Shown here: positions 1-64,000 of the stretch, in pieces
Position numbering within the stretch: position 1 is the stretch's first letter
How the letters are laid out: every line of letters begins with the position of its first letter
NCBI RefSeq assembly: GCF_004010195.1
Contig: NC_057753.1
Span: 6,841,960 to 6,905,959 of the forward strand
Source: Chiloscyllium plagiosum
Taxonomy: Eukaryota
Direction of reading: 5' to 3'
DNA length: 64,000 nucleotides
Made by a program: the position numbers and the translations under genes
The notes under the pieces: generated by a model
Database searches by the model: none
What the model was told of the DNA's origin: nothing
Seen by the model: only the letters and a program-made list of their open reading frames with translations

Positions 1-2452
1 ATCTACAGGCCCCCAAATAGTAGTCTGGATGTCGGATGTAAGTTGAATCAGGAGCTGAAATTGGCCTGTCGCAAAGATGTCACTACAGTTGTTATGGGGG
101 ATTTTAACATGCAGGTAGACTGGGAGAATCAGGATGGTATTGGGCCTCAAGAAAGAGACTTTGTGGAGTGCCTCAGAGATGGATTCTTAGAGCAGCTGGT
201 GCTGGAGCCGACCAGGGAGAAGGCAATTCTGGATCTGGTATTGTGTAACGAACCAGAATTGGTCAGAGACCTCGAAGTGAAGGAGCCATTGGGAAGTAGT
301 GACCCTAATCCATTCAGCTTCAATCTGCAATTTGAGAGCGAGAGGGTACAGTCGGAAGTGACAGTACTTCTGTTGAATGAAGGGAACTATGGAGCTATGA
401 GGGAGGAGCTGGCCAAAGTTCAATGGTGCAATACCTTAGCAGGGTTGACTGTGGAGGAACAATGGCGGATATTTCTGTGTATAATGCAGACGTTGTAGGA
501 TCAGTTCATTCCTAAAAGGAAGAAAGATCCCAGGAGGAGGCATGGGCGGCCGTGGCTGACGAGGGAAGTTAAGAAACATATAAAGTTAAAAGAGAAAACG
601 TATAACATAGCAAAGATAAGTGGGAAAACTGAGGACTGGGAAGCCTTTAAAGAGCAACAGAGAATTACTAAGAAGGAAATACGCAGAGGAAAAATGAGGT
701 ATGAAGGTAAACTGGCCAATAATATAGAGGAGGATAGTAAAAGCTTTTATAAGTATGTGCAAGGCAAAGAAATGTTTAGGACTAAAATTGGGCCCTTGAA
801 GAAACAGGGGAATATATTACGGGGAACAAAGAAATGGCAGAAGAATTAAATGGGTACTTCAGATCTGTGTTCACTGGGGAAGACACAAGCAATCTCCCTG
901 AGGTAACAGTGGCTGAAGGTCCTGAACTTAAGGGAATTTATATTTGCCAGGATTTGGTGTTGGGGAGACTGTTAGGTCTGAAGGTTGATAAGTCTCTGGG
1001 GCCTAATGGTCTACATCCCAGGGTACTGAAGGGGGTGGCTCGGGAAATCGTGGATGTGTTGGTGATTATTTTCCAGAGTTTGATAAATTTGGGGTCGGTT
1101 CCTGAGGATTGGAAGGTGGCTAATGTTATACCACTTTTTAAGAAAGGTGGGAGAGGGAAAGCATGAAATTATAGACCAGTTAGTCTGACCTCAGTGGTGG
1201 GAAAGATGCTGAAGTCTATTATAAAGGATGAAATTACTGCACATCTGGATAGTAGTAACAGGATAGGATAGAGTCAGCATGGATTTATGAAGGGGAAATC
1301 ATGCTTGCCTAACCTTCTGGAATTTTTTGAGGACGTAACTCTGAAGATGGATGAGGGAGATCCAGTAGATGTAGTGTACCTGGACTTTCAGAAAGCTTAT
1401 GATAAAGTCCCACACAGGAGGTTAGTGAGTAAAATTAGGGTGCATGGTATTGGGGGCAAAGTACTAGATTGGATTGAAAATTGGTTGGCTAATAGGAAAC
1501 AAAGGGTAGTGATAAACGGCTCCATTTCGGAATGGCAGGCAGTGACCAGTGGGGTACCGCAGGGATCCGTGCTGGGACCACAGCTTTTTACAATATATGT
1601 TAATGATATAGAAGATGGTATCAGCAATAACATTAGCAAATTTGCTGATGATACAAAGCTGGGTGGCAGGGTGAAAAGTGAGGGTGATGTTAGGAGATTA
1701 CAGGGTGACCTGGACAAGTTAAGTGAGTGGGCAGATGCAGTTTAATGTGGATAAATGTATGGTTACCACTTTGGTAGCAAGAACAGGAAGGCAGACTACT
1801 ACCTCAATGGAATCAATTTATGTAAAGGGGCAGTACAAAGAGATCTGGGTGTTCTTGTACACCAGTCAATGAAAGCAAGCATGCAGGTACAGCAGGTAGT
1901 GAAGAAGGCTAATAGCATGCCGGCCTTCATAACAAGAGGAATTGAGTATAGAAACAAAGAGGTGCTTCTGCAGCTGTACAAGGCCCTGGTGAGACCACAC
2001 CTGGAGTACTGTGTGCAGTTCTGGTCTCCAAATTTGAGAAAAGACATTCTGGCTATTGAGGGAGTGCAGCGTAGGTTCACGAGGACAATTCCTGGAATGG
2101 CAGGATTACCATATACTGAAAGACTGAAGCGACTGGGCTTGTACCGAATCAGAGGACACAGCTTAAAAATACGGGGTAGATCATTTAGGACAGAGATGAG
2201 GAGAAACTTGTTCACCCAGAGAGTGGTGGCTGTGTGGAATGCTCTGCCCCAGAGGGCAGTGGAGGCCCAGTCTCTGGATTCATTTAAGAAAGAGTTGGAT
2301 AGAGCTCTCAAAGATAGTGGAATCAAGGGTTATGGAAATAAGGCAGGAAAAGGATACTGATTAGGAAAGATCAGCCATGATCATATTGAATGGCGGTGCA
2401 GGCTCGAAGGGCTGAATGGCCTACTCCTGCACCTATTGCCTATTGTCTATTG
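1..2452 (+). mobile_element. CR1 LINE ORF2 (APE endonuclease C-terminal part and RT), frameshifted, with 3' UTR and (CTATTG)n tail
   Basis: Motifs VMGDFN, ILDLVL, YLDFQKAYDKVPH, GVPQGSVLGP and KFADDTK are split across several ORFs; ends ...ctattgcctattgtctattg. Confidence 0.95.
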
Positions 2453-2454
2453 AT

Positions 2455-3682
2455 AAGGGATAGATAACATGGTTTTGTGAAGAGTAGGTCATGCCTCACA
2501 TACCTTATTGAGTTTTTTGAGAATGTTACCAAACAGGTGGATGAAGGTAAATCAGTTGATTTTCAGTAAGGTTCACCATGGTAGGCACAAAGTAAAGAGG
2601 GATAGAATTGATGGTGATTTAGTGGTTTGGATCAGAAATTGGTGAGCTGAAAGAAAACAGAGGATGGGCATTGCTTGGAATTGTTCATCCTGGAGTTTAG
2701 GTACTAGTGGCGTACCACAAGGATGTGTTTTGGGTCCACTGCTGTTTGTTGTTTTTTATAAACGATCTGGATGAGGGCGGAGAAGGATGGGTTAGTAAAT
2801 TTGCAGATGACACTAAGATCAGTAGACTAGTGATCAGTGCCAAAGCGTGTTGTAGATTACAGAGGGACATAGCTAAGCTGCAGAGCTGGGTTGAGAGGTG
2901 GCAAATGGAGTTTACTGCAGAAAAATGTGAAGTGACTTACTTTGTAAGGAGGAACAGGAATGCAGAGTATTTGGCTAATGATAAGATTCTTGGTAGTGTA
3001 GGCGAGCAGAGGGATCTCAGTATCCAGGTACATAGATCCCTGAAAGTTGCCACCCAGGTTGATAGGGTTGTTAAGAAGCCATACAGTGTGTTGGCTTTTA
3101 TTGGTAGAGGGATTGAGTTTCGGAGTAACGGGTTCATGCTGCAGTTGTACAAAACTCAGGGATGGCTGCACTTGGAGTATTGCATGCAGTTCTAGTCACC
3201 ACATTACAGGAAGGATGTAGAAGCTTTGGAAAAGGTTCAGATGAGATTTACTAGGCTGTTGCATGGTATGGATGGAAGGTCGTACGAGGAAAGGCTGAGG
3301 GACTTGATTGGAGAGAAGAAGGTTGGGAGGTGACTTAGTTGAGACATATCAGGTGATCAGAGTATTATATAGGGTGGACAGTGAGAGCCTTTTTCATTGG
3401 ATGGTGATGGATAGCATGAGAGGACATAGCTTTTAATTGAGGGATAATAGAATAGGACAGATGACAGAGGTAGTTTCTTCACTCACAAAGTATTAGAGGC
3501 GTGGAATGCACTGCCTGCAACAGTAGTAGACTCACCAACTTTAACGGCATTTAAAGTTTATTGGGTAGTCATATGGATAAAAATGGAAGTGTGTTCATTG
3601 GATTGGCTTCAGATTGTTTTCACAGGTCGACACAACATCGAGGGTCGAAGGGACTGTACTACACTGAAATGTTCTATGTTCT
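2455..3682 (+). mobile_element. CR1 LINE 3' fragment (RT to tail)
   Basis: WVSKFADDTKI and LEYCMQF motifs; gttctatgttct tail. Confidence 0.9.
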
Positions 3683-3699
3683 AACACTTCTCCGAGATT

Positions 3700-3990
3700 C
3701 AAAGCTGATGAGTCCATCATTTATCACAAGATGCTGGAGTCTATTATGACGGATGAGATAAACAAACATTTGCAAAGCATCAATCAGTTTGCACAAAGTC
3801 AACATTGGTTTATGAAAGGGAAACACTATTGACAAAACTATTGAAAGTTTTTGAGGATATAACTGGTAAACAAGGTACAGGAAAACCAATTGATCAGGGA
3901 GTTTGTATTTCCAGAATACTTTAATAACATCGCATGTAAGTGTGAGATTGCCAAATCAGAGCACATTAGTGGTAATATACTAGCATGGAA
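3700..3990 (+). mobile_element. Old CR1 RT relic
   Basis: Decayed copy of the SQHGFMKGKSCLTNLLEFFED-coding segment seen at 1273-1340. Confidence 0.6.
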
Positions 3991-4019
3991 TCCATGAAGG
4001 ATTTTAGATTGTTATCCAA

Positions 4020-4470
4020 ACTGCTGAGTCACCAGTGAATTCACACTGGGGAGAAGCCATTCACTGCTCTGATTTTGTGAAGGTATTCACTCAGTCTTCG
4101 CAGTTTCTGGTATGACAGTGAGTTCACACTGAGGAGAGGCCTTTCACCTACTCTGTGTGTGGAAACAGGCTTGACTGATTCATCAACCCTGCTGGCACAC
4201 CACTAACATAACACCAGGCAGAAATCATTCAACTGCTCTCAGTGTGGGAAGGAATTCACTCCCTCATCCAGCTTCCTGATACACCGGCAAATACATGGCG
4301 GGTGGAAACCATTACCCGGCTCTGACTGCAAAAAAGGCTTTCATGTTTCATGAAATGTGCTATGCACCAGTGAGTTCACGCTGGGGACAAAATGTTCACT
4401 TACTCTGTGTATGGGAAGGGATTTGTTTGGTCACCAATCCTGTTTAAACACCAGTGAATTCACAAAGACC
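4020..4470 (+). pseudogene. Decayed C2H2 zinc-finger array (about 5 fingers, with stops and frameshifts)
   Basis: Repeated cacactggggagaagccattc and tgtgggaagg units; several cag-TGA-(g/a)ttcac stops where HQRxH is expected. Confidence 0.85.
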
Positions 4471-4509
4471 ACAGTCCAAAGATTTTACTCTTACTAACTC
4501 CAGTGAATG

Positions 4510-5450
4510 AATCATACAGCATTGAAACAGACCCTTCAGTCCAGCTCACTTGCCCTGCCCAGATATCGTTAACTGATGTAGCCTCATATGCCTATGTTAG
4601 GCCCACATCCTTCTAAACACTTCTTATTCATGTATCCATTTAGATGACTTTTAAATGTTGAAATTGTACCTGATTCAAACACGATCTCTGTCAGCTTGTT
4701 TCATATGTACAACGTCCTCTGCATGAAAATGTTGCCCATCCAATCCCTTTTAAAACTTTTCCCTCTCAACTTAAACATCTACTTTTAGACTCCCCTCCCC
4801 TGGGGAAAAGACTGTGGCCATTCAACTCATCTATGCCCCTCCTGATTTCATGAACTGCCATAAGATCACCCCCTCAGCGTCCGTTGCTCCAGGTAAGGAA
4901 AAAGCCCCAGCCTCTTCGGCCTCTCCCCATATCTCAAACCCCCTAGATTTGCCAACATCTTTGTAAATCTTATCTACACACTTTCAAGTTTAGCAACATC
5001 ATTCCCATAGCAGGGTGACCAAAGTTTTACACTGTATTCCTAAAGTGGCTTAGCCAGTGTCATGTACAGCTGAAATATGACATCCCAACTCGTTTATTCA
5101 ATGCAACAACCAATAAAGGCAAGCATGCCAACTGCCTTCTTCACCACCCTATTTACCTGAGACTCCACTTTCAACGAACTATACAACTACATTCTTAGGT
5201 TTCTTTGTTTGTCAACACTCCGCAGTGCCCTACCGTTAACTGCCCAGCTTTGCCTGAACAAAATGCATGACATCACATTTGTCTAAACTCCATCTGCTGC
5301 TTCTTGGCCCACTGGCCCATCTAATCAAGGTCCCAGTTTACGCTGGGATATCCTTTATTGTCCATTATATCACCTATTTTGGTGTCAACTGTAAACTTAC
5401 TAACCATTCCCTCTCAATACACATCCAAAACATTTTTATAAATGACAAAA
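4510..5450 (-). mobile_element. CR1 LINE 3' fragment
   Basis: Reverse complement of the CR1 RT C-terminus and 3' UTR found elsewhere in the window. Confidence 0.85.
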
Positions 5451-5974
5451 AGCAGCATATCTGCTCTGGGTTGTTTGTTACTCAACTCTGCTTATTTCAA
5501 AATGCTGGTATTGTGGTTGACATGTTAATCACATTGCATTACTGTTATGGAAATGATTACAACATCAGTTTAAATCAAAGCATCCACACTGGGTATAAAC
5601 TATCCATCTACCCAGTGTGTGAATTGGGATTTCTCTTTCATCAGGACTGGTTAAACACCAATGAGTCCCAAGCAACTACAGGAATTAGACATTGACACTA
5701 GCACCGTGTTTAGCAATGCTACGTCACTTTGCCAGAGTCTCACATTCAACTCCAGCCTCGGGCGACTGCCTGTGTGGAATTGCTGTAAATTTAGGGCATG
5801 ATTGGAATTCTGCATGGAGGGGATAAGGTGTTTTTGTTTGTTTTTATTTTGCCCATGCTTTGTAAGGTAATTTTACAGGGTTTATTGTTTGAAAGGCCAC
5901 AGCTTCAACTGAGCAGACAGAAAAAATTCCTAGTTTGGTAGCTCTACCTTCAGGAGACAGATGACTAGGAAGAG

Positions 5975-6321
5975 TGCCACAGTGATTCAGTGGTTAACAC
6001 TGCTGCCTCACAGCGCCAGGACCTGCGTTCAATTCCAGCCTCAGGCAACTGGCTATGTGGAGTTTGCACATTCTCCTCATGTCTGTATGGCTTTCCTCTG
6101 GGTGCTCTGGTTTCCTCTCACTGTCCAAAGATGTGCAGGTTTGGTGAACTGGCCAGGCTAAGTTGCCTATAGTGTACAGGGATATGTAGGTTAAGTGCAT
6201 TAGTCAGGGGTAAATGTACATCAATAGGGTAGGGGAAATGTGTTTGGGTGGGTTACTCTTTGGAGGGTAGGTGTGGACCTGTTGGGTCAAATGGCCTCTT
6301 TCCACGCTGTAGGGATTCTAT
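5975..6321 (+). mobile_element. HE1-type tRNA-derived SINE
   Basis: tRNA-like head (gtggttaacactgctgcctcacagcgccagg...ttcaattcc), core gtggagtttgcacattctcc, CR1-like tail ending gggattctat. Confidence 0.85.
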
Positions 6322-6399
6322 CGAAATAGTGAAATCACAGGAAAGCGGTGCATTAATTCATGAATTTTTTAAAAATTACAAGAGTAAAATAAAAACTGA

Positions 6400-6528
6400 A
6401 AAAAATCACAGATGCTGTAAATCAGAAACAAAAACAGAGGTTGCTGGAAAAGTTCAGCAAGTCTGGCAGCATCTGTGAACAGAAATCAACGTTTGCATCT
6501 CAGGCACAGTTACCCTTCCTCAGAACGC
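6400..6528 (-). mobile_element. Penelope-like terminal-repeat fragment
   Basis: cagatgctg...gctggaaaa...ggcagcatctg motif shared with other PLE termini in the window. Confidence 0.6.
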
Positions 6529-6614
6529 CATCTGACTTCCAAGAAACATGGCACAACTCATTCTTGCGCTCTGTGGCAAATATCAAAAGTTTCAGTTGCC
6601 CCTGGTGCCCACAC

Positions 6615-6940
6615 AGAATCCCGACAGTGTGGAAACAGGCGATTCAGTCCAAGATGTAGACAACAACCCTCCAAAAAGCAACCCCACTCAGACCCATTCC
6701 CCTACGTTTACCCGACTAATGCACCTAACCTAACACCCCTGAACACTATGGTCACCTTAGCATGACCAATCCACCTTAACCTGCACATCTTTGTGACTGT
6801 GGGAGGAAACCAGAGCTCAGGAGGCCCAAGCAAACATAGGCAAATGTGCAAACTCTATGCAGACGGTCACCTCAGACTGGAATCAAACCTGTAGCCCTGG
6901 TGATGCCAGGCAGCAGTGCCAAACACTGAACTGCTGTGCC
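6615..6940 (-). mobile_element. HE1-type SINE
   Basis: Reverse complement of the SINE at 5975-6321. Confidence 0.8.
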
Positions 6941-7001
6941 ACTACAGCTACTGGCAAACCAAATTAATAAGCAAGATTTCTGCAACAACAGTCACTGGTT
7001 C

Positions 7002-7347
7002 TGTGAGAGACGATTTCGGTACAAATAGTTAAGATGTGCATGACCTCAGAGTCTAAGGGGAATAGAGCCGTGGGGGTAGGGTAAAACATGCTTCTCTATA
7101 ATAAAGGACGAGATATCTGCTGCTACAGAGTAGAAAAACAAGTCCTTGATTGATAAGACCACTAACTCTGACAGAGAAGAATAAGTCCTTGACTGATAAG
7201 ACTACAGGGTAGAAAAACAACTCGGGAAACTGTTGCCTGGCGCGCCTTTTTTTTCAAGGGTGCCCAACTCTGCAGACTTGTTAATAAAACTTCGTTTTCC
7301 TGAATTTGTTTAGAGCGATTATTGAGAAGCGATTTTCGTTTCTAACA
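7002..7347 (+). mobile_element. Solo LTR (346 bp) with 5-bp TSD
   Basis: Begins TGT and ends ACA; flanked by GGTTC at 6997-7001 and 7348-7352; AATAAA at 7283-7288; internal direct repeats. Confidence 0.8.
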
Positions 7348-7574
7348 GGTTCCAAACTATTTTCTGTGCTTTCTTGTCCAGATGCTACCATATGTTCGAG
7401 GTATTACCCAAGCATTTTCTGTTGCAGCTTCTTTCCAGTTTCCTTGCAACACTTTCTTGACTTAGCTCTCAATGCCTAGCGTCCATCACCATTTGGATCA
7501 TTCCTTCCCTTGAAACGATTTGGACCAATTGGGAAACAGAGAACCGAAGTCCTCATGAGCATGCAGTACATTCA

Positions 7575-7801
7575 AACTAGCTGCTCCCAGCCAATAGGAA
7601 AAGGGGGCGGGACTGGAGAACGAGGGGCGGTGGCTTGTCCTCCAGCCAATGGAAGTGAATGAAGGGGCGGTGCCTCGCCGGCATAGCCGTTGCAGCAGCG
7701 CATGCGCAGCACCTCCGACCCCGCTCGAGTGAAGATGGCGGACGTTAGGCGGTCGGGCTGAGTGGCTGCTGCCAGATTAACCGCCGTGTAAAAAGGTAGG
7801 T
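7575..7801 (+). promoter_or_regulatory. CpG-island promoter and probable non-coding first exon
   Basis: CCAAT boxes near 7592 and 7646, GC boxes, NRF1 motif GCGCATGCGC at 7698-7707, YY1 motif AAGATGGCGG at 7732-7741, donor AAG|GTAGGT at 7796. Confidence 0.75.
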
Positions 7802-7938
7802 TTCGCTCGGCGTTTAGTACCTTCCGCTCTCGGAGTTTTCCTGAATTCCACCTCCCCCCTCCCCATTTACCAGGCGAACGAGGCCCGCCGGAGTCCAACC
7901 CTGAGGCAGTGCTCCACCGATATGATGGAAGGTAGAGA

Positions 7939-8200
7939 TTGACAGCAGCTCCGGGCCAATGGGAACCAGCGGGGGTATCGCTCACAGTGGGAGGCGGGGA
8001 TTGACGGCAGCTCTGGACCAATAGGAACCAGCGGGGACATGTCACAATAGAAGGCGGGGATGGACGGCCACCCCGGGGGATTAGGGAACAAGCTCACGGT
8101 GGGACGCGGGATTGACAGCGGCAACGGCCAATTGAACACAATGAGAGGCGGTGGTTGACGGAAGCTCGGGCCAATGGGAACCAGCGGTGATTGTGCGCAA
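7939..8200. repeat. Degenerate 43-62 bp GC-rich minisatellite containing CCAAT and GC-box motifs
   Basis: Units start ttgac/tggac at 7939, 8001, 8061, 8112 and 8155. Confidence 0.7.
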
Positions 8201-8489
8201 TGTAGGAGCACGTGCCTGTAGATGCTGCCACCCCCAAGGGCCCATGTCTTTGGCCAATAGTCTTCCCCTCGTTCCCAGAAGCCTCTTCGCCCAGCTCCAA
8301 CACTCCCATCCACCCAGATCCCTCTGCTAGTGGCCTTTTACCTCCACTCCATCCATTTGTTCAGAGCCGTCGGCGTGACTTTGGTCGCCTCAATTTCATT
8401 GCCCTGCTGCCTCACCACCTCTCTCCATTCCCCCACTATTCCCCCGTTTCCCCCTTCCCTCCCCCTCGCCCCTCTCCTCCCCCTTCCCT

Positions 8490-8785
8490 CCCTGGGTAAC
8501 CGCTTCTCAGAACACTCACATCCCGTTCGCAAAAAAGATCCTGAACTTCCAGTTTCTTGCCAATTAATTCACCACCGTTTACACCCTGGCCAAAATCTGT
8601 GTCTGAGGCTTACTGTGGTGCTCCAGCACAGTTCCATGCAAGCTGGAAGAACAGTATCGAGTTTAATAACTTTAGGGCTTGAGCTGTCCCATGTCCCTAC
8701 CCCAATGCCGAGAACCAGGCTTTGTTATCACATGCGCAAAAACCGAAGTTGGTGGAAAAGCTGGGCAGGTCTGACAGCATCTGTG
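8490..8785 (+). mobile_element. Penelope-like element relic (GIY-YIG C-terminal region)
   Basis: Translates LGNRFSEHSHPVRKKDPELPVSCQ, resembling the R..EH helix of PLE endonucleases. Confidence 0.6.
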
Positions 8786-8789
8786 GTAG

Positions 8790-10222
8790 TATTCGGCCTC
8801 AAGCTCAGTGACCAGTGGTGTTCTGCAGGGTTCTGTTCTGGGATGAGGAAGTGTAAGGGTGGATTAGTAAGTTTGCCAATGACGCGAAGGCTAGTGAAGG
8901 TGTGGTTCGTGTCGAGACTGTTGTATGTTGCAATGGGACATTGACAGGATGCAGAGCTGGGCTGAGAAATGCCAGATGGAGTTCAAAGTGTGAAGTCATT
9001 TGCGTTGGAAGGTTGAATTTGAATGAGAATTACAGGGGTAAGGGCAGGATTCTTGGCAGTGTAGAGGAGCAGAGCGATCTTGGGGTCCATGTCCATAGAT
9101 CCCTCAAAGTTGCCACCCTACTTGCTCGGGTTGCTAAGAAGGTGTATGGTGTGTTGGCTTTCATTAGCAGGGGGATTGACTTTAAGAACCACAAGGTTAT
9201 GCTGCAGCTCTGTAAAGCCCTGTTTAGACAACACTTAGAATATAGTGTTCAGTTCTGATCGCCTCATTATAGGAAAGATGTGGAACCTTTAGAGAGGGTG
9301 CAGAGGAGATTTACCAGGTTGCTGCCTCAACTGGAGGGCATGCCTTATGAAACAAAGGTTGAGGGAGCGAAGAAGGATGAGAGGTGACTTGATAGAGGTA
9401 TGTATAAGATTATGAGAGGCATAGATAGTGTGGATAGCCACAGACTTTTTCTTCTGGTGGAAGTGGCTATCAAGAGGGGCTACAATCTTTAGGTGTAGGG
9501 GAGCTGTCTGAGGTAGGTTTTGGGAGAAAGTGAGGACTGTAGATACTGGAGATCGAAGTAGAGAGCGTGGTGCTGGAAAAGCACAGTAGGTCAGGCAGCA
9601 TCAGAGGAGCAGGAGAATCGATATTTTCGGCATAAGCCCTTCATCGCCTCTACACCCAGCTCCATCCCAGGTCCTAGCTCCCAGCCTGCCATGTCTTCAC
9701 TATTCCTCCAGACTTCACTGAAGATGAACGTTTAGTCCTCAGCAAAGACCTCCCCTTCATCCCTCTACGTTCCCGGATTAATGAGTTCGACATGAATTGC
9801 AACCTTCGCCTGCCTTCGCCTCTGAGCCCACTTTATAAATCAAGACTCCTGTCCACCAACGAGGACCCCTTCTTTTGCCTCCGACACCACCCCATCCACC
9901 TGGACACCTCGTACTGGCCTGTTACCCACCCTCAATTAATTCCTGATGAAGGGCCTATGCCCAAAATGCCGTTTCTCCTCCTTCTCGAATGCTGCCTGAC
10001 CTGAGGTAGGTTCTTCACACAGAGGGTGGTGGGTGTGTGGAATGCACTGCCAGCTGTGGTGGTAGAGTTTGATACATTATGGACATTTAAGAGACTCTTG
10101 GATAGACACCTGGATTATAGTAAAACGAAGGGCATGTCTGTCATTTTGATCTTAGAATGGGATAAAAGGTTGGCACAACATCGAGAGCCAAAGTGCCTGT
10201 ACTGTGCAGTAATGTTCTATGT
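8790..10222 (+). mobile_element. CR1 LINE 3' part, interrupted by a PLE at 9520-10000
   Basis: RT C-terminus (DLGVHVHRSLKVA, LEYSVQF); gttctatgtt tail. Confidence 0.9.
9520..10000. mobile_element. PLE derivative: inverted terminal repeats around an N-terminal ORF relic
   Basis: TSD CTGAGGTAGGTT at 9508-9519 and 10001-10012; hammerhead-like ctgatgaagggcctatgccc near 9943. Confidence 0.75.
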
Positions 10223-10639
10223 TAAGTCAGAGTTATAGATCCCTCTATCCCAAACCACCCCGTTACATAAATGCTTCTTCTTCAGACTTCACGTCAGCTC
10301 TGATGAAGTGTTACCTGGACTCTGAACGTGAGGTTGCTTTCTTTCCATGGTTGCTGCCTGACCTGCTGTGATCTCCAGCTCTTTTTTTTGTTGGAGGACT
10401 GGGCTGGAGCGCTTAGTCCTCCAATCAATGGCAGTGAGTGGGGCGGGGCTGGAGGACCAAGTGGGAGGCTCGTCGAATCAGTTCTTCAAAGTCCTGAGTG
10501 TGCCTATTTCAGCAGTGAGTTCCAGATGCTCGCCGCCCTCTCAAATTTAGTCTTAACCTTCTGGTCCTTACCTTAAAATTATGACCCCACAGTTACTGGT
10601 GCATCAGGGGAAACTTGCTCCCTATCCCCCCAACTGTAT

Positions 10640-11030
10640 AGAATCCCCACAATGTGGGAGAAAGGTAATTCAGCCCATCAAATCCAAACTGGCTCCCCAG
10701 AAGTGAGTGCGAACTACTGAGCATGTATTTCCAATAGCTATATACAGCTCAGTCAGGTCCACCCTCGGCCTTCTCTGCTCTACGGAAAACGACCCAGCCT
10801 GTCCAGTCACTCTTCAAAGCTGAATTAGTTCAGCCCCGGCAACATCCTAGTGAATCTGTTCATTACCCTCTCCACTGCAGTCATAGCCTTCCAAACGTGC
10901 AGTAACCAGACCTGCACACCGTACCCCGACTGTGTCGGAACTAACCTGAAATATGGGGCCATTGTAAACTCCTCATAGCCTCTTGTATGCCGTCCCTTGA
11001 GTAATGAAGTCAAGTATGGCAAATGCCTTA
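10640..11030 (-). mobile_element. Old CR1 3' fragment
   Basis: Minus-strand peptide ERVMNRFTRMLPGL. Confidence 0.7.
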
Positions 11031-11039
11031 AAATAAAGC

Positions 11040-11183
11040 AAAGAAATATGGATGCCAGAAATCTGAAATTGATGGAGAAACTCAACAAGGCAGAGAACTC
11101 CGAGATCACGTTTCCAGCCCAGTTCTGAGTAAGAGTTACTGGAGTCGAAACGTTAACTTTGATTTTCTTTACAGATGCTGACA
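11040..11183. mobile_element. Short fold-back PLE terminus with a decayed hammerhead motif (11122-11157)
   Basis: gtt-ctgagta-a-gagtt-actg-gagtc-gaaacgtt-aac. Confidence 0.6.
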
Positions 11184-11184
11184 A

Positions 11185-12865
11185 ACATAGAACACCAAAA
11201 AGTACAGCACAGAACAGGCCCTTAGGTCCACGATGTTGTGCCGAGATTTAATCCTAATGGAAAATATAGTAACTTAACCTACACACCCCTCAACTCACTG
11301 CTATCCATGTGCATGTCCAGTAGTCGCTTAAATGTCCCCAATGACTCTGCTTCCACCATTCCATGCATTCACAGCTCTCTGCGTAAAGAACCTACCTCTG
11401 ATGTCTCCTTTATACCTTCCTCCTAATATCTTCAAACTGTGACTCTCATACCAGTCAATCCTGCCCTGGGAAAAAGTCTCTGCCTATTGACTCTATCTAT
11501 TCCTCTCGTTATTTTATACACCTCGATCAGGTCTCCTCGCTTCCTCCTTCTCTCCAGCGAGAAAAGTCAGAGCTTATTCAACCTTTCTTCATAAGGCAAG
11601 CCCTCCAGTCCAGGCAGCATCCTGGCAAACCTTCTTTGTACCCTCTCCAAAGCCTCCACATCTTTCCTATAGTAGGGCGACCAGAACTGGACACAATATT
11701 CCAAGTGTGGTCTCACCAGGGACTTGTAGAGCTGAGCAAAACCTCGCGGCTCTTAAACTCGATCCCCCTGTTAATGAAAGCCAAAACACCATATGCTCTC
11801 TTAACAACCCTATCCACTTGGGTGGCAATTTGAGGGATCTATGTACTTGCACACCCAGATCCCTCTGTCCCTCCATACTGTCAAGAATCCTGTCTTTAAT
11901 CCTATATTCAACATTCGAGTTTCCCCTTCCAAAATGCATTTATCCAGATGAACTCCATCTGCCATTTCTCAGCCCAGCTCTGCATCCTGTCTATGTCACG
12001 CTGCAGCCTGCAGTAGTCCTCTATACTATTGACGACACCTCCAACCTTTGTGACATCTGCAAATTTACTAACCCACCCCTCAACCTCCTCATCCGAGTCA
12101 TTTATAAAACCTACAAAGAGCAGAGGCCCAAGAACAGAGCCCTGCGGGACCCCACTCAACACTGACTTCCGGGCAGAATACTTTCCATCTACAACCATTC
12201 TCTGCCTTCTGTCAGCCGGCCAATTCTGAATCCAGATAGCCAAATCTCCCTGTATCCCATTCTTCCTGACTTTATGAATGAGCCTACCTTGGGGAACCCG
12301 ATCAAATGCACTGCTGAAGTCCAGATACACCACATCCACTGCTCAACCGTTGTCGACTTGTCTTGACACAATAAGATTTGTGAGGCATGACCTGCCCTTC
12401 ACAAAGCCATGCTGACTGCCTTTAATCACACTATCCTTTGCCAAATAGTCATAAATCCTATCCATCAGGATTCTTTTCACAACTTTGCTGACCACAGACA
12501 TAAGACTGATTGGTCTGTAATTGCTAGGGATTTCCCTATTACCCTTCTTGAAAAGAGGAACAACATTCGCCTCCTTCCAATCCTCCGATACCACTCCCTT
12601 GGAGAGTGAGGAGGCAAATATCCTCACCAGTGGCTTAGCAACCTCCTTTCTTGCTTTCCAGAGCAGCCCAGGATAAATCTGGTCTGGCCCTGGGGACTTG
12701 TCAATCTTAATGTTTTCCAAAATTTCTAGCACGTCGTCTTCATTCGTCTTGATCTGGTCATGACTGTATCCCAGCTCCTCTAAATTTTCATTTACAACAA
12801 GTTCCCTTTCCTTGATGAAACCGAAGCAAAAAACTCATTTAGGGCTTCCCCTATCTCCTCAGAAA
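11185..12865 (-). mobile_element. CR1 LINE (RT to 3' tail)
   Basis: KSPGPDQIYP, YLDFSSAFDRVP, GVPQGSVLGP and KFADVTKV on the minus strand. Confidence 0.92.
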
Positions 12866-13547
12866 AACTTGGTGGGTCTCAGTAACTCTTTTTATTATGT
12901 TAAGTATCGCAAATGCCATTCTCACAGCCTTATCTACCTATTCTATTATCTTTGATGACCTGTGATCATGCATACCAAGGTTCCTCTGGATTTACCACAG
13001 CACCAATATTATTGTTATCCATAAACATAGCGATCAGAGCTTTTGTACACAGCGAACAGCAAGGGACTCAGTACCACCCGCTGCTACTGTCACGAGACTC
13101 AGGCTTCCAGTCATGAAACGTCCTAGGTTGTTACACACTCCCCGCATAGTGATTGCCCACTTCTTGATTTAGGTTCTAACCAGAACAGCGTTCTCATGTA
13201 TCATCCCTCCTTCCTTCAGGAATTGACTCCTTGATCACTGTTGGGGCACATACCTTTCCCATTGCTGCCATCCCTTCCTCAACCATGCCTCCATGATAGT
13301 ATTGATATCTATGTGTTAGTCAACTCCTTTAACTCCCCTTCCCTACAAGATTCCTTGCATTAAAATCAGTATCATCCAAGCTTGCTACATCCCTTTGTAT
13401 TTAGGTTTCTCCCAGGAGAAACAGAGACTGGGATTTATAGCTTTGGATAAGTGTTAGAGCTGTGCAGTGCAGAAACAGACCCTTTGATCCAACTCGTCCA
13501 TGCTGACCATATATTCTAAATTAATCCAGTCACATTTGCCAGCACAA

Positions 13548-14556
13548 AGTTAAAGTTCTAAATCGGAGAGAGGCCAATTTTAATTGCATGAGGCAGGAAC
13601 TTTCAAAATTTGGATTGGGGCAGATTTTTGCAGGTCAAATGAATGGCTGGACAATGGGAAGCCTTCAGAAATGAGGTAGAGAGTTGAAAGACAGTATATT
13701 CCTATTTGGGTGAAAGGCAAGGCTGTTGATATAGGGAATGCTGGATGCTTAGTGAAGTTGAGGTTTTGGTCAAGAAAAAGAAGTAAGCATGTGTTGGTAT
13801 ATGCGCGAGGGATTGTGTGAATCCTTTGAAAAGTTTAAAGGCAGTCGGAGTATATGGAAGAGGGAAATCAGGAGGGCTAAAAGGGCACGTGAGTTAGCTT
13901 TGACAATTAGGGTTAAGGAGAATCGAAAGGCTTTTTATAAATACATTAAGGACAAAACGGGAGAGAAAAAGGCCCCTCAAAGCTCAGCAAGGCAAGCCTG
14001 TGTGTGGAGCCGCTGGAGATGGGGGGAGATAATAAACAAGTATTTTGCATCAGTGTCAACTGTGGAGAAGGATGTGGAAGGTGTAGAATGTGGGGAAATA
14101 GATGGTGACATCTTGAAAAATGTCCATATTATGGAGGAGGTGGTACTGGATGTTTCAAAATGCATAAAGATGGATAAATCCCCAGGACCTGATCAGGTGT
14201 ACCCTCAAACTCTGTGGGAAGCGAGGGACGTGATTGCTGGGCCCCTTGCTGACCCTCTTGCTGACATATTTGTATCATTGATAGTCACAGGTGAGGTGTC
14301 GGAAGACTGGAGGTTGGCTAACATGGTGCCACTATTTAAGAAAGGTGGTAAGGCAATGCCAGGGAGTGTTCGACTGTTGAGCTGACATTGGTGGAGGCCA
14401 TCCAGTGGGACAGAATTTACATGTATTTGGAAACGCAAGGTGTGATTAGGGATACTCAACGTGGCTTAGCATGTGCTGAATCATGTCTCAAAAACGTGAT
14501 TGAGTTTTTTGAAGAAGTAATGAAGAGGATTGATGAGGGTAGAGAGGTGGACGTGA
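13548..14556 (+). mobile_element. CR1 LINE ORF2 middle fragment
   Basis: KSPGPDQVYP and EDWRLANMVPLFKKG. Confidence 0.88.
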
Positions 14557-15417
14557 GGTGAACTCGTCCATACTGCCCAGATATTCTAAGCTAATCTAGT
14601 CCCATTTGCCAGTATTTGGCCCATATCCCTCTAAACCCTTCCTATTCATATACCCATCCAGATGCCTTTCAAATGCTGTAATTGTACCAGCCTCCACCAC
14701 TTCCTCTGGCAGTTCGTTACATACATGTACCACCCTCTGTGTGGAAAAAGTTGCCTGTTCGGTCCCTTTTATATCTTTCCCCTCTCACCTAAACCTGTGC
14801 CCTCTAGTTCTGGACTTAACCCACCCCAGAGAAAATACCTTGTCTATTTTCCGTATCCTTGCCACTCATGATTTTATAAACCGCTATAAGGTCACCCCTC
14901 AGCTTCCAATGCTCCAGGGAAAACAGCCCCAGCCTGTCAGCTTTCCGTGTAACTCAAATTCTTAAAACCTGGCAGCATCTTTGTAAATGTTTTCTGAACC
15001 CTTTCAAGTTTCACAACATCCTTCCAATAGGAAAGAGACCAGAATTGCACACAATATTCCAAAAGTGGCCTAACCAATGTCCTGTAGAGCTGCAACATGA
15101 CCTCCTGTACTCAGTACTCTGACCAATAAAGGAAAGCATACCTTCACTCTCCTATCTACCTGCGACTCTACTTTCAAGGGACTATGAACCTACACTCCAC
15201 GGTCTGTTTGTTCAGCAACACTCTGAAGATCCTGCCATTAAATGTGTAAGACCTGCTCTGATTTGCTTTTCCAAAATGCAGCACCTCCCCTTTATCATCT
15301 GCCACCCCTCAGCCCATTGGCCCATCTGATCAAGATCGCGTTGTAATCTGAAGTAACCTCCTTCGCTGTCCACTATACCTCCAATTTTTCGTGTCATCTG
15401 CAAACTTACTAACTATA

Positions 15418-15650
15418 GGCGGCATGGTGGCACAGTAGTCTGTCTGTGTGGAGTTTGTACATTCTCCCCGTGTCTGCGTGGGTTTCCTCCGGGTGCTCCA
15501 GTTTCCTCCCAAATCCAAAAATGTACAGTTGAGGTGCATTGGCCATAGTGTTCGGTGAAGGGGTAAATGTAGGGGAATGGGTGGGGTGCGCTTCGGCGGG
15601 TCGGTGTGGACTTGTTGGGCCGAAGGGCCTGTTTCCACTCTAAGTAATCT
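15418..15650 (+). mobile_element. HE1-type SINE (internally deleted), nested in CR1
   Basis: gtggagtttgtacattctccccgtgtctgcgtggg core and ggccgaagggcctgtttcca tail. Confidence 0.85.
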
Positions 15651-15968
15651 ATACCTCCTATGTGGGCATCCAGGTCATTTATATAAATGACGAAAAGCAG
15701 TGGAACCCAGCACCAATCCTTTTGGCTCACCTCTGTTCACAGGCCTCCAGTCTGAAAAGCAACCCCCTACCTATCACCCTTTGTCTTATGTCTTTGAACC
15801 AGTTCTGTATCGGAATGGCTAGTTCTCCCAGTGTTCCATGAGATCTAACCTTGCTAACCAGTCTCCCAAGAGGGAATGTGTCGAACGCTTTACTGAAATC
15901 CATATAGATCATGTCCACCTCTCTGCCCTCATCAATCCTCTTTGTTACTTCTTCAAAAAACTCAATCA

Positions 15969-16785
15969 TAGAACATAGAACATTATAGCGCAGTACAGGC
16001 CCTTCGGCCCTTGATGTTGCACCGATCTGTCATACCAATCTGAAGCCCATCTCACCTACACTATTCCATGTATGTCCGTATGCTCGTCTAATGACAACTT
16101 AAATGTACCTAAAGTTGGCGAATCTACTACCATTGCAGGCAAAGTATTCCATACCCTTACTACTTGAGTGAAGAAACTACCTCTGACTTCAGTCCTATAT
16201 CTATCACCCCTCAATTTAAAGCTATGCCCCCTCATGTTGCCGTCCCCATACTTGGAAAAAGGCTCTCCCTGTCCACCCTATCTAACCCTCTGATTATCTT
16301 ATATGTCTCTATTAAGTTACCTCTCAACCTTCTTCTCTCTAACGAAAACAGCCTCAAATCCCTCAGCCTTTCCTCTTAAGATCTTCCATCCGTATCAGAC
16401 AACATCCTAGTAAATCTCCTCTGCACCCTTTCCAAAGCTTCCACATCCTTCTTATAATGCGGTGACCAGAGTCGTACACAATACTCCAAGTGCGGCCGCA
16501 CCAGAGTTTTGTACAGCTATCGCATAACCTGATGCTTCCGGAACTCGATCCCTCGATTAATAAAAGCTAAAACACTGTATGCCTTCTGAACAACCCTGTC
16601 AACCTGGGTGGCGACTTTCAAGGATCTATGTACCTGGACACCGAGTCTCTCTGCTCATCTACACTACCAAGAATCTTACCAAGATTAGCCCAGTACTCTG
16701 CATTCCGGTTACTCCGACTAAAGTGGATCACCTCACGCTTGTCCGCATTAAACTCCATTTGCCACCTCTCAGCCCAGCTCTGCAG
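15969..16785 (-). mobile_element. CR1 3' fragment nested in CR1
   Basis: (catagaa)n tail at 15967-15981 followed by the RT C-terminus. Confidence 0.85.
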
Positions 16786-18540
16786 TGAATGAGACATGAT
16801 TTCCCACGCACAAAGCCATGTTGACTATCCCTTAGCAGTTCTTGCCTTTCTAAATGTAAATCCTGTCCCTCAAGATCCCCTCCAACAACTTGTCCACCAC
16901 CGAGTTCAGGCTCACTGGTCTATAGTTCCCTGGCTTTTCTTATCACCCTTCTTAAACAGCGGTACCAAATTATTTAACCTCCAGTCTCCTGGCACCTCAC
17001 CTGTGACTATCGCTGATACAAATATCTCAGCAAAGGGCCCAGCAATCACTTCCCTCTAGCTTCCCACAGAGTTTTAGGGTACATCTGATCAGGTCCTGAG
17101 GGTTTATCCACTTTTATGCGTTTCAAGGCATCCAGCATCTCCACCTCTGTAATGTGGATGTTTTTCAAGATATCTCCATCAATTTCCCCACATTCTATAT
17201 CTTTCCATGTCCTTATCCACAGTAAACACCTGAGGCAAAATACTCATTTAGTATCCCCCCCCCCCTTCTCCAACAGCTCCACACATAGGGTGCCTTACAG
17301 ATCTTTGAGGAGCTGTATCCCCTCCCTAGTTACCCTTTTGTCCTTAATGTATTTACTTGGGTTTTCCCTATTTGCCATCCTGAGTCCCCTCTTAAATATA
17401 TTTCGATTGCCTTTATCCTCTTCTAAGGATTCACTTGATCTCTCCTGTCTGTACTTGTCATATGCTTCTTTTCTTAACGCAATCCCCAATTTCTCTCATC
17501 ATCCAGCTTTCCCTACAGCTACCAACCTTTCCTTTCACCCTAACCGGAATGTACTGCCTCAGGACTCTCGTTATCTCATTTTTGAAGGCTCCCCAGTTTC
17601 CAGTCATCCCTTTACCTGCCAACATCTGCCCCCAATCAGCTTTTGAAAGATCTTGCCTAATACTGTTGAAATTAGCCTCCTTCCAATTTAGAACTTCACC
17701 TTTTAGATTTAGTCTATCCTTTTCCATCATTATTTAAGATCTAATAGAATTATGTTCGCTGGCCCCAAAATGTTCCCCCACTGCCACACAGTCACCTGCC
17801 CTGCCTTATTTCCCAAGAGTAGGTCAAGTTTTGGACCTCCTGTAGTAGGTACATCCACATTCTGAATCCCAAAATTTTGTTATACACACCTAACAAGTTT
17901 CTCTCCACCTAAACCCTTAACACTATGGCAGTCCCAGTCTATGTTTGGAAAGTTAGAATCCCCTGCCATAACCACCCTATTATTCTTAAAGATATCTGAA
18001 ATCTCCTTATAAATCTGTTTCTCAATTTCCTGCTGACTATTTGGGGGTCTGTAATACAATCCCAATAAGATGATCATCCCTTTTTAATTTCGCAGTTCCA
18101 CACAAATAATTTCCCTGAATGTATTCCTAGGAATATCCTCCCTAAGTATAGCAGTAATACTATCCCTTATCAAAAATGCCACTCCCCCTCCCTTCTTGCC
18201 ACCCCTTTCTATCCTTCCTATAGCATTTGTATCCTGTAAGCTACCAGTTCTATCTATCCCTGAGCCACGTTTCCATCATTGTGATGATATCCCAGCCTAT
18301 AGCTCCAAACCATGCCCTGAGTTCATCTGCCTTCCTTGTTAGGCCTCTTGCATTGAAGTAAATGCAGTTGAATTCATTAGTCCTACCTTGTTCTCTTCCT
18401 TATTCCTTCCTGCTGTGACCATTTGACTCACTCCCTTTCCAAATGTTTTAGATTGATCTCTTTCCTCATCACTTCCCTGGGTCTCTTCCTCCCCCCCCGC
18501 ACAAACCTTGCCAGTGTAAATCCTCCTGAGCAGCTTCAGT

Positions 18541-19930
18541 AGGGCATTTGACAGGGTTCCTCATGCTGCGAGGTCAAAGACGAGTGGAATGTGTACTGTA
18601 AATGGCCACTGTTAGGAGCATTACATACAAAGGGATCTTGAGGTCCAAGTCTGTAGTTTCCTGAAGCCCTATGGCATGCTTGTCTACGTCTTTCAAGACA
18701 CTGAGTGTAAACATTAGCAAGTCATTTTGGAACTGTAGGAGACTTTGTTCGGGCTGCATTTAGAGTACTATGCGCAGTTATGGTCACTGCATAATAGGAA
18801 GGATGCGAGGCTTTGGATAGGATGCAGTACAGGTCTGCCAGGATCGGAGAGTCATTGTCCTACAGCATGGAAACAGACCCCAACTCGCCCATGCCAAACA
18901 TAATCCCAAACTAAACTAGTCACATCTGCTTGCTGCTGGTCCATATCCTACCAACCTTTCCTCTCATGTACAGTCCAAATGTCTTTTAAATGTTGTAATT
19001 GTGCCCACATCCTCAGGATGTTCATTCCACATGCAAATACCCTCTGTTAAAAAAAAAATTGACCTACATGTCTATTTTATATCTCTGTCCTGGCACCTTA
19101 AAAATGTGCCCCTCGTCTTGCAATCCCCACCCGAGGGAAAATACACCTTGTATTCAACCTATGTAGAGCCCTCGTGATTTTACAAACCTCTGTAAGGTCG
19201 CTTCGCAACCTTCTTTCACTCCAGTGGAAAAGCTCTCAGCTTATCCAGCCTTTCTTTATAATTCAAACCTTCCATACCCAGCAATATCCTGTTGAATCTC
19301 TTCTGAACCTTCTCCTGCTCAATAATATAACTGAGCGCCCAGAGCTGGGCACAGCAGTCCAGAACAGGCCTCACCAATGTCCTGTACAACTGTAACATGA
19401 CTTCCCAACTCCAACAGAAACTGAAATTGCTGGAAAAACTCAGCACGGCTGGCAGCATCTGTGGAGCGAAGTCAAAGTTAACATTCCGAATCCAGTGACT
19501 GTGTTTGAGATTTAGATCTACTGGCATGTTGCCTGGATTGGAGTGGATTAGCTGTAAGGAAAGGTTGAATAAACTTGGATTGTTTTTGCTAAAACGTAGA
19601 GGCTGAGGGGGACAACCTGGGAGAAATTTATAAAATTATGAGGATCCTGGATCGAGTGGTTAATTGGAGTCTTTTTGTCACATTGTCAAGTACTATAGGG
19701 AATAGGTTTAAGTGAGAGCGACTAACAAGTTTAACAGGTATGTGTGAGGAACTTTTTTTTTGCAAGGTGCCTGGAATGTTGCTGCCAGGGAAGTGGTAAG
19801 AGCAGATACAGTCACAAAGTTTGAGAGCCATTGAGTCAGATCCATGACCAGTAAGGGAATAGAGTTTTCCAGGCCATGTGCAACTAGATGGGATCATGGT
19901 CACATTGTCTTGGAATGCCAGAGAGCCAGT
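18541..19930. mobile_element. Old + strand CR1 with a nested - strand CR1 (~18846-19412) and a PLE terminus (~19412-19505)
   Basis: CR1 RT C-terminal sequence on both strands; gctggaaaaactcagcacggctggcagcatctg motif. Confidence 0.7.
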
Positions 19931-20026
19931 TCCTGTGCAGCACTATTCTCTTCTTGTCCTAACTGAGTATCCCTTCTGTTCCTCGACTGTCCCACAAAGG
20001 GCAACAATCTTTGTACATCTACAAGG

Positions 20027-20358
20027 GAGGCACGGTGGCTCAGTGGTTAGCACTCCTGCCTCACAGCGCCAGGGGCCCAGGCTTGATTCCAGTCTTGGGC
20101 GACTGTGTGGAGTTTGCACGTTCTCCCTGAGTCTGCGTGGGGTTCCTCCGGGTCCTCTGTTTCCTCCCACAATCCAAAGATGTGCAGGTCAGGTGAATTG
20201 GCCATGCTAAATTGCCCATAGTGTTCAGGAATGTGTAGGTTAGGTGCACTGGTCAGGGGCAAATATAGGATAATTGGGTAAGGAATAGTAACTCTTCGAA
20301 GGGTCAGTGTGGACTTGTTGGGCCGAAGGGCCTGCTTCCACACTGTGAGGATTCGATA
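20027..20358 (+). mobile_element. HE1-type SINE, near full length
   Basis: ggcacggtggctcagtggttagcactcctgcctcacagcgccaggg head, core and tail all present. Confidence 0.9.
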
Positions 20359-20369
20359 GAGATACCCCA

Positions 20370-21010
20370 TAAAGCCCCGTAAGAATTTGGTAGGTTTCAA
20401 TAAGGTCACATTTTATTCTTCTCAAGTCTAATGAGGACGGGTTCAACCTATTCAACCACTCCTCAGAAAATGTTCTTTGCACACCTGGGATCAACTGAGT
20501 TCATTTTCTCTGAACTGCCTCCAGTGTTAGCGTCTCTTTCCTTCAAGAGGATGATCAAACCTGTACTCATTATTCAAGGTTTCGGCTAACCATGTCTCGT
20601 TTAATTTTTGCAATATTTCCCCTCTTTTTATTCTCCACTTTATTTGAAATAAAGGCGAACATGCCCCCATAGGTTTCCAATTCCATCTGCTAAGTTTTAG
20701 TCTCCTCATCAACCTGTCCCTATCCCTCTGCGTTCAGTGCTGTACTCACTATTTATCTTCCCCATCTATGTTAGTGTCATTCACAACTTTGCTGTAGTAC
20801 ATTGGCTTCCCATTCAAGTCATTAATTTCCAATGTAAATAATTGTGGCCAGGGCTGTGATCGCTGTGGCACTCCATTAATGGCAGCTTGCCATCCTGAGA
20901 GCAGCCCCATTATCCCAACACTTTTCTTTATTAGTTAGTCATTTCCCTGTCCATGTCCCGAGCAACAATGGCTCTTATTTCATGAGCAGCCTGACATGTG
21001 CTTTATCGAA
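20370..21010 (-). mobile_element. Old CR1 fragment
   Basis: Minus-strand peptide LRRIKCDLIETYQILTG. Confidence 0.65.
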
Positions 21011-21399
21011 AGTTGAGGGAAACTGTGGATCTTTTCATCATGGCAAATTAGGATGACAGGAGTTGTGAGCGGAGAGTCATGGTCAATGTGCAAGATGTTC
21101 CAGACATTTCTTGTCCTTCAGGATCTGTGTCCAGGTGAGGAGTTGATGGGTTTACCCCAATACATTCTACCTGTCAGAATGAAATAATCCACCATCAAAT
21201 ACAGCATGGGAAATACAGAGGAAATCTATGACCCTTCCCTGTGATTCAGATAGTGAGGGACTGAGAGTCTCTGGGTCATTGACATTTCTCCCTCAGTAAG
21301 GTGGGAATTTATCCTGTGTCTGTACACATTAATTCTGGGCTTCACATGGCTCACCCTCTTGCTGTTTCCCTTCAGGTCAGGGCGTTTTACTCTGCGTTT

Positions 21400-21812
21400 A
21401 ACCTGCTTTGAGACTGCTTGTTATGCACTGTAAAAGGAACTGTATTGTATTTATGACAAACGTTAAACTGGTCCTTAGACGCGCGATGGGAACAAGGTGC
21501 AGTAGACTTTGCTCTGGATCTAACATTGCACTCTCCCCGCGCTGGGATGGAAACGAGAACAATGCAGTAGGAGCGTCAAATCTATGCTCTTATCTACCCA
21601 AAGGGAGTTTGATGGCGATAACGGGAAGAGAGATTCACTGTATATCTCACCTGTGCTGTATCTAACTGGGGCAGTGGAATGGGAATAACATGAAGGGAGA
21701 TTCCATGTGTACCTAACCTGTGCTGGATCTGCCTAAGACAGTGTGATGTGAATAAGGTGAAGGGAGGTTCACTGTGTATCTAACCTGTGTTATCTCTGAC
21801 TGGAGAGTTTTT
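21400..21812. repeat. Degenerate ~65-bp minisatellite
   Basis: Recurrent tgtatctaacctgtgctg...gaagggag units. Confidence 0.6.
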
Positions 21813-21859
21813 CAGGTAGCTACTGGATGCTCAGTCTGGCCCACTCCCTGGCAAAAGCA

Positions 21860-24800
21860 TCCATCACTGCAATGAGAACATAACTAAACCCAGGGATTGA
21901 ACTCTTCGAGAGGGTTTAACTAGTTTGGCAGGAGGATAGGAATCGGAGGATGGGGTAGCTGGCGAATGAACAGGAACAGCACGCGGAGTGTCTGTGAGGA
22001 AAGATACAGTTGTTTTGGTAAAGTTGCAGTTAGTGTGATGGGTTGAAGTATTTCTATTTTAACGCAAGAATTGTCAGAATTAAGGGTGTCAAACTTAGAG
22101 CATGGATCAGTACTTGGAACTGTGATGTTGTGACCATTATGGAGACTTGGATATCACAGGTAGGAATGGTCCATTGGATGTTCCGGGTTTAGATGTTCCA
22201 AAAGGAAGAGGGAAGTAGGTAAAAGAGTGGAGGTGTGGCATTGCTAATCAGGGATAGTACCACGGCTGCAGAAAGGGAAGTGGTTGAGGAGAGTTTGTCT
22301 ATAGAGTCAGTATGGATGGAAGTCAGAGACAGGCAAGGAGCAGATACTTTATTGGGAGTTTTTTACGGACCCATCAAAAGCAACAGAGACATGGAGGAGC
22401 AGATTGGAAGACAGATTTTTGAAAGATGCAGAAGTAACGGGTTGTTGTCATTGGGTGACTTTAACTTACCGAACATTGATTGGAACCTCCTTAATGCAAA
22501 TAGTTTGGATGGAGCAGTTTTTGTCAGCTGTGTCCAGGCAGGATTCCTGACCCAATATGTAGATAGGCCGACTGGAGGGGAGGCAGCGAACCAGGCCAGG
22601 TGTCAGATCTCTCGGTGGGAGAGCATTTCGGTGATGGTGATCACAACTCCCTTACCTGTATTATAGTCATAGAGAGGATAGGAACACACTGTCCAGGAAA
22701 GTACTTAATTGGGGGTGCAGGAACTGTGGAGCATACATTAGGTCCAGGTATTCTCAGGGAATTGCACAACAGAAATGTGGAGGTTGTTTAAGGAGGACTC
22801 GCGAATGCTGGGTGGGTTTGTCCAGCTGAGGCAATGGTAGGGTGATGGAATCTTGGATGGCAAGAGATGTGGAACATCTAGTCAAGAGGAAGAAGGAAGC
22901 TTACTGAGTTGATGAAGAAAGGATAGGACAGGGCTTTAGAGGGTTACAGTGTAGCCAGGAGGGACCTGAAGAATAGACTTAGGAGAGCTAGAAGGAGGCA
23001 TGAAAAAGCTTTGGTGGGTAGGATTAAGGAAGATCCTATGGCGTTCTACATCTACGTGAGAAACAAGAGGATGGCCAGAGTGAGGGTAGGGCCGACCAAG
23101 GACAGTGAATGGAATTTGTTCCTGCAGTCAGAGCAGGTAGGGGTGGTCCTGAATGAATACTTTGCTTCAGTATTCAGGCGTGAGAGGGACCTTGTCGTTT
23201 GTGAGGACAGGCATGAAACAGGCTGATATGCTCAAACAGATTGATGTTAAGAAGGAGATTGTGCTGGAGATTTTGAAAAGCAGACGGATAGGTAAGTGTC
23301 TTACACCACGTGGGATATCCTCAAGGTTACGACAGAAAGTGAGAACAGATTGATGTGACTTTGGCGGTGATCTTTGTGTTCTCACTGTCCACTGGAGTAG
23401 TACCAGATGATTGGAAGGCGGCAAATGTTATTCTCATGTTCAAGAAACTGAATAGGGATAATCCTGAGAATTACAGACCAGTCAGTCTTGCGTCAGTGCT
23501 GGGCAAATCATTGGAGAGGATTCTGAGAGACAAGATTTATGATGATTTGGAAAAGCATAGTTTGATTGGAAAAGTCAGCATGCCGTTGTGAGGATCAGGT
23601 CATGCCTCATAAGCCTTATCGAATTCTTTGAGGATTTGACAAAACACATTGTTGAAGGTAGAGCAGTGGATGTGGTGCACATCGATTTTAAAAAGGCATT
23701 TGATAAGGTTCCCCTTAGTAGGCTCATTCAGAAAGTAAGGAGGCATAGGATACAGGCAAACTTGGCTGTCTGGATACAGAATTGGCTGGCCCAGAGAAGA
23801 CAAATGGAAAGTAGTGTATGGAAAGTATTCAACCTGCAGCTTGGTGACCAGTGGTATTCTGCAGGGACCTGTTCTGGGACCTCTGCTGTTTGTGATTTTT
23901 ATGAATACCTTGTATGAGGAAGTGGATGGATGGGTTAGTAAGTTTGCTGATGACATGAAGGTTGGTGGAGTTATGGATAGTGTAGATGGGTGTTGTTGGT
24001 CGCAATGGGACATTGACAGGACGCAGAGCTGGGCTGATAAATGGCACATGGAGTTGAACCTGGAAGAGTGTGAAGTGATTTGTTTTAGAAGGTTGAGTTT
24101 GATGCAGATCACAGTGTTAAAGGCAGGATTCTTGGCAAAGAACAAAGAAAACTTACAGCCGAGGAACAGGCCCTTCAGCTCTCCAAGCCTGAGCTGATCC
24201 AAATCCACTTTCTAAACCTGTCACCCAATTTTTAAGCATCTGTATCCCTCTGCTCCCCACCTACTCATGCATCTGTCCAGATGCACCTTAAATGAATCTA
24301 CCGTACCTGCCTCTACCACCTCTAGTTCCAAACGCCCACCACCCTCTGTGTGAAGTACTTGTCGCATGTATCCCCCTTAAACTTTTCACCTCTCACCTTG
24401 AAAACGTGACCTCTCGTTATTGATTCCTTCACCCTGGGGAAAAAGCTTATCTCTATCCACCCTGTCTATACTCTTCATGATTTTGTAAACCTCAATCAGG
24501 TCGCCTCTTAATCTCCTTTTTTCTAATGAAAACAAACCTAACCTACTCATAGCCAGCACCTTCCATATCAGGCAACATCCTCGTAAACCTTCTCTGCACC
24601 CTCTCCAAAGCATCCACACCCTTTTGGTAATGTGGTGACCAGAACTGTACACAGTATTCTAACTGTGTCCGAACCAATGTCTTGTACAATTTTAACATGG
24701 CCTGCCAGCTCTTATACTCAATGTCCCATCCAATGAAGGCAAGCATACTATATGCCTTCTTGACCACTCTATCCACCTGTGCACCAATCTTCAGGGTACG

Positions 24801-25800
24801 ACCACTCTATCCACCTGTGCACCAATCTTCAGGGTACAATGGACCTGCATTCCCAGATCTCTCTCCTCATCAACTTTTCCCAAGGCTCTTCCATTCATTG
24901 TATAATTCGCTCTAGAATTAGGCTTGCCTAAATGCCTCACCTCACATTTATCTGGATTGAATTCCATCTGCCCCTTTTTCACCCAACTCTCCAGTCTATC
25001 TATATTCTCCTGTTTTCTCTGACAGTCCCTTATGCTTTCTGCTACTCCACGAATCCTCGTGTCATCTGCAAACTTGCTGATCATACCAACAGTGCCCTCT
25101 TCCAGATCACTTATGTATATCACAAACAGATTGGAGGAACGGGGATATTGAGGTCCATGTCCATAGATCCCTCAAAGTTGCCACCCAAGTTGATAGGGTT
25201 GTTAGGAAGGCATATGGTGTGTTGGTTTAATTAGCAGGGGGATTGAGTTAAGAGCCGTGAGGTTGTGCTGCAAATCTGTAAAGCCCTGGTTCGACCACAC
25301 TCGAAATATTGTGTTCAGTTCAGGTCACCTCGGTATACGAAAGATGTGGAAGCTTTAGAGAGGGTGCAGAGGAGATTTCCCAGGATGCTGCCTGGATTGG
25401 AGGGCATGTCTTAGGTTGAGGGAGCTCTGGCTTTTCTCACTGGAGTGAAGAAGGATGAGAGATTACTTGGTAAAGGTGTACAAGATGGTGAAAGGCATGG
25501 ATAGAGCGGATAGAGACGACTTCCCAGTGTGGCTATTACCATAATTTTAAGGTGATTGGTGGAAGGTTTAGGGGAGATGTCAGAGGTAGGTTCTTTATTC
25601 AGAGTGGTGGGTGCGTGGACTGCACTGCCAGCAGTGGTAGTAGAATCAGATACGTTAGAGACATTTAAATGACTCTTGGATAGGCACATGGATGATAGTG
25701 TATGGTATGTAGTTTAGTTTGATCTTAGAGTAGGATAAAAGGCCGACACAACATCGAGGTCCAAAGGGCCTATACTGTGCTGTACTGTTCGATTTTCTAC
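21860..25800 (+). mobile_element. Near-complete decayed CR1 ORF2 (APE and RT) with a nested - strand CR1
   Basis: LGDFNLPNIDW, NYRPVSLASV, DFKKAFDKVP and KFADDMKV; resumes at ~25129. Confidence 0.9.
24141..25128 (-). mobile_element. CR1 3' fragment nested in CR1
   Basis: KFADDTRI and [12 protein letters not shown] on the minus strand; internal 38-bp tandem duplication at 24762-24837. Confidence 0.9.
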
Positions 25801-26768
25801 TATAGAAACCGTCAGTTTCTGTCCAGTAAGTACTGCGAGTGCCCTGAACGTTTCTGTACTGTCTGATCAATATTTCACCTGGGTCTGGGTCTTTTAGCGA
25901 TGATTTGAATTTGATTTCCTCCAGTTACTGAGTCACTGACTGTTGAAGACATTCCATTTCACAGAACCTTCTCGTTGGAAACTCGAATTACATCAGGGAA
26001 AGAGGCACGATCTGGCTGTTAGTTACAACATAAACCTGAACCACAGTGAGAGGCGAATAGAATAGATTCTCATGTGTCATGCTTATAATTGTGAAACATG
26101 AGAAATAACAGCAGGCAGAGGAATTCAGGATTATTGAGAAAATGACTGAAGTGAAAAGGAAGTATTTCACCATGGTTGTGAGCAGTGTTGTCCAGACTCT
26201 GACACTTAGCAATGGAGTGGTTTGAAGCAGCTAGCAGATAGGAGTTTGTAGTGAGGCCAATGTCTTCTGTCTTGCCAATATTTAAATTTCTGCTCGCCCA
26301 GTTGAGATATCAGACGTGTCAGGAATGTGTGTGATTGGGAGGTGACATTGTTGATATCAACCTCCGAGTCCGGTCTTTCTGGGTGGTAGAAGTTGTTCGG
26401 TTCTGTCAAAGTTCTGATCAATGTCCCTGTCCGTCTCCTCCTGCAGAGACGAAACGCTAGTGTTGGCCCGGACTGAGTGGCAGATTCCCATCACTGAAGG
26501 ACAGCAGTCAACTAAATGGGTTTTTGTTACAATCCAGTAGGTTACACGGTCAATTTTTCCCAGTGTCAGCCCCACACATTACCAGATTCATTCAGCTCCA
26601 TTTCAGAATTGTTAATCGTGTTTTTTTTTGATGTGGGTTTTCTCTCACCCCTTTTCTCTTTCATAGATCAAGTCACAGGAAGCTGGAAGGTTTGCATCCA
26701 GTAACATTGCAACAGGATTGACAGAGTCATCCGTTTTATCTTAACCTGAACATCGACGGAGTTTGAAC

Positions 26769-28130
26769 ATGGAAGAGAAGAACACCAGTCCCAGTGCGGA
26801 GGGATCACGGGAAGGTGGGGATGGTGGAAAGGAATTGAGTCCCATGTCTGAGCTGGAATCTCATCAACACAGTCACACAGGGAAGAAGCCATTCATCTGC
26901 TCCCAGTGTGGGAAGGAATTCACTGAATTATCCAACCTCCTCAGCCACCAGCACGTCCACACTGGAGAGAAACCATTCAAATGTCCAGACTGTGGGAAGT
27001 GCTACAAATGTTCCAAGGACTTGGTGTCTCACCAACGTGTTCACACTGTAGAGAGACCGTTCAAGTGCTCTCACTGCGGAACTGGGTTCAGGTTGCCATC
27101 GCAACTGACTGTACACCAGCGGATTCACACCGGGGAGAGGCCGTTCATCTGCTCTGAGTGTGGGAAAGGATTCACTCGGTCGTCTGACCTGCTCAAACAC
27201 CAGCGGGGTCACACTGAGGAGAGACCGTTCCGGTGCTCCCACTGTGGGACTGGTTTCAAGCAATCGTACGATCTCACCGTGCACCAACGAATTCACACTG
27301 GGGAGAGGCCGTACTCCTGCTCCGAGTGCGGGAAGGACTTCACTCGTTTGTCCAATCTGCTCAGTCACCAACAAGTTCACACCGATGAGAAACCTTTTAA
27401 GTGTCCAGAGTGTGGGAAGGGCTATAAAAATTCATGGAAACTGAAGTCCCATCAACGTGTTCACTCTGACGAGAGACCGTTTCGATGCTCTGACTGTGGG
27501 ATGATGTTCAAGCGATCATTTCAACTCACTGTTCACCAGCGCATTCACACCGGTGATGGGTTATTCACCTGCTCCAAGTGTGGGAAGGGATTCACTCAGT
27601 TATCCAATCTCCAGTCACATCAGCTAGTTCATACCGATGAGAGGCCTTTTCAGTGCACGGACTGTGGAAAGAGTTTTAAAAGTTCTGCAGGACTGATCCG
27701 TCATCAACGTATTCACTCTGATGAGAAACCGTTCATGTGTTCTCAGTGCGGAGCGAGGTTCACACAGTCATATACTCTCACTGTGCACCAGCGAGTTCAC
27801 ACTGGGGAGAGGCCATTCACCTGCTCCGAGTGTGGGAAAGGATTCCGTCGAGCATCCAACCTACTGGAACATCAGCGGGTTCACGCCACGGAGAGACCTT
27901 TTAAATGTTCAGCCTGTGAGAAGAGCTTCAAATGTGCCCGGGACCTTATGTCCCATCAGTGTGCACCCGCTGAAGCGACACCCTTCAGATGCTCTCATTG
28001 CGCGCCTGAGTTGGAGCAGTCATCCCAGTTCTCTGTAGATCAGCGACTCCACACTGAGCAACAACTGTTTATCTGCTCCGAGTGTGGGAGGAGTTTCACT
28101 CCATCATCCAAATTGCTGACACACGAGTGA
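26769..28130 (+). CDS. Tandem C2H2 zinc-finger protein, 453 aa: 12 canonical and 3 degenerate fingers, no effector domain visible
   Basis: Uninterrupted ORF with TGE(K/R)P linkers; ATG at 26769 in an aacATGg context; polypyrimidine tract and AG acceptor at 26665-26666; AATAAA at 28510-28515. Confidence 0.9.
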
Positions 28131-29019
28131 GTTCACACCTCTGAGAGGCTGTTCACTTGCTCTTGAGTGCGGGAATGTTTTTGTTGGAACATCAGCATGG
28201 TCACACCGATGAAAAACTGAGAGAAAGGAATTGAAACTTCCTGGGACCTGACCTCCCATTGTGTTCTTTGAGAGACTGTTAGCTGCTTTCACTATCAAAT
28301 AGGGTTCGGGGTGATTACTACTGTACACCGGCGAATGTGGAGGGGCCGTTCTCCTGCTCACTCAAGTCATCCAGCTTTGTTGATGTACCAGCGCATTCAT
28401 AATGAACTGGAGTTTGCTGTTGATCACATCCAGGAAACAACAGAGTTTATCAGGCTGACATTCAAAACTCCGAACCAGTTGTGGGTATTAATATTCCGGT
28501 TTAAAAGGAAATAAATCCGCCTTATGCTAAACAGATTGTCTGTTGAGTCTTTTCAATGTCACTTACACAAGTTAGCTCCTTTTGAGAAGCTCCACCTGTC
28601 GCCTGTCCTCTCCATCCTCACCACCAACACAAGTATAAGGAGCACATGAAGCTTCTTTGTCAGGAATACTGAGATAACCTGATCTGCTGTTTCCTTCCTT
28701 CTACCACAAGCCAGCGGCTCAATCTCCTCCCAACTGTAAACCTGCACTCTCCTCTTTCTCCAGATTTTGTCCTATGACTGCATCCGGCCCTATGTGTTCA
28801 CCTTCACCGTGTAGCCTTCCTCTTTCTGCCTGACCCTGTTCTCTCTGAAATATGGATCACTAAACTTCCTCAGTTTGTTGATATTGCTAACCATTTTCTT
28901 TCTCTTCTGATACTGTCTTAGACTTAACCCCATTGTCAACATTCATTCTCAAAGCATCTTCTTTAACTCATCACCATTCCAAACCCCACCCCTCGCCACC
29001 CTCCCTTTCCTCTCCAATT

Positions 29020-29575
29020 CATAGAATCGCTACAGTGTGGAAACGGGCCCTTCGACCCAACAAGGTCCACATCGACCCTCCAAACAGTAACCCACCCGGA
29101 CCCAAACAGTAACCCACCCGGACCCAATCCGCCCACTCTATATTTACCCCTGACTAATGCACCTAACCTACACATCCCTGAACACTATGGGGCTATTTAG
29201 TACAGTCAATTCACCTCACCTGCGCATCTTTGGACTCTGGGAGGAAACCGGAGCACCTGGAGGAAACCCACGCAGACACAGGGAGAATGTACAAACTCCA
29301 CCCGGGTTCCTGCTGCTGTAATAAAAGCAAATTACTACGGATGCTGGAATCTGAAACCAAAAGAGAAAATGCTGGAAAATCTCAGCAGGGCTGGCAGCAT
29401 CTGTAAGGAGAGAAAAGGGCTGATGTTTCGAGTCGAACTGACCCTTTGTCAAAGCTTTGACAAAGGGTCAGTTAGACTCGCAAAGTCAGCTCTTTTCCCT
29501 CCTTACAGATGCTGCCAGACCTGCTGAGATTTTCCACCACCTGCTGCTGTAAGCAGTGCGAACCACTGAGCCACC
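29020..29575 (-). mobile_element. HE1-type SINE split by a palindromic PLE insertion
   Basis: SINE tail and core at 29020-29310; head resumes at 29553 (gcagtgcgaaccactgagccacc). Confidence 0.85.
29322..29539. mobile_element. Fold-back PLE-terminus element with variant hammerhead cores
   Basis: TSD CCTGCTGCTGTAA at 29309-29321 and 29540-29552; palindrome centred on AAGCTT at 29452-29457. Confidence 0.85.
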
Positions 29576-29584
29576 AAGCCCCCA

Positions 29585-29790
29585 AAGTTTTTGTACTTGC
29601 TGCCCCTCAAGGATCTATCCTTGGTCCTTCCTATTTGTCATCAACGTGCTGCCAGGAGGTAACATTTTCCAAGAGCCCTGCATTAGTTTTCACATGTATG
29701 CTGACAAATGCCCAGCTTTACCTCAAAAGTGTCCCTCTCCATTGCTCCACTGCTACTCAATTATCAAACTTCTTAGTGCGTATCTGTCTC
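29585..29790 (+). mobile_element. L2-like LINE RT relic
   Basis: PQGSILGP-coding segment, homologous to 40905-41120. Confidence 0.6.
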
Positions 29791-29919
29791 TTCACTTCAA
29801 ATCATTTCAATTCGAGACATGTTCGGTACAGACAAAATGCCAATGAGGTGAACAGATCCCACAAGCTCTTGACGTGTTGCTTTCCATTTCCAAAATCCAC
29901 CAACCCAATCCCTGTGGCT

Positions 29920-31785
29920 CCTGAGAAACTTGGGCCCAACATGGGATGTGGGAGGCAGGGAGACAGGAATCCACCATAACCATTCCCCTCAAACAAGTAC
30001 ACCATTTTAGATACTGTTGTTGGTGGTGGTGGGGGCGGGGGGTTCACAATGACCATTCAGGGAAAATAGCAGTAGCCAGTTCAGTGGCCGTACGACTGGC
30101 TCTAGGACACTTTGGGAAAGGGAAAAAGTAAACATGACTTTCGTGATAGGAGACTCAATAGTTGGGGAGGCGGGGGGAGATAGACTGGAGATTCTTTGCT
30201 CACAAATGGGAATCAGGATGGTGTGTTGCCTCCCAGGTGCCAGGGCAACTGCAGACTGTACTCAAGAGGGAGGGTGAGCAGACAGAAGTCATTGTGCATG
30301 TTGGCACAAGTGGCATAGGTAGAAATAGGGATGCGGTCCTGATGACTGATTATAGAGAGATAGGAATAAAGTTTAAAAACCAGGACCTCAACAGTGGTAA
30401 GCTCCAGGATATGGCAGATGAATGCGTGGAGAAAGAATTGGTGCAGGGGCCAAGAATTCAGATTTTGAGATCATTGGGATCTTTTCTCGGGCAGAGGTGA
30501 CCTGTTCAAGAGGGACGGTTTGCACCTGAACTGGAGGGGGACCAATACCTCGGTGACCAAGTTTGTTAGTGCTACAAGGGAGGGTTTATACTAGATTGCC
30601 AGGTGGGAACCTCAACAGCGGGGAGGCAAGTACAAGGCTGATGCAGTGGAGAAGATGCAGTAATCAGAAATAGTAAAGTGAGGAGGCAGGTCAGGCTGGA
30701 ATATGACAAGGAGTAAGAAATGCCTGTTGGATTAAATTGCATCTGTTTCAATGCTAGATGGCTGACCGGTAAGGGAAGCACAGCAGGTGAGGCAGCATCT
30801 GAGGGGCAGGAGAATTGACATTTCGGGCATAAGCCTTTCATCAGGACTTATGCCCGAAATATTTTTTTCTTCTTTTCTTTTCCAGCACCACACTTTCGAC
30901 TGATCTGCAGTCCTCACTTTCTCCTGGCTGACAGGTAAGGCCGATGAACTCGGCATGGATAGGTATGTGGGACTGGGATATTATAGCCATTACAGAAACA
31001 TGGCTAAGGGAGGGATAGGACTAGCAGCTTCAGGTGCCAGGGTACAAGTACTTTAGGCAGGACAAAAGTGGTGGAAAGAGGGGAGGGGTGGTTACATTTT
31101 TGATTAAGACGAGTATCACAGCAGTAATCAGAATTAAATAAAGAAGAAACATCCAGTGAGACTTCGTGGGTGGAGCTAAGAAATAAGGGTATGATGATAT
31201 TATTGGGGTTGTACTATCGGCCCCCAAATAGTCAACGGGAATTAGAGGAACAAATATTCGGGAGTTTGGGAGACTTGCAGGAGCAGTAGGGTTGTCACTG
31301 TAGTGGATTTTAATTCTTCTAACATAGAGTGGGACAGCCAGAGTGTTAAAGGCTTAGATGGGGTAGAATTGTTAAATACATACAGGAGAGTTTCCCCAAT
31401 CAGGATTTGGAGGGTCCTACTCGGGAAGGGACAAAACTCGACCTACTTTTGGGAAATAGGGAGGACAGATGACGGAGGTGACAGTGGGGAGCACTTTGGG
31501 ATTGAAGTAGTTTGTTTGCAGATAAAGGGACCTCCGGCAAGTGGGGGAGGCTTTTAAAAGTGAGATAGTGAGAGCTCAAGGTCTATGTGTCCCTGTGAGC
31601 GTGATTGACAAGGTTGGCAGGAATAGGGAACAGTAGATGACAAGAGATATTGAGGCTTTGACCAGAAAAAAGGAGGAATGCCATAGATACAGGCAGCTGG
31701 GATCTAGGGAATCCCTAGAGGTGTATAGGGACACAGTAGTGTACTGAAGAAGGAATTCGGGCATGCAAAGAGGGGGTCATGAGAT
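29920..31785 (+). mobile_element. CR1 5' part: ORF1 SGNH-esterase-like relic and APE relic
   Basis: VIGDSIV, VIVHVGT, DGLHLNW; then CFNAR...IIAITETWL and GLYYRPPNS. Confidence 0.85.
30775..30924. mobile_element. Fold-back PLE-terminus element inserted in CR1
   Basis: TSD TGGCTGAC(C/A)GGTAAGG at 30759-30774 and 30925-30940. Confidence 0.8.
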
Positions 31786-31786
31786 A

Positions 31787-32395
31787 GAACATAGAACAGT
31801 ACAGCATAGGACAGGCCCTTTGACCCTTGATGTTGTGCCAGCCTTTTTGCCTACTGTAGGATCAGACTAACCTACAATACCCTTCATCGCATTATCTTCC
31901 ATGTGCCTATCCAAGAGTCGTTTAAATGTCTAAAATGTACCTGACTCTACTACCACTGCTGGCAGTGCAGTCCACGCACCCACCTCTCTTTGTGTAAATA
32001 ACCAACCTGTGAAATCTCCCCAAAACCTTCCTCCAATCACCTAAAATATTATGCCCCCTCATGACAGACGTTTCCACCATGGGGAAAAGTCTCTGGCTAT
32101 CCACTTTATCTATGCCTCTCAACATCTTGTACACCTCTAACAAGTCACCTCTCATCCTTCTTCACTCCAATAAGAAAACCCGAGCTCCCTCAACCTTTCT
32201 TCATAAGACATGCCGTCCATCCTGCTAAATTTCCTCTGCACCCTCTCTAAAGCTTCCACATCTTTCCTACAATGAGCTGACCAGAACTGAACACGATATT
32301 CCAAGTACGGTCTAACCACAGCTCTTTCGTCTTTTGCGCTGCAGTATAACTGTGCGGCTCTTAGACTCATATACCCCTGCTAATGAAAGCCAACA
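31787..32395 (-). mobile_element. CR1 3' fragment
   Basis: LEYRVQFWSAH and RGDLLEVYKML; tagaacatagaac tail. Confidence 0.88.
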
Positions 32396-32399
32396 CATC

Positions 32400-32668
32400 A
32401 TTCCAGTTTCAGGCGACTGTCTGTCTGTGTGGAGTTTGCATGTTCTCCCCTCGTCTGTGTGGGTTTCCTTCCACAATCCAAAGATGTGCAGGTTGGGGTG
32501 GGTTGGCCATGCTAAATTGCTCCATGGTGTTCAGGGAAGTGGAGGTTAGGTGCATTAGTCGGGGGTCAATATAGGTGGATGGAGTGGGTCTGGGTGGGTT
32601 ACTCTTTGGAGGGTGGGTGTGGACTGGTTGGGCTGAAGGGCCTGTTTCCATACTGGTAGGCATTCTAA
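32400..32668 (+). mobile_element. HE1-type SINE, 5'-truncated
   Basis: SINE core and tail. Confidence 0.8.
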
Positions 32669-32754
32669 GAAAAGGTCGACCCTGACCCTCAAATAAACCT
32701 GTTGGACTGTAACCTGGTGTTGTGTCATTTTTAACTTTGTCCACCCCAGGCAAC

Positions 32755-33030
32755 ACACCGCGCACTCTCCCGTTCACCAATGGGGTGGCGGGGGCGGCTG
32801 AATGACGTGCGTCTGGCCCAATTGGAGCCCAGGGGTCGCACCTGGCCCTCCGACGCGTCATGGGGGCGGGCGGCTGGCCATCCAACCAATGGGAACGAAT
32901 GGCGGGGGTGATGCGAGCCACGTGACCGTCCTCGCGCCGAGGCAGGAACCGTTGGGACTGAACCGTGAGTGCGCGTGTGAACCGGTAAAGAAGGACGTAT
33001 CGGGACAGAGCGGAGATAAGTAGAGCTTGT
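32755..33030 (+). promoter_or_regulatory. CpG-island promoter candidate
   Basis: CpG-dense; several CCAAT, ggggcggg, TGACGT and CACGTG motifs; direction inferred from neighbouring loci. Confidence 0.65.
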
Positions 33031-33139
33031 GTGGGCTGAGAAACTTTGGTGCACTCGATTTTAGAAATCTAAGTCCCCGTATTTGCAACGAAAAGGGAAA
33101 AAAAATGCCTGCAGAGTTCGGGGTCTCGTAGGCCATGGG

Positions 33140-33335
33140 CCGTCGACGCCATCTTTATTGGGGGCAGGACCCGGCCAACATGGACTCAGCTGCCAATCGT
33201 CGCCACTTTTATTGGGGGCACTGATCACCTGACATCTCCCCGGCTGCCAATTGTCGCCATCTTTATTGGGGGCCGGGATCCGCCAGACATGTTCTCGGCT
33301 GCCAACTGCCGCCATCTTTATTAGGGGCAGTCATC
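33140..33335. repeat. 4 x 54-55 bp tandem repeat with a YY1-like CGCCATCTTT in each unit (one variant)
   Basis: CGCC starts at 33147, 33201, 33255 and 33310, each followed by attggggg or attagggg. Confidence 0.85.
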
Positions 33336-33449
33336 CGTCAGACGTTTGCCCGGCACCTAAGTTTGATTGTTACGTCAGTCCAACACCCAGCTCCTGCACA
33401 TCATGCCTGCAGCCTGTCCACCTACACAGTTGGCAGTCACACAGTACTA

Positions 33450-35735
33450 AGTTATAGACCAACAGGTTTATTTGAAAACACTAACTTTTGGAGTGTTGCT
33501 TGTGCAGCAGGACCAGAAGATACAGAATTTATAGCAAATGTGTCACAGAGTTGTAATGATATAGTAAACAAACTTAGATTAAGTCTTGCATCTTTTAGGA
33601 TGGGAAATGTTTGCTTGGGCTCTCTACAATGTAAATTCGAGAACTCGCTTTTCACTCACATCCTCAAGGTGTCTTCAGTTTACCTAACAATTGGTGTTAT
33701 CTCAAGGTAAGTCATGCAAATTTATGGGGTGGATCTGTATCTGCAGAGCTGCGTTTTATTTTTTCCTCAAAAACTGCATAAATCCATGCAATATTCTGTA
33801 AGTCCCACTTTCGAAAATAAGACTGACTCAACATTGGAACAGATTTTAAGTTCACACTGTTAATATGTTGTCTGAGCTAAGATAATACCTGTTGTTATAT
33901 GAACTGAAGCCAACTTTGTTGGTAGACCGACAGGAGACTGGAGAACACAGCAGACCAGGTAGCATCAGGAGGTGGAGAAGGTGACAGTTTTGGTGGTAGC
34001 CCTTCTGCAGGATTGGGTGTGGGGGGAGCTGTGGATAAAGGAGGTGGTGAGGTGAGGATGGGTAAAGATGGGTATAGGGTATGACCTGGTTGGTTAATGG
34101 GAGGAGTGAATCTGGTTGGTGGCAGGGAAGAGGGGATGACGTTGGAGAGGGATTCGGGGGATGCGGAGGGACATTATATGATTTGGAGGTACCGGTGTTG
34201 GACTCGGGTGGACAAAGTTAAACATCACACAACACCAGGTTATAGTCCAACAGGTTATTTGGAAAACTTTTGGAATGCTGCTCCTTTGTCAGGTAGCTAG
34301 TGTGGCAGATAGGCACAGAACTAGCTATCTGCCGAAGAAGCAGTGCTTCAAAAGCTTGTACCTGGTGTTGTGTGGTTTTCAACACAATAGAAAGAAAATG
34401 TGGTGTTGGCAGACTAAGCGTGCATGGCTGTTCCAATTAATTGGAGTGAATAAGGGGTGAGGCTGAATTTCAGATGGACAAGTCAGGAGATGTTTTCCTG
34501 GAAAATCATGATGTGGAGGTGCCAGTGTTGGACTGGGGTGGACAAAGTCAGAAGTCATATAACACCAGGTTGAGTTCTGTGGGCTGTAGACTGCCAAGGC
34601 AGAATATTAAGACCCACACAACACCAGGTTATGGTCCAACAGGTTTATCTGGAAGCATTAGCTTTAAGAGTGCTGCTCCTTCATTGGGTGGTTGTGGAGA
34701 ATAAGATTTTAAGGCATAGAATTTATAGCAGAAGTTTACAGTGTGATGTAACTGAAATTATACATTGAAAAAGATCCGGATTGTGTGTTAAGTCTCTCAT
34801 CTTTTAGAATGACCATGTTGGTTTCAGTTGTTTCATATTGTAAATTGCAAAACGTTTTTAAAAAGTTACATTCTCAAGTGCACTTTAACAATTGGTGTCT
34901 TGTCGGCTCAGATAAGGTATTGAAGGTGTTAACTCCCTGTGAGGCTGTCTGTGCCACAATGGTCAGACTGATTCTAACCTAAAAAACAGATTTACAGAAT
35001 ATTACATGGATTTATCCAGTTTTTGAGCAAAATAAAATGTAATTCTGCAAGTACAAATTCACCCCACAAACTTTTATGTGTATGTTTGCATGTGTTTTTG
35101 GTGGGTGGGGGGAGGTAGAGGGGTTATGAGTGTCTGTTAGAGGTGTGTGTGAGTGTAAAGGGATATAAGGCTGTGTGTGGGAGTCTATGAGAGAGGGTGT
35201 GCGTCTCAAATTCCAAATAACCTCCCTTCCCAGTCCCTCCCCCTCCCTTCCACTCCTCCCAGCCACCAACCAGGTCTATTCCTCCCATTGCTGGAAATGT
35301 GTTGCTGGAAAAGTGCAGCAGGTCAGCCAGCATCCAGGGAACAGGAGAATCGATGTTTCGGGCATAAGCCCTTCTTCAGGAAGGCTTATGTCCGAAACGT
35401 TGATTCTCCTGTTCCCTGGATGTTGCCTGACCTGCTGCGCATTTCCAGCTCTGATCTCCAGCATCTGCAGACCTCACTTTCTCCTCAAATATTCCTTCCA
35501 TTGACCAACCAGGTTGTACCCTCTGCCTGTCTTCACATGTCTCCGCCTCATCACCCTGACCCTGCCACCCTGTTTATCCCCCCAACCCCACCCCTCCCCA
35601 CCCAGTCCTGAAGAAGGGATACACCCAAAATATTTTCTTCTTTACTTCCTGATTCCACGTGGGTTGCTGTGTTCCTCCAGCCTCCTGTGTCTATTTTGGA
35701 TTCCAGCATCAGCAGTTTTGTTTTGTGTCTAGCCA
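33450..35735. mobile_element. Pile-up of PLE terminal-repeat fragments from several families
   Basis: Repeated acacaacaccaggttatagtccaacagg motif (same family as 59760-62270), plus a second family at 33920-34170 and 35205-35735. Confidence 0.75.
35291..35489. mobile_element. Fold-back PLE-terminus element nested in another PLE terminus
   Basis: TSD TATTCCT(C/T)CCATTG at 35277-35290 and 35490-35503. Confidence 0.85.
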
Positions 35736-36029
35736 ACTTTGTAGGTGGCAAGGTGCAGTGGGATGCATGCGCAGCCTTCCTGGCAGTGGGTGAGGATTTG
35801 CAAAGAGCAAACTGAAGCCAAGAGCAATGTTTGTTTCTTCCCCAGACCTGACCGAGAGGGTGTATTTTTTCTCGGAGAGATGTTGAAGCTGGCAGTGTAA
35901 TGCAACCCATGCTTTATGCAGCATAATTGCTGCTATTATACTTCAGATACTTACTCGAGGCGAAATACTACGAACTCTGTCATAGTTCCATGTTACCCAT
36001 TGCAGCCTCACTGCAGGGAACAACTAATG

Positions 36030-36480
36030 CTGAAGATCACAATGGATCAAACAGCATCCATGGAGAGAGAGAGAGAGAGAGAGAGAAAGTAAGCTAACGT
36101 TTCAAATCTTGTAGACGCGATTCCTGGAAGAGCATTAGGAGAAAGTGAGGACTGCAGATGTTGAAGATGAGAGTCAAAAAGTGTGGTGCTGGAAAAGCAC
36201 AGTAACCTTCGAGCTTATGCTCGAAACTTCGACTTTCCTGCTCCTCGGATGTTGCCTGACCTGTGGTGCTTTTCCAGCACCACAGTTTTTTGACTCCTGG
36301 AAGTGCACAGCAAGCCAGGCAGCATCAGGGGATGGAAAACCCAACGTTTCACCTTTCTTGAGGAGGGGTTATACCCAAAACATTGACTTCTCCAAATCCT
36401 GATGCTGCCTTGCGTACTGTGTTTTTTCCAGCCTCCTGTTGGTCTACTTTGTATTCCAGCATCTGAAGGTTTTTAGTCTC
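36030..36480. mobile_element. Nested fold-back PLE termini; inner element 36135-36294
   Basis: TSD TCCTGGAAG(A/T)GCA at 36122-36134 and 36295-36307. Confidence 0.75.
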
Positions 36481-36734
36481 TGCAGTACAGATTCCACCAT
36501 CTGGAGTAATTTGTTCCTACTTACTGTAGGAAGCCCTGCTTTAAAGGTTATGGCCTGATAAAGCATTTCTATTTGTCCAGTGTCCATATAACTGGAATTG
36601 TAACAACTAACACTGCTCTGATGCAACTCTGTGCACACTGATCATCTCTTGTCATTACCTGACTTCCTCAGTCTCTAATGGTGTATTTCCGTACTGTTTA
36701 CTGTTTTAATGTTACTTTCACAGACCTCTGCATG

Positions 36735-37335
36735 GAGTCATACAGCATGGAATCAGATCCTTCACTCCAGCTTGTCTGCACTGACCAAATATCACAACCT
36801 GACGGAGTTCCATTTGCCAGCATTTGGCCCATATCTCTCTAAACCCTTCTTATGCATGTACCAATCTAGATGCCATTTCAATGTTGTAATTGTACCTACC
36901 ACCCTTTACTGTGGCAGACCGTTCAATACATGTAATCTCTTGCGTGAAAAAGTTACTTCTCAAATCCTTTTCTAAATCTTTCTCTCTCATCTTCAATCCT
37001 TTGTCCTCCAGTTTTAGACTCCCCTACTCTGAGGATGAAAAAGCACCCTATTTATGTCCTTCATGGTTTTATAAATCTGAGTAGGGTCACCCCGCAGTCT
37101 CGTTTACAGGGAAAAAAAAGCCTCACCCTATTTAACCTTCCTGTAACTCAAACCTTTGAGTCCTGGCAACCTCTGAAGTTTAACACGTCCTCCCTTTAGA
37201 AGGGCAACCAAAATTGAACGCAGTATTCCACAGGAAGCCTCACCAATGTCCTGCACAGCCGCAACATGACATCCCAACTCTTATGCACAATGTTATGACC
37301 AATGAAGGCAAGTGTACCAAATGCTGCCTTGAAGA
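36735..37335 (-). mobile_element. CR1 3' fragment
   Basis: LCRTLVRLPVEYCVQFW. Confidence 0.8.
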
Positions 37336-38228
37336 CCATGGAAACAAGTTTTCTCCAGCTGACCCCCCTCTGACCATGTGCTGCTGTCTTACCAAATTGA
37401 TTATCGCATAATGTCATTCACAGTACGTAATTCTTTTTCCAGCGTGAGTCTATTTCTGACTGTCAACTTCTGTACCAGTTTTCCTTCTGTAATTGAGTTT
37501 GCACTTGATGAATCATTAACTCTCTTTCTCTCCACAGTCACCAGTGATCATTGCTGAAGTCCTGTTGCCTGTGGAGAAAGTGATATTTGACCTCCTTGTT
37601 CTGCTGCAGTTCATGTGGTGAAGGGACTCTCACAATGTGGTTAGGTAAGGAGATTCAGATTATTCACATAGTTTTTGTGAAGAGTTGACAATATATGTTG
37701 AAATTAACGATAATTTGTATTTTTATTTTCACAAAAATATTATCAAGGAACCTTTGACATGAGGGCACAGATATATTAGGTCAGGTCACCAAAAGCATTA
37801 CTAAATAAGCAGGTTTTCAGTAATATCTTAAAGGATGAAAATGGACCGGAGAGGTTTGCAGTGGGAATTCTCGACTGTGTTGCCGTGACAACTGTAGAAG
37901 CAGCCACCAATGGTGAAGCAATGAATAAGTGCATTGCTGGAATCTGAAACCAAATGAGTCATCAAGGTCTCAAAGGTTTTGTGATGCAGCGAGAAAAGGA
38001 TAGTTACAGCTAGGAATTAGCCAAGGCTCAAAATTTGAATATGTTACCTATAAGTACGAGCCTTGGTACGTCAGGGAACACTTGGTGATGGGTGAACAAG
38101 TGAGCACACGGGCAGCAGAGTTTCGATATCCTGGAGATTACAGGGAGGTTGTATGTAGGAGGTCAGCCAGGAGTGTGTTTGGATACTTACGCCTGAAGAT
38201 GAGACAGGAATGGATGAGAATTTCAGCA

Positions 38229-38450
38229 AGGTAAAAACAAGGACTGCAGATGCTGGAAACCAGACTCTAGATAATAGTGGTGCTGGAAAAGCACAGAAGG
38301 TCAGGCAGCATCCGAGGAGCAGGAAAATCGACGTTTCGGGCAAAAGCACTTCCTAGTCCTGATGAAGGGCTTTTGCCCGAATCGTTGATTTTCCTGCTCG
38401 GATGCTGCCTGACATGCTGTGCTTTTCCAGCACCACTCTAATCTAGAGAC
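38229..38450. mobile_element. Fold-back PLE-terminus element
   Basis: Perfect TSD TGAGAATTTCAGCA at 38215-38228 and 38451-38464; hammerhead-like motif at 38357-38388. Confidence 0.88.
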
Positions 38451-38499
38451 TGAGAATTTCAGCAGATGAGCTGAGACTAGGGTGGAGTTAAGTGATGCC

Positions 38500-40195
38500 A
38501 CCAGTCTTGGTGTGGGACTGGTCAGACACTTTCACCTCACCTCTGGAATTCAGCTAATTTGTCAAACTGAATCAAGACTGGAACAAGGTCAGGAGCTGAG
38601 TGGACCTGGTGGAACCCAAACTGGATGTCGCTGAACAGATGCTGCTTGATACGATTGTCGAGAACACTTTCCAACACTTTAGTGCTGATCGAGAGTAGAC
38701 AGATAGGGTGGTAATCGGTCAGGTTGGAATTGGCCTGCTTTTTGTGTACCTGGACATAATCCACATTCGTAGATGTCCATGCTGGAGTGGTACTGGAATA
38801 GCTTGGCTTGGAAGGTGGGAAGTTCTAGAGCATAAATCTTCAATACTATTGCCAGAATGTTGGCAGAGCCCATAGACTTTGCAGTGTCCAGTGTCTCCAG
38901 CTGTTTCTTGATACCACGTGGAGTGAATCGAATTGGGTTGAAGACTGGCGTCTGTGATGTTTGTGGAGAAGGCTGAGATGAATCATCCGCTTGGCACTTC
39001 TGTCTGAGGATTCTTGGAAGTGCTTTCATCTTCTCCCTTGCACAGATGGTTTTGACTCTCCCATCAATGTGAGTGGGGATATTTGTTGATTCGTCTCCTC
39101 CAGTGAGTTTCATTTTTAAAAGTTCTTTCCTTTTTGTGGGATGCAGGTGTCGCTGGCTGGGCCAGCATGAATTGCCCATTCCTAGTTGCCCTTGTGAAGG
39201 TGGTGGTGAGCTGTCTTCTTGAACCGCTGCAGTCCACCTGCTGTGGGTTGATCCACAGTGCCGTTAGGGAGGGAATTCCAGGGTTTTGGCCTAGCGACAG
39301 TGAAGGAACAGCGATATATTTTTAAGTCCAGACTAGGTCAGGATGGCAGACTTTGTTCCCTGAAGGACATTAGTGAACCAGATGGGTTTTTCCTGACATC
39401 AACAACCTTTCATGGTGATCATTAGATTCTTAATTCCACATTGTTGGTTATTGAATTCAAATTCTACCATCTGCTGTGATTCGAACCCAGGTCCCCAGAA
39501 CATTAGCTGAGTTTCTGGATTAATAATCTAGCCATAATACCATCTCCTACCCTGTTGTCCGTACCACTTGTGAAAAGGTATAGCAAAACTACAGACCGGT
39601 TGAATAGAGGATATACCTGGTCATGAGGTTACAGATTGTGTTTTTGAGTACAGTTTTGCTGCTGTTGATGGCCCACCTGGATCCTCGTAGATTTCCAGTC
39701 TTAAGTTGCCTGATGTGTTCCAACTCTGACCTATTTAGAATAGTAATACTGCTGGGCAACACAATGGCGTATGCTCTGAATGTGAAGGAGGGACTTTGTC
39801 TCTGTAAGGAATGTGAGATGGTCACTCTTATCAATACTGTTACAGACAGATGCAACTGCAGATTGGTAAGGATGAGGTCAAGTATGTTTTTCCCTCTTGT
39901 TGGTTCCCTCCCACCACCTGCTCCAAACCCAGTCTAGGAGCTATGTCCTTAAGGAGATCATTAGCTCGAGTACTGCTGTCAAGCCACACTCGGTGGTGGA
40001 TGTTGAGATCTACCACATTTTGCGTCATTGCCACCTTCCGTGTTCCCATCATGTGGTGTTCAGCATGGAGGAGTATTGGCTCATCAGCTGAGAGAGGACG
40101 GTACATGGGTAATCTGTAGGAGGTTTCCTTCCCCATGTTTAACCTGAAACCAGGATCCTTCATGGGATCTGGAGTCAATATTGAGGACTTTTTCT
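38500..40195 (-). mobile_element. Non-LTR retrotransposon fragments of a family distinct from the main CR1s (APE and RT relics, plus 3' end)
   Basis: PIRFTPRGIKKQLETLDTAKSMG, DYHPICLLSIS and QFGFHQ; APE-like segment at 39600-40190. Confidence 0.75.
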
Positions 40196-40889
40196 GATGA
40201 TTGGCAGTGCTTCCATGGCAATCAGTACATTCTGACTTCCAGTTTTTTTAAAATTGAATTCCAATTCCATCATCTGCCGAGGTGGGATTCACACCCAGAC
40301 TTTGTTCTGGATAAAAGTTAAATAAATCCGTTTGTTGTTCATTTTTAAATATCACCAGCACCATTCTTATTTCCTTCCAAAACACTGTCCATCATCCTGT
40401 CTCCTCCACCCTCCCCTCCAGAAACAAGTGTGAGAGGCACCTGAATTTTCTTTGTCCTCGGACTGAGACAAACTGACCGGCTGCCTCTCATATTTCCGTC
40501 CTTTCCACTCGCCAACCAGGCCAAACTGCCTTGCATGTGGCTCTTCAATTACTCTTAAATTTGCAACCTGATTTTCAAGCCTTCTCAGAGCTCATCTTGA
40601 CCCTTAGCTTATTCTGGTTAAAGTACAAACATTGTAACTCTCTGTCTCTCGCTCTCTCTCTCTCTTTCTCTCTCATGCTCTGTCTCTCGCGTTCTCTCTG
40701 TCTTCTTCTCACCCTCACCTTCTTCCTGTACCATGTCTCTTGCCCCATGCCAGTTCACAGAGATTGTTACTCGTTTTGTCAGTTTCTCTTTACCTGGTTA
40801 TGTCCTCCTCACCTATTCTGTTAAAAAATAACTTTGTCCTCGTCATCCTTGGAAAATGACAGACCATTTCCATTCTGCCTTTCCTCTCT

Positions 40890-41265
40890 GAAGTCCTTGT
40901 ATTTGGTGTCCCTCAAGGATCTATCCTTGGTCCCTCCTGTTTCTCATCTACATACTTCCAGATGGTGGTGAGGTAGAGCTGGGCATTGTCAGTGAACATG
41001 TGAAAATTAACATCGTCCTAAAGCACCGTGTTAGTTTTCACATGTTCACTGACATTGCCCAGCTCTACCTCACCACCATCCCTCTCCATTGCTCCACTGT
41101 TACTCAATTGCTAAACTGCTTCCAGTACTCAATGAGTAGAAATATTCTCCAAGGAAACACTGGGATGGTTAATCCCATTGCCTTCTCTTACTGTTACAAA
41201 TTACTTTCCCTTACTACCAAGTCTATTCCTCTGGCTGGGAACTGTCTGAGGCTGATCTATAATCC
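40890..41265 (+). mobile_element. L2-like RT relic
   Basis: GVPQGSILGP and FHMFTDIAQLYL. Confidence 0.65.
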
Positions 41266-42285
41266 ATAAGACATAGGAGCAGAAATTAGGACATTCAGCT
41301 CATGAAGTCTGTTTCACCATTCAATCATGGCTAATAGGTTTCTCAAACCCATTCTCCCGCTTTCTCCCCATAAACCTTGATCCCCAAGAACCTATCTATC
41401 TCACTCATAAATATACTCAATGACCTGGTCTCCACAGCCTTCTGTGAGAGTAAATTCCATAAATTCACCACTCTCTGGATGAAGAAGTTTCTCCTTATCT
41501 CCATTCTAAAAGGCCTTCACTCGAAGGCTATACTCTTGAGTCCTAGTCTCTCCTACCAATGGGAACATCTACTCTGTTCAGGCCATTTAGTATTCTATGT
41601 TTCAATTAGCTCCCCTTTCAGCCTTCTAAAATCCACTGAGTATAAACCCAGAGTCATCAAACGTTCCTCACTATTCCCAGTATTGTTCTCATGTCTGACC
41701 TCAAGATGAGCGTCTGACCACAGATGTGCACAACCTCAAAGAACAGAAATTTCAATCTGTAAAATGTTGCTTGTATCACTTCACCCCGGCTCATTTGCAA
41801 CGGAAACCCTTATACGTATCTTTGTTGCCTTAAATTTGACAATTCCGAAACATAACCCCCTCATTCCCGACTGATCAAGAATCTGGTCCTAAACTGCCTC
41901 ATGAAGGGAAGCATCCTCTCAGCATTTACCGTGTCAAACCCCTTAAGAATCCTGTAATTTTCGATGAGATCACCTCTCAATCTTCCAATGTCTGGTGAGT
42001 AGATTTCCAGCCTGTTTAGCCTTTGCTTAAAAGACTGTCCGTTAAAGGGATAATTCTAGTGAATCATCTCTGAATTGCATCTATTGAAGTGATATATTTA
42101 TTTACATAAGTGGTCCAAAGCTGTTCACATTACTGCAGATGTGGTCTCCCAACACTTTTGTACAATTGCAGTAAGACTTCCTTACTCTTATCCTTCAAGC
42201 CCCTTGAAATAAGGGACAACATTGCATTGCCATTCCTGATTACCCTTGGCAACAATGTGGTAACTTTCTGTGTTTCATCTCAAAA
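41265..42285 (-). mobile_element. Two old CR1 3' fragments
   Basis: ccataagacataggagcagaa tail followed by the reverse complement of the RT C-terminus. Confidence 0.7.
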
Positions 42286-43519
42286 GAATTGTAACACCAA
42301 ACTCTGACAATTACTCAATTCATCAGGACATGGACATCCGCATCGTGTGAGAGAGTATTGTCTTCCAGCTCATTCCCACTCGCTGCATAAAATTTCTTCC
42401 TTTCATCAGCTCATTCTCTCAGTTTAAGATTTTGGGAAAGATCGACTATGTGTCCTGTAATTCTTTTATGATCAGCTGACAAACGTTTTATCATCCCAAT
42501 CTTTTGTAAATCCTTCCATCAAAGCTCCCCTCAATTTCCTTTGCTACAAAGAGAACGATATCAGTTTTTTTGAACCTCTGATTCCCCAATACCTGTTTGC
42601 TATCTATACGGCACACATCAGGATTGTGTTGGAACATTCTGTACTTGCCTGCCTCGTTGCAAGCCCCAGTAATATTAAAGAAAGTGAACATGCTCCAGAC
42701 TAAGCACTGTCTCATTCACCGCTTTCAATATTCCCTCTCTCCACCACCAAGGCATAGTGGCATGATCGTAAAATGTAAAGCCAGCATTGTCCTACCAGAC
42801 TAGACAGTTGCTCGTTCCTTACAGAAAGATGACTGGTGACGGTTTAACCTGAAGGTTACCACACCCCAGATGAGGGGAGAGATTCAGAAGGAGATTCTAT
42901 CTATTGTGGATGGATATTCTGGATATGTATCAGCAACACCCATGTCACTTGAACAAATAATGTGAAAAAAATGCGATCATACAACTAAAATCCCTCATTC
43001 CTAGAACCATCCTTTACACTGTCTGGGTGATCTCTGGTTTGCACAGGCCCAGATGCTGGGAAATGTCATTATGCAGTAACAATAACACTGAACCTTACTG
43101 TGTCTGAGGGTGGTGGATGCAGAAATCCTGATAACATTTAAGACATGTTTAGATGCACATTTGCAATGCCAAAGTGGGCAAGGCTATGAGCCAAGTGCTG
43201 GAAAATAGGATTTGACTAATTCAATGGTTGCTTTTAACTAGCACCGACTTGATCGGCCACAAAATTTTTCCCTGTGCCGTAGACGTCCGAGATACTTGAC
43301 ATCGGAATATCGCAGGCAACATTTGAAATCAGGTCAGAGAAGGAGATAGTAGAAGAGACAGCAAATGATTGGTCCATGTTTTCGGGAGGAAATGAGGTTG
43401 AGAGGGAGGAAATCCTGGAGCTCAACCTAAGAATCTGAAAGTGCCACCATCAAGGAGAGAAATAAAAATTAAGTATCCTCATTAGGATGGTATTAGACGA
43501 AAGTATGTATCTCAGTGAT

Positions 43520-43800
43520 TTGGGAGGCCGGAGAAGATTTGAGATGGGGAGGGTTATGAGGTTGGAGGAGGTTATAGAGAGAAGAAGGATTGTGAGGCCA
43601 AAGGAGATTACAGAGAAAAGGAATTTTGTGGGCTATGGAGGAGATTACTGTGGTAGGGAGGTTTGTGATGCTGGATGAGATTAGAGGTAGGGACGTTTTG
43701 TATGGACTGAAGATATTTGCAGAGGTAGGGAGGATTGTGATGCTAGACGGTATTACAGAGATAAGAAGAATTGTGAGGCTGCAGGAGATTATAGTCTGAA
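43520..43800. repeat. Degenerate ~34-bp purine-rich minisatellite
   Basis: Recurrent ggagattacagag...ggattgtgagg units; reverse-complement relative at 55600-55905. Confidence 0.6.
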
Positions 43801-45729
43801 CAGTACTGTGGTGTACTCAGAGCACGTGGACTGCAGCAATTCAAGAAAGTTGTTCACCACCACTTTGTCCGAGTCAGATAAACATGGAGAATAAGTACTG
43901 GCCTGGGCAGCCATCAACACACCCCGTTCATAACCTAAAATTATGGTGGGTTTCTGTTTTGTGGAGAGCTAGCAGAAGCTCAGATAATTGTCCTTGCAGC
44001 TTAGAAGGTTAAGCAATGATTTATTCGAGTTGTATATTTGTTCCCAGGATATTTAATTTGTAGAGACAGAATGAAAATATTAACGTTGTTACAATGTTTG
44101 ATAACCACAGAATATAAGTTTCAGATATTTAGCAAATAATGCCGGGTGAATTCAGCATGTTCTGAGGATCTGGAACAGTCTGAACTGGATGGAGATTCAG
44201 CAGTTATTCTCGAAAGAGATTTGGAATTTAACTTTTAAATGAAAGATTAAGAGGGCTGTGGGCAAATGGCAGGGAAATTGGGACAGATTTGGAGGATTTC
44301 TAGGGTTAGATTAAAGCCTTTGACAAGGTTCTGCATGGTTGTCTAATTAGTAAAGTTACATCATAGGGAGAGCTTGCCAATTGGGTACAACATTGGCTTT
44401 AAGGTAGGAGACAGACGGTGATGGTGGAGGGTTGTTTTTCACAGTGGAGGCCTGTGATCAGTAGTGTTCCACAGAGTTTGGTATGAGGTCCATTTGTGTT
44501 TCTTTTATATGAATGATTTGGATGAAGATATAGAGAGTATGGTAAGTACATTTGTAGATAATAATTAAATTAAATAGTGAATAGGTTGCTGTAGCAACCC
44601 ATGGCTAAGTTGACAAAATGGCCGCTCGGGCTTTTTTAAACTAACACAAAATGGCCGAAAGGGTTTGACAGTTACAGACACCAGATGTTCACAGCTCAAC
44701 TTGTAGTCTTCATATGAGATTGTCTGGGTAAAATGAAATTCTCCGTCAGAAGAGACGTTAAGGAAGTTAATCAAGTTTCTGTGAATGGGCAGTTTTAAAC
44801 ATCCAGGCATTCTAATAAGGGGCATTTTGCAAGGCCTAATTTAGCCAAGTTCCAAGTTTGTTATTTAGTAAAATGTAGAAGGAAAAGCCTGATCGTACAG
44901 TATTCTGAAATGTTTAAGTAATTGTCAAATTAGAAATGCAAATCACAAATTAGAGTGAAAAAGTTAGTTACAAACTTGAGCAAATGTTTATAAGCAGTAA
45001 AGAGGCCCAATGCATTTTGAGGGAAGATAAAGTAATAATTAGTGTAAACACGACCTTCAAAAAACCATTGACATAGAAGAAAGGTTGTAAATAGAGAGGT
45101 CATGACTGGGAAGGTAAACAACTGAAACTTAAGTGCAGATATAGATAATTTGGACAAATTCCTACATCCAAAGATCAAGGAAAGATTGATAAAGTCAGAT
45201 TACAAAATTTAGAGTGACAATGTGATTTTTTTGTGAAATTTAAAGTTTTGTTTACTGGCTTGGTAAAATTGTAAAGTGGTTGAATTTCACTCTCATCAGA
45301 TGCTTTTACAAAGAAAAGATCATTTGCAATGTGAAATGTTTACAGTGGAAACAGTAAAGATTTGTTTAAAAATGAAATTTGAGATTAAAATCCGCTTACA
45401 GCACGTAGATGGCAGTGGTCGTAAACTGCAATTGCATGTCAGAGAGACTGTTGTTTGATGTCTCAAACAAGTGAAAGAGGGTTGCTCTCAATTTGCCATC
45501 TGTGTCAATTTAACTTTATATTAGAGTTGATTTTAAAGGCTTTATAACAATTGTTACAGATTAATATCCTTCCTAATCTGCTATACTATTAATAAAGTTA
45601 GTACAGAATGTGTAAGATTTCTTAGTGAAAAGCAAGTATTTGGGTTATTGGTATATAATGTGGTGCAGCTGGTAAGTCTCTGGGAAGAAATAAAACTGTC
45701 AGAAGCATTGTAAGATCCCAAAGATAGAT

Positions 45730-45962
45730 GAGCTGAAAATGTGTTGCTGGAAAAGCGCAGCAGGTCAGGCAGCATCCAGGGAACAGGAGAATCGACGTTT
45801 CGGGCATAAGCCCTTCTTCAGGAAGCCCTTCCTCATTCCTGAAGAAGGGCTTATGCCCGAAACGTCGATTCTCCTGTTCCCTGGATGCTGCCTGACCTGC
45901 TGCGCTTTTCCAGCAACACATTTTCAGCTCTGATCTCCAGCATCTGCAGACCTCACTTTCTC
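45730..45962. mobile_element. Young fold-back PLE-terminus element with perfect 95-bp inverted arms
   Basis: Arms 45730-45824 and 45836-45930; TSD CCCAAAGATAGATGA at 45717-45731 and 45963-45977. Confidence 0.92.
45835..45870 (+). ncRNA. Minimal type-I hammerhead ribozyme motif (mirror copy on the minus strand at ~45790-45825)
   Basis: CUGAAGA-A-GGGC-UUAU-GCCC-GAAAC-GUC; predicted cut after 45866. Confidence 0.75.
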
Positions 45963-46553
45963 CCCAAAGATAGATGATGAAGACATCTGATAAACATCAT
46001 GAGATTATGGGAGGACCTAGGGCAGTCCGTCGAGTTGCCATCATTGATCATGGATTGTATGTACAGCTTAGGGGAATGTGGCTAACAATGACATCAATGT
46101 TGCATGTCATTATTATAACGAAGGGTATAAAAATATATTTCACTGGGGAGCTCAGTGGCTTTCCGATCTGAGCTGTGATTAAGAGGGCAATTAAGCCCCA
46201 TGTGAAAGGCAGATTTGGGGTGTCTCTGGCTTCTCCCACAAATGTGGCAATAGAACTCTAAATAAAGGCCACTTTGGCGAAGAAACGCAGAACTTAAGAC
46301 TCGTCTTTGGTAGGCAAATCAAAGGTAAATCTAAGATTACAAAGAGGTATTGGTCAACGAGGTGAGGAGTGGGAGAGGGTTTAATTTTGTTAAGTGTGAG
46401 TTAAGGATATAAAGATAGAACATACAAATTATTAGTAGGGCCTGGATAGTGTTGTATAATAGAGAGACCTAGGGGTTCAGGTACATAATTCTTTGTAGTT
46501 TGTATCACAGCTGGTTAAGAAGGGGTTTAGTATGCTTGCCTTCATTGTTCAGT

Positions 46554-46783
46554 GTTGAAACTTTATTGCTGGAACAGCACAGCAGGTCAGGCAGCATCCA
46601 GGGAACAGGAGATTCGACGTTTCGGGCACAGGCCCTTCTTCAGGAAGCCCTTCCTCATTCCTGAAGAAGGGCTTATGCCCGAAACGTCGAATCTCCTGTT
46701 CCCTGGATGCTGCCTGACCTGCTGTGCTGTTCCAGCAATAAAGTTTCAACTTTGATCTCCAGCATCTGCAGACCTCACTTTCT
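46554..46783. mobile_element. Young fold-back PLE-terminus element with 93-bp arms
   Basis: Arms 46554-46646 and 46658-46750; TSD CCTTCATTGTTCAGT at 46539-46553 and 46784-46798. Confidence 0.92.
46657..46692 (+). ncRNA. Minimal type-I hammerhead ribozyme motif
   Basis: AUUC-CUGAAGA-A-GGGCUUAUGCCC-GAAAC-GUC-GAAU; 4-bp helix I. Confidence 0.8.
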
Positions 46784-48229
46784 CCTTCATTGTTCAGTCC
46801 CTTGAGTACAAGAGTTGGGAAGTCCTGTTGCGGTTGCAGAGGACATTGCTGAGGCTTCTTCTGGAGTACTGTGTGCAGTTCCAGTCTCCTGTTGAAGAAA
46901 TGATATTGTTCAACTGGAGAGGGTTGAGAAAAGATTTTGCGGCATGTTGCCTGGAGTAGACTGAAAAGGCTGGATTTTTTTTTTCCACTGGAGCGTAGGA
47001 GGTTGAGGGGTGACCAAATTGATGTTTATAAAATGAGGGGAATAGATTAAGTGAGTAACAAAAGTCTTTTCCCTTGGGTGGGTGACTTCAAAACTAGGGA
47101 AGCACATTTTTAAGGCGAGAGGAAATATTTTAAAAAGGAAAGGAAGGGTATTTTTTTTTAAACAAGGTGATTCATGTGTGAAATGTGAGGGAGAAGTGGA
47201 TGTATGCCCGGTCGTAATGTTTATAAAAGACATGTTGATAAATTTACACCAATGGGAAAGTTTTGGAGCTGTATGGGCCAAAAGCAGGCAGATGGGACCA
47301 GTTTAGTTTGGGAACATGGTCGGCGTGGGCTGGTTGGACCGAAGGGTCTGTTTCATGCTGTATGACTGTGAGAGAGTACAGCTGCAATGGGCTGAATGGA
47401 CCTCAACCCCAGTGCTCTGTGATACTGTTCCATTCACTGTGAATGGTGAAGCTCATCCCAGGGCAGGGAGAGAGAGGATCCCATCACTTACCTCACAATG
47501 GGGCCCAGCTGATTGACAGGTGTATGCATGCACAGGTTTCCTAATGCAAGGGGAGTGCTGCTGGGGTTTGAGGATTCGAATGCAGCCAATTTAAACCAAG
47601 GTAAATGATTGTCATTTCGAGGTTTCTGCTTTGGACTGACAGTACATTTTCGTGAACTTCTTTTGCAGGATATTAATTGAGAATAATTTGCACTCCAGGA
47701 TCTCAAAACACGTTCTGACAGAGTCAGCAGAGCCATCAGGACCTGAATATTATTGGCGTTTACTGTGGAAGGAAAAAGGTTTGTCTATGGGAAAAATATT
47801 TCCAAAATGGTTGTAATTCAAAACACAGCAAGTTGTTCAGGCTCCTGTGTCTGGGCCCTGCAGCTGAGGAAGGAGATATTGCCTTGACGGGGGCCGGGGC
47901 ACAGATTTATACAGGTAACACCTCATCTCTTGGGACAAACTGTTATATTTACTCCCAGTCTCACACTTCACGATTAGAGCCTATAAGTTTCTCATTGTCT
48001 AAAGAGCTGCAAATTCCCATTTTTAAATTTGTTATGAATTTGCAATCCAGCACCCCTTCTGCTGGGATGTTCCAGATCCCGACAACTCTCTGTTGATCCA
48101 GAAACTGCAGAATTCTGTGTGAAGTCTGGAGGGTTATTAAGGGTTATATTGAGAAATGGGAGACTCTTCCCCGAGCTCCCATGGAGCTTCACTGCACGAG
48201 TCAGAGTGGTCCCTGTGAGTGCTGCTTCG

Positions 48230-49400
48230 CTAAACAAGACCGCTTTGGAGTTGTGTGAAATCGGTGAGACAGGGTGACGGTAAAGCTGAAAGAATGAGAG
48301 CTGTCTCAGTCTGGGCAATTCAGAAAGTGACATGCTCCCAACAGAAACAGCCATTTGGTGAGTGATACCTGCAGAATATTTTCTTAGATGTTTTAAAGGA
48401 CAGTAAATATAGAGGTTTTCAATTACAATAGAAGATCTTGAAATGAAGAGAGGTCCCTCACTGAATTACATTCTCTTGAAGGGAGTAACTAGCTTAATCT
48501 CGAGAGAAGTCACGACAGGAGACCTTCGATTCTTTCCTTGCACAATGTGGCAAATAAGGGAGACTTTCGGTATCCCTGATGGCTACCCATGCAGAAAGTG
48601 TGTCCATCCGCAGCTACGGGATGACCGCCTTTTAGAGCTGGAGCAGCAGGTGGATTCACACTGCAAGTGAAGGTTGCCTGGGCAGAAGGGGAATGGGTGA
48701 CCATCAGACAAAGGAAAAGGCTCGGGAAGGAAGTGCAGCAGTTTGCTGTGATTGTTCCCATCTCAAACGGACATATCACTTTGGATACTGTTGTGGGAGA
48801 GGTAGCAAACAGCCAAGTTCATGCACCACATGGGTTGCTGTACTACCCAGAACAGAAGGAAAATGAGTGCCAGAGCTACAGTGATAGGGTACTCAAAAGT
48901 AAGGCCTACAGCCAAGTGTTTTTGTGGCTGCAGACATGTATCCAGGATGGTACGTTGCCTCCCTGGTGCCGGGATCAGGGATATCATGAAGCGGCTACAG
49001 GAAATACTGGAGCTGGAGGGTGAATGGCCAGTGGTTGTGGTCGGCTACGTACTAGTGACCGAGGGACACAAAGGACTGAAAGCTGAATACAGGAAGAGAG
49101 GGAGTACTTTAAAATGCAGCGCCGCAAATGCTGCAATGTCAGGTTCAGTCCCAGTGTCACGTGCACGTAAGAGCAGGAATAGGAGGATAGATCAGATGAA
49201 TTTGTGGTTGGAGAAATGGTGAAGCAGAGCAGGGTTCAGAATCTGAGGCATTGGGACAGTTTCTGGGAAAGTTGTATATGTTTGACCAATAATATACGCG
49301 GGCAGAGCGGGGACAAATTTTCTCACGGGGCTTTTGCGAGTTCTGTTGGTGAAGTTTTGATGTAGTATAGCAGGGGAATGGGAACCTAAGTGTTGGCTTG
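48230..49400 (+). mobile_element. CR1 5' end with decayed ORF1 (Cys-rich region and SGNH-esterase-like domain)
   Basis: PCTMWQIRE...YPCRKC, ATVIGYSKVR, RCLPGAGIRD and MNLWLEKW. Confidence 0.8.
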
Positions 49401-49879
49401 GCAGTTGGGTCAGGTTCAGGTCAGGAAACAGGAGGCAGCACATTAGTTATTGATGTCGTCAATGGCTCAGAAAAACAAATGAGGATTAAACAAGGATCGA
49501 ATGTCTCATCATATGTCCATCATAATATCTCAGGAATCAGTCTGGTGAACCTTTGTTTCCTTCTCTCATTAGCCAGAGGATACGTTCTTGGGAAAAGAAA
49601 GCAAAAGTACACATATTATTCCAGGTGCCCTTATCGAAATATATCCCTTCTCCTGTATTCAAATCCTCTCACTCTGAGGCCAACGTATCATTTGCGTTCT
49701 TCACTGCATGCTGCGACTACTGAAAGAGTTAGAGAAACACAAATGATGTAAAATTATTGTATGCAGTTTCCCCATTACATCCGTGCTGGTCAGCAAGTAC
49801 CTACAGATGCCAGTCCCATTTCCCAGTAATCAGTATATAACCTGTTATTTACAGTACTTTGTATGATCATGTAAATGCT

Positions 49880-50795
49880 TAAAGTCAGGCAGCACAGAAA
49901 CAGATTCTTCCGTCCAACCAGTTCACAACAAAGATAATCTCAAACTAAACTAGTCCCACCCGCCTACTCCTGGCCCATATCCCTCCAAACCTCTGCTGTT
50001 CATGTACTTATCTAAGTGTCTTAAATGTTGGAACCATACTTACAGCTAACACTTCTTCAGGAACTTCATTCCACACTCAAACTGCCCTCTGCCTAAAACA
50101 AAATTGCTCCTCATATCTTTTTAAAATGTTTTTCCTCTCACCTTAAAAATATGCCCCCTAGTCTTGAAATCCCCCATTCTTGGGAAAAGACCTACCATTA
50201 ACTCTATCCATACCCCTCATGACCTAATAAACCTCTGTAAGTTCATTTCTTAAGCTCCAATGCCGCAGTGAAGAAAAGTCCCAGCCTATCCAGCCTTTCT
50301 TTATATCTCAAACCTTCCACTCCCAGCAGCATCTTGGTAAATCTCTTCTGAACCCTCTCCAGCTTTAGTAATATCTTTCCTTTAACTGGCCGACCAGAAC
50401 TGGGCACAGTACTTCAGAAACTGCACCACCAATGTTCTGTCCAACCTCAACGTGGCATCCCAACTCCTCGACTCGAAGTACTGAGCGGTGAAGGCAAGCA
50501 CTCTAAAAACTTTTTTAACCACCCAATCAATAAGTGATGCAAATGTCAAAGAATTATGTAACTGGGCCACTAGCTCTCTCACTTCTCCAACATTAGCCTA
50601 GGCCCATGTTTGTTGTAGCAAAATACAATACCTTGCTTTTATCCACATTGAACTCCATCCAACTCTCCTCAGCCCATTGACCCATTTGATCAAGATCCCT
50701 TTGTAATGTTAGAAAACTTTTTCACAATCCGCTATGCCACCAATTTTGGTGTTGTCTGCAAAAGTACTCACCATACCTTCTATATTCTCATCTAA
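49880..50795 (-). mobile_element. CR1 3' fragment
   Basis: FLKYCAQFWS on the minus strand; 3' UTR present. Confidence 0.85.
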
Positions 50796-50904
50796 TATTT
50801 CCTGCATTTGCCACCATTTCCGATTCTCTCTGTGTCTCTCTCTCTTTCTCTCACACACACACACTCTTGCTTGTCACAAGCTGATTATCTCGGGATTTGG
50901 AACA

Positions 50905-51815
<911 letters not shown>

Positions 51816-52834
51816 CCACAGTTGAAGGATTTTGCTCTTTCTCACACCAAGCAATGAACTGTGCTCTTTGCACATTTCTTCTGATGTTACTAATCCCTGC
51901 TCAATTAAAGTTATTGATACTTTCAATAAAATAGTAGTAACGATTGTGCATCTATCAGATAGGTTTTGGATATTATCACTTTGTCATGGTACATCAACAC
52001 ATTAACACTGGGTTAAGACTGTCCACCTGCACAGTTGGTAATAAGGGATTTCCTGGTTCGTCTGCCCCTTTCTGAATTGTGACTGAGCACCACACTTGGT
52101 CTTTCAGCTTCATCTTCTCTTTGTTTCACCTAACTCCCTGTTTTCACCCAACCCCAAAACACTTTCATCTTGCCAAACAGCATTCCCAGTGCAGCCTAGG
52201 CATTTTAATTTTCTGCTCACACCCACTCTGATCCCAGTGTCCTGTACTGTCCCAGTGAAGCTCAGTGGGACCTCAGGGAAGAGTATCCTTTCTTTAATTC
52301 AGCTATTTATAATTCTCTGGACTCAGCATGGAATTTAGCAGTTTCTGAGTCAAGAGAGTTTGAAGAATCTGAAAAGGTGCTGAATCTTGATGCCATAAAA
52401 CATTTTAAAAGGGAATTTGCAGATGATGAGGAATTTATCGGTTAAAATCATGAAGTGGGTGACTTGAACATTTCATTCAAAGAGATGACGTATTATTTAG
52501 ATAAATCTGTCCTCCCTCTCGGGCCAATAGCTCCTTCCTCAGTTGCAGGCCCCAGAACTGAATGCATACCTCAAGGGTGGTTTACCCACCAATTTGAACA
52601 CTTTGCTGCTTTTGAAGTGACAATCATGTCGGAGATATTTTCCCCACACATAAAACAAACCTTTCCACTTACACAGTGAATGCCAATGGAATTCAAATCC
52701 AGATGGCTCTGCAGACTCTGTCAGAATGTGTTTTGAGATCTTGGTGTGCAAATTATTCTCAATTAATATCCTGTAAAATGAGTTCACAAAGGAAAAATCC
52801 ATTGTCAGTCCAGGATAGAAATCTGGAAAGGGCA

Positions 52835-53115
52835 AACATGTCAGAGAGGGAAACTAAAATTTAAAAGAGACTGAAGGAGCAACTTTTTCATGAAGACAGT
52901 GATACGGGTATGGAATGAGCTGCCAGAAGAAGTGGTGAAGGCTGGTACAATTACAACATTTAACAGGCATCTGGTTGGGTATATGAATGGCAAGGGTTTA
53001 GAGGGATATGGGCCAAGTGCTGTCAAATGGGACTGGATTAATTTAGGATATCTGGTCGTCATGGATGATTTGGACTGAAGGGTCTGTTTCCATGCTGTAC
53101 GACTCTGTGACTCTA
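52835..53115 (+). mobile_element. CR1 3' end
   Basis: VWNELPEEVV and 3' UTR. Confidence 0.85.
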
Positions 53116-53309
53116 GAACGTTTTTGAGTTTTATGTGTCTGTCAATCCTCTTTTTCAAATCACCACGCCCTGCCCTCAACCCCAACCACAAAGGAATCCG
53201 AGCATCTTCACCTTGCCCCAACAAAGATGGTCACCCAGGCTGTTAATGCCAGAGGCCTGGAGCCACATTCCCTTTGCTCCCGTTTCTAATTCAGATCTAG
53301 CACACTATA

Positions 53310-53441
53310 TCTGGGTCTTGAAGAAGGGTTACACCCGAAACATTGACTTCTCCACTTGCTGATGCTGTCAGGTTTGCTGTGTTCTTCCAGCCTCTTGCCT
53401 GTCTACTTTCGATTCCAGCATCTGCAGTTTTTCTGTCTCTA
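53310..53441 (+). mobile_element. PLE terminus with decayed hammerhead motif
   Basis: ttgaaga-a-gggt-tac-accc-gaaacatt. Confidence 0.7.
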
Positions 53442-54259
53442 ACCCCGCTTGGTCCTCCAGTCCTGTCCCTGCTTGGTCCTCCAGTCGCGCCCTCTCCTTC
53501 TATTGGTCCGTAGCTGCCGTCCATCAGCCGGGGCCCATTGTGAGGTAAGAGGCAGGAGCCTATCTCTTTGTGGTCCAGGGGTGAGTGTCATGTTTACAAT
53601 AAATGGTGCAGTGTATAATATGTATCCCAGAGCACAGGGAATTGCTGGCCATTTGGTCCATTGGGATTGTACTCTCTCATTCGCTGCCAATCTATCCCAA
53701 ATTCCCTGCAATTGCCCCATCTGGCTGCAAGTTAAATTTCAACTCTACAATAACTGCTGAATCTGCATCCAGCTGCCATTCAGACTATTCTAGGTCGTTG
53801 GAACTCACTGAGTAAAATAATCTTTACGTTTTCACCCTGCATTATTTCCCAATTATCTGGCTCCTAAACCTTGTGACAATGTTAGTAATTTCTCACTTTA
53901 TGCAAATGAAGTCTATTGGAAACAAATCTACACCTTGACTGCATAACCTTCTCAGCTTCAAGGAGAATTGTCTGAGCTTTAGCTACCTCTCCACAAAACA
54001 AAAACCCATCTTAATTTTAATTAATGCACAGTTTATGTTCTTTGCTATCCAGACCAGTATTTATTTTCCACCCATATTTGACTTGGAGAAAGTGGTGGTG
54101 AACTGCCTTCTTGAACTGTGTAGACCACGTATTGTTAGTACACCACAATGCGATTTGGAAGATAATCTCCTGCGGTCTCACAACTTTCTCTATGTCTGTA
54201 AATCCCTTCAATGTCACCATCCTCCCTGTCTCTGTCAACCCTTCCAGTATCAGAATTAG

Positions 54260-54421
54260 AGTCAAAAGGTGTGGCGCTTGAAAAGCACAGTAGGTCATGC
54301 AGCACCTGAGGAGCAGGAGAGTTGATATTTCAGACAAAAGCATTTCATCAGGAATGTGCTTCTTCGAGGCCACACTTTTCAACTCTGACTCAGCATATGC
54401 TGTCCTTACTTTCTCCTCATG
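54260..54421. mobile_element. Old fold-back PLE-terminus element
   Basis: TSD TCAGAATTAG at 54250-54259 and 54422-54431. Confidence 0.7.
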
Positions 54422-54469
54422 TCAGAATTAGCTATGGTTTACAAATGTTGGTGTTATGGACAGTGTATT

Positions 54470-55600
54470 TCAATGGCACCTTGATCAGATGTGCCAATGG
54501 GCTAAGGAATGGTTGATGGAGTTTAGATTGGATAGATTTGAGCTATTACATTTTGCTAAGGCAAACCAGGTAGGAATTATACAGTCAATGGGAAGGCCAT
54601 GGGCAGTGTTGCTGAATAAAGAGACCGAGGGCAGCAGCTGCGTATTTCATTGTAAGTAGATTTGCAGGTAGACAGGGTAGTGAAGAAGGCGTTTGGCACA
54701 CTTGCCTTCATTTGTCAGTGCACTGAGTATAGCAGTTGGGGTGTTTTGTCGCAGCTCTAATAGACATTGGTCAGGCCTGTTTTAGAATACTGCTTTAAAT
54801 TCTGGTCTCCTTGCTATGGAAAAGATGTTGTTAAACATGTGAGGGTGCAAAAATAATTCACAAGGGTGTTGACAGGATTGGAGTGTTTGAGATATTGGAA
54901 GAGGCTTGGGCAATTTTTTCTCTGGAATGTCGGAGGCTGCTTTATAGAGGTTTATATGATCATGAGGGCAATTGATAGGGTGAATAGCCAAGGTCTTTTT
55001 TATGGGGTAGGACTCCAAAACGAGTGGGTATAGGTTTGATGCCATTCCTGAAGAAGGGCTTATGCCCGAAATGTCGATTCTCCTGTTCCTTGGATGCTGC
55101 CTGACCTGCTGCGCTTTTCCAGCAACACATTTTCAGATCTGATCTCCAGCATCTGCAGTCCTCAGTTTCTCCTTGAAGATTTTAACCTACTGCGACTCCT
55201 CTTGCAAGGATGCCTTCCTTGAAGAAGCTGTCTTCCTCCCTCTCCTGAAGAAGGGCTTATGCCCGAAACGTCGATCCTCCTGTTCCTTGGATGCTGCCTT
55301 ACCTGCTGCACTTTTCCAGCAACACATTTTCAGCAGAGGTTTAATGTGACAAGGGTAAGATTTGAAAGATTTGACCTCGGGCAACTTTTTCATGCAGAAG
55401 GTGGAACCAGATGCCAGAGGAGTTGGTGGAAGTGGATACAATTACAACATTTAAAAGGCATCTGGCTGGGTAGATGAATAGGAAAGTTTTAGAGGGATAT
55501 GTGCGAAATGCTGGCAATTCGGACTAGATTAGTTTAGGATATCTGTTGGCACAGAAAAGTTGGACTGAGAATCTGTTTCCATGCTGTATAACTCTTACTA
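54470..55600 (+). mobile_element. CR1 3' fragment interrupted by a tandem PLE terminus
   Basis: RT C-terminus and 3' UTR. Confidence 0.8.
55042..55336 (+). mobile_element. Direct-tandem PLE termini with two hammerhead motifs 197 nt apart
   Basis: CTGAAGA at 55048 and 55245; TSD AGGTTT(G/A)ATG at 55032-55041 and 55337-55346. Confidence 0.85.
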
Positions 55601-56346
55601 TCTCTGTAAATTCCCCGGTCCCTGCAACAGTACCTAGCTCTGTAATTTTCTCCAGCCTGTAACCTGTTCCAGCCCCAGCATAACTTGCTTTCTATGTAAT
55701 CTAGTCCAGAGTCACAGTCCTCCCTATCAGTGTAACCTCATCCAGCTTCACAACCCTCCCCTACCTCTCTGATCCCCCACAGCCTCACAATTCTCCCTAT
55801 CTCTAATAACACCTCCCCCCCCCTCCAAACCTACAGTTTCACAACCTTCCCTATCTCTCTAATTTCCTCAACCTCAGAGCCCTGGTTATTTGTGTAACAA
55901 CTGTCCAATTGCAGAATCATCTCTGATGTTAGATAATGTGTTGTAATTTTTTGAAGTGCGAGCTAGTTGGGATGCCTTGTTTCTTGTGACCAGTTGGGGA
56001 GACCTGCTGCTTCCGATATGATGTCTCTCTTTGAGATGTATGGAGCCGAAATCTGGTCTCACGCTGACACTGACATGCCACATTACACATTACTGTGAGA
56101 AACAGAACATTGTCCTGTTCTGGCAAAGAACATGTACAGGGCACACTCAACTGATGGGAACTGGGGAGGCAGTTCAAGAACTTGGACAGTGTACTGGGAG
56201 ACAGCATGTTGATACTGTCTGGTGTTAGTGAGCTGTGGGATGGGTATTGACCAGTACCAAATCCCTCCACCCTCCCCCATCCTCACTCGTGCTCTTACTC
56301 TGCTGCACACCAGCTGGTGGAGATAGGTGACAAGTTTGTAAGTTGT

Positions 56347-56815
56347 CGTGGTTGTGTTCGCCGAGCTGGGAATTTGTGTTGCAGACGTTTCGTCCCCTGA
56401 CTTGGATCTCAGCAATTGATGGTGGTCAAATGTAGGTCAGCAATATGGAAACTGTCAGAAATCAAGGAGCACTGGGTTCCGGTTGTCAGTTCCAGCTGTC
56501 CGCTGCAGTGGCCGGTATGTTGGGTCCAGGTCGATGTGCTTATTGATTGAATCTGTGGATGAGCACTATCAATAAGCACATCGACCTGGACCCAATATAC
56601 TGGCCACTGCAGCGGACAGCTGGAACTGACAACCGGAAGCGGCAGATACAAATCACTATAAATGCTGGAGGAAACATCACAGAAGCGCTTCACATGAGGC
56701 TCCCAAGCACTGAGGATGTCACCTAGACAGGGGACGAAACGTCTGCAACACAAATTCTCAGCTCGGCGAACAGAACCACAACAACGAGCACCTGAGCTAA
56801 AATCTTCTCCCAAAC
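56347..56815. mobile_element. Fold-back PLE of a different family carrying the ORF C-terminus
   Basis: TSD TTTGTAAGTTGT at 56335-56346 and 56816-56827; reading frame INKHIDLDPIY...STEDVT* on the + strand. Confidence 0.85.
56707..56746 (+). ncRNA. Minimal type-I hammerhead ribozyme motif
   Basis: GCA-CUGAGGA-U-GUCACCU-AGAC-AGGGGAC-GAAAC-GUC-UGC. Confidence 0.8.
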
Positions 56816-56925
56816 TTTGTAAGTTGTATTATCCTGTTTAAGACATCTCCTGCACAGACATGGTCATGACCTTCATGGGTCCAGTTCAGAGCTATACTTG
56901 AAGTTCCTCAGAAGCAGTTTCTCTC

Positions 56926-57075
56926 TCCGACCAGGTGCAGGTGAGAAACATTCCCCGTAGCGTGACCATGTACAGCCGAGGGGAGAACACGAGACTGGCA
57001 CAGCCCAGAGACCACGTTACCTTCACCGGCAACTTCCTCACCATGATGTGGACCAGGTTCAGGCAGGTAGTTCAG
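56926..57075 (+). pseudogene. MCM7: Isolated, diverged MCM7 exon
   Basis: [50 protein letters not shown] followed by GTAAGG; matches my recollection of vertebrate MCM7 SDQVPVGNIPRS...GENTRIAQPGDHV.VTGIFLP..RTGFRQVVQ. Confidence 0.8.
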
Positions 57076-57114
57076 GTAAGGGCTTGAGGGGACAGGTCAG
57101 ACTGGAGTCCAGCT

Positions 57115-57715
57115 GTTGAGTATAGGACCTGGGAGGTCATGTTATGGCTACACAGGACACTGGTTAGATCACTTTTGGAATATTGTGCGCAGTTCTGGTC
57201 TCCCTCCTATCGGAACGATGTTGTGAAACTTGAATAGGTTCAGAAAAGATTTACAAAGATGTTGCCAGGATTGAAGGTTTGGGTACAGGGAGAGGCTGAA
57301 TAGGCTGGGGCTGTTTTCTCTGGAGCATCAGTGGCTGAGGGGGTGACCTTATAGAGGTTTATAAAATCATGGGTAGGATAAATAGACAAGGTCATTTCCC
57401 TAGGGTGGGCGAGTCCAGAACTCAAAGGCATATGTTTAGGATGAGACAGGAAAGATATAAAAGGGACCTAAGGGGCAACCTTTTCACACAGAGGGCAGTG
57501 CTTCTATGGAATGAGCTGCCAGCAGAAGTAGTGGAGTCTGGTACAATTACAGCATGTTAAAAGGCGTCTGGATGGGTATATGATTAGGAAGGGTTTCAAG
57601 AGAAATGGGCCAAGTGCTGTCAAATGGGACTAGATTAGATTAGGATATCTAGTCGGCCTTAACAAGTTGGACCGAAGGGTCAATTTTGGTGCTATACACC
57701 TCTATGACTCTCTGA
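57115..57715 (+). mobile_element. CR1 3' fragment
   Basis: LWNELPAEVV and 3' UTR. Confidence 0.85.
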
Positions 57716-58374
57716 CTGTCAGTCTCTGGAATCTCCTACAACCTCACAACCTTCCATGCACCCAGTGCTCCTTGATTTCTGACAGTTTCCATATTGCTGA
57801 CCTACATTTGACCACCATCAATTGCTGAGATCCAAGTTGTCTCTCCTCATTGAAGATCTTAAGATCAACCTGTTTGGCCATGTGTGAACTGTTGTGCAAG
57901 GTTTTACAGTTCTGTATAAATACAAGTCATTGATGTTACCTGCAATGGTCAATCTCAACAAGATGACAGACCAAGCTTGTGTCCACTGAAGTTCAGAAGA
58001 GTTAGAGGTAACTTGGTTTAGACTGAGGGGACTTGACCATCCACAGTCAGACGAAATCTTAATGAATCACAAAGCAGGCTCGATGGGCCAAATGGCTTAT
58101 TCCTGCATCTATCTCTTATTTTCAGCCATAGCGATTCAAGCACCCCATGCCCACAACTCTCAAAGGGGCCCTGTTCATCTAAGCTTGACAATTCCAAAGA
58201 TGTGCAGGTTAGCTGAATTGGCCATTCTAAATTACCTGAGTGTTAGGTGCACTAGTCAGGGTTTAAATGTAGAGTAATAAGAGACTCAACTGCGCAATGC
58301 AGGATCAGGAGTGTGAGGCAACCGTGTCATCAAATGTTTTGGAGCTGCCCTTTCTGGTAGCTACAGTGCTCCTG

Positions 58375-58745
58375 CCCACCTTATAGAGGTTTATAAAATC
58401 ATGAGGGGCATGGATAGGGTAAATAGACAAGGTCTTTTCCCTGGGGTGGGGGAGTCCAGAACTAGAGGGCATAGGTTTAGGGTGAGAGGGCAAAAATCTA
58501 AAATGGTCCAAAGGGACAACTTTTCCACACAGAGTGTTGCGGCTGCGGAATGAGCTGCCAGAGGAAGTGGTGGAGGCTATTAAAATCGCATTATTTAAAA
58601 GGTAGGTGAGTCGGTATATGAATAGGAACGGTTTCGAGGGATATGGATCAAGTGCTGGCAAATGGGATTAGATTAGGTTAGGAAATCTGGTCGGCATGGA
58701 CGAGTTGGGCCGAAGGGTCTGATTCTGTGGTGTACATCTGTTTGA
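58375..58745 (+). mobile_element. CR1 3' end
   Basis: RT C-terminus and 3' UTR. Confidence 0.85.
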
Positions 58746-58754
58746 TTCCAACAT

Positions 58755-59145
58755 TTCTGACGGACCAGCGCTAGGACCCGGTAGGCACAGAAGCCTGGAA
58801 GCGCCGCCCATAAGTGCGTCACAAAGCGGACCATGCATGTGCCGTACTCCCGAGGGAGCCAAGATGGCGGAGGCTAACCAGGATCTGATCCCAGCTAAAA
58901 TCCCAGAACAATATACATGCGGGATTTGCAGGTTGTGAATCGAAGTTTGAGGTACAGTATTTAGTAAGCGTTTGCGAACACTCCGGCATTGCCTCCGCCG
59001 TCCCGCAGACCCTCCCCCGCGCCTGGAGATGTGATGAAAAAAACCCTCTATGAACATTGGTATTAATGTAACTGCGCATGCCCAATACTCTAGCGGAGGG
59101 GAAACTGCACATGCGCACCTTTCATCACCGCGGCGCATGGTGGGT
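58755..59145 (+). promoter_or_regulatory. CpG-island promoter and probable first exon
   Basis: YY1 motif AAGATGGCGG at 58861-58870, possible donor GAG|GTACAG at ~58952, NRF1-like motifs near 59073 and 59106. Confidence 0.65.
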
Positions 59146-59269
59146 AAAGGCATTGTCATTTGCCTGTCCTCGGATGCTGCCTGAATTGCTGTGCTCTTCC
59201 AGCACCACTGATCTAGAATCTGGTTTCCAGCATCTGCAGTCATTGTTTTTACCACCTTTATGACATTGA

Positions 59270-59620
59270 AGGAGCCAGAGTTGGACTGAGGTGCACAAAG
59301 TTAAAAATCACACAACACCCAGGTTACAGTCCAACAGGTTTATTTGGAAGCATTAGCTTTCGGAGCGCTGCTCCGTCAGCAGGTGGTTGTGGAAAATACG
59401 AGAGTAGGACAGAGAATTTATCGCGAACGTTTACAGTGTGATGCAACTGAAATTATATATTGGTCTTTTTCAACATATAATTTCCATTGCATCACACTGT
59501 AAACTTCTGCTATAAATTCTGTGTCCTCCGATCTTAACCTCCGCAACCACCTGATGAAGGAGCAGCGCTCCGAACCTGTTGGACTGTAACCTGGTGTTGT
59601 GTGATTTTTAACTTTGTACC
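59270..59620. mobile_element. Fold-back copy of the PLE terminus of the 59760-62270 family
   Basis: ~165-bp imperfect arms around ~59465; ctgatga-a-ggagc-agc-gctcc-gaa at 59551. Confidence 0.8.
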
Positions 59621-59759
59621 CCTCTGGGTCACTCACCATCCTGCTCTGGAACGGTATCAGCTCTCCTTCATTTTCCCCGGGTCGGAATCCTGGCATTCCC
59701 TCCCTCATGTCGGTGTGGGTGCACTGCAGCGGTTCAAAATGCAGCTCACGGTTTTGTTT

Positions 59760-62272
59760 GGAGGAGCCGGTGTTGGACTGGGAAGTACAAAGATAAAGAT
59801 CACACAACACCAGGTTACAGTCCAACAGGTTTATTTGGAAGCACTAACATTCAGAGTGCTGCTCCTTTAGGTGGCTGTGGAGTACAGCCACAAGGCACAG
59901 AATTTACAGCAAAAGATTACAGTGTCATGCAACTGAAATGATGCATTGAAAGAAAACTTAGATTGCTGTTAAGTCTTTCATCTTTTAGAATGACCATGTT
60001 GTTTTCAGTTCTTTCATATATAAAACCCAGAACCTTCTTTGAAGTTGCATTCTCAAATGAACTTTAACAAAAGCTGCCATATCAGCCCAGATAATGCACT
60101 GAATGTGTGAGTCTGCCTGTACCTCAACGTTCAGATTGGTTCTAATCTAAAAAAGGGATTGACAGAATCTTACATGGATTTGTGCAGTTTTTGAGCAAGA
60201 TAAAATGTAATTCTGCAAGTACAAATTCACCCCACTAACCTATATGTTGTGTGTGGATGTGGATATGTGTGTGGGGGGGAGGGGGGAGGGGGGGGGAAAG
60301 GGTTATAAGGCTGTGAGAAGGTGCATGTGGGAGTGTATGTGTGAGCATATGAGAGAGAGCTTATGTATGAGAGAGGGTCTGTGTGCGTGTGTGCATCTGT
60401 AGGTGTGTGTGTGTAGGAGTGTCAATGTCTATGTGTGTATAGTGCAGTGGGGTCACCTATAGTGTGATATGGACTCAAGGTCCCGTTTGAGGCCATCCTC
60501 ATGGGTACCAAACTTGGCGATCAACTCTGCTTGGACACTTTGCACTGTTGCTCGTTCCGAAGTCCATCTTGTAGGATGGTCAACCGAAGGTCCGAGGCCG
60601 AATGTCTCAGACCGCTGAAGTATTCTCCGACTGCGAGGGAATACTCCTGTCTGTTGATTATTATGCAGTGTCCATTCATCCGTTACCGTAGCCTCTGCTC
60701 ATTCTCACCAATGTACCATGCCTCAGGGCACCATTGCCTGCAGCATATGAGATAGACAACGTTGGCCAAGTCACATGAGTACCTGGCAAGTACATGGTGG
60801 AAGGTGTCCCCACATGTAATGGTGGTATCTGTGTCAACACTCCGACACATCTTGCAGCGTCTACCAGAACAAGGTTGTATGGTGATTTCCTGAAAGCCGG
60901 AAAGTTTGCTGTGAACAATGATCTGTTTGACGTTTGGCGGTTGTTTAAAGTCAAGAAGCGGAGGCGTGGGGAAGGTCTTGGCAAGGTGCTCATCCTCATT
61001 GATAATGTGTTGCAGGCTGCAAAGAACATAGCGTAGTTTTTCGACTCTTGGGAAATACTGGACAACGAAGAGTACCCGGTCGTTTGCAGCTCCTGTCTGT
61101 CTCCTGAGGAGGTCGTTACGCTTTCTCACTGTGGCACATCGGAACTGGTGGTCGATGGGTTGAGCATCGTACCCCATTCTTATGAGGGCATCCTTGAGTA
61201 CCATCAGGTTCCTGTCAAGTTCCTCCTCATCTGAACAGATCCTATGTATGCGTAGTGCTTATCCGTAGGGAATGGCAGTTTTAATATGTTTAACGTGCAA
61301 GGTGGAAGAGTGTAGTATTGTGAGGTTATCTGTGGGTTTTCGGTAGAGTGAGGTGCTGAGGTCCCCATCCTTGATGGAGATGCATGTGTCCAAGAATGAT
61401 ACAGATACTAGAGAATAGTCCATGATGAGTTTGATGGTGAGAAACTCTGTGATATCACTGTGTAGTTGTTTCAGTGTCTCCTTGCCATGGGACCATAGGA
61501 AGAACATGTCATTGATATACCTGGTGTATAGTTTTGGTTGGAGGTCCTGCATATAGAATAAGTCTTGTTTGAACCTGTGCATGAAAATGATGGCATATTA
61601 GAGTGCAATTTTGTTTCCTCTGGCTGTTCATGCCACACTACAGGTGACCCAACTGCACTACATATGTGTGCACACACACTCCTACAGACCCATAAGCTCA
61701 CGCAGACCCTCTCTCATATACAAGCTCTCTCTCATACACTCACACACGCACCCTCTCACAGTCACTCATACCCCCCTGCATGCACACACCCACATGCACA
61801 CATATTTAAGTTTGTGAGGTGAACTTGTACTTGCAGAATTACATTTTTATTTTGCTCATAAACTGCATGAATCCATGTAAGATTCTGTCAATCCTTTTTT
61901 TTAAGATTAGAAACAGTCTGAACATTGGGGCACAGACAGCCTCACACAGGGCACCTCACACCTTTAATGCATTATCTGGCCAACATGACCCCTATTGTTA
62001 AAGTTCACTTCAGAAGGTAACTTTAAGAAAGTTCTGGGATTTAGATATTAAAAAAACTGAAACCAGCATGCCCATTCTGAAAGATGCAAGACTTACCAAA
62101 CAATTTAGGTCTTTTTCAATATATAATTGCAGTTATATCACACTGTAAACCTTTCCTATAAATTCTGTGTCCTACAACTTTATACTCCATAACCACCTGA
62201 TAAAGGAGCAGCACTCCGAAAGCTAGTGCTTCCAAATAAGCATTTTGGACTATAACCTGGTGTTGTGATTTT
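59760..62272 (-). mobile_element. Truncated Penelope-like retroelement: RT C-terminal half and GIY-YIG, between inverted pseudo-LTRs
   Basis: TRYINDMFFLW, FLDTCI, LYRKPTD, PCSGRRCKMC and NVVYLICC...WYIGE; 59760-60480 is mirrored at 61625-62272. Confidence 0.92.
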
Positions 62273-62559
62273 TATCTCTCCCATTGGTAGCAATGTCACG
62301 GCGCATGCCCCTACTCCAGTGGGAAGGGGAACTACACCTGCATACCTTCATTACTGTGGCAGATGCTGGGTAAAGGCACTGTTATTGCTGACATTGTTAG
62401 CTATAATTTCGACGTGCCGGTGTTGTACTGGGGTGGGAAAAGCTAAAAAGCTCCATGACATTGTAACCCTTTTGCTATAAATTCTGTGAGATATGGTCAT
62501 GTTCCACACCTACCTGATGAAGAGGCAGCGCCACCAACAGGAGGTTAATAGAAAGAAGA

Positions 62560-63060
62560 ACTAAAGGAGGAGTGAAATTGAGCCAGTGTCGGAAAGGGAG
62601 GAAAGGCATTGAGCCAGGCATGAGGGTGGGAGAGCAGGAATGAAGCAAGGGGTGGAAGGGGGATGAAAGTAATGGATTGAAGGAGGATGGTAGCAGAATG
62701 GAGTTGGTGTGGAGAGGAGGGAGAATAATGGAGTGAGGGAGGGGGAAGAGGAATCGAGCTGGAGTGGGAGGAGGGAGATTAATGGAGCTGGAAAGTGGGG
62801 GAGGGGAATGGAATGGAGCCAGGGCCTAAGCAGTGGGAGAGGAATGCAACCTGTTGAGTGTAGGGAAGAGAAGAGGAGAATACATCCAAGGTGAGGCGAG
62901 GAGAGGAATTGCATGCAAGGTGAGAGTAATGGAGTATAGGGTGGGACAAGGACTTGAACTAGGGGTTCGGGGTGGAGAGTAATGGACATATCATTCTAGG
63001 AATGGGGAAACGAATGGAGCCAGGTGTAGAAGGAGGTAGGAGAGGAATGAAGTCAGGTAT
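62560..63060. repeat. Purine-rich low-complexity region
   Basis: G/A-rich ggaatggag-type short repeats. Confidence 0.6.
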
Positions 63061-63881
63061 TAACAGTGCCCAAGTCCTCAATAAGATCATGCAGGATCCA
63101 CGCTTGCAACTCTGTGGCATTTTCTGAGAAACAGTTTCAAACAGAGTCGAGTGCATGTGCGATCATCTTGGTAATGTAAAATGAGTGGACAATGCTTCAT
63201 GTTCTCAGTGGCCAGAAGACTGGGTGAATGGTCAACTCTTCTGATCCAACTCCCCCAATAATGTTCTGACTACTCTCTCATTCCCTCACATGCCCTTTGT
63301 GCTCTTCCTCACTCTGCCCCATGTTTCCTACTCATGGTCTCATTCATTCATCTCTCTGGCACTTGTAATCTTCATGTTGTGACCACACTTCTTAAACTCT
63401 GGGCTCTCTACACCTCTTCACCTCCTTTTGTTCCTCTCCTACTCACACTCTATCCCTCTTTACCAGTTTTTCCCTGAATTACACCCCATTCACTCTTTGT
63501 TCCGAGCTCTCTCGGTCTTTTGCTTTTCCCTTCTCTTTTTTTCTCGTTCACCATTTCTTTCCTGCTTCCCATCACAGGGGAACTTTTGGATGGTCCAGAC
63601 TTTTTTTTTAAACAAGCTGGCAGCTTTCATGCTCACACGTTCCTCTTGTCTGCCCCAGAAATTATTGGACTCTTTCAGCTCCATATCATTGTATTCTTTT
63701 GTCTTTTGGTCTGTTCTCTTGCTCTCTTTCTCACTCACTCTCTCACTGTTCTGTTCGAAACAAACTTGACAGGGCATTAGCAAAGGAGGATTTGCAGTCG
63801 GGAACCTCGAACCAAGCATTGCACCAGGACTTAAGAGAGGCACCACATTTGTCATCAACAAAATATCATTGAATTTTGAAC

Positions 63882-64000
63882 ATGGAAGAAAAAGGCCCCC
63901 TTCAAACTAGGAAGGAACCATATACATGTTGTATGTGTGGACAAGGCTTCAGCCAATCAGCTGGCCTCACAAACCACAAATGTAGTCACACTGGGAAGAA
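63882..64000 (+). CDS. Start of another C2H2 zinc-finger coding exon, truncated by the window end
   Basis: tttgaacATGgaaga context identical to 26769; MEEKGPLQTRKEPYTCCMCGQGFSQSAGLTNHKCSHTGK; acceptor AG at 63771-63772. Confidence 0.75.
   Translation, partial: MEEKGPLQTRKEPYTCCMCGQGFSQSAGLTNHKCSHTGK

Follow-up and report, generated by a model that had tools for sequence, protein, structure and literature searches.

Minimal hammerhead ribozyme motifs within 3'-terminal modules of Penelope-like retroelements in the shark Chiloscyllium plagiosum

Hammerhead motifs in the window and in the genome

The window, the whole 64-kb stretch of Chiloscyllium plagiosum DNA that was analysed, contains 6 complete and ∼18 decayed minimal hammerheads (Table 1). 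We call a motif complete when it combines the core, a paired helix II, GAAA, a palindromic ACGU, and H17; in six of the decayed copies the ACGU has become ACAU or AUGU. An intact 13-finger C2H2 exon lies at 26745-28130 in the same window, and decayed C2H2 fingers are found near 51.0-51.5 kb; that many of the motifs lie inside ZNF introns is a conjecture of the earlier note.

Table 1. Copies of hammerhead-bearing elements in the window (TSD, target-site duplication)
Feature	Position	Strand	Details
Further A-type copy	9523-9645	-	
Family A stub, heavily decayed	9938-10003	+	First site of the earlier note's range; helix III reads AUGC
Hammerhead-like copy of a further family, decayed	11120-11160	+	Helix I GUU/AAC
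Family D inverted dimer	29370-29539	.	Hammerhead regions 29416-29457 (-) and 29452-29493 (+); both arms with UUGACAA (U3-A8) core and helix II GGGUC/GACUC; minus-arm helix III decayed to ACAU, plus-arm GAAA box broken
Family A stub, decayed	30776-30849	-	AGGC/GCCC, AUGU; unlisted earlier
Family C fragment	32690-32747	+	
Family C fragment	34212-34294	-	
Family C copy, decayed	34607-34774	-	
Family A inverted dimer	35290-35484	.	Minus hammerhead 35352-35379 complete but for ACAU (CpG decay of ACGU); plus arm (35370-35407) decayed; turn-round at the hammerhead's 5' edge
Family B-like copy, decayed	36353-36390	+	GGGU/ACCC, ACAU; weak model match, E = 0.09
Inverted dimer, CUGAUGA...UUUU subtype of family A	38240-38436	.	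Plus-arm motif 38354-38392 reads GAAUCGUU; minus arm (38324-38358) has lost the core
Family A inverted dimer, head-to-head	45732-45963	.	Both hammerheads complete, 45794-45821 (-) and 45839-45866 (+); 14-bp TSD at 45718-45731 and 45964-45977; left arm without the right arm's last ∼35-40 nt ("tail")
Family A inverted dimer, second	46554-46785	.	Both hammerheads complete, 46616-46643 (-) and 46661-46688 (+); 13-bp TSD at 46541-46553 and 46786-46798; 34-nt tail (46752-46785) on the right arm only
Family B stub, decayed	53313-53427	+	UUGAAGA core, GGGU/ACCC helix II, ACAU helix III
Family A solo stub, long-form 3' end	55043-55174	+	Hammerhead 55048-55075, helix III ACGU changed to AUGU by CpG decay
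Family A stub, short-form 3' end	55243-55334	+	Hammerhead 55245-55272, complete
Family E inverted dimer	56347-56819	.	Complete hammerhead 56710-56743; 8-12 bp TSD (56335-56346 and 56816-56827); right arm with the PLE ORF's final 52 codons (56568-56726), the ORF's stop TAG (56724-56726) within loop II of the hammerhead; left arm shorter, with hammerhead remnant 56384-56403 (-), without the last ∼30 nt
Family C inverted dimer	59288-59613	.	Junction near 59462; plus-arm hammerhead region at 59551 with a deletion after GAA; minus arm decayed to CUGCUGAC
Family C copy, decayed	59785-59965	-	CUGA box lost
Family C copy	62100-62290	+	Hammerhead region 62197-62225, ∼95 nt inside the element; core decayed to CUGAUAA, helix III AGCU, H17 = A

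A strict scan yields 13 matches in 234,000 bases (5 in the window and 8 in a 170-kb arbitrary sample of the genome), and 0 in each of 20 shuffles of the sequence. Model matches at E ≤ 0.02 number 17 within the window, and the Rfam hammerhead models give no score to the window motifs. Pattern scans of the genome retrieve ∼1.2 × 10^5 intact motifs, with only 0 to 13 matches in reversed-pattern controls; these include 88,354 copies of family A, 18,466 of family C, 4,851 of family E, 1,356 of family D, and 195 of family B, and 9,613 copies with further helix II types, among which family E is counted. The motifs are real and extremely numerous in this genome, and come in several families, as the earlier note had expected in speaking of a large and diverse set.

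That note had listed ten places in the window at which a CUGANGA core was said to accompany differing but pairing helix II sequences. The pairings are present at all ten, and the core at seven (45839, 46661, 55048, 55245, 38359, 59551, and 56710); the remaining three read UUGAAGA (53318), CUGAUAA (62197), and UUGACAA (29465). Only four of the listed sites (45839, 46661, 55245, and 56710) are complete. Most of the cited copies are dead, decayed relics, and the argument from covariation stands only with intact genomic copies added. The list also omitted the complete minus-strand partners in the two family A dimers at 45732 and 46554.

Element anatomy and the link to PLE protein

The motifs lie within 3'-terminal modules of Penelope-like elements (PLEs) and are, as had been proposed, minimal (type-I) hammerheads of PLEs. 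In each module, a minimal type-I hammerhead precedes a stretch of roughly 50-135 nt, whose length varies with the family and with the form, short or long, of the 3' end; the end falls at either of two fixed positions separated by 30-40 nt. The 3' ends are bimodal among the 53 A-type copies in 234 kb, thousands of reads and contigs have their loose ends at 55133/55138 and 55171-55173, and short and long ends are likewise observed in family D loci. Inverted dimers with a one-sided tail and target-site duplications occur in family A (twice) and in family E. The whole motif is retained in 38 of the 53 A-type copies, and in many inverted dimers the turn-round coincides exactly with the motif's 5' edge; only one of the 53 begins at the predicted cut site. 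Raw reads show no pile-up of RNA ends, in a library (fragmented poly(A) single-cell RNA) that is poorly suited to revealing one.

For family E, a GIY-YIG-type motif with paired cysteines lies 350 nt upstream of one hammerhead. The shark protein P0002 (463 aa) shares 83% identity with the L003 frame in its reverse transcriptase (RT) core, with an RVT_1 match, and, in its C-terminal, GIY-YIG-type region, 90% identity with the ORF region upstream of the E hammerhead; Pfam does not recognize the endonuclease region. The family E hammerhead is directly behind an RT plus GIY-YIG-type ORF and overlaps its stop codon, a link to RT and endonuclease that is shown for family E only.

Lineages and covariation

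The families had been presented as at least five unrelated ones. The tails of the GGGC, GGGU, and GGGUC families (A, B, and D), compared without the hammerhead, are however homologous and colinear (A-D, E = 1e-10; A-B, 2e-7; B-D, 8e-6), and this shared tail leaves three lineages rather than five; for C and E, no significant tail similarity emerges, either between the two or with A, B, and D.

Intact copies carry paired changes in both helix I and helix II, in keeping with the claim that the fold is maintained through compensatory change, and the covariation is real in these helices and in the catalytic core. Among the helix I pairs put forward earlier, AUUC/GAAU, CAC/GUG, GCA/UGC, and AGCU/AGCU recur on intact genomic copies, GUU/AAC fits the decayed copy at 11120-11160, and family B (GGGU) proves to have AGUC/GACU on its intact genomic copies. 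The AGCU reported for helix III at 62221 is the state of family C in its genomic copies.

In the pair count, for whose B, D, and E loci helix II had been required by the retrieval patterns, 86.9% of cells prove to be paired; shuffles give 74.7 ± 1.2 (none of 500 attains the observed value), and sliding the partner gives 13-44%. Both sides change in six of eight pairs. Helix I was part of no search pattern, and its first pair varies among G-C, A-U, and U-A. At helix II pair 4 we count 88,354 C-G, 1,720 U·G, 905 C·A, and 195 U-A; the U-A doubles are 11 times the 17.6 expected from the singles under independent decay, and the wobble single is 1.9 times commoner than the mismatch single. Family D, earlier placed under CUGANGA, has UUGACAA as its master form, a U3-A8 covariation of the core: the A context holds 88,354 C3-G8 copies versus 21 with U3-A8, and the D context 4 with C3-G8 out of 1,356 copies, while the first 100 family D copies listed comprise 94 with U3-A8, 6 with C3/A8, and 0 with G8. 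Copies whose helix II contains a mismatch are found in inverted dimers, the variant being common to both arms, so an imperfect ribozyme is no block to a round of transposition.

Proposed explanation and its rivals

Given the observed anatomy, copy numbers, three lineages, and covariation, we think it very probable that the motifs belong to PLE 3' modules dispersed by internal-start reverse transcription, with the fold selected in source elements. Target-primed reverse transcription with a start inside the RNA would have produced most copies as stubs that are non-autonomous or heavily truncated at the 5' end. If, as may often happen, both cut DNA ends prime, two cDNAs would meet head to head; the outcome would be an inverted dimer within a target-site duplication, tailed on one arm only. 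Selection on the fold would operate only in a few transcribed source elements, which would explain the compensatory changes that distinguish sister families (helix I, helix II, and the core pair C3-G8/U3-A8); once inserted, copies decay neutrally, the CpG of helix III going first. The ribozyme may act on transcripts that are paired or contain several copies, by way of an intermolecular helix III (ACGU:ACGU or AGCU:AGCU) and probably aided by the element's protein, and would not be required for the insertion step itself. Counting against the explanation are the single A-type copy that begins at the predicted cut site, the lack of a pile-up of RNA ends, the dimers with a mismatched helix II, the unscored Rfam models and unrecognized endonuclease region, the dispensability of the Anolis hammerhead in vitro (PMC11167929), and energy-based cofolding, which as the dimer contact prefers UCGA or GUCGAC palindromes over ACGU.

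The fold might alternatively be kept as a structural handle, serving recognition or folding in the RT complex or marking the 5' edge of the template, with self-cleavage playing no part in the life cycle. Such a handle would suit the retention of the whole motif and the turning of dimers at its 5' edge, as well as the want of any excess of cut-site starts among A-type copies; hammerhead mutants of the Anolis PLE leave in vitro insertion unchanged, and a protein-binding region adjoins the motif there (PMC11167929), while Naiad PLEs, in the available part of PMC8557442, thrive without hammerheads. We nonetheless judge it unlikely, as invariance falls on precisely the catalytic positions, C3-G8 is swapped as a unit for U3-A8 between sister families, which is not expected of a mere protein handle, and the Anolis motif cleaves once protein is added, with rescue by C3G/G8C (PMC11167929).

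Independent maintenance of the same minimal fold by five or more unrelated PLE families, or their convergence on it, is improbable: the dissimilarity of the C and E tails does mean that, the ribozyme aside, at least three lineages have diverged too far for alignment, but A, B, and D share their tail and the same short and long ends, and the motif is carried by all PLE clades in print, according to the available text of PMC4209133, which makes common descent simpler than convergence. We consider it quite improbable that the short elements are animal retrozymes, that is, tandem hammerhead-bearing non-autonomous units spreading via circular RNAs. The available part of a 2026 preprint (10.64898/2026.07.22.740005) traces vertebrate non-LTR retrozymes back to PLE pLTRs, reporting them also from its one cartilaginous fish, and some A copies have a stretch resembling their own 3' end upstream of the motif; yet 0 of 18 tandem arrays in the window contain a hammerhead unit, the copies are dispersed, single or as inverted dimers with target-site duplications, and raw RNA reads contain no circle-type joint. 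Hardly credible is a lack of all selection, with young copies identical by descent mimicking conservation. Copies within a family are indeed near-identical and carry no information, and inserted copies clearly decay, but homologous families change both sides of a pair together in helix I, helix II, and core, and both the U-A doubles and the wobble singles at helix II pair 4 are in excess.

Comparison with known systems

The dispersed PLE 3' modules that we favor are of a kind already in print. Cervera and de la Pena 2014 (PMC4209133) described how metazoan PLEs carry minimal hammerheads (min-HHRs) in their pseudo-LTRs, and the available part of that paper already has covarying families within each genome, the extra nucleotide, the palindromic helix III, and the U3-A8 variant. 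Like the min-HHRs described there, the shark motifs have G10.1-C11.1, a short helix I, no loop III, and palindromic positions 15.2-16.2; they form numerous consensus families within one genome, 'full of covariations', include opposite-strand pairs 100-700 bp apart, and are in the majority single motifs from truncated PLEs. The U3-A8 core variant is found there in the Cercyon elements of Schistosoma. Unlike in that part of the paper, the host is a shark, a U3-A8 and a C3-G8 family can be shown to be sister lineages within a single vertebrate genome, and the family E motif overlaps an ORF stop codon; the shark's ∼1.2 × 10^5 intact motifs compare with ∼4,000 in coelacanth and ∼9,000 in Xenopus, obtained there with a different descriptor.

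Frangieh et al. 2024 (PMC11167929) studied the Poseidon PLE of Anolis carolinensis (PAc) in vitro, finding the hammerhead dispensable for insertion, no RNA ends at its cut site, and two internal RT start sites, with both DNA strands extended. The shark elements resemble PAc in placing the hammerhead roughly 50-100 nt (by family) upstream of two 3' ends 30-40 nt apart and in an AC-rich stretch of the end region (in family E, ...GAACAGAACCACAACAAC...), and the two-strand extension by PAc fits the shark inverted dimers. In PAc, stem II of the hammerhead is where the ORF begins, whereas the family E ORF ends in loop II; the biochemistry is that of PAc.

General PLE insertion architecture, as given in the available part of Craig et al. 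2021 (PMC8557442), is matched in the 5' truncation, the inverted 5'-truncated copy adjoining the 5' end, the 30-40 bp tail at one end only, the variable-length target-site duplications, the DKG motif in the RT, and the paired cysteines in the GIY-YIG region; unlike those PLEs, the great majority of shark copies are stubs of ∼90-140 nt without a coding part. With vertebrate non-LTR retrozymes, as far as the available portions of Cervera and de la Pena 2020 (PMC7229834) and Li et al. 2026 (10.64898/2026.07.22.740005) describe them, the shark stubs share being non-autonomous, hammerhead-bearing, and derived from PLE termini. Retrozymes, however, are arranged in tandem arrays, have type-I hammerheads of the canonical form, and give circular RNAs, whereas the shark stubs are dispersed, inverted or solo, with the minimal hammerhead form. 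The shark set is a very large instance of a published kind of element.

Complete and decayed hammerheads

A script requiring the core, one extra nucleotide, 3 bp or more in helix II, the GAAA box, a self-complementary tetramer and H17 retrieved six complete motifs, among ~24 recognisable hammerhead motifs in the window. A covariance model trained on intact copies of four of the families told apart by helix II (A, B, D and E; C was left out) returned 17 window sites at E <= 0.02. A stricter scan, demanding 4 bp or more in helix II, gave 13 matches in 234,000 bases, five in the window and eight in 170 kb of arbitrary genome pieces, compared with none in 20 shuffles. The earlier note had named a series of helix II pairings, and all were found at the sites it cited; the CUGANGA core that it gave for all of them holds at its other sites but not at 53318 (UUGAAGA), 62197 (CUGAUAA) or 29465 (UUGACAA). 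Six decayed window copies have ACAU or AUGU as helix III and a seventh has AUGC, the pattern that CpG decay of ACGU gives. The window by itself is mostly a collection of relics.

The motifs have the CUGANGA and GAAA boxes of minimal hammerheads and an H17 that is not G, with family D carrying instead the published U3-A8 variant. Helix III is self-complementary and lacks a loop (ACGU in families A, B, D and E; AGCU in C), which would permit dimers through positions 15.1-16.1. A single unpaired nucleotide separates A9 from G10.1, A in families A to D and U in E; of 36 distinct aligned rows, 35 have G-C as the first helix II pair (G10.1-C11.1). The Rfam hammerhead families (types I, II and III, HH9 and HH10) gave no window match at the gathering threshold, and none of the 18 Rfam window matches at E <= 10 belongs to a hammerhead family, as expected because those models demand a helix III hairpin. 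The only Rfam matches over hammerhead sites came from sub-threshold microRNA models responding to long hairpins; we dropped a microRNA reading of the mir-680- and mir-3158-like matches, which are the inverted dimers themselves. A separate sub-threshold match to the plant microRNA MIR408 (40960-41081, minus strand; 45.5 bits, gathering score 64) covers a long, near-perfect hairpin that is probably another inverted repeat and not a microRNA.

Features of the window
Feature	Position	Strand	Remarks
Complete hammerheads	45839-45866, 46661-46688, 55245-55272, 56710-56743	+	motif script
Complete hammerheads	45794-45821, 46616-46643	-	motif script
Near-complete hammerhead	55048		helix III AUGU; motif script
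Near-complete hammerhead	35352-35379	-	helix III ACAU; motif script
Covariance-model site	30811-30849	-	E <= 0.02; absent from earlier note
Covariance-model site	11120-11160	+	E <= 0.02; absent from earlier note
Covariance-model site	35370-35407	+	E <= 0.02; absent from earlier note
Covariance-model site	38324-38358	-	E <= 0.02; absent from earlier note
Site cited in earlier note	38359		has GAAUCGUU
Site cited in earlier note	59551		sequence after GAA gone
Site cited in earlier note	9940		badly worn
Family C, decayed motifs			six more in window
Truncated family E arm with hammerhead remnant	56384-56403	-	
Head-to-head inverted dimer	45732-45963		14-bp target-site duplication
Head-to-head inverted dimer	46554-46785		13-bp target-site duplication
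Head-to-head inverted dimer, family E	56347-56819		8-12 bp target-site duplication
C2H2 zinc-finger exon	26745-28130	+	intact, 13 fingers; forms a C2H2 cluster with the next two entries
Decayed zinc-finger array	51019-51560	+	with stops
Single C2H2 fingers	4234, 63927		at both window ends
LINE-type fragment (endonuclease/RT, FADD box)	1-3195	+	unrelated to PLE stubs
LINE-type fragment (endonuclease/RT, FADD box)	12343-12834	-	unrelated to PLE stubs
KFADD motifs of LINE-type fragments	15407, 23940, 25075		unrelated to PLE stubs

Population across the genome

Exact-pattern scans of the 3.56-Gb assembly for complete motifs bear out the suggestion that this genome carries a large and diverse set of such ribozymes: intact motifs total ~1.2 x 10^5, some 34 per Mb, and the reversed-pattern controls of the five family scans gave 0. 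Bamboo and epaulette sharks provide the closest named proteins. The six complete copies in the window derive from four insertion events and represent a mild local excess. Within family B, 128 of the 195 copies have a CUGAAGA core and a 3-4-nt loop, like the window copy at 53318. A genome-wide count of motifs in which helix II pair 2 is other than G-C gave 9,613 (control 13); this class includes family E, an A-like family (GAGC/GCUC, in which pair 2 has gone from G-C to A-U) and an E-like family (GUUACC/GGUGAC or GGUAAC). Hammerhead families beyond the five of the earlier note exist; the E-like one repairs the internal A.G mismatch of E.

Complete hammerhead motifs in the genome, by family
Family	Helix II	Helix III	Copies
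A	GGGC/GCCC	ACGU-C	88,354
C	GGAGC/GCUCC	AGCU-H	18,466
E	GUCNCCU/AGGNGAC	ACGU-C	4,851
D	GGGUC/GACYC	ACGU-C	1,356
B	GGGU/ACCC	ACGU-C	195

Sister families and compensatory changes

The families are not five unrelated ones, as had been claimed, but fall into three lineages. Once the hammerhead is taken out, colinear matches persist between the tails of A and D (E = 1e-10), A and B (2e-7) and B and D (8e-6), while the tails of C and E match none of the others. Homology between A, B and D at each position makes the covariation argument stronger.

We counted pairs in 36 distinct rows from families A, B, D and E, because a model built without C failed to find any C copy, even an intact one; a MAFFT alignment of all five families was set aside, as it placed C one column off register. 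In this alignment, itself fitted to the structure model, 86.9% of the cells pair, versus 74.7 +/- 1.2 in shuffles, none of 500 reaching the observed value, and sliding the partners lowers pairing to 13-44%. Changes on both sides occur in six of the eight pairs, which supports the claim of a fold kept through covariation, with the caveat that the patterns used to fetch the B, D and E loci dictated their helix II. Helix I was absent from every fetching pattern, yet occurs as AUUC/GAAU, AGUC/GACU, CAC/GUG, AGCU/AGCU and GCA/UGC, with a first pair of G-C, A-U or U-A.

Genome counts of helix II pair 4 and of the core provide tests independent of the fetching patterns. Pair 4 is C-G in 88,354 copies, U.G in 1,720, C.A in 905 and U-A in 195, the last compared with 17.6 predicted by independent decay. 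In the context of family A the core is C3-G8 in 88,354 copies versus U3-A8 in 21; in that of family D, C3-G8 occurs in four of 1,356, and of the first 100 D copies listed 94 have U3-A8, six C3/A8 and none G8. The family at 29465 (29416-29493) is therefore not a worn CUGANGA but has UUGACAA as its master form, with U3-A8 already in the master, a point that the earlier note missed. Between sister families the core pair has switched from C3-G8 to U3-A8 and helices I and II have been re-paired.

Insertion form and encoded proteins

In each of the three inverted dimers the left arm ends 30-40 nt before the end of the right arm. The same two 3' ends recur in family D copies fetched from elsewhere, and in our census of ends over 234 kb (the window plus the 170 kb of genome pieces) 53 A-type copies have 3' ends clustered at query positions 76-95 and 123-125. 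Thousands of reads and contigs aligned to the solo A copy have loose ends at 55133/55138 and 55171-55173. Target-site duplication, an inverted truncated partner and a one-sided tail of 30-40 bp match the Penelope-like element (PLE) signature of an inverted 5'-truncated copy with a 30-40-bp 'tail' at one end, as given by Craig et al. 2021 (PMC8557442). In the Anolis PLE, whose enzyme extends both DNA strands, reverse transcription from two internal start sites ~90 nt past the hammerhead cut site was identified as the origin of the tail (Frangieh et al. 2024, PMC11167929). Non-LTR retrozymes, by contrast, are tandem arrays of at least two consecutive hammerhead units: none of the 18 tandem-repeat entries for the window covers a hammerhead site, and within the 234-kb sample the copies occur singly or in inverted form. 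At the 5' side, the turn-round point of many family A dimers lies exactly at the hammerhead edge, and a few A copies reach at least 45 nt upstream of it. Four of these (L004:9036, L011:1218, L013:9704 on the minus strand and L018:600, all loci fetched from elsewhere in the genome) have 45 nt or more of upstream sequence in common, the last part of it similar to their own 3' end, a hint that the source element may be longer or partly tandem.

Coding sequence comes from family E. Upstream of E-type hammerheads and on the same strand, one fetched locus (L003) has a frame with the DKG, LPKVHK and RYVDN motifs of PLE reverse transcriptase (RT), and another (L001) a GIY-YIG-type motif with paired cysteines. 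Pfam gave no GIY-YIG match to frames upstream of E hammerheads and no RT match for L003, and an Atlas search of those frames yielded nothing but a DUF8422 lead; the endonuclease is accordingly assigned from its motif and its relatives. The two regions are joined in an annotated 463-aa shark protein (P0002), of which aa 15-224 have an RVT_1 match and 83% identity to the L003 frame and aa 328-437 have 90% identity to the L001 frame. The E copy in the window (56568-56743) encodes the last 52 residues of such an ORF, whose stop TAG (56724-56726) falls inside loop II of the hammerhead and whose last codons (...STEDVT*) overlie the core and the 5' strand of helix II. For family E only, the hammerhead thus lies in the terminus of an element predicted from its sequence to encode RT and GIY-YIG; that A/B/D and C are PLEs we infer from their insertion anatomy and the motif itself. 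Two protein models of a related shark contain stretches similar to the PLE endonuclease region, MAP3K7 isoform X3 (P0001, 87% identity) and 5'-nucleotidase domain-containing protein 1 isoform X3 (P0005, 66%); both stretches are probably exonised or mis-annotated element.

Predicted cleavage and possible role

Only one of the 53 A-type copies starts at the predicted cut site. In a raw poly(A) single-cell RNA run (X19, reads over 55020-55200), family A is covered in both directions, more in one over the tail, with no pile-up of molecule ends on the element, a library type unable to reveal cleavage or expression from an own promoter. These reads come from many other copies, because 96% continue into unlike flanks, and they probably lie within host transcripts. 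Helix II mismatch variants were found as dimers with the variant common to both arms, and the imperfect motif therefore still transposes. Cofolding of two copies did not recover the ACGU:ACGU contact. In six family B loci (L021-L026) the cut site lies within a 6-nt palindrome, GUCGAC, that overlaps ACGU, and cofolding there prefers a GUCGAC dimer contact.

We read the fold as being under selection in source elements, probably for the processing of multi-copy transcripts as dimers, and the inserted copies as inert. A bolder reading, which we offer tentatively and consider rather unlikely, treats the genome as a natural deep-mutational scan of a ribozyme, with ~10^5 copies from a few masters, a switched core, re-paired helices and a wobble variant that outnumbers the mismatch one. 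If these asymmetries survive mutation-context controls, the catalytic fold, beyond a protein handle, would be under in vivo selection in the PLEs of vertebrates, even though insertion in vitro can do without the ribozyme. Were this true, the sharp helix I 5' edge of many stubs and dimers might point to an undescribed role of the ribozyme in setting the template 5' end.

Comparison with known elements

Cervera and de la Pena 2014 (PMC4209133) already describe minimal hammerheads in PLE terminal repeats, with a G10.1-C11.1 pair, a palindrome at positions 15.2-16.2, paired motifs on opposite strands and a U3-A8 variant. The shark elements are a real, well-supported and very large addition to this already-published kind, and reveal no new mechanism. 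A full-text literature search returned nothing on PLE hammerheads in sharks; our results add a cartilaginous fish to the known hosts, with by far the largest counted population that we found, and supply clean evidence from nature that compensation between sister families preserves the C3-G8 core pair and both short helices. For annotation, they account for a very common class of shark repeats of 90-140 nt and of inverted dimers that form hairpins, in introns as well as between genes, the dimers yielding spurious microRNA-like matches. The Anolis PLE differs in layout, its ORF starting at stem II of the hammerhead whereas that of shark family E ends in loop II. The rarity of cut-site starts, the lack of a read-end pile-up and the transposing mismatch variants agree with the Anolis work, in which protein assists the ribozyme and insertion does not require it (PMC11167929).

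What the first reader, a model, noticed from the sequence alone, without database searches (positions are those of the whole stretch)
29420..29491. Hammerhead variant with a compensatory U3-A8 core pair in both arms of a palindrome
Seen: the core reads UUGACAA (29457-29463, identical on the minus strand) instead of CUGANGA, i.e. C3>U together with G8>A, with helix II GGGUC/GACUC and a 4-bp helix I AGCU/AGCU. Established: positions 3 and 8 form a Watson-Crick pair in the active hammerhead and U3-A8 is a tolerated compensatory variant. Inference: the source family was selected for ribozyme function, and standard CUGANGA searches would miss it. This copy has decayed in the GAAAC-GUC part (GCAAAGUC on +, GAAACAUC on -).
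Basis: partly seen in the sequence, partly recalled or inferred. Interest (0 to 1): 0.75.

Follow-up and report, generated by a model that had tools for sequence, protein, structure and literature searches.

The report
Penelope stub with U3-A8 hammerhead
The swapped core letters are real and are the normal form in a family of about two thousand or more copies of a Penelope-like jumping gene, but this hammerhead variant was published for such elements in 2014, and this copy is a decayed, likely inert end-fragment.

Summary
The motif is there as described. [quoted passage not shown] U3-A8 is family-wide: 94 of the first 100 of 1,668 exact matches; only 16 of 1,668 have G8. Two related families keep C3-G8, and helix I covaries across families, so the lineage was likely selected for hammerhead structure. 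Catalysis was not tested. Natural U3-A8 hammerheads (2011), U3-A8 minimal hammerheads in PLEs (2014) and inverted ends with a one-sided tail are all published. This copy is likely inert: both arms are damaged, the motifs sit on opposite strands, and a read-through RNA folds into one long hairpin. Side result: 60 of 96 sampled arms start within 10 nt upstream of the core (30 exactly at helix I, 31 nt after a TATA box); 1 of 96 starts at the predicted cut site. The RNA likely begins with the ribozyme and is copied uncut. The scan has noted this variant and this start-site pattern before, in this genome and in others.

The parts
29309..29321 (+). left target-site duplication, 13 bp
   Evidence: (family D5)
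29321..29356 (-). about 36-nt PLE 'tail', present on this arm only
   Evidence: 35 of 96 sampled arms have it, 61 do not
29322..29454 (-). left arm: PLE terminal repeat fragment from the helix I start through the tail
29418..29456 (-). minimal type I hammerhead, U3-A8 core at 29452-29446; decayed (G16.2>A, helix I 3' strand AGCC)
29453..29491 (+). minimal type I hammerhead, U3-A8 core at 29457-29463; decayed (A13>C, C15.2>A); predicted cut site after 29487
29453..29456 (.). self-complementary AGCT at the fold-back centre: the 5' strand of helix I and the commonest 5' boundary of the family (likely transcription start)
29455..29539 (+). right arm: same terminal repeat fragment, without tail
29540..29552 (+). 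right target-site duplication, 13 bp

Best explanation
The palindrome is a short head-to-head insertion of the end of a Penelope-like retroelement whose family carries a hammerhead-shaped motif with U3-A8 in place of C3-G8, likely a compensatory change fixed once in the source element, and this decayed copy is likely inert. Shown: family membership, link to RT and GIY-YIG frames, target duplication, one-sided tail, family-wide U3-A8, sharp 5' boundary at helix I. Inferred: the source element is transcribed from a TATA promoter in the upstream repeat, starting at the first base of helix I. The element's RT starts at one of two internal sites (with or without tail, as shown for the Anolis PLE), copies about 100-140 nt to the 5' end of the uncut RNA, and then jumps to target DNA, another RNA or a second short cDNA. 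The last outcome gives the fold-back seen here. From established knowledge: such minimal hammerheads have no helix III loop and would cut only as dimers through the self-complementary ACGU, slowly or with protein help. Whether the U3-A8 version cuts was not tested.
For: Family size: 1,668 exact core matches and 2,447 exact downstream-anchor matches, 0 in reversed controls. Core: U3-A8 in 94 of the first 100 listed; G8 in 16 of 1,668, C3-G8 in 4; 51 of 57 arms with intact AGCT read UUGACAA. Mismatched intermediates with intact AGCT are rare: 17 C3-A8 and 9 U3-G8. Parent: L111 has TATA box, U3-A8 motif, tail, RT-like frames and a 3' frame hitting GIY-YIG (E 3.4e-4, just under Pfam's cut-off); L106 has an RT frame with GTRMGPSYA and YRYIDD followed by a 3' repeat with TATA box and the same core. 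Relatives: two C3-G8 families with the same helix II fall outside a supported clade of the focal family (99/97). Helix I and pair 3-8 over 9 hand-picked rows: 93% of cells paired, 4 of 5 pairs with changes on both sides. An intact copy folds with helix II at about 0.99 and the middle pairs of helix I at about 0.8-0.9. Boundaries: 60 of 96 arms start at -10..-1, 30 exactly at -4, 1 at the cut site. A TATA-like word lies at -29 to -31 in 7 of 8 copies examined from three families. Window copy folds as one hairpin of -78.2 kcal/mol. Literature: PMC4209133 (parts 1-2 of 4 read), PMC11167929 (parts 1-2 of 4 read), PMC8557442 and PMC3088659 (passages).
Against: No activity data. The 3-8 swap is one historical event, so copy counts do not multiply the evidence. 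The Pfam hits are weak (RVT_1 E 0.009; 3 of 5 fragments had no hit) and no intact frame was found in the 8 long loci read. The RNA reads laid showed no place where many molecules begin. The base before the start is G in 22 of 72 arms (p 0.013 against flank composition), but C is as frequent (23), so a cap signature is not shown. The start site also looks like a splice acceptor (pyrimidine tract, then AG).
Confidence: 0.87

Rival explanations
1. The U3-A8 pair is a chance double substitution in a motif that had already lost function in this family; the element spreads without cutting.
For: Only 1 of 96 arms begins at the predicted cut site. In the Anolis PLE, ribozyme-dead mutants insert normally in vitro (PMC11167929), and hammerhead-less PLE clades proliferate (PMC8557442). 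N7 is C here, so an ancestral C7-G8 would have been a mutable CpG.
Against: Every other core position and both helices are intact in the family majority, and the two changes fall exactly on the one Watson-Crick pair of the core. A canonical C3-G8 family in the same genome is equally poor in cut-site starts (3 of 76 by eye; Fisher p 0.32), so this absence does not single out U3-A8. No sizeable mismatched subfamily was found.
Confidence: 0.12
2. The palindrome is itself a self-spreading non-autonomous hairpin element, or retrozyme, in which the two ribozymes act together.
For: At least 40 near-identical full palindromes at about 95% identity. Arms share private variants slightly more often than chance: 2 non-CpG shared against about 0.15 expected, in 29 copies.
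Against: The top hits were selected for being this palindrome. In samples chosen without that bias only 15 of 114 arms with intact AGCT are exact fold-backs, 27 have the native upstream and 72 have other junctions; fold-back points and spacers vary. The two motifs are on opposite strands, so no transcript holds both, and a read-through RNA pairs them away. Shared variants also fit two cDNAs from one source element.
Confidence: 0.04
3. The sharp 5' boundary marks a splice acceptor, as in Drosophila virilis Penelope, where an intron ends at helix I, and not the transcription start.
For: The native upstream is a pyrimidine tract ending in AG. PMC4209133 reports the D. virilis intron end at the 5' end of helix I.
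Against: The peak keeps the AG (30 arms at -4 against 12 at -2), often joined directly to the target duplication with no upstream exon. The TATA-like word keeps its distance of 29-31 nt in families with different spacers, and one relative has TCAGTT, an initiator-like word (label recalled), at the same position.
Confidence: 0.15

Closest known systems
Minimal type I hammerheads (min-HHR) in PLE terminal repeats, including the U3-A8 variant of Schistosoma mansoni Cercyon elements (PMC4209133; parts 1-2 of 4 read, supplements not read)
   Same: No helix III loop, palindromic 15-16 positions, extra base between 9 and 10.1, G10.1-C11.1, short helix I, U3-A8 core (about 1,300 hits there), copies on opposite strands close together, location in PLE repeats.
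   Different: A vertebrate host, helix II of 5 bp rather than 7-8, and a likely independent origin of U3-A8 from C3-G8 relatives (independence from the fluke elements was not tested by a tree).
Natural U3-A8 hammerheads (PMC3088659, passages read)
   Same: Compensatory U3-A8 core pair seen in nature and stated to be active in vitro.
   Different: Whether those examples include a minimal, dimer-dependent motif like this one was not checked.
C-terminal-endonuclease PLEs of Neptune/Nematis type and their insertion structure (PMC8557442, passages; PMC11167929, parts 1-2 of 4)
   Same: RT followed by GIY-YIG, partial tandems, inverted truncated copy, 30-40 bp tail on one end, uncut RNA as template.
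   Different: In the Anolis element the ORF starts in stem II. D. virilis Penelope has a TATA-less internal promoter and an intron (PMC2377424, passages). Here a TATA box lies 31 nt before helix I.

Membership tests
PLE minimal hammerhead (min-HHR) | core N3-UGA-N-N8-A ... GAAA with a Watson-Crick 3-8 pair | tested here: met
   U3-A8 in 94 of 100 listed; intact GAAAC in the family majority. The window's plus arm has A13>C.
PLE minimal hammerhead (min-HHR) | helix I and helix II that can form and covary | tested here: met
   (helix I counted; helix II judged by folding and by eye)
PLE minimal hammerhead (min-HHR) | no helix III loop, palindromic 15.1-16.1 allowing a dimer | tested here: met
   ACGU in the family majority; broken in both arms of the window copy
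PLE minimal hammerhead (min-HHR) | self-cleavage as a dimer or with protein help | not testable with these tools
   needs an assay
Endonuclease-positive Penelope-like element | one ORF with RT followed by GIY-YIG | tested here: met
   in decayed long copies L106, L108, L111; hits are weak and no intact frame was found
Endonuclease-positive Penelope-like element | partial tandem or inverted terminal repeats with a 30-40 bp tail on one side | tested here: met
Neptune/Nematis clades | CX2-5CxxC zinc-finger linker between RT and endonuclease | tested here: inconclusive
   L111 shows the spacing but has a stop at one expected cysteine; no RT tree was built
Non-LTR retrozyme | head-to-tail tandem units, each with a hammerhead on the same strand | tested here: not met
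   window copy is head-to-head, with the motifs on opposite strands
Rfam hammerhead families | match at gathering threshold | tested here: not met
   0 matches in the window; the canonical-core minimal motifs in the window are missed too

The most novel reading that the evidence does not exclude
In these PLEs the hammerhead is the first 39 nt of a capped RNA. Dimer-dependent cleavage would remove a 35-nt capped leader and take that RNA out of the retrotransposition pool, a concentration-dependent brake rather than a step that makes unit-length or circular templates. The need for that brake would explain why the 3-8 pair was restored as U3-A8.
Probability: 0.2. Interest if true: 0.55.

Novelty: new member of a known kind. 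Interest (0 to 1): 0.17.

Why it matters
As a ribozyme variant it adds only a vertebrate example of a published form, and a reminder that CUGANGA descriptors undercount. The useful by-product is that thousands of truncated copies map the element's RNA ends: they point to a start at helix I and to uncut RNA as template. That gives a direct test of the open question of what PLE hammerheads do, with natural C3-G8 and U3-A8 versions in one genome.

Tried and rejected
Rfam scan: no match. Run search: no RNA holder listed. Reads and contigs of 4 runs laid on L111 at 85% likeness gave no pile of starts or ends; one run had no reads, the other raw run is a single-cell polyA library, and most laid reads come from sister families, so this says nothing on start or cut sites. 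Expression of the window copy itself was not examined. Cap-templated G at the 5' junction: weak and matched by C, not claimed. A CpG-driven route to A8 could not be settled: the closest relative with a 5-nt loop has U7, and only 2 true C3-G8 copies lie inside the focal family (L321, L328); 2 of the 4 C3-G8 matches are junction products. Most C3-A8 matches without an AGCT requirement are likely junction products too (estimate). Lack of cut-site starts as a sign that U3-A8 is dead: rejected, the C3-G8 control looks the same. Tree: row L057 was entered in the wrong orientation and is meaningless, L329 duplicates L307, truncated copies carry flank sequence, and the bootstrap had not settled; only the two starred splits are used. 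Paper searches with no hit: hammerhead ribozyme + C3U + G8A, hammerhead + U3A8, Penelope-like + hammerhead + transcription start + TATA. 'U3-A8' gave only PMC4209133; shark + Penelope + hammerhead ribozyme gave one review, listing seen only. Lunse et al. (RNA Biol, dimer cleavage of PLE hammerheads) is not held and may already contain shark or U3-A8 examples, as may the unread supplements of PMC4209133.

Full report
Observation. The coordinates and letters are right. Plus strand: helix I 5' strand AGCU 29453-29456, core UUGACAA 29457-29463, one extra A, helix II GGGUC/GACUC with a 5-nt loop, GCAAAGUC, AGCU. The minus strand has the same core, GAAACAUC, and AGCC in place of AGCU, so its helix I is one pair short. 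The two motifs are the arms of an 85-bp inverted repeat without spacer. A 13-bp direct repeat flanks the insertion (29309-29321 and 29540-29552), and the left arm runs further, with a 36-nt end that the right arm lacks. Rfam has no match in the window.

Family. The window lies in a 3.56-Gb genome; from its repeats I take it to be a cartilaginous fish, which is recall and not a tool result. A 28-nt pattern that leaves positions 3, 7 and 8 open has 1,668 exact matches and the reversed control 0. Of the first 100 listed, 92 read UUGACAA, 2 UUGAUAA and 6 CUGACAA. Only 16 of 1,668 have G8 and 4 have C3-G8; two of these four are junction products. With AGCT required in front, 17 focal-family copies have C3-A8 and 9 have U3-G8, levels expected from single substitutions after insertion. 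Among 57 arms picked by a downstream anchor and with intact AGCT, 51 read UUGACAA. The window arms differ from the family majority at 5 and 4 of 84 positions. U3-A8 therefore belongs to the source element.

Parent element. Copies that continue past the tail (28 matches) lead into a decayed ORF. Of 8 long loci read, L106 has an RT frame with GTRMGPSYA and YRYIDD and then a 3' repeat with TATA box and U3-A8 core. L111 has TATA box, core and tail at its 5' end and a 3' frame that hits GIY-YIG at E 3.4e-4. A fragment of L108 hits RVT_1 at E 0.009; three other fragments had no Pfam hit. The linker has the spacing of the Neptune/Nematis zinc finger with a stop at one cysteine. Inverted truncated copies with a 30-40 bp tail on one side are the described insertion form of PLEs (PMC8557442 passages), and the tail is the distance between two internal RT start sites in the Anolis element (PMC11167929). 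Here 35 of 96 arms have the tail.

Was the motif selected? Copies decay neutrally, so the evidence must come from comparing families. With the same helix II, U3 goes with A8 in 97 of the first 100 of 1,806 matches and C3 with G8 in 81 of the first 100 of 1,189. This reflects family structure, not many events. Two C3-G8 families lie outside a supported clade holding the focal family (one row was misoriented and is ignored, support is rough), so U3-A8 is likely derived. Over 9 hand-picked rows from about five families, helix I and pair 3-8 are 93% paired with double changes in 4 of 5 pairs, well above the slid controls; the rows are related, so this is support and not a probability. An intact copy read from AGCT folds with both helices. 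ACGU at 15.1-16.1 allows the dimer helix III described for minimal hammerheads. Against: PLEs can insert without cutting or without a hammerhead.

This copy. A13>C and C15.2>A on the plus arm and G16.2>A on the minus arm damage the core or helix III. The motifs are on opposite strands, so one RNA cannot hold both, and a read-through RNA folds as a single hairpin of -78.2 kcal/mol (z -16). It is likely inert. The palindrome is not the unit of spread: among 114 arms with intact AGCT only 15 are exact fold-backs, 27 continue into the native upstream and 72 have other junctions (a few arms occur twice through overlapping loci).

Where the RNA starts. I took 96 of the 100 listed places of an anchor downstream of the cut site (2,447 matches; all on contig C1). 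Boundaries: 60 at -10..-1 relative to U3 (30 exactly at -4, the A of AGCT), 15 in native upstream (at least two look like alignment artefacts), 16 inside the ribozyme, 1 at the predicted cut site, 4 further down. The native upstream has TATAAATA 31 nt before that A, and two C3-G8 relatives keep a TATA-like word at -29 to -31 with different spacers (7 of 8 copies examined). The simplest reading is a transcription start at the first base of helix I with uncut RNA as template, matching the in vitro result for the Anolis element. A splice acceptor is the rival (pyrimidine tract plus AG; precedent in D. virilis), but the peak keeps the AG and often joins the target directly. A canonical C3-G8 family shows the same pattern, with 3 of 76 arms at the cut site by eye (Fisher p 0.32). 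So the lack of cut ends does not mark U3-A8 as dead. One earlier scan note reported a second peak at the cut site in another genome; I do not see one here. RNA data were uninformative. D. virilis Penelope has a TATA-less internal promoter (PMC2377424 passages); a search for a published TATA start at a PLE hammerhead found nothing.

Known status. PMC4209133 describes minimal hammerheads in PLE repeats, the U3-A8 variant missed by the standard descriptor (about 1,300 hits in S. mansoni), copies on opposite strands 100-700 bp apart, and low dimer activity. PMC3088659 reports natural U3-A8 covariation and cites in vitro activity. The scan has found this variant in this genome and in others. Verdict: a real feature, a new member of a known kind, low interest; the start-site mapping is the only lead worth an experiment.

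Noticed in passing
window 26745-28130 (+): 461-aa stop-free frame of tandem C2H2 zinc fingers with 84-bp periodicity; the palindrome lies about 1.2 kb downstream and could fall in its 3' UTR.
   Followed up: no
window about 29140-29308 and 29553-29580: The insertion splits an older repeat that I recall as a shark-type tRNA-derived SINE; the label comes from no call.
   Followed up: no
window 35290-35520, 45730-45990, 46560-46800, 55040-55350: Fold-back or tandem stubs of a much larger PLE family with a canonical CUGAAGA core; 23,774 exact anchor matches in the genome. Its copies also start near helix I.
   Followed up: partly
window 6512, 9943, 38359, 53318, 56710: Further hammerhead-like motifs of other repeat families, with different helix I and helix II sequences.
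   Followed up: partly
L105, L107, L108, L109, L110, L112: Partial tandems in which the ORF breaks off at variable points and is followed directly by AGCT plus the hammerhead, as expected if RT jumps templates at the RNA 5' end. Similar joints appear in contigs of a public run.
   Followed up: partly
L106, oriented 3200-3800: A short tandem array has expanded inside the element between RT and the 3' repeat, next to an assembly gap.
   Followed up: no
L065: A chimera whose C3-G8 core comes from another PLE family joined at a shared short word.
   Followed up: partly
L012, L018, L023: Both arms of a palindrome share the same private substitution, hinting at a common source RNA or conversion between arms.
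   Followed up: partly

Follow-up and report, generated by a model that had tools for sequence, protein, structure and literature searches.

Two neighbouring hairpin insertions in Chiloscyllium plagiosum as probable products of separate PLE integrations

In a 64-kb window of Chiloscyllium plagiosum DNA (the whole stretch analysed here), two hairpins of 230-231 bp, E1 (45732-45962) and E2 (46554-46783), start 822 bp apart and carry the same 11-nt spacer, GCCCTTCCTCA, between their arms. This raises the question of whether such hairpins are copied as units, as in a non-autonomous family, or whether each is made during its own insertion, and of how both came to have the same spacer.

E1 is bounded by a 15-bp target-site duplication (TSD; 45717-45731, plus strand, with an exact copy on the same strand at 45963-45977). 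Between the two copies lie an inverted, tail-less end module of a Penelope-like element (PLE), 93 nt long (45732-45824, minus strand), the spacer (45825-45835), a direct end module of 93 nt (45836-45928, plus strand), and a one-sided PLE tail of 34 nt (45929-45962, plus strand). A motif scan located a minimal-hammerhead core, consisting of CUGAnGA, stem II and GAAA as described in PMC4209133, on the minus strand at 45798-45821, 3 nt from the inner end of the inverted module, and a second core on the plus strand at 45839-45862, for which the hammerhead consensus predicts a cut after 45866. E2 has the same arrangement, with a left TSD of 15 bp (46539-46553, plus strand), an inverted, tail-less 93-nt module of a second subfamily (46554-46646, minus strand) whose stem-II loop is CUGU, a minus-strand core (46620-46643), a spacer exactly matching that of E1 (46647-46657), and a direct end module (46658-46750, plus strand) that has second-subfamily bases from 46691 on and an E1-type stem-II loop, UUAU. 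This module contains the plus-strand core detected by the scan (46661-46684) and is followed by the tail (46751-46783, plus strand) and by the right TSD (46784-46798, plus strand), an exact copy of the left one.

The arms of E1 are 100% complementary and those of E2 mismatch at two positions (46629/46631 vs 46673/46675), in the loop of the ribozyme stem II. The hairpin of E1 was predicted to fold with -201 kcal/mol (z = -28.7), a value equalled by 0 of 200 shuffles. A preliminary description had given arms of 95 and 93 bp; the length for E2 stands, whereas the arms of E1 are also 93 nt, the larger figure having counted two bases of the left TSD. The tail of about 33 nt that it reported corresponds to 33-34 nt before the TSD, but to ~36 nt when the opening bases of the right-hand TSD are included. 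These bases match the tail end of the PLE family, which in E1 reaches 1-2 nt into the TSD, and loose ends accumulate behind 45963/45964 in all four sequencing runs. The two TSDs are 15-bp direct repeats unrelated to each other in sequence, the chance of a given 15-base match being ~1e-9, and the flanks also differ, as expected from the two separate insertions about 820 bp apart that had been proposed. The spacer occurs exactly twice in the window, only in E1 and E2, and repeats the adjacent arm 11-mer with one mismatch, as noted earlier.

The presence of one ribozyme motif per strand in each element was also borne out at the level of the sequence motif. The cores fit the published description of metazoan PLE minimal hammerheads in the CUGAnGA core, the bulged base before stem II, the closing G-C pair, the GAAA and an ACGU palindrome that replaces stem III, and pairs of such motifs on opposite strands 100-700 bp apart have already been published (PMC4209133). 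In E1 and E2, however, the motifs are ~40 nt apart in one perfect hairpin, which would prevent their folding, and stem II has 4 bp. Folding predictions gave a stem-II pairing probability of 0.96 in a solo arm and of <1e-11 inside the hairpin; according to this model, an intact hairpin leaves the predicted ribozymes unable to fold, and they would be passengers. No hammerhead was matched in Rfam at the gathering score, nor among the 35 matches up to E=10, and below the threshold only generic hairpin models were obtained (best 54 bits vs a gathering score of 99). Therefore, a miRNA or hammerhead family catalogued in Rfam is unlikely to be the identity of the elements. Scans for the hammerhead core in metagenome contigs and in viral contigs returned 0 loci.

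One contig of a related organism, B (depth 3.5), aligns exactly from 45963, the first base of the right TSD of E1, to 46538, just before the left TSD of E2, and carries unaligned letters on both sides. Its aligned-piece boundaries, from which the empty sites are read, thus coincide with the TSD edges at both elements, which fits the absence of both from the sites in organism B, with a single copy of each TSD; empty sites lacking that copy, which the preliminary description named as contrary evidence, were not observed. The near-perfect arms, together with the apparently empty sites of this organism, support the proposal that E1 and E2 are young insertions. None of the aligned pieces listed covers a whole E1 or E2, and among those listed for two other samples of organism A (X5, X6) none spans either site. 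Summed contig depth amounted to 4-8 million in the E1 arm bins vs 7-15 in the unique flank, which is no copy number and indicates only that the family is very abundant; no RNA dataset was listed as containing the stretch, and in the RNA run aligned to it most unique-flank bins around the elements had zero depth.

The overall layout corresponds to that published for PLE insertions, a match that the preliminary description had overlooked: a pLTR, an adjacent inverted 5'-truncated copy, a 30-40-bp tail and a TSD (PMC3846280; PMC8557442). Like the EN+ PLE insertion units (Penelope/Poseidon, Neptune, Nematis, Naiad), E1 and E2 have a head-to-head inverted copy, a one-sided tail (33-36 nt vs 30-40 bp), a hammerhead motif in the repeat, a palindrome at the inverted junction, and a TSD that is read as present only once where the insertion is absent. 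They differ in consisting of the end module alone, 230 bp with no ORF, in having a TSD of 15 bp vs 8-10 bp in Adineta, in the great abundance of the family and in the exactly equal junction of two neighbours. E1 and E2 have the published layout reduced to the end module and are mostly ordinary as a class.

Comparable features are found in the portion considered here of the account of Poseidon from the anole Anolis carolinensis (PMC11167929), where RT starts at two internal sites with the tail between them, both target strands are extended in vitro, and ribozyme cleavage is unneeded and unseen at RNA ends. As in that element, the two 3' ends in E1 and E2 are one tail-length apart and follow the hammerhead by ~80-120 nt (measured from stem II, 82 and 118 nt, vs 111-118 nt at the principal site in the anole), whereas inverted mini-insertions and cDNA stop points do not appear in that portion of the account. 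As far as the part of PMC11702581 used here describes it, L1 twin priming also leaves an inverted segment, a preserved TSD and junction microhomology, and genomic DNA may be templated into L1 insertions at junctions; in contrast, the inverted L1 piece comes from non-overlapping upstream RNA, whereas both arms of E1 and E2 copy the same module.

As regards a coding partner, a decayed ORF-like piece (9648-9938) sits between two arms of the family of E1 and E2; no homologue of it was found, so it links no autonomous partner to the family. Another hammerhead family of the window contains a decayed ORF (60686-61258). Among the look-alikes of this ORF in the Atlas are GIY-YIG/HTH_animal clusters (18-55% of members), and a Pfam search with this ORF gave no domain match.

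E1 and E2 are 93% identical over 230 nt, with 17 differences: seven recur mirror-wise on the second arm and so account for 14 positions, two affect only the left arm of E2 and one is in the tail. The mirrored changes agree with the earlier assignment to different subfamilies. Because of them, each hairpin appears to have been newly built from the template of its own subfamily, and copying as a unit is not supported by the sequence comparison; on the same ground, the non-autonomous hairpin family suggested in the preliminary description is disfavoured. The identity at the centre follows another pattern, with 59 nt of E2 (46632-46690, plus strand) identical to 45810-45868 of E1 and flanked by subfamily differences, which makes this tract a candidate copy from the neighbour. 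The stem-II loops of E2 are mismatched because this tract of E1 type reaches into one arm. RNA reads on the right arm of E2 have C at 46673 in 29/73 and G at 46675 in 42/73, and the UUAU loop may be no more than a variant segregating in the subfamily of E2. A single expressed locus may dominate the RNA reads at both positions.

Among the 18 arms of this PLE family in the window, 11 keep the CTGA box and seven end inside or past the core. The arms form eight inverted pairs with seven different junctions, the only common one being that of E1 and E2; apart from these two, none of the 11 core-bearing arms has more than 5 upstream bases in common with another. In other samples, 1,173 different joint forms were counted (contigs agreeing with the reference junction do not count as joints). 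Arm ends were read from 15 of these 1,173 forms, in 13 of which the longer arm ends within -6 to +6 of the core, the shorter arm ending at +32 to +101. Loose ends before 45835, the last base of the E1 spacer and a family-wide 5' end hotspot, were found in 127, 172 and 199 contigs and in 118 RNA reads, whose sequences upstream of this point are mixed, as are those of the contigs (agreement 0.32-0.46). The stereotyped feature is one arm stopping 2-5 nt before the ribozyme core. Thus, from the stereotyped event just 5' of the core that had been suggested, the position holds, as one arm almost always ends there, but the spacer and the junction do not, and the spacers, whose variation across copies the preliminary description regarded as contrary evidence, vary in most of the inverted pairs of the window.

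This arm stop is probably the RNA 5' end and not the cut site; no raw-read pile-up of molecule starts is listed in the read data. Since 31 nt separate the hotspot from the predicted cut downstream, ribozyme cleavage was rejected as the cause of the fold-back point. The hotspot seems to be family-specific, because a different PLE family in the window (59359-59574) folds back ~100 nt upstream of its own core.

In outline, E1 and E2 are thus very probably dead-on-arrival mini-insertions of an endonuclease-bearing PLE, each hairpin having been made during its own insertion. A PLE protein would cut both target strands ~15 nt apart, giving rise to the TSD observed. Each target end would then prime reverse transcription, in a form of twin priming, at one of two start sites internal to the end module, which the observed ends place at the tail end and 34-36 nt earlier. 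Because the two target ends would prime at different start sites, only one arm has the tail. The two cDNA ends would be joined head to head, usually via a one-off junction, as the variety observed suggests. In whichever element formed first, the cDNA end may have slipped or folded back over a short distance and so generated the near-palindromic spacer. The other element, most simply E2, would have copied its centre from this neighbour at a distance of 822 bp, either while its ends were being bridged and joined or through gene conversion at a later time.

For the centre common to E1 and E2, this copying from the neighbour is the best reading, in which we have moderate confidence. It would explain the identical spacer, the identical mismatch and the E1-type loop on one E2 arm, and it is favoured because the 59-nt centre is bracketed by subfamily differences, because only the junctions of E1 and E2 are alike, and because there is a precedent of 78 nt. 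At the junction of another PLE fold-back, with a TSD at 56335-56346/56816-56827, the filler at 56400-56477 (minus strand) is an exact inverted copy of 57760-57837, a 100% match to window-unique DNA 1.3 kb away.

Alternatively, and with the same PLE origin, a recurrent junction determined by the sequence may have formed twice independently, if a cDNA end folded on a near-palindrome inherent in the sequence upstream of the core, extended by 6-8 nt and paired via a 2-nt microhomology with the other cDNA end. This is possible but would not be our first choice. The E1 spacer and its neighbours do complete a near-palindromic 13-bp hairpin with a 4-nt loop (-11.6 kcal/mol as DNA), palindromes at inverted junctions have been published and read as self-priming (PMC3846280), and the copy at 35290 looks as if it had folded back at this position by simple self-priming. 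Moreover, identical junctions do recur, as the summed depth of the listed multi-copy joints (50-530 vs 7-15 for the unique flank) indicates. However, the same mismatch and the same join would be needed twice, 822 bp apart, amid more than 1,100 joint forms; none of the nine other core-bearing arms of the window has spacer-like upstream bases beyond 5 nt; and the unequal loops of E2 require a second assumption, namely two templates.

Re-insertion of whole hairpins with a fixed spacer by the PLE machinery, as a non-autonomous MITE- or retrozyme-like family, is improbable. MITEs, which are class II elements, are short and have inverted repeats, a TSD and a high copy number. E1 and E2 resemble them in all these traits but, being built from PLE termini as already recognised in the preliminary description, have arms made asymmetric by the one-sided tail, long TSDs of variable, unrelated sequence and an internal junction that varies between copies. 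Non-LTR retrozymes were reportedly also treated by Cervera and de la Pena in 2020. Like E1 and E2, they are short, non-coding, PLE-derived, provided with a type I hammerhead and present in a cartilaginous fish (bioRxiv 10.64898/2026.07.22.740005), but they form head-to-tail tandems with a hammerhead per unit and not inverted pairs. The identical length and spacer of two copies would suit a hairpin family, non-autonomous PLE derivatives are known (PMC8557442; bioRxiv 10.64898/2026.07.22.740005), and PLE ends are able to act in trans (PMC3846280). Against this, the seven mirrored differences would need concerted change of both arms, seven junction types occur in eight pairs, and the 93-bp perfect duplex hides the ribozyme and the priming sites; a MITE or hairpin family is thus largely refuted, the copies lacking one inherited internal structure. 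Finally, an error of assembly, or the origin of one element from the other by a tandem or segmental duplication at a later time, conceivable at 93% identity over so short a distance and with perfect hairpins that assemble poorly, is highly improbable given the different TSDs and flanks, the subfamily bases differing on both arms, the fit of organism B to empty sites at both exact TSD edges and the 0.67-0.84 of the region's words contained in the best DNA runs, possibly from the source sample itself.

More tentatively, and rather doubtfully as a general rule, PLE integration might often leave two cDNA ends that cannot be joined directly and are closed with sequence copied from within ~1-1.5 kb, so that nearby older hairpins would serve as a bridge and junctions would spread locally. 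E2 returns to its own subfamily within 46676-46690, and as this switch zone contains the predicted hammerhead cut (46688|46689), the template of the arm may have been self-cleaved RNA. If true, such a template would have left in the genome a trace of the ribozyme acting in vivo, and the very abundant perfect hairpins would be a source of dsRNA and A-to-I editing, like inverted Alus.

The formation of inverted ends by PLEs is treated as an open question in PMC8557442. In a literature search with incomplete subscription coverage, which makes it weak evidence, no paper was found that describes miniature PLE fold-backs from cartilaginous fish or PLE junctions templated by neighbouring DNA. For repeat annotation, insertions of the E1/E2 type should be classed neither as MITEs nor as miRNA precursors. 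Taken in their thousands, these junctions would constitute a fossil record for tests of twin priming against self-priming, of the start of the template RNA and of the frequency of sealing with neighbour DNA, and the E1/E2 pair is apt for the last of these questions because subfamily markers bracket the 59-nt tract.

Two fold-back insertions, E1 (45732-45962) and E2 (46554-46783), lie 822 bp apart, each flanked by exact 15-bp direct repeats whose sequences are unrelated between the two. The feature is real and young, as the preliminary description had rightly recognised, and the sequence of both fold-backs matched that account. Its arm length was adjusted, as the element-only arms measure 93 nt in both cases, the 95 bp given before having included two bases of the left target-site duplication (TSD). 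Complementarity of the arms is perfect in E1, whose hairpin folded with a z of -28.7 against 200 shuffles, and in E2 is interrupted at two positions, both within the ribozyme stem II loop. The 11-nt spacer is identical in the two insertions, and exact matches to it were found only there in the 64-kb window. By motif scan, each arm holds CUGAAGA, a bulged A, a 4-bp stem II, GAAA and a palindromic ACGU, a putative motif that fits the minimal hammerhead of metazoan Penelope-like elements (PLEs) in the accessible text of PMC4209133; an Rfam search of E1 and E2 gave no hammerhead match. On folding, the pairing probability of stem II was 0.96 in a solo arm versus <1e-11 within the intact hairpin.

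Except for the shared spacer, E1 and E2 are the known PLE inverted-end layout cut down to the end module. In the accessible parts of these sources, an inverted 5'-truncated copy adjoining the element and a one-sided 30-40-bp tail are general PLE features (Craig et al. 2021, PMC8557442), such units have TSDs of 8-10 bp and, where the inverted copies meet, palindromes interpreted as self-priming (Arkhipova et al. 2013, PMC3846280), and a curation guide names inverted pLTRs among the peculiarities of PLEs, along with 3' extensions (PMC8969392). Minimal hammerhead pairs are described on opposite strands, 100-700 bp apart (Cervera and de la Pena, PMC4209133), and Drosophila Penelope has an internal Inr/DPE promoter (PMC2377424). 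For the anole PLE, both target strands are extended, reverse transcription begins at two internal sites bounding the tail, and ribozyme cleavage is not required (Frangieh et al. 2024, PMC11167929); the 3' ends of the E1/E2 family, 82 and 118 nt from stem II, are of the same order as the 111-118 nt of that element. No account of a miniature PLE form in this lineage was found in the main texts of a literature of limited coverage.

In organism B, one contig (run X11; 675 nt, depth 3.5) aligned to 45963-46538 with ~3% substitutions, leaving 25 letters unaligned before and 84 after. The aligned stretch begins exactly on the first base of the E1 right TSD and stops directly before the E2 left TSD, as would be expected of sites with one TSD copy and without the element, judging from the boundaries in this single contig. 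No piece spanning either site was listed for two other samples of organism A.

Repeats are abundant in the window, which is animal DNA containing LINE-type reverse transcriptase (RT) fragments and C2H2 zinc-finger exons; the arrays at 26745-28130 (11-13 fingers) and 51017-51750 suggest a zinc-finger gene cluster. An exact 38-nt tandem duplication (24762-24837) lies where LINE fragments meet, and a hairpin without a hammerhead motif (40961-41080; 59-nt arms, 2-nt loop) belongs to a repeat also present unfolded at 29585-29774. The E1/E2 family is represented by 18 arms, chosen by hand from motif and repeat scans, which form 8 inverted pairs and one tandem; several further hammerhead-bearing families are also present. 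One inverted pair of the E1/E2 family (9508-10012, 12-bp TSD) encloses ~290 nt that we take to resemble the N-terminus of a decayed PLE ORF, and database searches with this piece gave no match. The partial tandem (55043-55334) consists of a module, its tail and ~70 nt more, with a possible ORF start, followed by a tail-less module; both modules start 2-5 nt upstream of the hammerhead core. A decayed PLE ORF on the minus strand (60401-61600) has, by eye, an RT end, a Cys-rich linker and a GIY-YIG-like motif; a Pfam search with this ORF gave no match, and its Atlas look-alikes include GIY-YIG-like clusters. It is followed by its own hammerhead-bearing end (59280-60280), of a family different from that of E1 and E2. 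Searches of databases and of the window linked no ORF to the E1/E2 family.

A stereotyped feature of the E1/E2 family is that one arm reaches the 5' edge of the hammerhead. In the window, the CTGA box is kept in 11 of the 18 arms, the remaining 7 ending within or past the core, and arms with the box share no six or more upstream bases, apart from the E1/E2 pairs. When four public runs were compared with this stretch (72,217-91,827 contigs aligned per DNA run), starts at 45835, the last spacer base of E1, with unrelated upstream sequence were found in 127, 172 and 199 contigs of the three DNA runs and in 118 RNA reads. Contig junctions linking two module positions numbered at least 1,173 (15 listed and 1,158 more); among the 15 best-supported, the longer arm ended ≤6 nt from the core in 13 and the shorter arm 32-101 nt into the module, though joints skipping little may be tabulated separately. 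We read this hotspot as run-off at the template 5' end. As 45835 lies 31 nt upstream of the predicted hammerhead cut, cleavage does not set the hotspot, and the ribozyme was rejected as its cause. The consensus loose-end letter directly before 45835 was G in all three DNA runs, which is what a reverse-transcribed cap would give, a hint only; so is the position of 45835 within TCATTCC, which we take to be Inr-like. No accumulation of RNA starts appears among the listed results. A fold-back of the GIY-YIG-like-ORF family (59288-59624) is centred ~100 nt upstream of its core, and therefore the hotspot position is family-specific.

Other junctions were also observed. A copy of the E1 subfamily at 35290-35484, whose right arm lacks 23 nt, has a junction resembling the product of direct self-priming and fold-back at the 5' hotspot. 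A zero-spacer palindrome of another family (29309-29552; 85-nt arms, 13-bp TSD), centred ~2 nt upstream of the core, has a UUGACAA core variant resembling the U3-A8 variant described in PMC4209133. The restart point of a multi-copy tandem joint from 45926 to 45867 (run X5, depth 466) coincides exactly with the predicted hammerhead cut; microhomology with the tail could explain it equally well.

For RNA, ~2% of one single-cell poly(A) run was used, with 2,658 reads aligned, 97% of which extend into other sequence and so derive from other family copies. Of the 160 variant places in RNA, 67 were A>G or T>C, versus 23/105, 24/104 and 30/126 for DNA (Fisher P 0.0009-0.002 across the three runs). 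The excess fits A-to-I editing of hairpin transcripts, although the samples come from different individuals, the places are interdependent and the choice of expressed subfamilies could skew the result. Behind 46784, 99 reads (run X21) leave an E2-type tail and enter a single sequence (agreement 0.96) with AATAAA, which suggests that a transcript expressed from another place ends in a copy of the family.

Of the window's 8 inverted pairs, only E1 and E2 have a junction in common. Together with the bases beside it, the spacer makes up a near-palindrome of 13 bp around a 4-nt loop, the kind of palindrome described at the junctions of Adineta PLEs, so that it could plausibly have arisen first when a cDNA folded back or slipped. 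A 59-nt tract is the same in E1 (45810-45868) and E2 (46632-46690), with subfamily differences restarting directly on both sides; within this tract the E2 right arm has the E1 loop and the E2 left arm the other loop. Copying of the E1 centre into E2, as a bridge joining two cDNA ends or through later conversion, would account, as a single event, for the spacer with its mismatch and for the unequal loops, and from the sequence we lean slightly towards it. A precedent for local copying at a PLE junction exists in the window: in a fold-back of another hammerhead family (56335-56827; 12-bp TSDs at 56335 and 56816), the junction holds 78 nt that repeat 57760-57837, 1.3 kb away, in inverted orientation with 100% identity and have no other match in the window. 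A second internal fold-back follows (arms 56477-56547 and 56568-56638). For L1, twin priming and templated genomic inserts are described in the accessible text of PMC11702581.

Independent formation of the same junction in both insertions is a possible but less probable origin, in line with identical joints at many loci (summed depth 50-530 among the listed joints) and with both loop variants in RNA reads aligned to the E2 right arm. Whole copying of a master hairpin is very improbable, since it would not yield the mirrored differences between E1 and E2 (the 17 differing positions include 7 differences mirrored across the two arms, at 14 positions, 2 confined to the E2 left arm and 1 in the tail). 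Therefore, each arm pair was copied anew from a subfamily template, and a hairpin family copied as a unit was rejected on these differences and the varied junctions. The remaining interest of E1 and E2 is their centre, likely templated by the neighbouring element.

Follow-up and report, generated by a model that had tools for sequence, protein, structure and literature searches.

Penelope-like retroelements produce insertions of a recognizable form. According to three accounts (PMC8557442, PMC3846280, PMC11167929), the units of endonuclease-bearing elements contain 5'-truncated tandem copies, carry a tail of 30–40 bp at one end only, are bounded by a target duplication, have the pseudo-LTR toward the ORF start, and derive from an apparently uncut template. 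The hallmark of the group in two of them is the combination of partial tandems with a neighboring inverted copy and a 30–40 bp tail at one end (PMC8557442, PMC3846280). The third states that the tail marks two start sites of reverse transcription and that the template of the anole element was uncut in vitro (PMC11167929).

Pseudo-LTRs of metazoan Penelope-like elements contain hammerhead ribozymes (Cervera and De la Pena 2014, PMC4209133). These have a loopless palindromic helix III, an unpaired base before stem II, a G-C closing pair and a short stem I of 4–5 bp; they occur as thousands of dispersed copies and as pairs 100–700 bp apart, the close pairs being on opposite strands. The text and supplements searched name no shark, and the supplements searched contain neither shark elements nor the motif. 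Non-LTR retrozymes, in two further sources (Cervera and De la Pena 2020, PMC7229834; Li et al. 2026, bioRxiv 10.64898/2026.07.22.740005), have direct type I hammerheads 150–450 bp apart, a G+C content <50%, a target duplication >4 bp and a proposed origin from pseudo-LTRs. Described retrozyme RNAs are highly self-paired (PMC7229834). Li et al. (bioRxiv 10.64898/2026.07.22.740005) also admit minimal motifs as retrozyme ribozymes. Apart from one cartilaginous fish in that preprint, the literature covered, in which subscription papers were thinly represented, held no hammerhead-bearing Penelope-like ends in sharks.

The window analyzed here, 64,000 nucleotides of the Chiloscyllium plagiosum genome, contains an insert at 55043–55334 with two direct hammerheads. 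The insert resembles the metazoan Penelope-like pseudo-LTRs of PMC4209133 in helix III, unpaired base, closing pair, short stem I, dispersed copies and spacing; it differs in that the pair is direct rather than on opposite strands and has a stem I of 2 bp. It shares with the endonuclease-bearing units the truncated tandem copies, the one-ended tail, the target duplication, a pseudo-LTR that probably leads toward an ORF start, and the apparently uncut template. Unlike those units, it has no ORF body between the copies, each of which breaks off at the hammerhead front. It is like the non-LTR retrozymes in its direct type I hammerheads, spacing, G+C content, duplication and pseudo-LTR origin, but has neither two full units nor a homogeneous repeat, and its ribozyme is minimal rather than canonical.

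Structure of the insert

The insert is ~293 bp long, equivalent to 1.46 units of 197 nt. It lies within the remnant of a LINE, which we take to be CR1-like, whose left part occupies 54900–55031 (+) and whose right part occupies 55347–55480 (+). The two flanks, joined at the duplication, form a sequence to which 6 further copies in the window align through the joint (66–72%). The 10-bp target-site duplication reported in the initial annotation was present with one mismatch (55032–55041 and 55337–55346, both +); counted from 55030 it comprises 12 bp with two mismatches. An 8-bp duplication ending at 55037 was discarded in favor of this 10–12 bp version ending at 55041.

DNA runs X1, X3 and X13, from three coded organisms, were compared with positions 54920–55460. 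One X3 contig tracks the left flank up to 55041 and then departs, and one X13 contig starts at 55337. Copy 1 of the pseudo-LTR (55043–55137, +) begins 5 nt before its hammerhead core and matches the family copy at 45834 from the first base. Its front flank is native, 5/5 nt being as in that copy, and loose contig ends were found before 55043 in runs X1 and X13. Copy 1 is followed by an optional tail of ~36 nt (55138–55173, +), which was delimited by the arm ends of siblings and by piles of loose ends in the three runs. Past the tail the native family sequence continues (55174–55243, +), with an ATG at 55210; this continuation was covered in 3/3 DNA runs. In X13, two contigs track it up to 55243, beyond which they carry 186 and 14 other letters. 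The continuation meets the front of the second hammerhead at 55243–55244 (+), where T55243 fits both sides. Copy 2 (55244–55334, +) begins 2 nt before its core, is tail-less and ends at the short 3' end of the family.

The two copies have 91 bp in common (55046–55136 and 55243–55333) at 95.6% identity, with 4/90 compared positions differing; the bases that distinguish them are at 55072, 55276, 55300 and 55310. In the flanks before the cores 2/6 nt differ, these 6 nt being the only informative ones. The stretch not common to both copies is 107 nt (55137–55243), made up of the ~36 nt tail and 70 nt of continuation, so the spacer of ~90 nt beyond the terminus in the initial annotation was too short. 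The possible ORF start noted there does exist as the ATG at 55210, but in this insert it opens just 12 codons before the TGA of core 2. Judging from published layouts, 55174–55243 is likely the 5' UTR and ORF start of the element.

Three private changes, A55137, C55196 and C55276, stand against 97–99.9% of the depth in the DNA runs. They point to neutral decay of the insert. Today the insert is likely inert.

The hammerhead pair

Two same-strand hammerheads 197 nt apart had been proposed from the sequence, and both proved to have complete cores. The CUGAAGA cores lie at 55048–55054 and 55245–55251, both on the + strand. Each motif is a minimal type I hammerhead in which a single unpaired A precedes a stem II of 4 bp, which has a G-C closing pair and is followed by GAAA. 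Hammerhead 1 spans 55048–55075 (+), with stem II at 55056–55067, GAAA at 55068–55071 and a helix III that includes T55072. Hammerhead 2 spans 55245–55272 (+) and has a palindromic ACGU helix III. In both, helix III is loopless and the site is UC; the predicted cuts are 3' of 55075 and 55272. The description of these as loopless motifs that need a partner was borne out.

T55072 places one U-G pair in the dimeric helix III, as the initial annotation had anticipated. A C-to-T change within a CpG gave rise to this pair; across the family, T is common in that position. This single change cost hammerhead 1 its palindrome. The pseudo-LTR traits of an unpaired base between 9 and 10.1, a G10.1-C11.1 pair and a palindromic 15.2–16.2 were all found, with the palindrome lost in copy 1. 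In the dimer both cores are intact and 4/4 pairs of helix III are possible, including the U-G. When the two are paired in cis, stem I is 2 bp in each ribozyme: its inner 5' strand was lost at the junction, and an outer pair was broken by the private change at 55276. Stem I has 4 bp in the copy at 46661, and a U-U mismatch in the copy at 45839.

The exact motif pattern occurred 7 times in the 64-kb window compared with 0 in 100 shuffles. Therefore the pattern did not arise by chance; nor is it special to the 55048/55245 spot. Rfam at the gathering threshold matched 0/4227 families over the whole window, and scans of metagenome contigs and viral contigs with the exact pattern yielded 0 loci.

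The family in the window and in related genomes

The family is a mass repeat. Contigs matching 54920–55460 numbered 88,373, 61,722 and 74,355 in the three DNA runs (of 23.7, 35.4 and 36.0 million records), and one unit used as a blast query found 24 pieces in the 64 kb, itself counted. In 6/6 sibling inserts examined the arms are oppositely oriented, the duplications are 12–16 bp, and one arm has a tail. Measured from the core, sibling arms reach either +88 to +92 or +125 to +134, and in 3/3 DNA runs loose ends pile up behind 55129–55136 and 55172–55173. The two classes of arm ends together with these piles indicate that the tail of ~36 nt is optional. Two traits of pseudo-LTR units, a one-ended 30–40 bp tail and truncated copies in both orientations inside a single duplication, were found.

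Nine other arms in the window begin 2–5 nt before the core (three of these at the limit of the query). The family arms start ahead of the core rather than at the predicted cut; this suggests either a template RNA that begins there or an enzyme that stops there. Among the 15 joints listed (of 236), 7 link 55044–55059 with 55243–55250 on opposite strands, and 9 in all are on opposite strands. X13 also contained apparent direct joins, 55169 to 55243 (one contig) and 55172 to 55246 (three contigs). A direct join in X1 runs from 55240 to 55043 with 30 letters between and a depth of 79; its break is 3 nt from 55243. Another X1 joint, at a depth of 1804 and so far above the other listed joints, leads from 55261 to 55043 over 10 intervening letters. 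It may represent a short multi-copy unit belonging to the family.

Two palindromic inserts (45730–45971 and 46553–46787) belong to different subtypes and lie 0.6 kb apart, yet have the same letters at the inversion center; each has a perfect 15-bp duplication. Downstream of the insert, 56320–56830 is an inverted pair of another hammerhead-bearing family, with a core at 56710 and a longer stem II. A near-perfect palindrome occupies 56440–56640, and 56400–56477 is repeated exactly at 57760–57837 on the opposite strand.

Relationship to a Penelope-like protein

No reverse transcriptase or GIY-YIG ORF was present in the insert (55043–55334). The link to a protein came from a sibling at 9523–10003, which is 83–85% alike and has a piece of ORF inside one duplication. 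By tblastn this piece matches whale shark P0025 (E 1e-15), and P0025 itself aligns with residues 183–256 of P0019 (E 1e-8). P0019 is a reverse-transcriptase protein of 943 aa with RVT_1 at 456–595, and was found with the other Penelope-like fragment of the window. By way of the 83–85% sibling and the two alignments, the family appears, indirectly, to belong to a Penelope-like ORF. The clade may be Neptune-type.

The sibling at 9523–10003 consists of a 12–14 bp duplication, an inverted tailed arm, a ~300-bp piece of the N-terminal Penelope-like ORF, and a hammerhead front. At 9939 the ORF-internal piece is joined directly to the hammerhead front, which gives a second case of a jump that led from within an ORF to a ribozyme front.

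Protein searches and a HMMER scan gave no N-terminus for the family. One of these searches returned four matches, three to unrelated repetitive or long proteins, which were dropped on those grounds, and one to a whale shark protein of 171 aa that is without an N-terminus. The best 11-residue alignments to 22 proteins scored 15–24. Tblastn of 22 proteins against 9640–9945 and 8380–8720 found nothing, atlas searches for the family N-terminus gave no usable match, and Pfam identified no family at a useful level in three fragments of the window.

The other Penelope-like fragment (60459–61627, −) is a 5'-truncated reverse transcriptase plus GIY-YIG with few stops. Within it, 60683–61258 (−) is 74% identical to proteins of Chiloscyllium punctatum (bamboo shark) and Hemiscyllium ocellatum (epaulette shark). 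The hammerhead pattern scan had no match behind this fragment.

Origin of the insert

We consider it probable that the locus is a one-off insertion of ~293 bp in which two Penelope-like pseudo-LTR end-pieces were joined through one template jump of reverse transcriptase. Directly visible are the two copies, the duplication, the one-sided tail, the break at 55243/55244 and the private substitutions. The direct joins with varied breakpoints in X1 and X13 and at 9939 speak for jumps. The tail-less 3' end at 55334 would have served as the priming site of reverse transcription, and the enzyme would have copied as far as the front edge of the hammerhead, the usual stop of family copies. It would then have jumped onto RNA ~34 nt past the ATG, and copied back through leader, tail and hammerhead to a second stop at the front edge (55043). 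The junction sits at the usual copying stop, since nine window arms and 7/15 of the joints listed fall at the core front. The template RNA would be uncut, because neither copy has lost any of the core, which lies upstream of the cut. That both copies start before the ribozyme and not at the cut site fits the uncut RNA template described in PMC11167929.

At a single locus a template jump is not distinguishable from a later deletion, and the parts follow one another here as they do in a full element. A longer insertion, made up of pseudo-LTR, ORF and a further pseudo-LTR, may have lost its middle, from the pyrimidine-rich ORF start to the front of the 3' hammerhead. T55243 fits both sides of such a break and both sides are C/T-rich; internal microhomology deletions are known in rotifer Penelope copies (PMC3846280). 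The exact microhomology is just 1 nt, however, and the break hits the stop point of most sibling arms, which a chance deletion need not do. We regard such a loss as unlikely. A low-copy, non-autonomous mini-element with the same junction, moved in trans by a Penelope-like enzyme and with no need of cleavage, is quite doubtful. Non-autonomous pseudo-LTR units have been described (PMC8557442, PMC3846280), and the X1 break at 55240, 3 nt away, may mean that this zone is a favored joining point. There was no second copy of the 55243/55244 junction in the 64-kb window. Among the 24 pieces listed (of 230,030) 0 cross the junction, 2 end there and 2 begin there, and none ties flank to insert, so that the locus itself is not among them, although this is a weak test of the uniqueness of the junction.

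Comparison with retrozymes

The initial annotation read the pair as a retrozyme-like unit, in which a + strand transcript folds as a double hammerhead and frees a 197-nt RNA that may circularize. Geometrically, a cis dimer that yields a 197-nt product is possible: neither core is damaged and, with the one U-G, all four helix III pairs are available. The unit size (197 nt), the G+C content (49.7%) and the duplication (10–12 bp) are within the published ranges of 150–450 bp, <50% and >4 bp. Minimal hammerheads cleave weakly as dimers (PMC4209133), and the Li et al. preprint proposes an origin of retrozymes from pseudo-LTRs and assigns retrozymes to one cartilaginous fish (bioRxiv 10.64898/2026.07.22.740005). 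A + strand transcript is conceivable, given a frameshifted zinc-finger exon upstream (~50950–51800, +), but four poly(A) hexamers lie between this exon and the insert.

The other observations oppose that reading, which we hold to be highly improbable. A retrozyme has at least two consecutive units in a tandem repeat, each with a complete hammerhead. There are just 1.46 units here, and TRF with the settings of a published vertebrate retrozyme screen (2 7 7 80 10 50 1000) found 0 arrays in 54500–56000. The flanks before the two cores are unlike, to the extent that 6 informative nt can tell, so the unit is not homogeneous. A circular template of 197 nt is unlikely as well, since a circle would give an equal flank before both cores and 2/6 nt differ. 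The traits of a canonical type I ribozyme, a 6-bp helix I and a capped helix III, were absent, helix III being loopless and stem I 2 bp. Across the dimer stem I amounts to 2+2 bp compared with 4+4 bp in the 46661 copy and 4–5 bp in the consensus (PMC4209133). The pair probability of helix III was 0.0000 in the full-length fold. The 197-nt unit folded like shuffled sequences, with a linear z of −0.42 and 63/200 shuffles equally stable; the circular 197-nt fold had a z of −0.20 and was 51% paired. In the Li et al. preprint, 8/9 Xenopus dimers were without cleavage (bioRxiv 10.64898/2026.07.22.740005). One RNA run placed 0 of 8.3 million reads on this stretch, a result that carries no weight for or against a linear or circular RNA.

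The two-strand double hammerhead lay 4.9 kcal/mol above the monomers compared with 2.1–10.2 for siblings, so the pair is not set apart. A separate folding-energy argument, by which a forced double hammerhead costs 20.7 kcal/mol in the full-length RNA, was set aside as it was without a matched control.

The insert departs from retrozymes in how many units it has, in their homogeneity, in the kind of ribozyme and in its fold, and it behaves like any truncated Penelope-like insertion. The alternative named in the initial annotation, a one-off truncation product, fits best with the unit number, the flanks, stem I and the fold. The pair might still be viewed as a snapshot of the birth of a retrozyme. 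The jump would have set two minimal hammerheads 197 nt apart, the cis double hammerhead would release a small, possibly circular RNA, and in a genome so rich in stumps accidents of this kind would seed new retrozyme families continually. We consider this very unlikely.

As it stands the insert belongs to a very large number of stumps left by a known kind of element, and matters little. A single locus here illustrates the passage from pseudo-LTR to short direct tandem that Li et al. (2026) put forward for the origin of animal retrozymes. Were the pair to cleave, the many spacings and stem I variants in shark genomes would form a large natural series for tests of how a Penelope end becomes a retrozyme.

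Other features of the window

C2H2 zinc-finger array exons were present on the + strand, with an open frame of 461 aa at 26745–28130, the frameshifted exon at 50950–51800, and a remnant at ~4000–4200. CpG-rich patches at 7.0–8.5, 32.5–33.5 and 58.5–59.5 kb may be promoters of zinc-finger exons.
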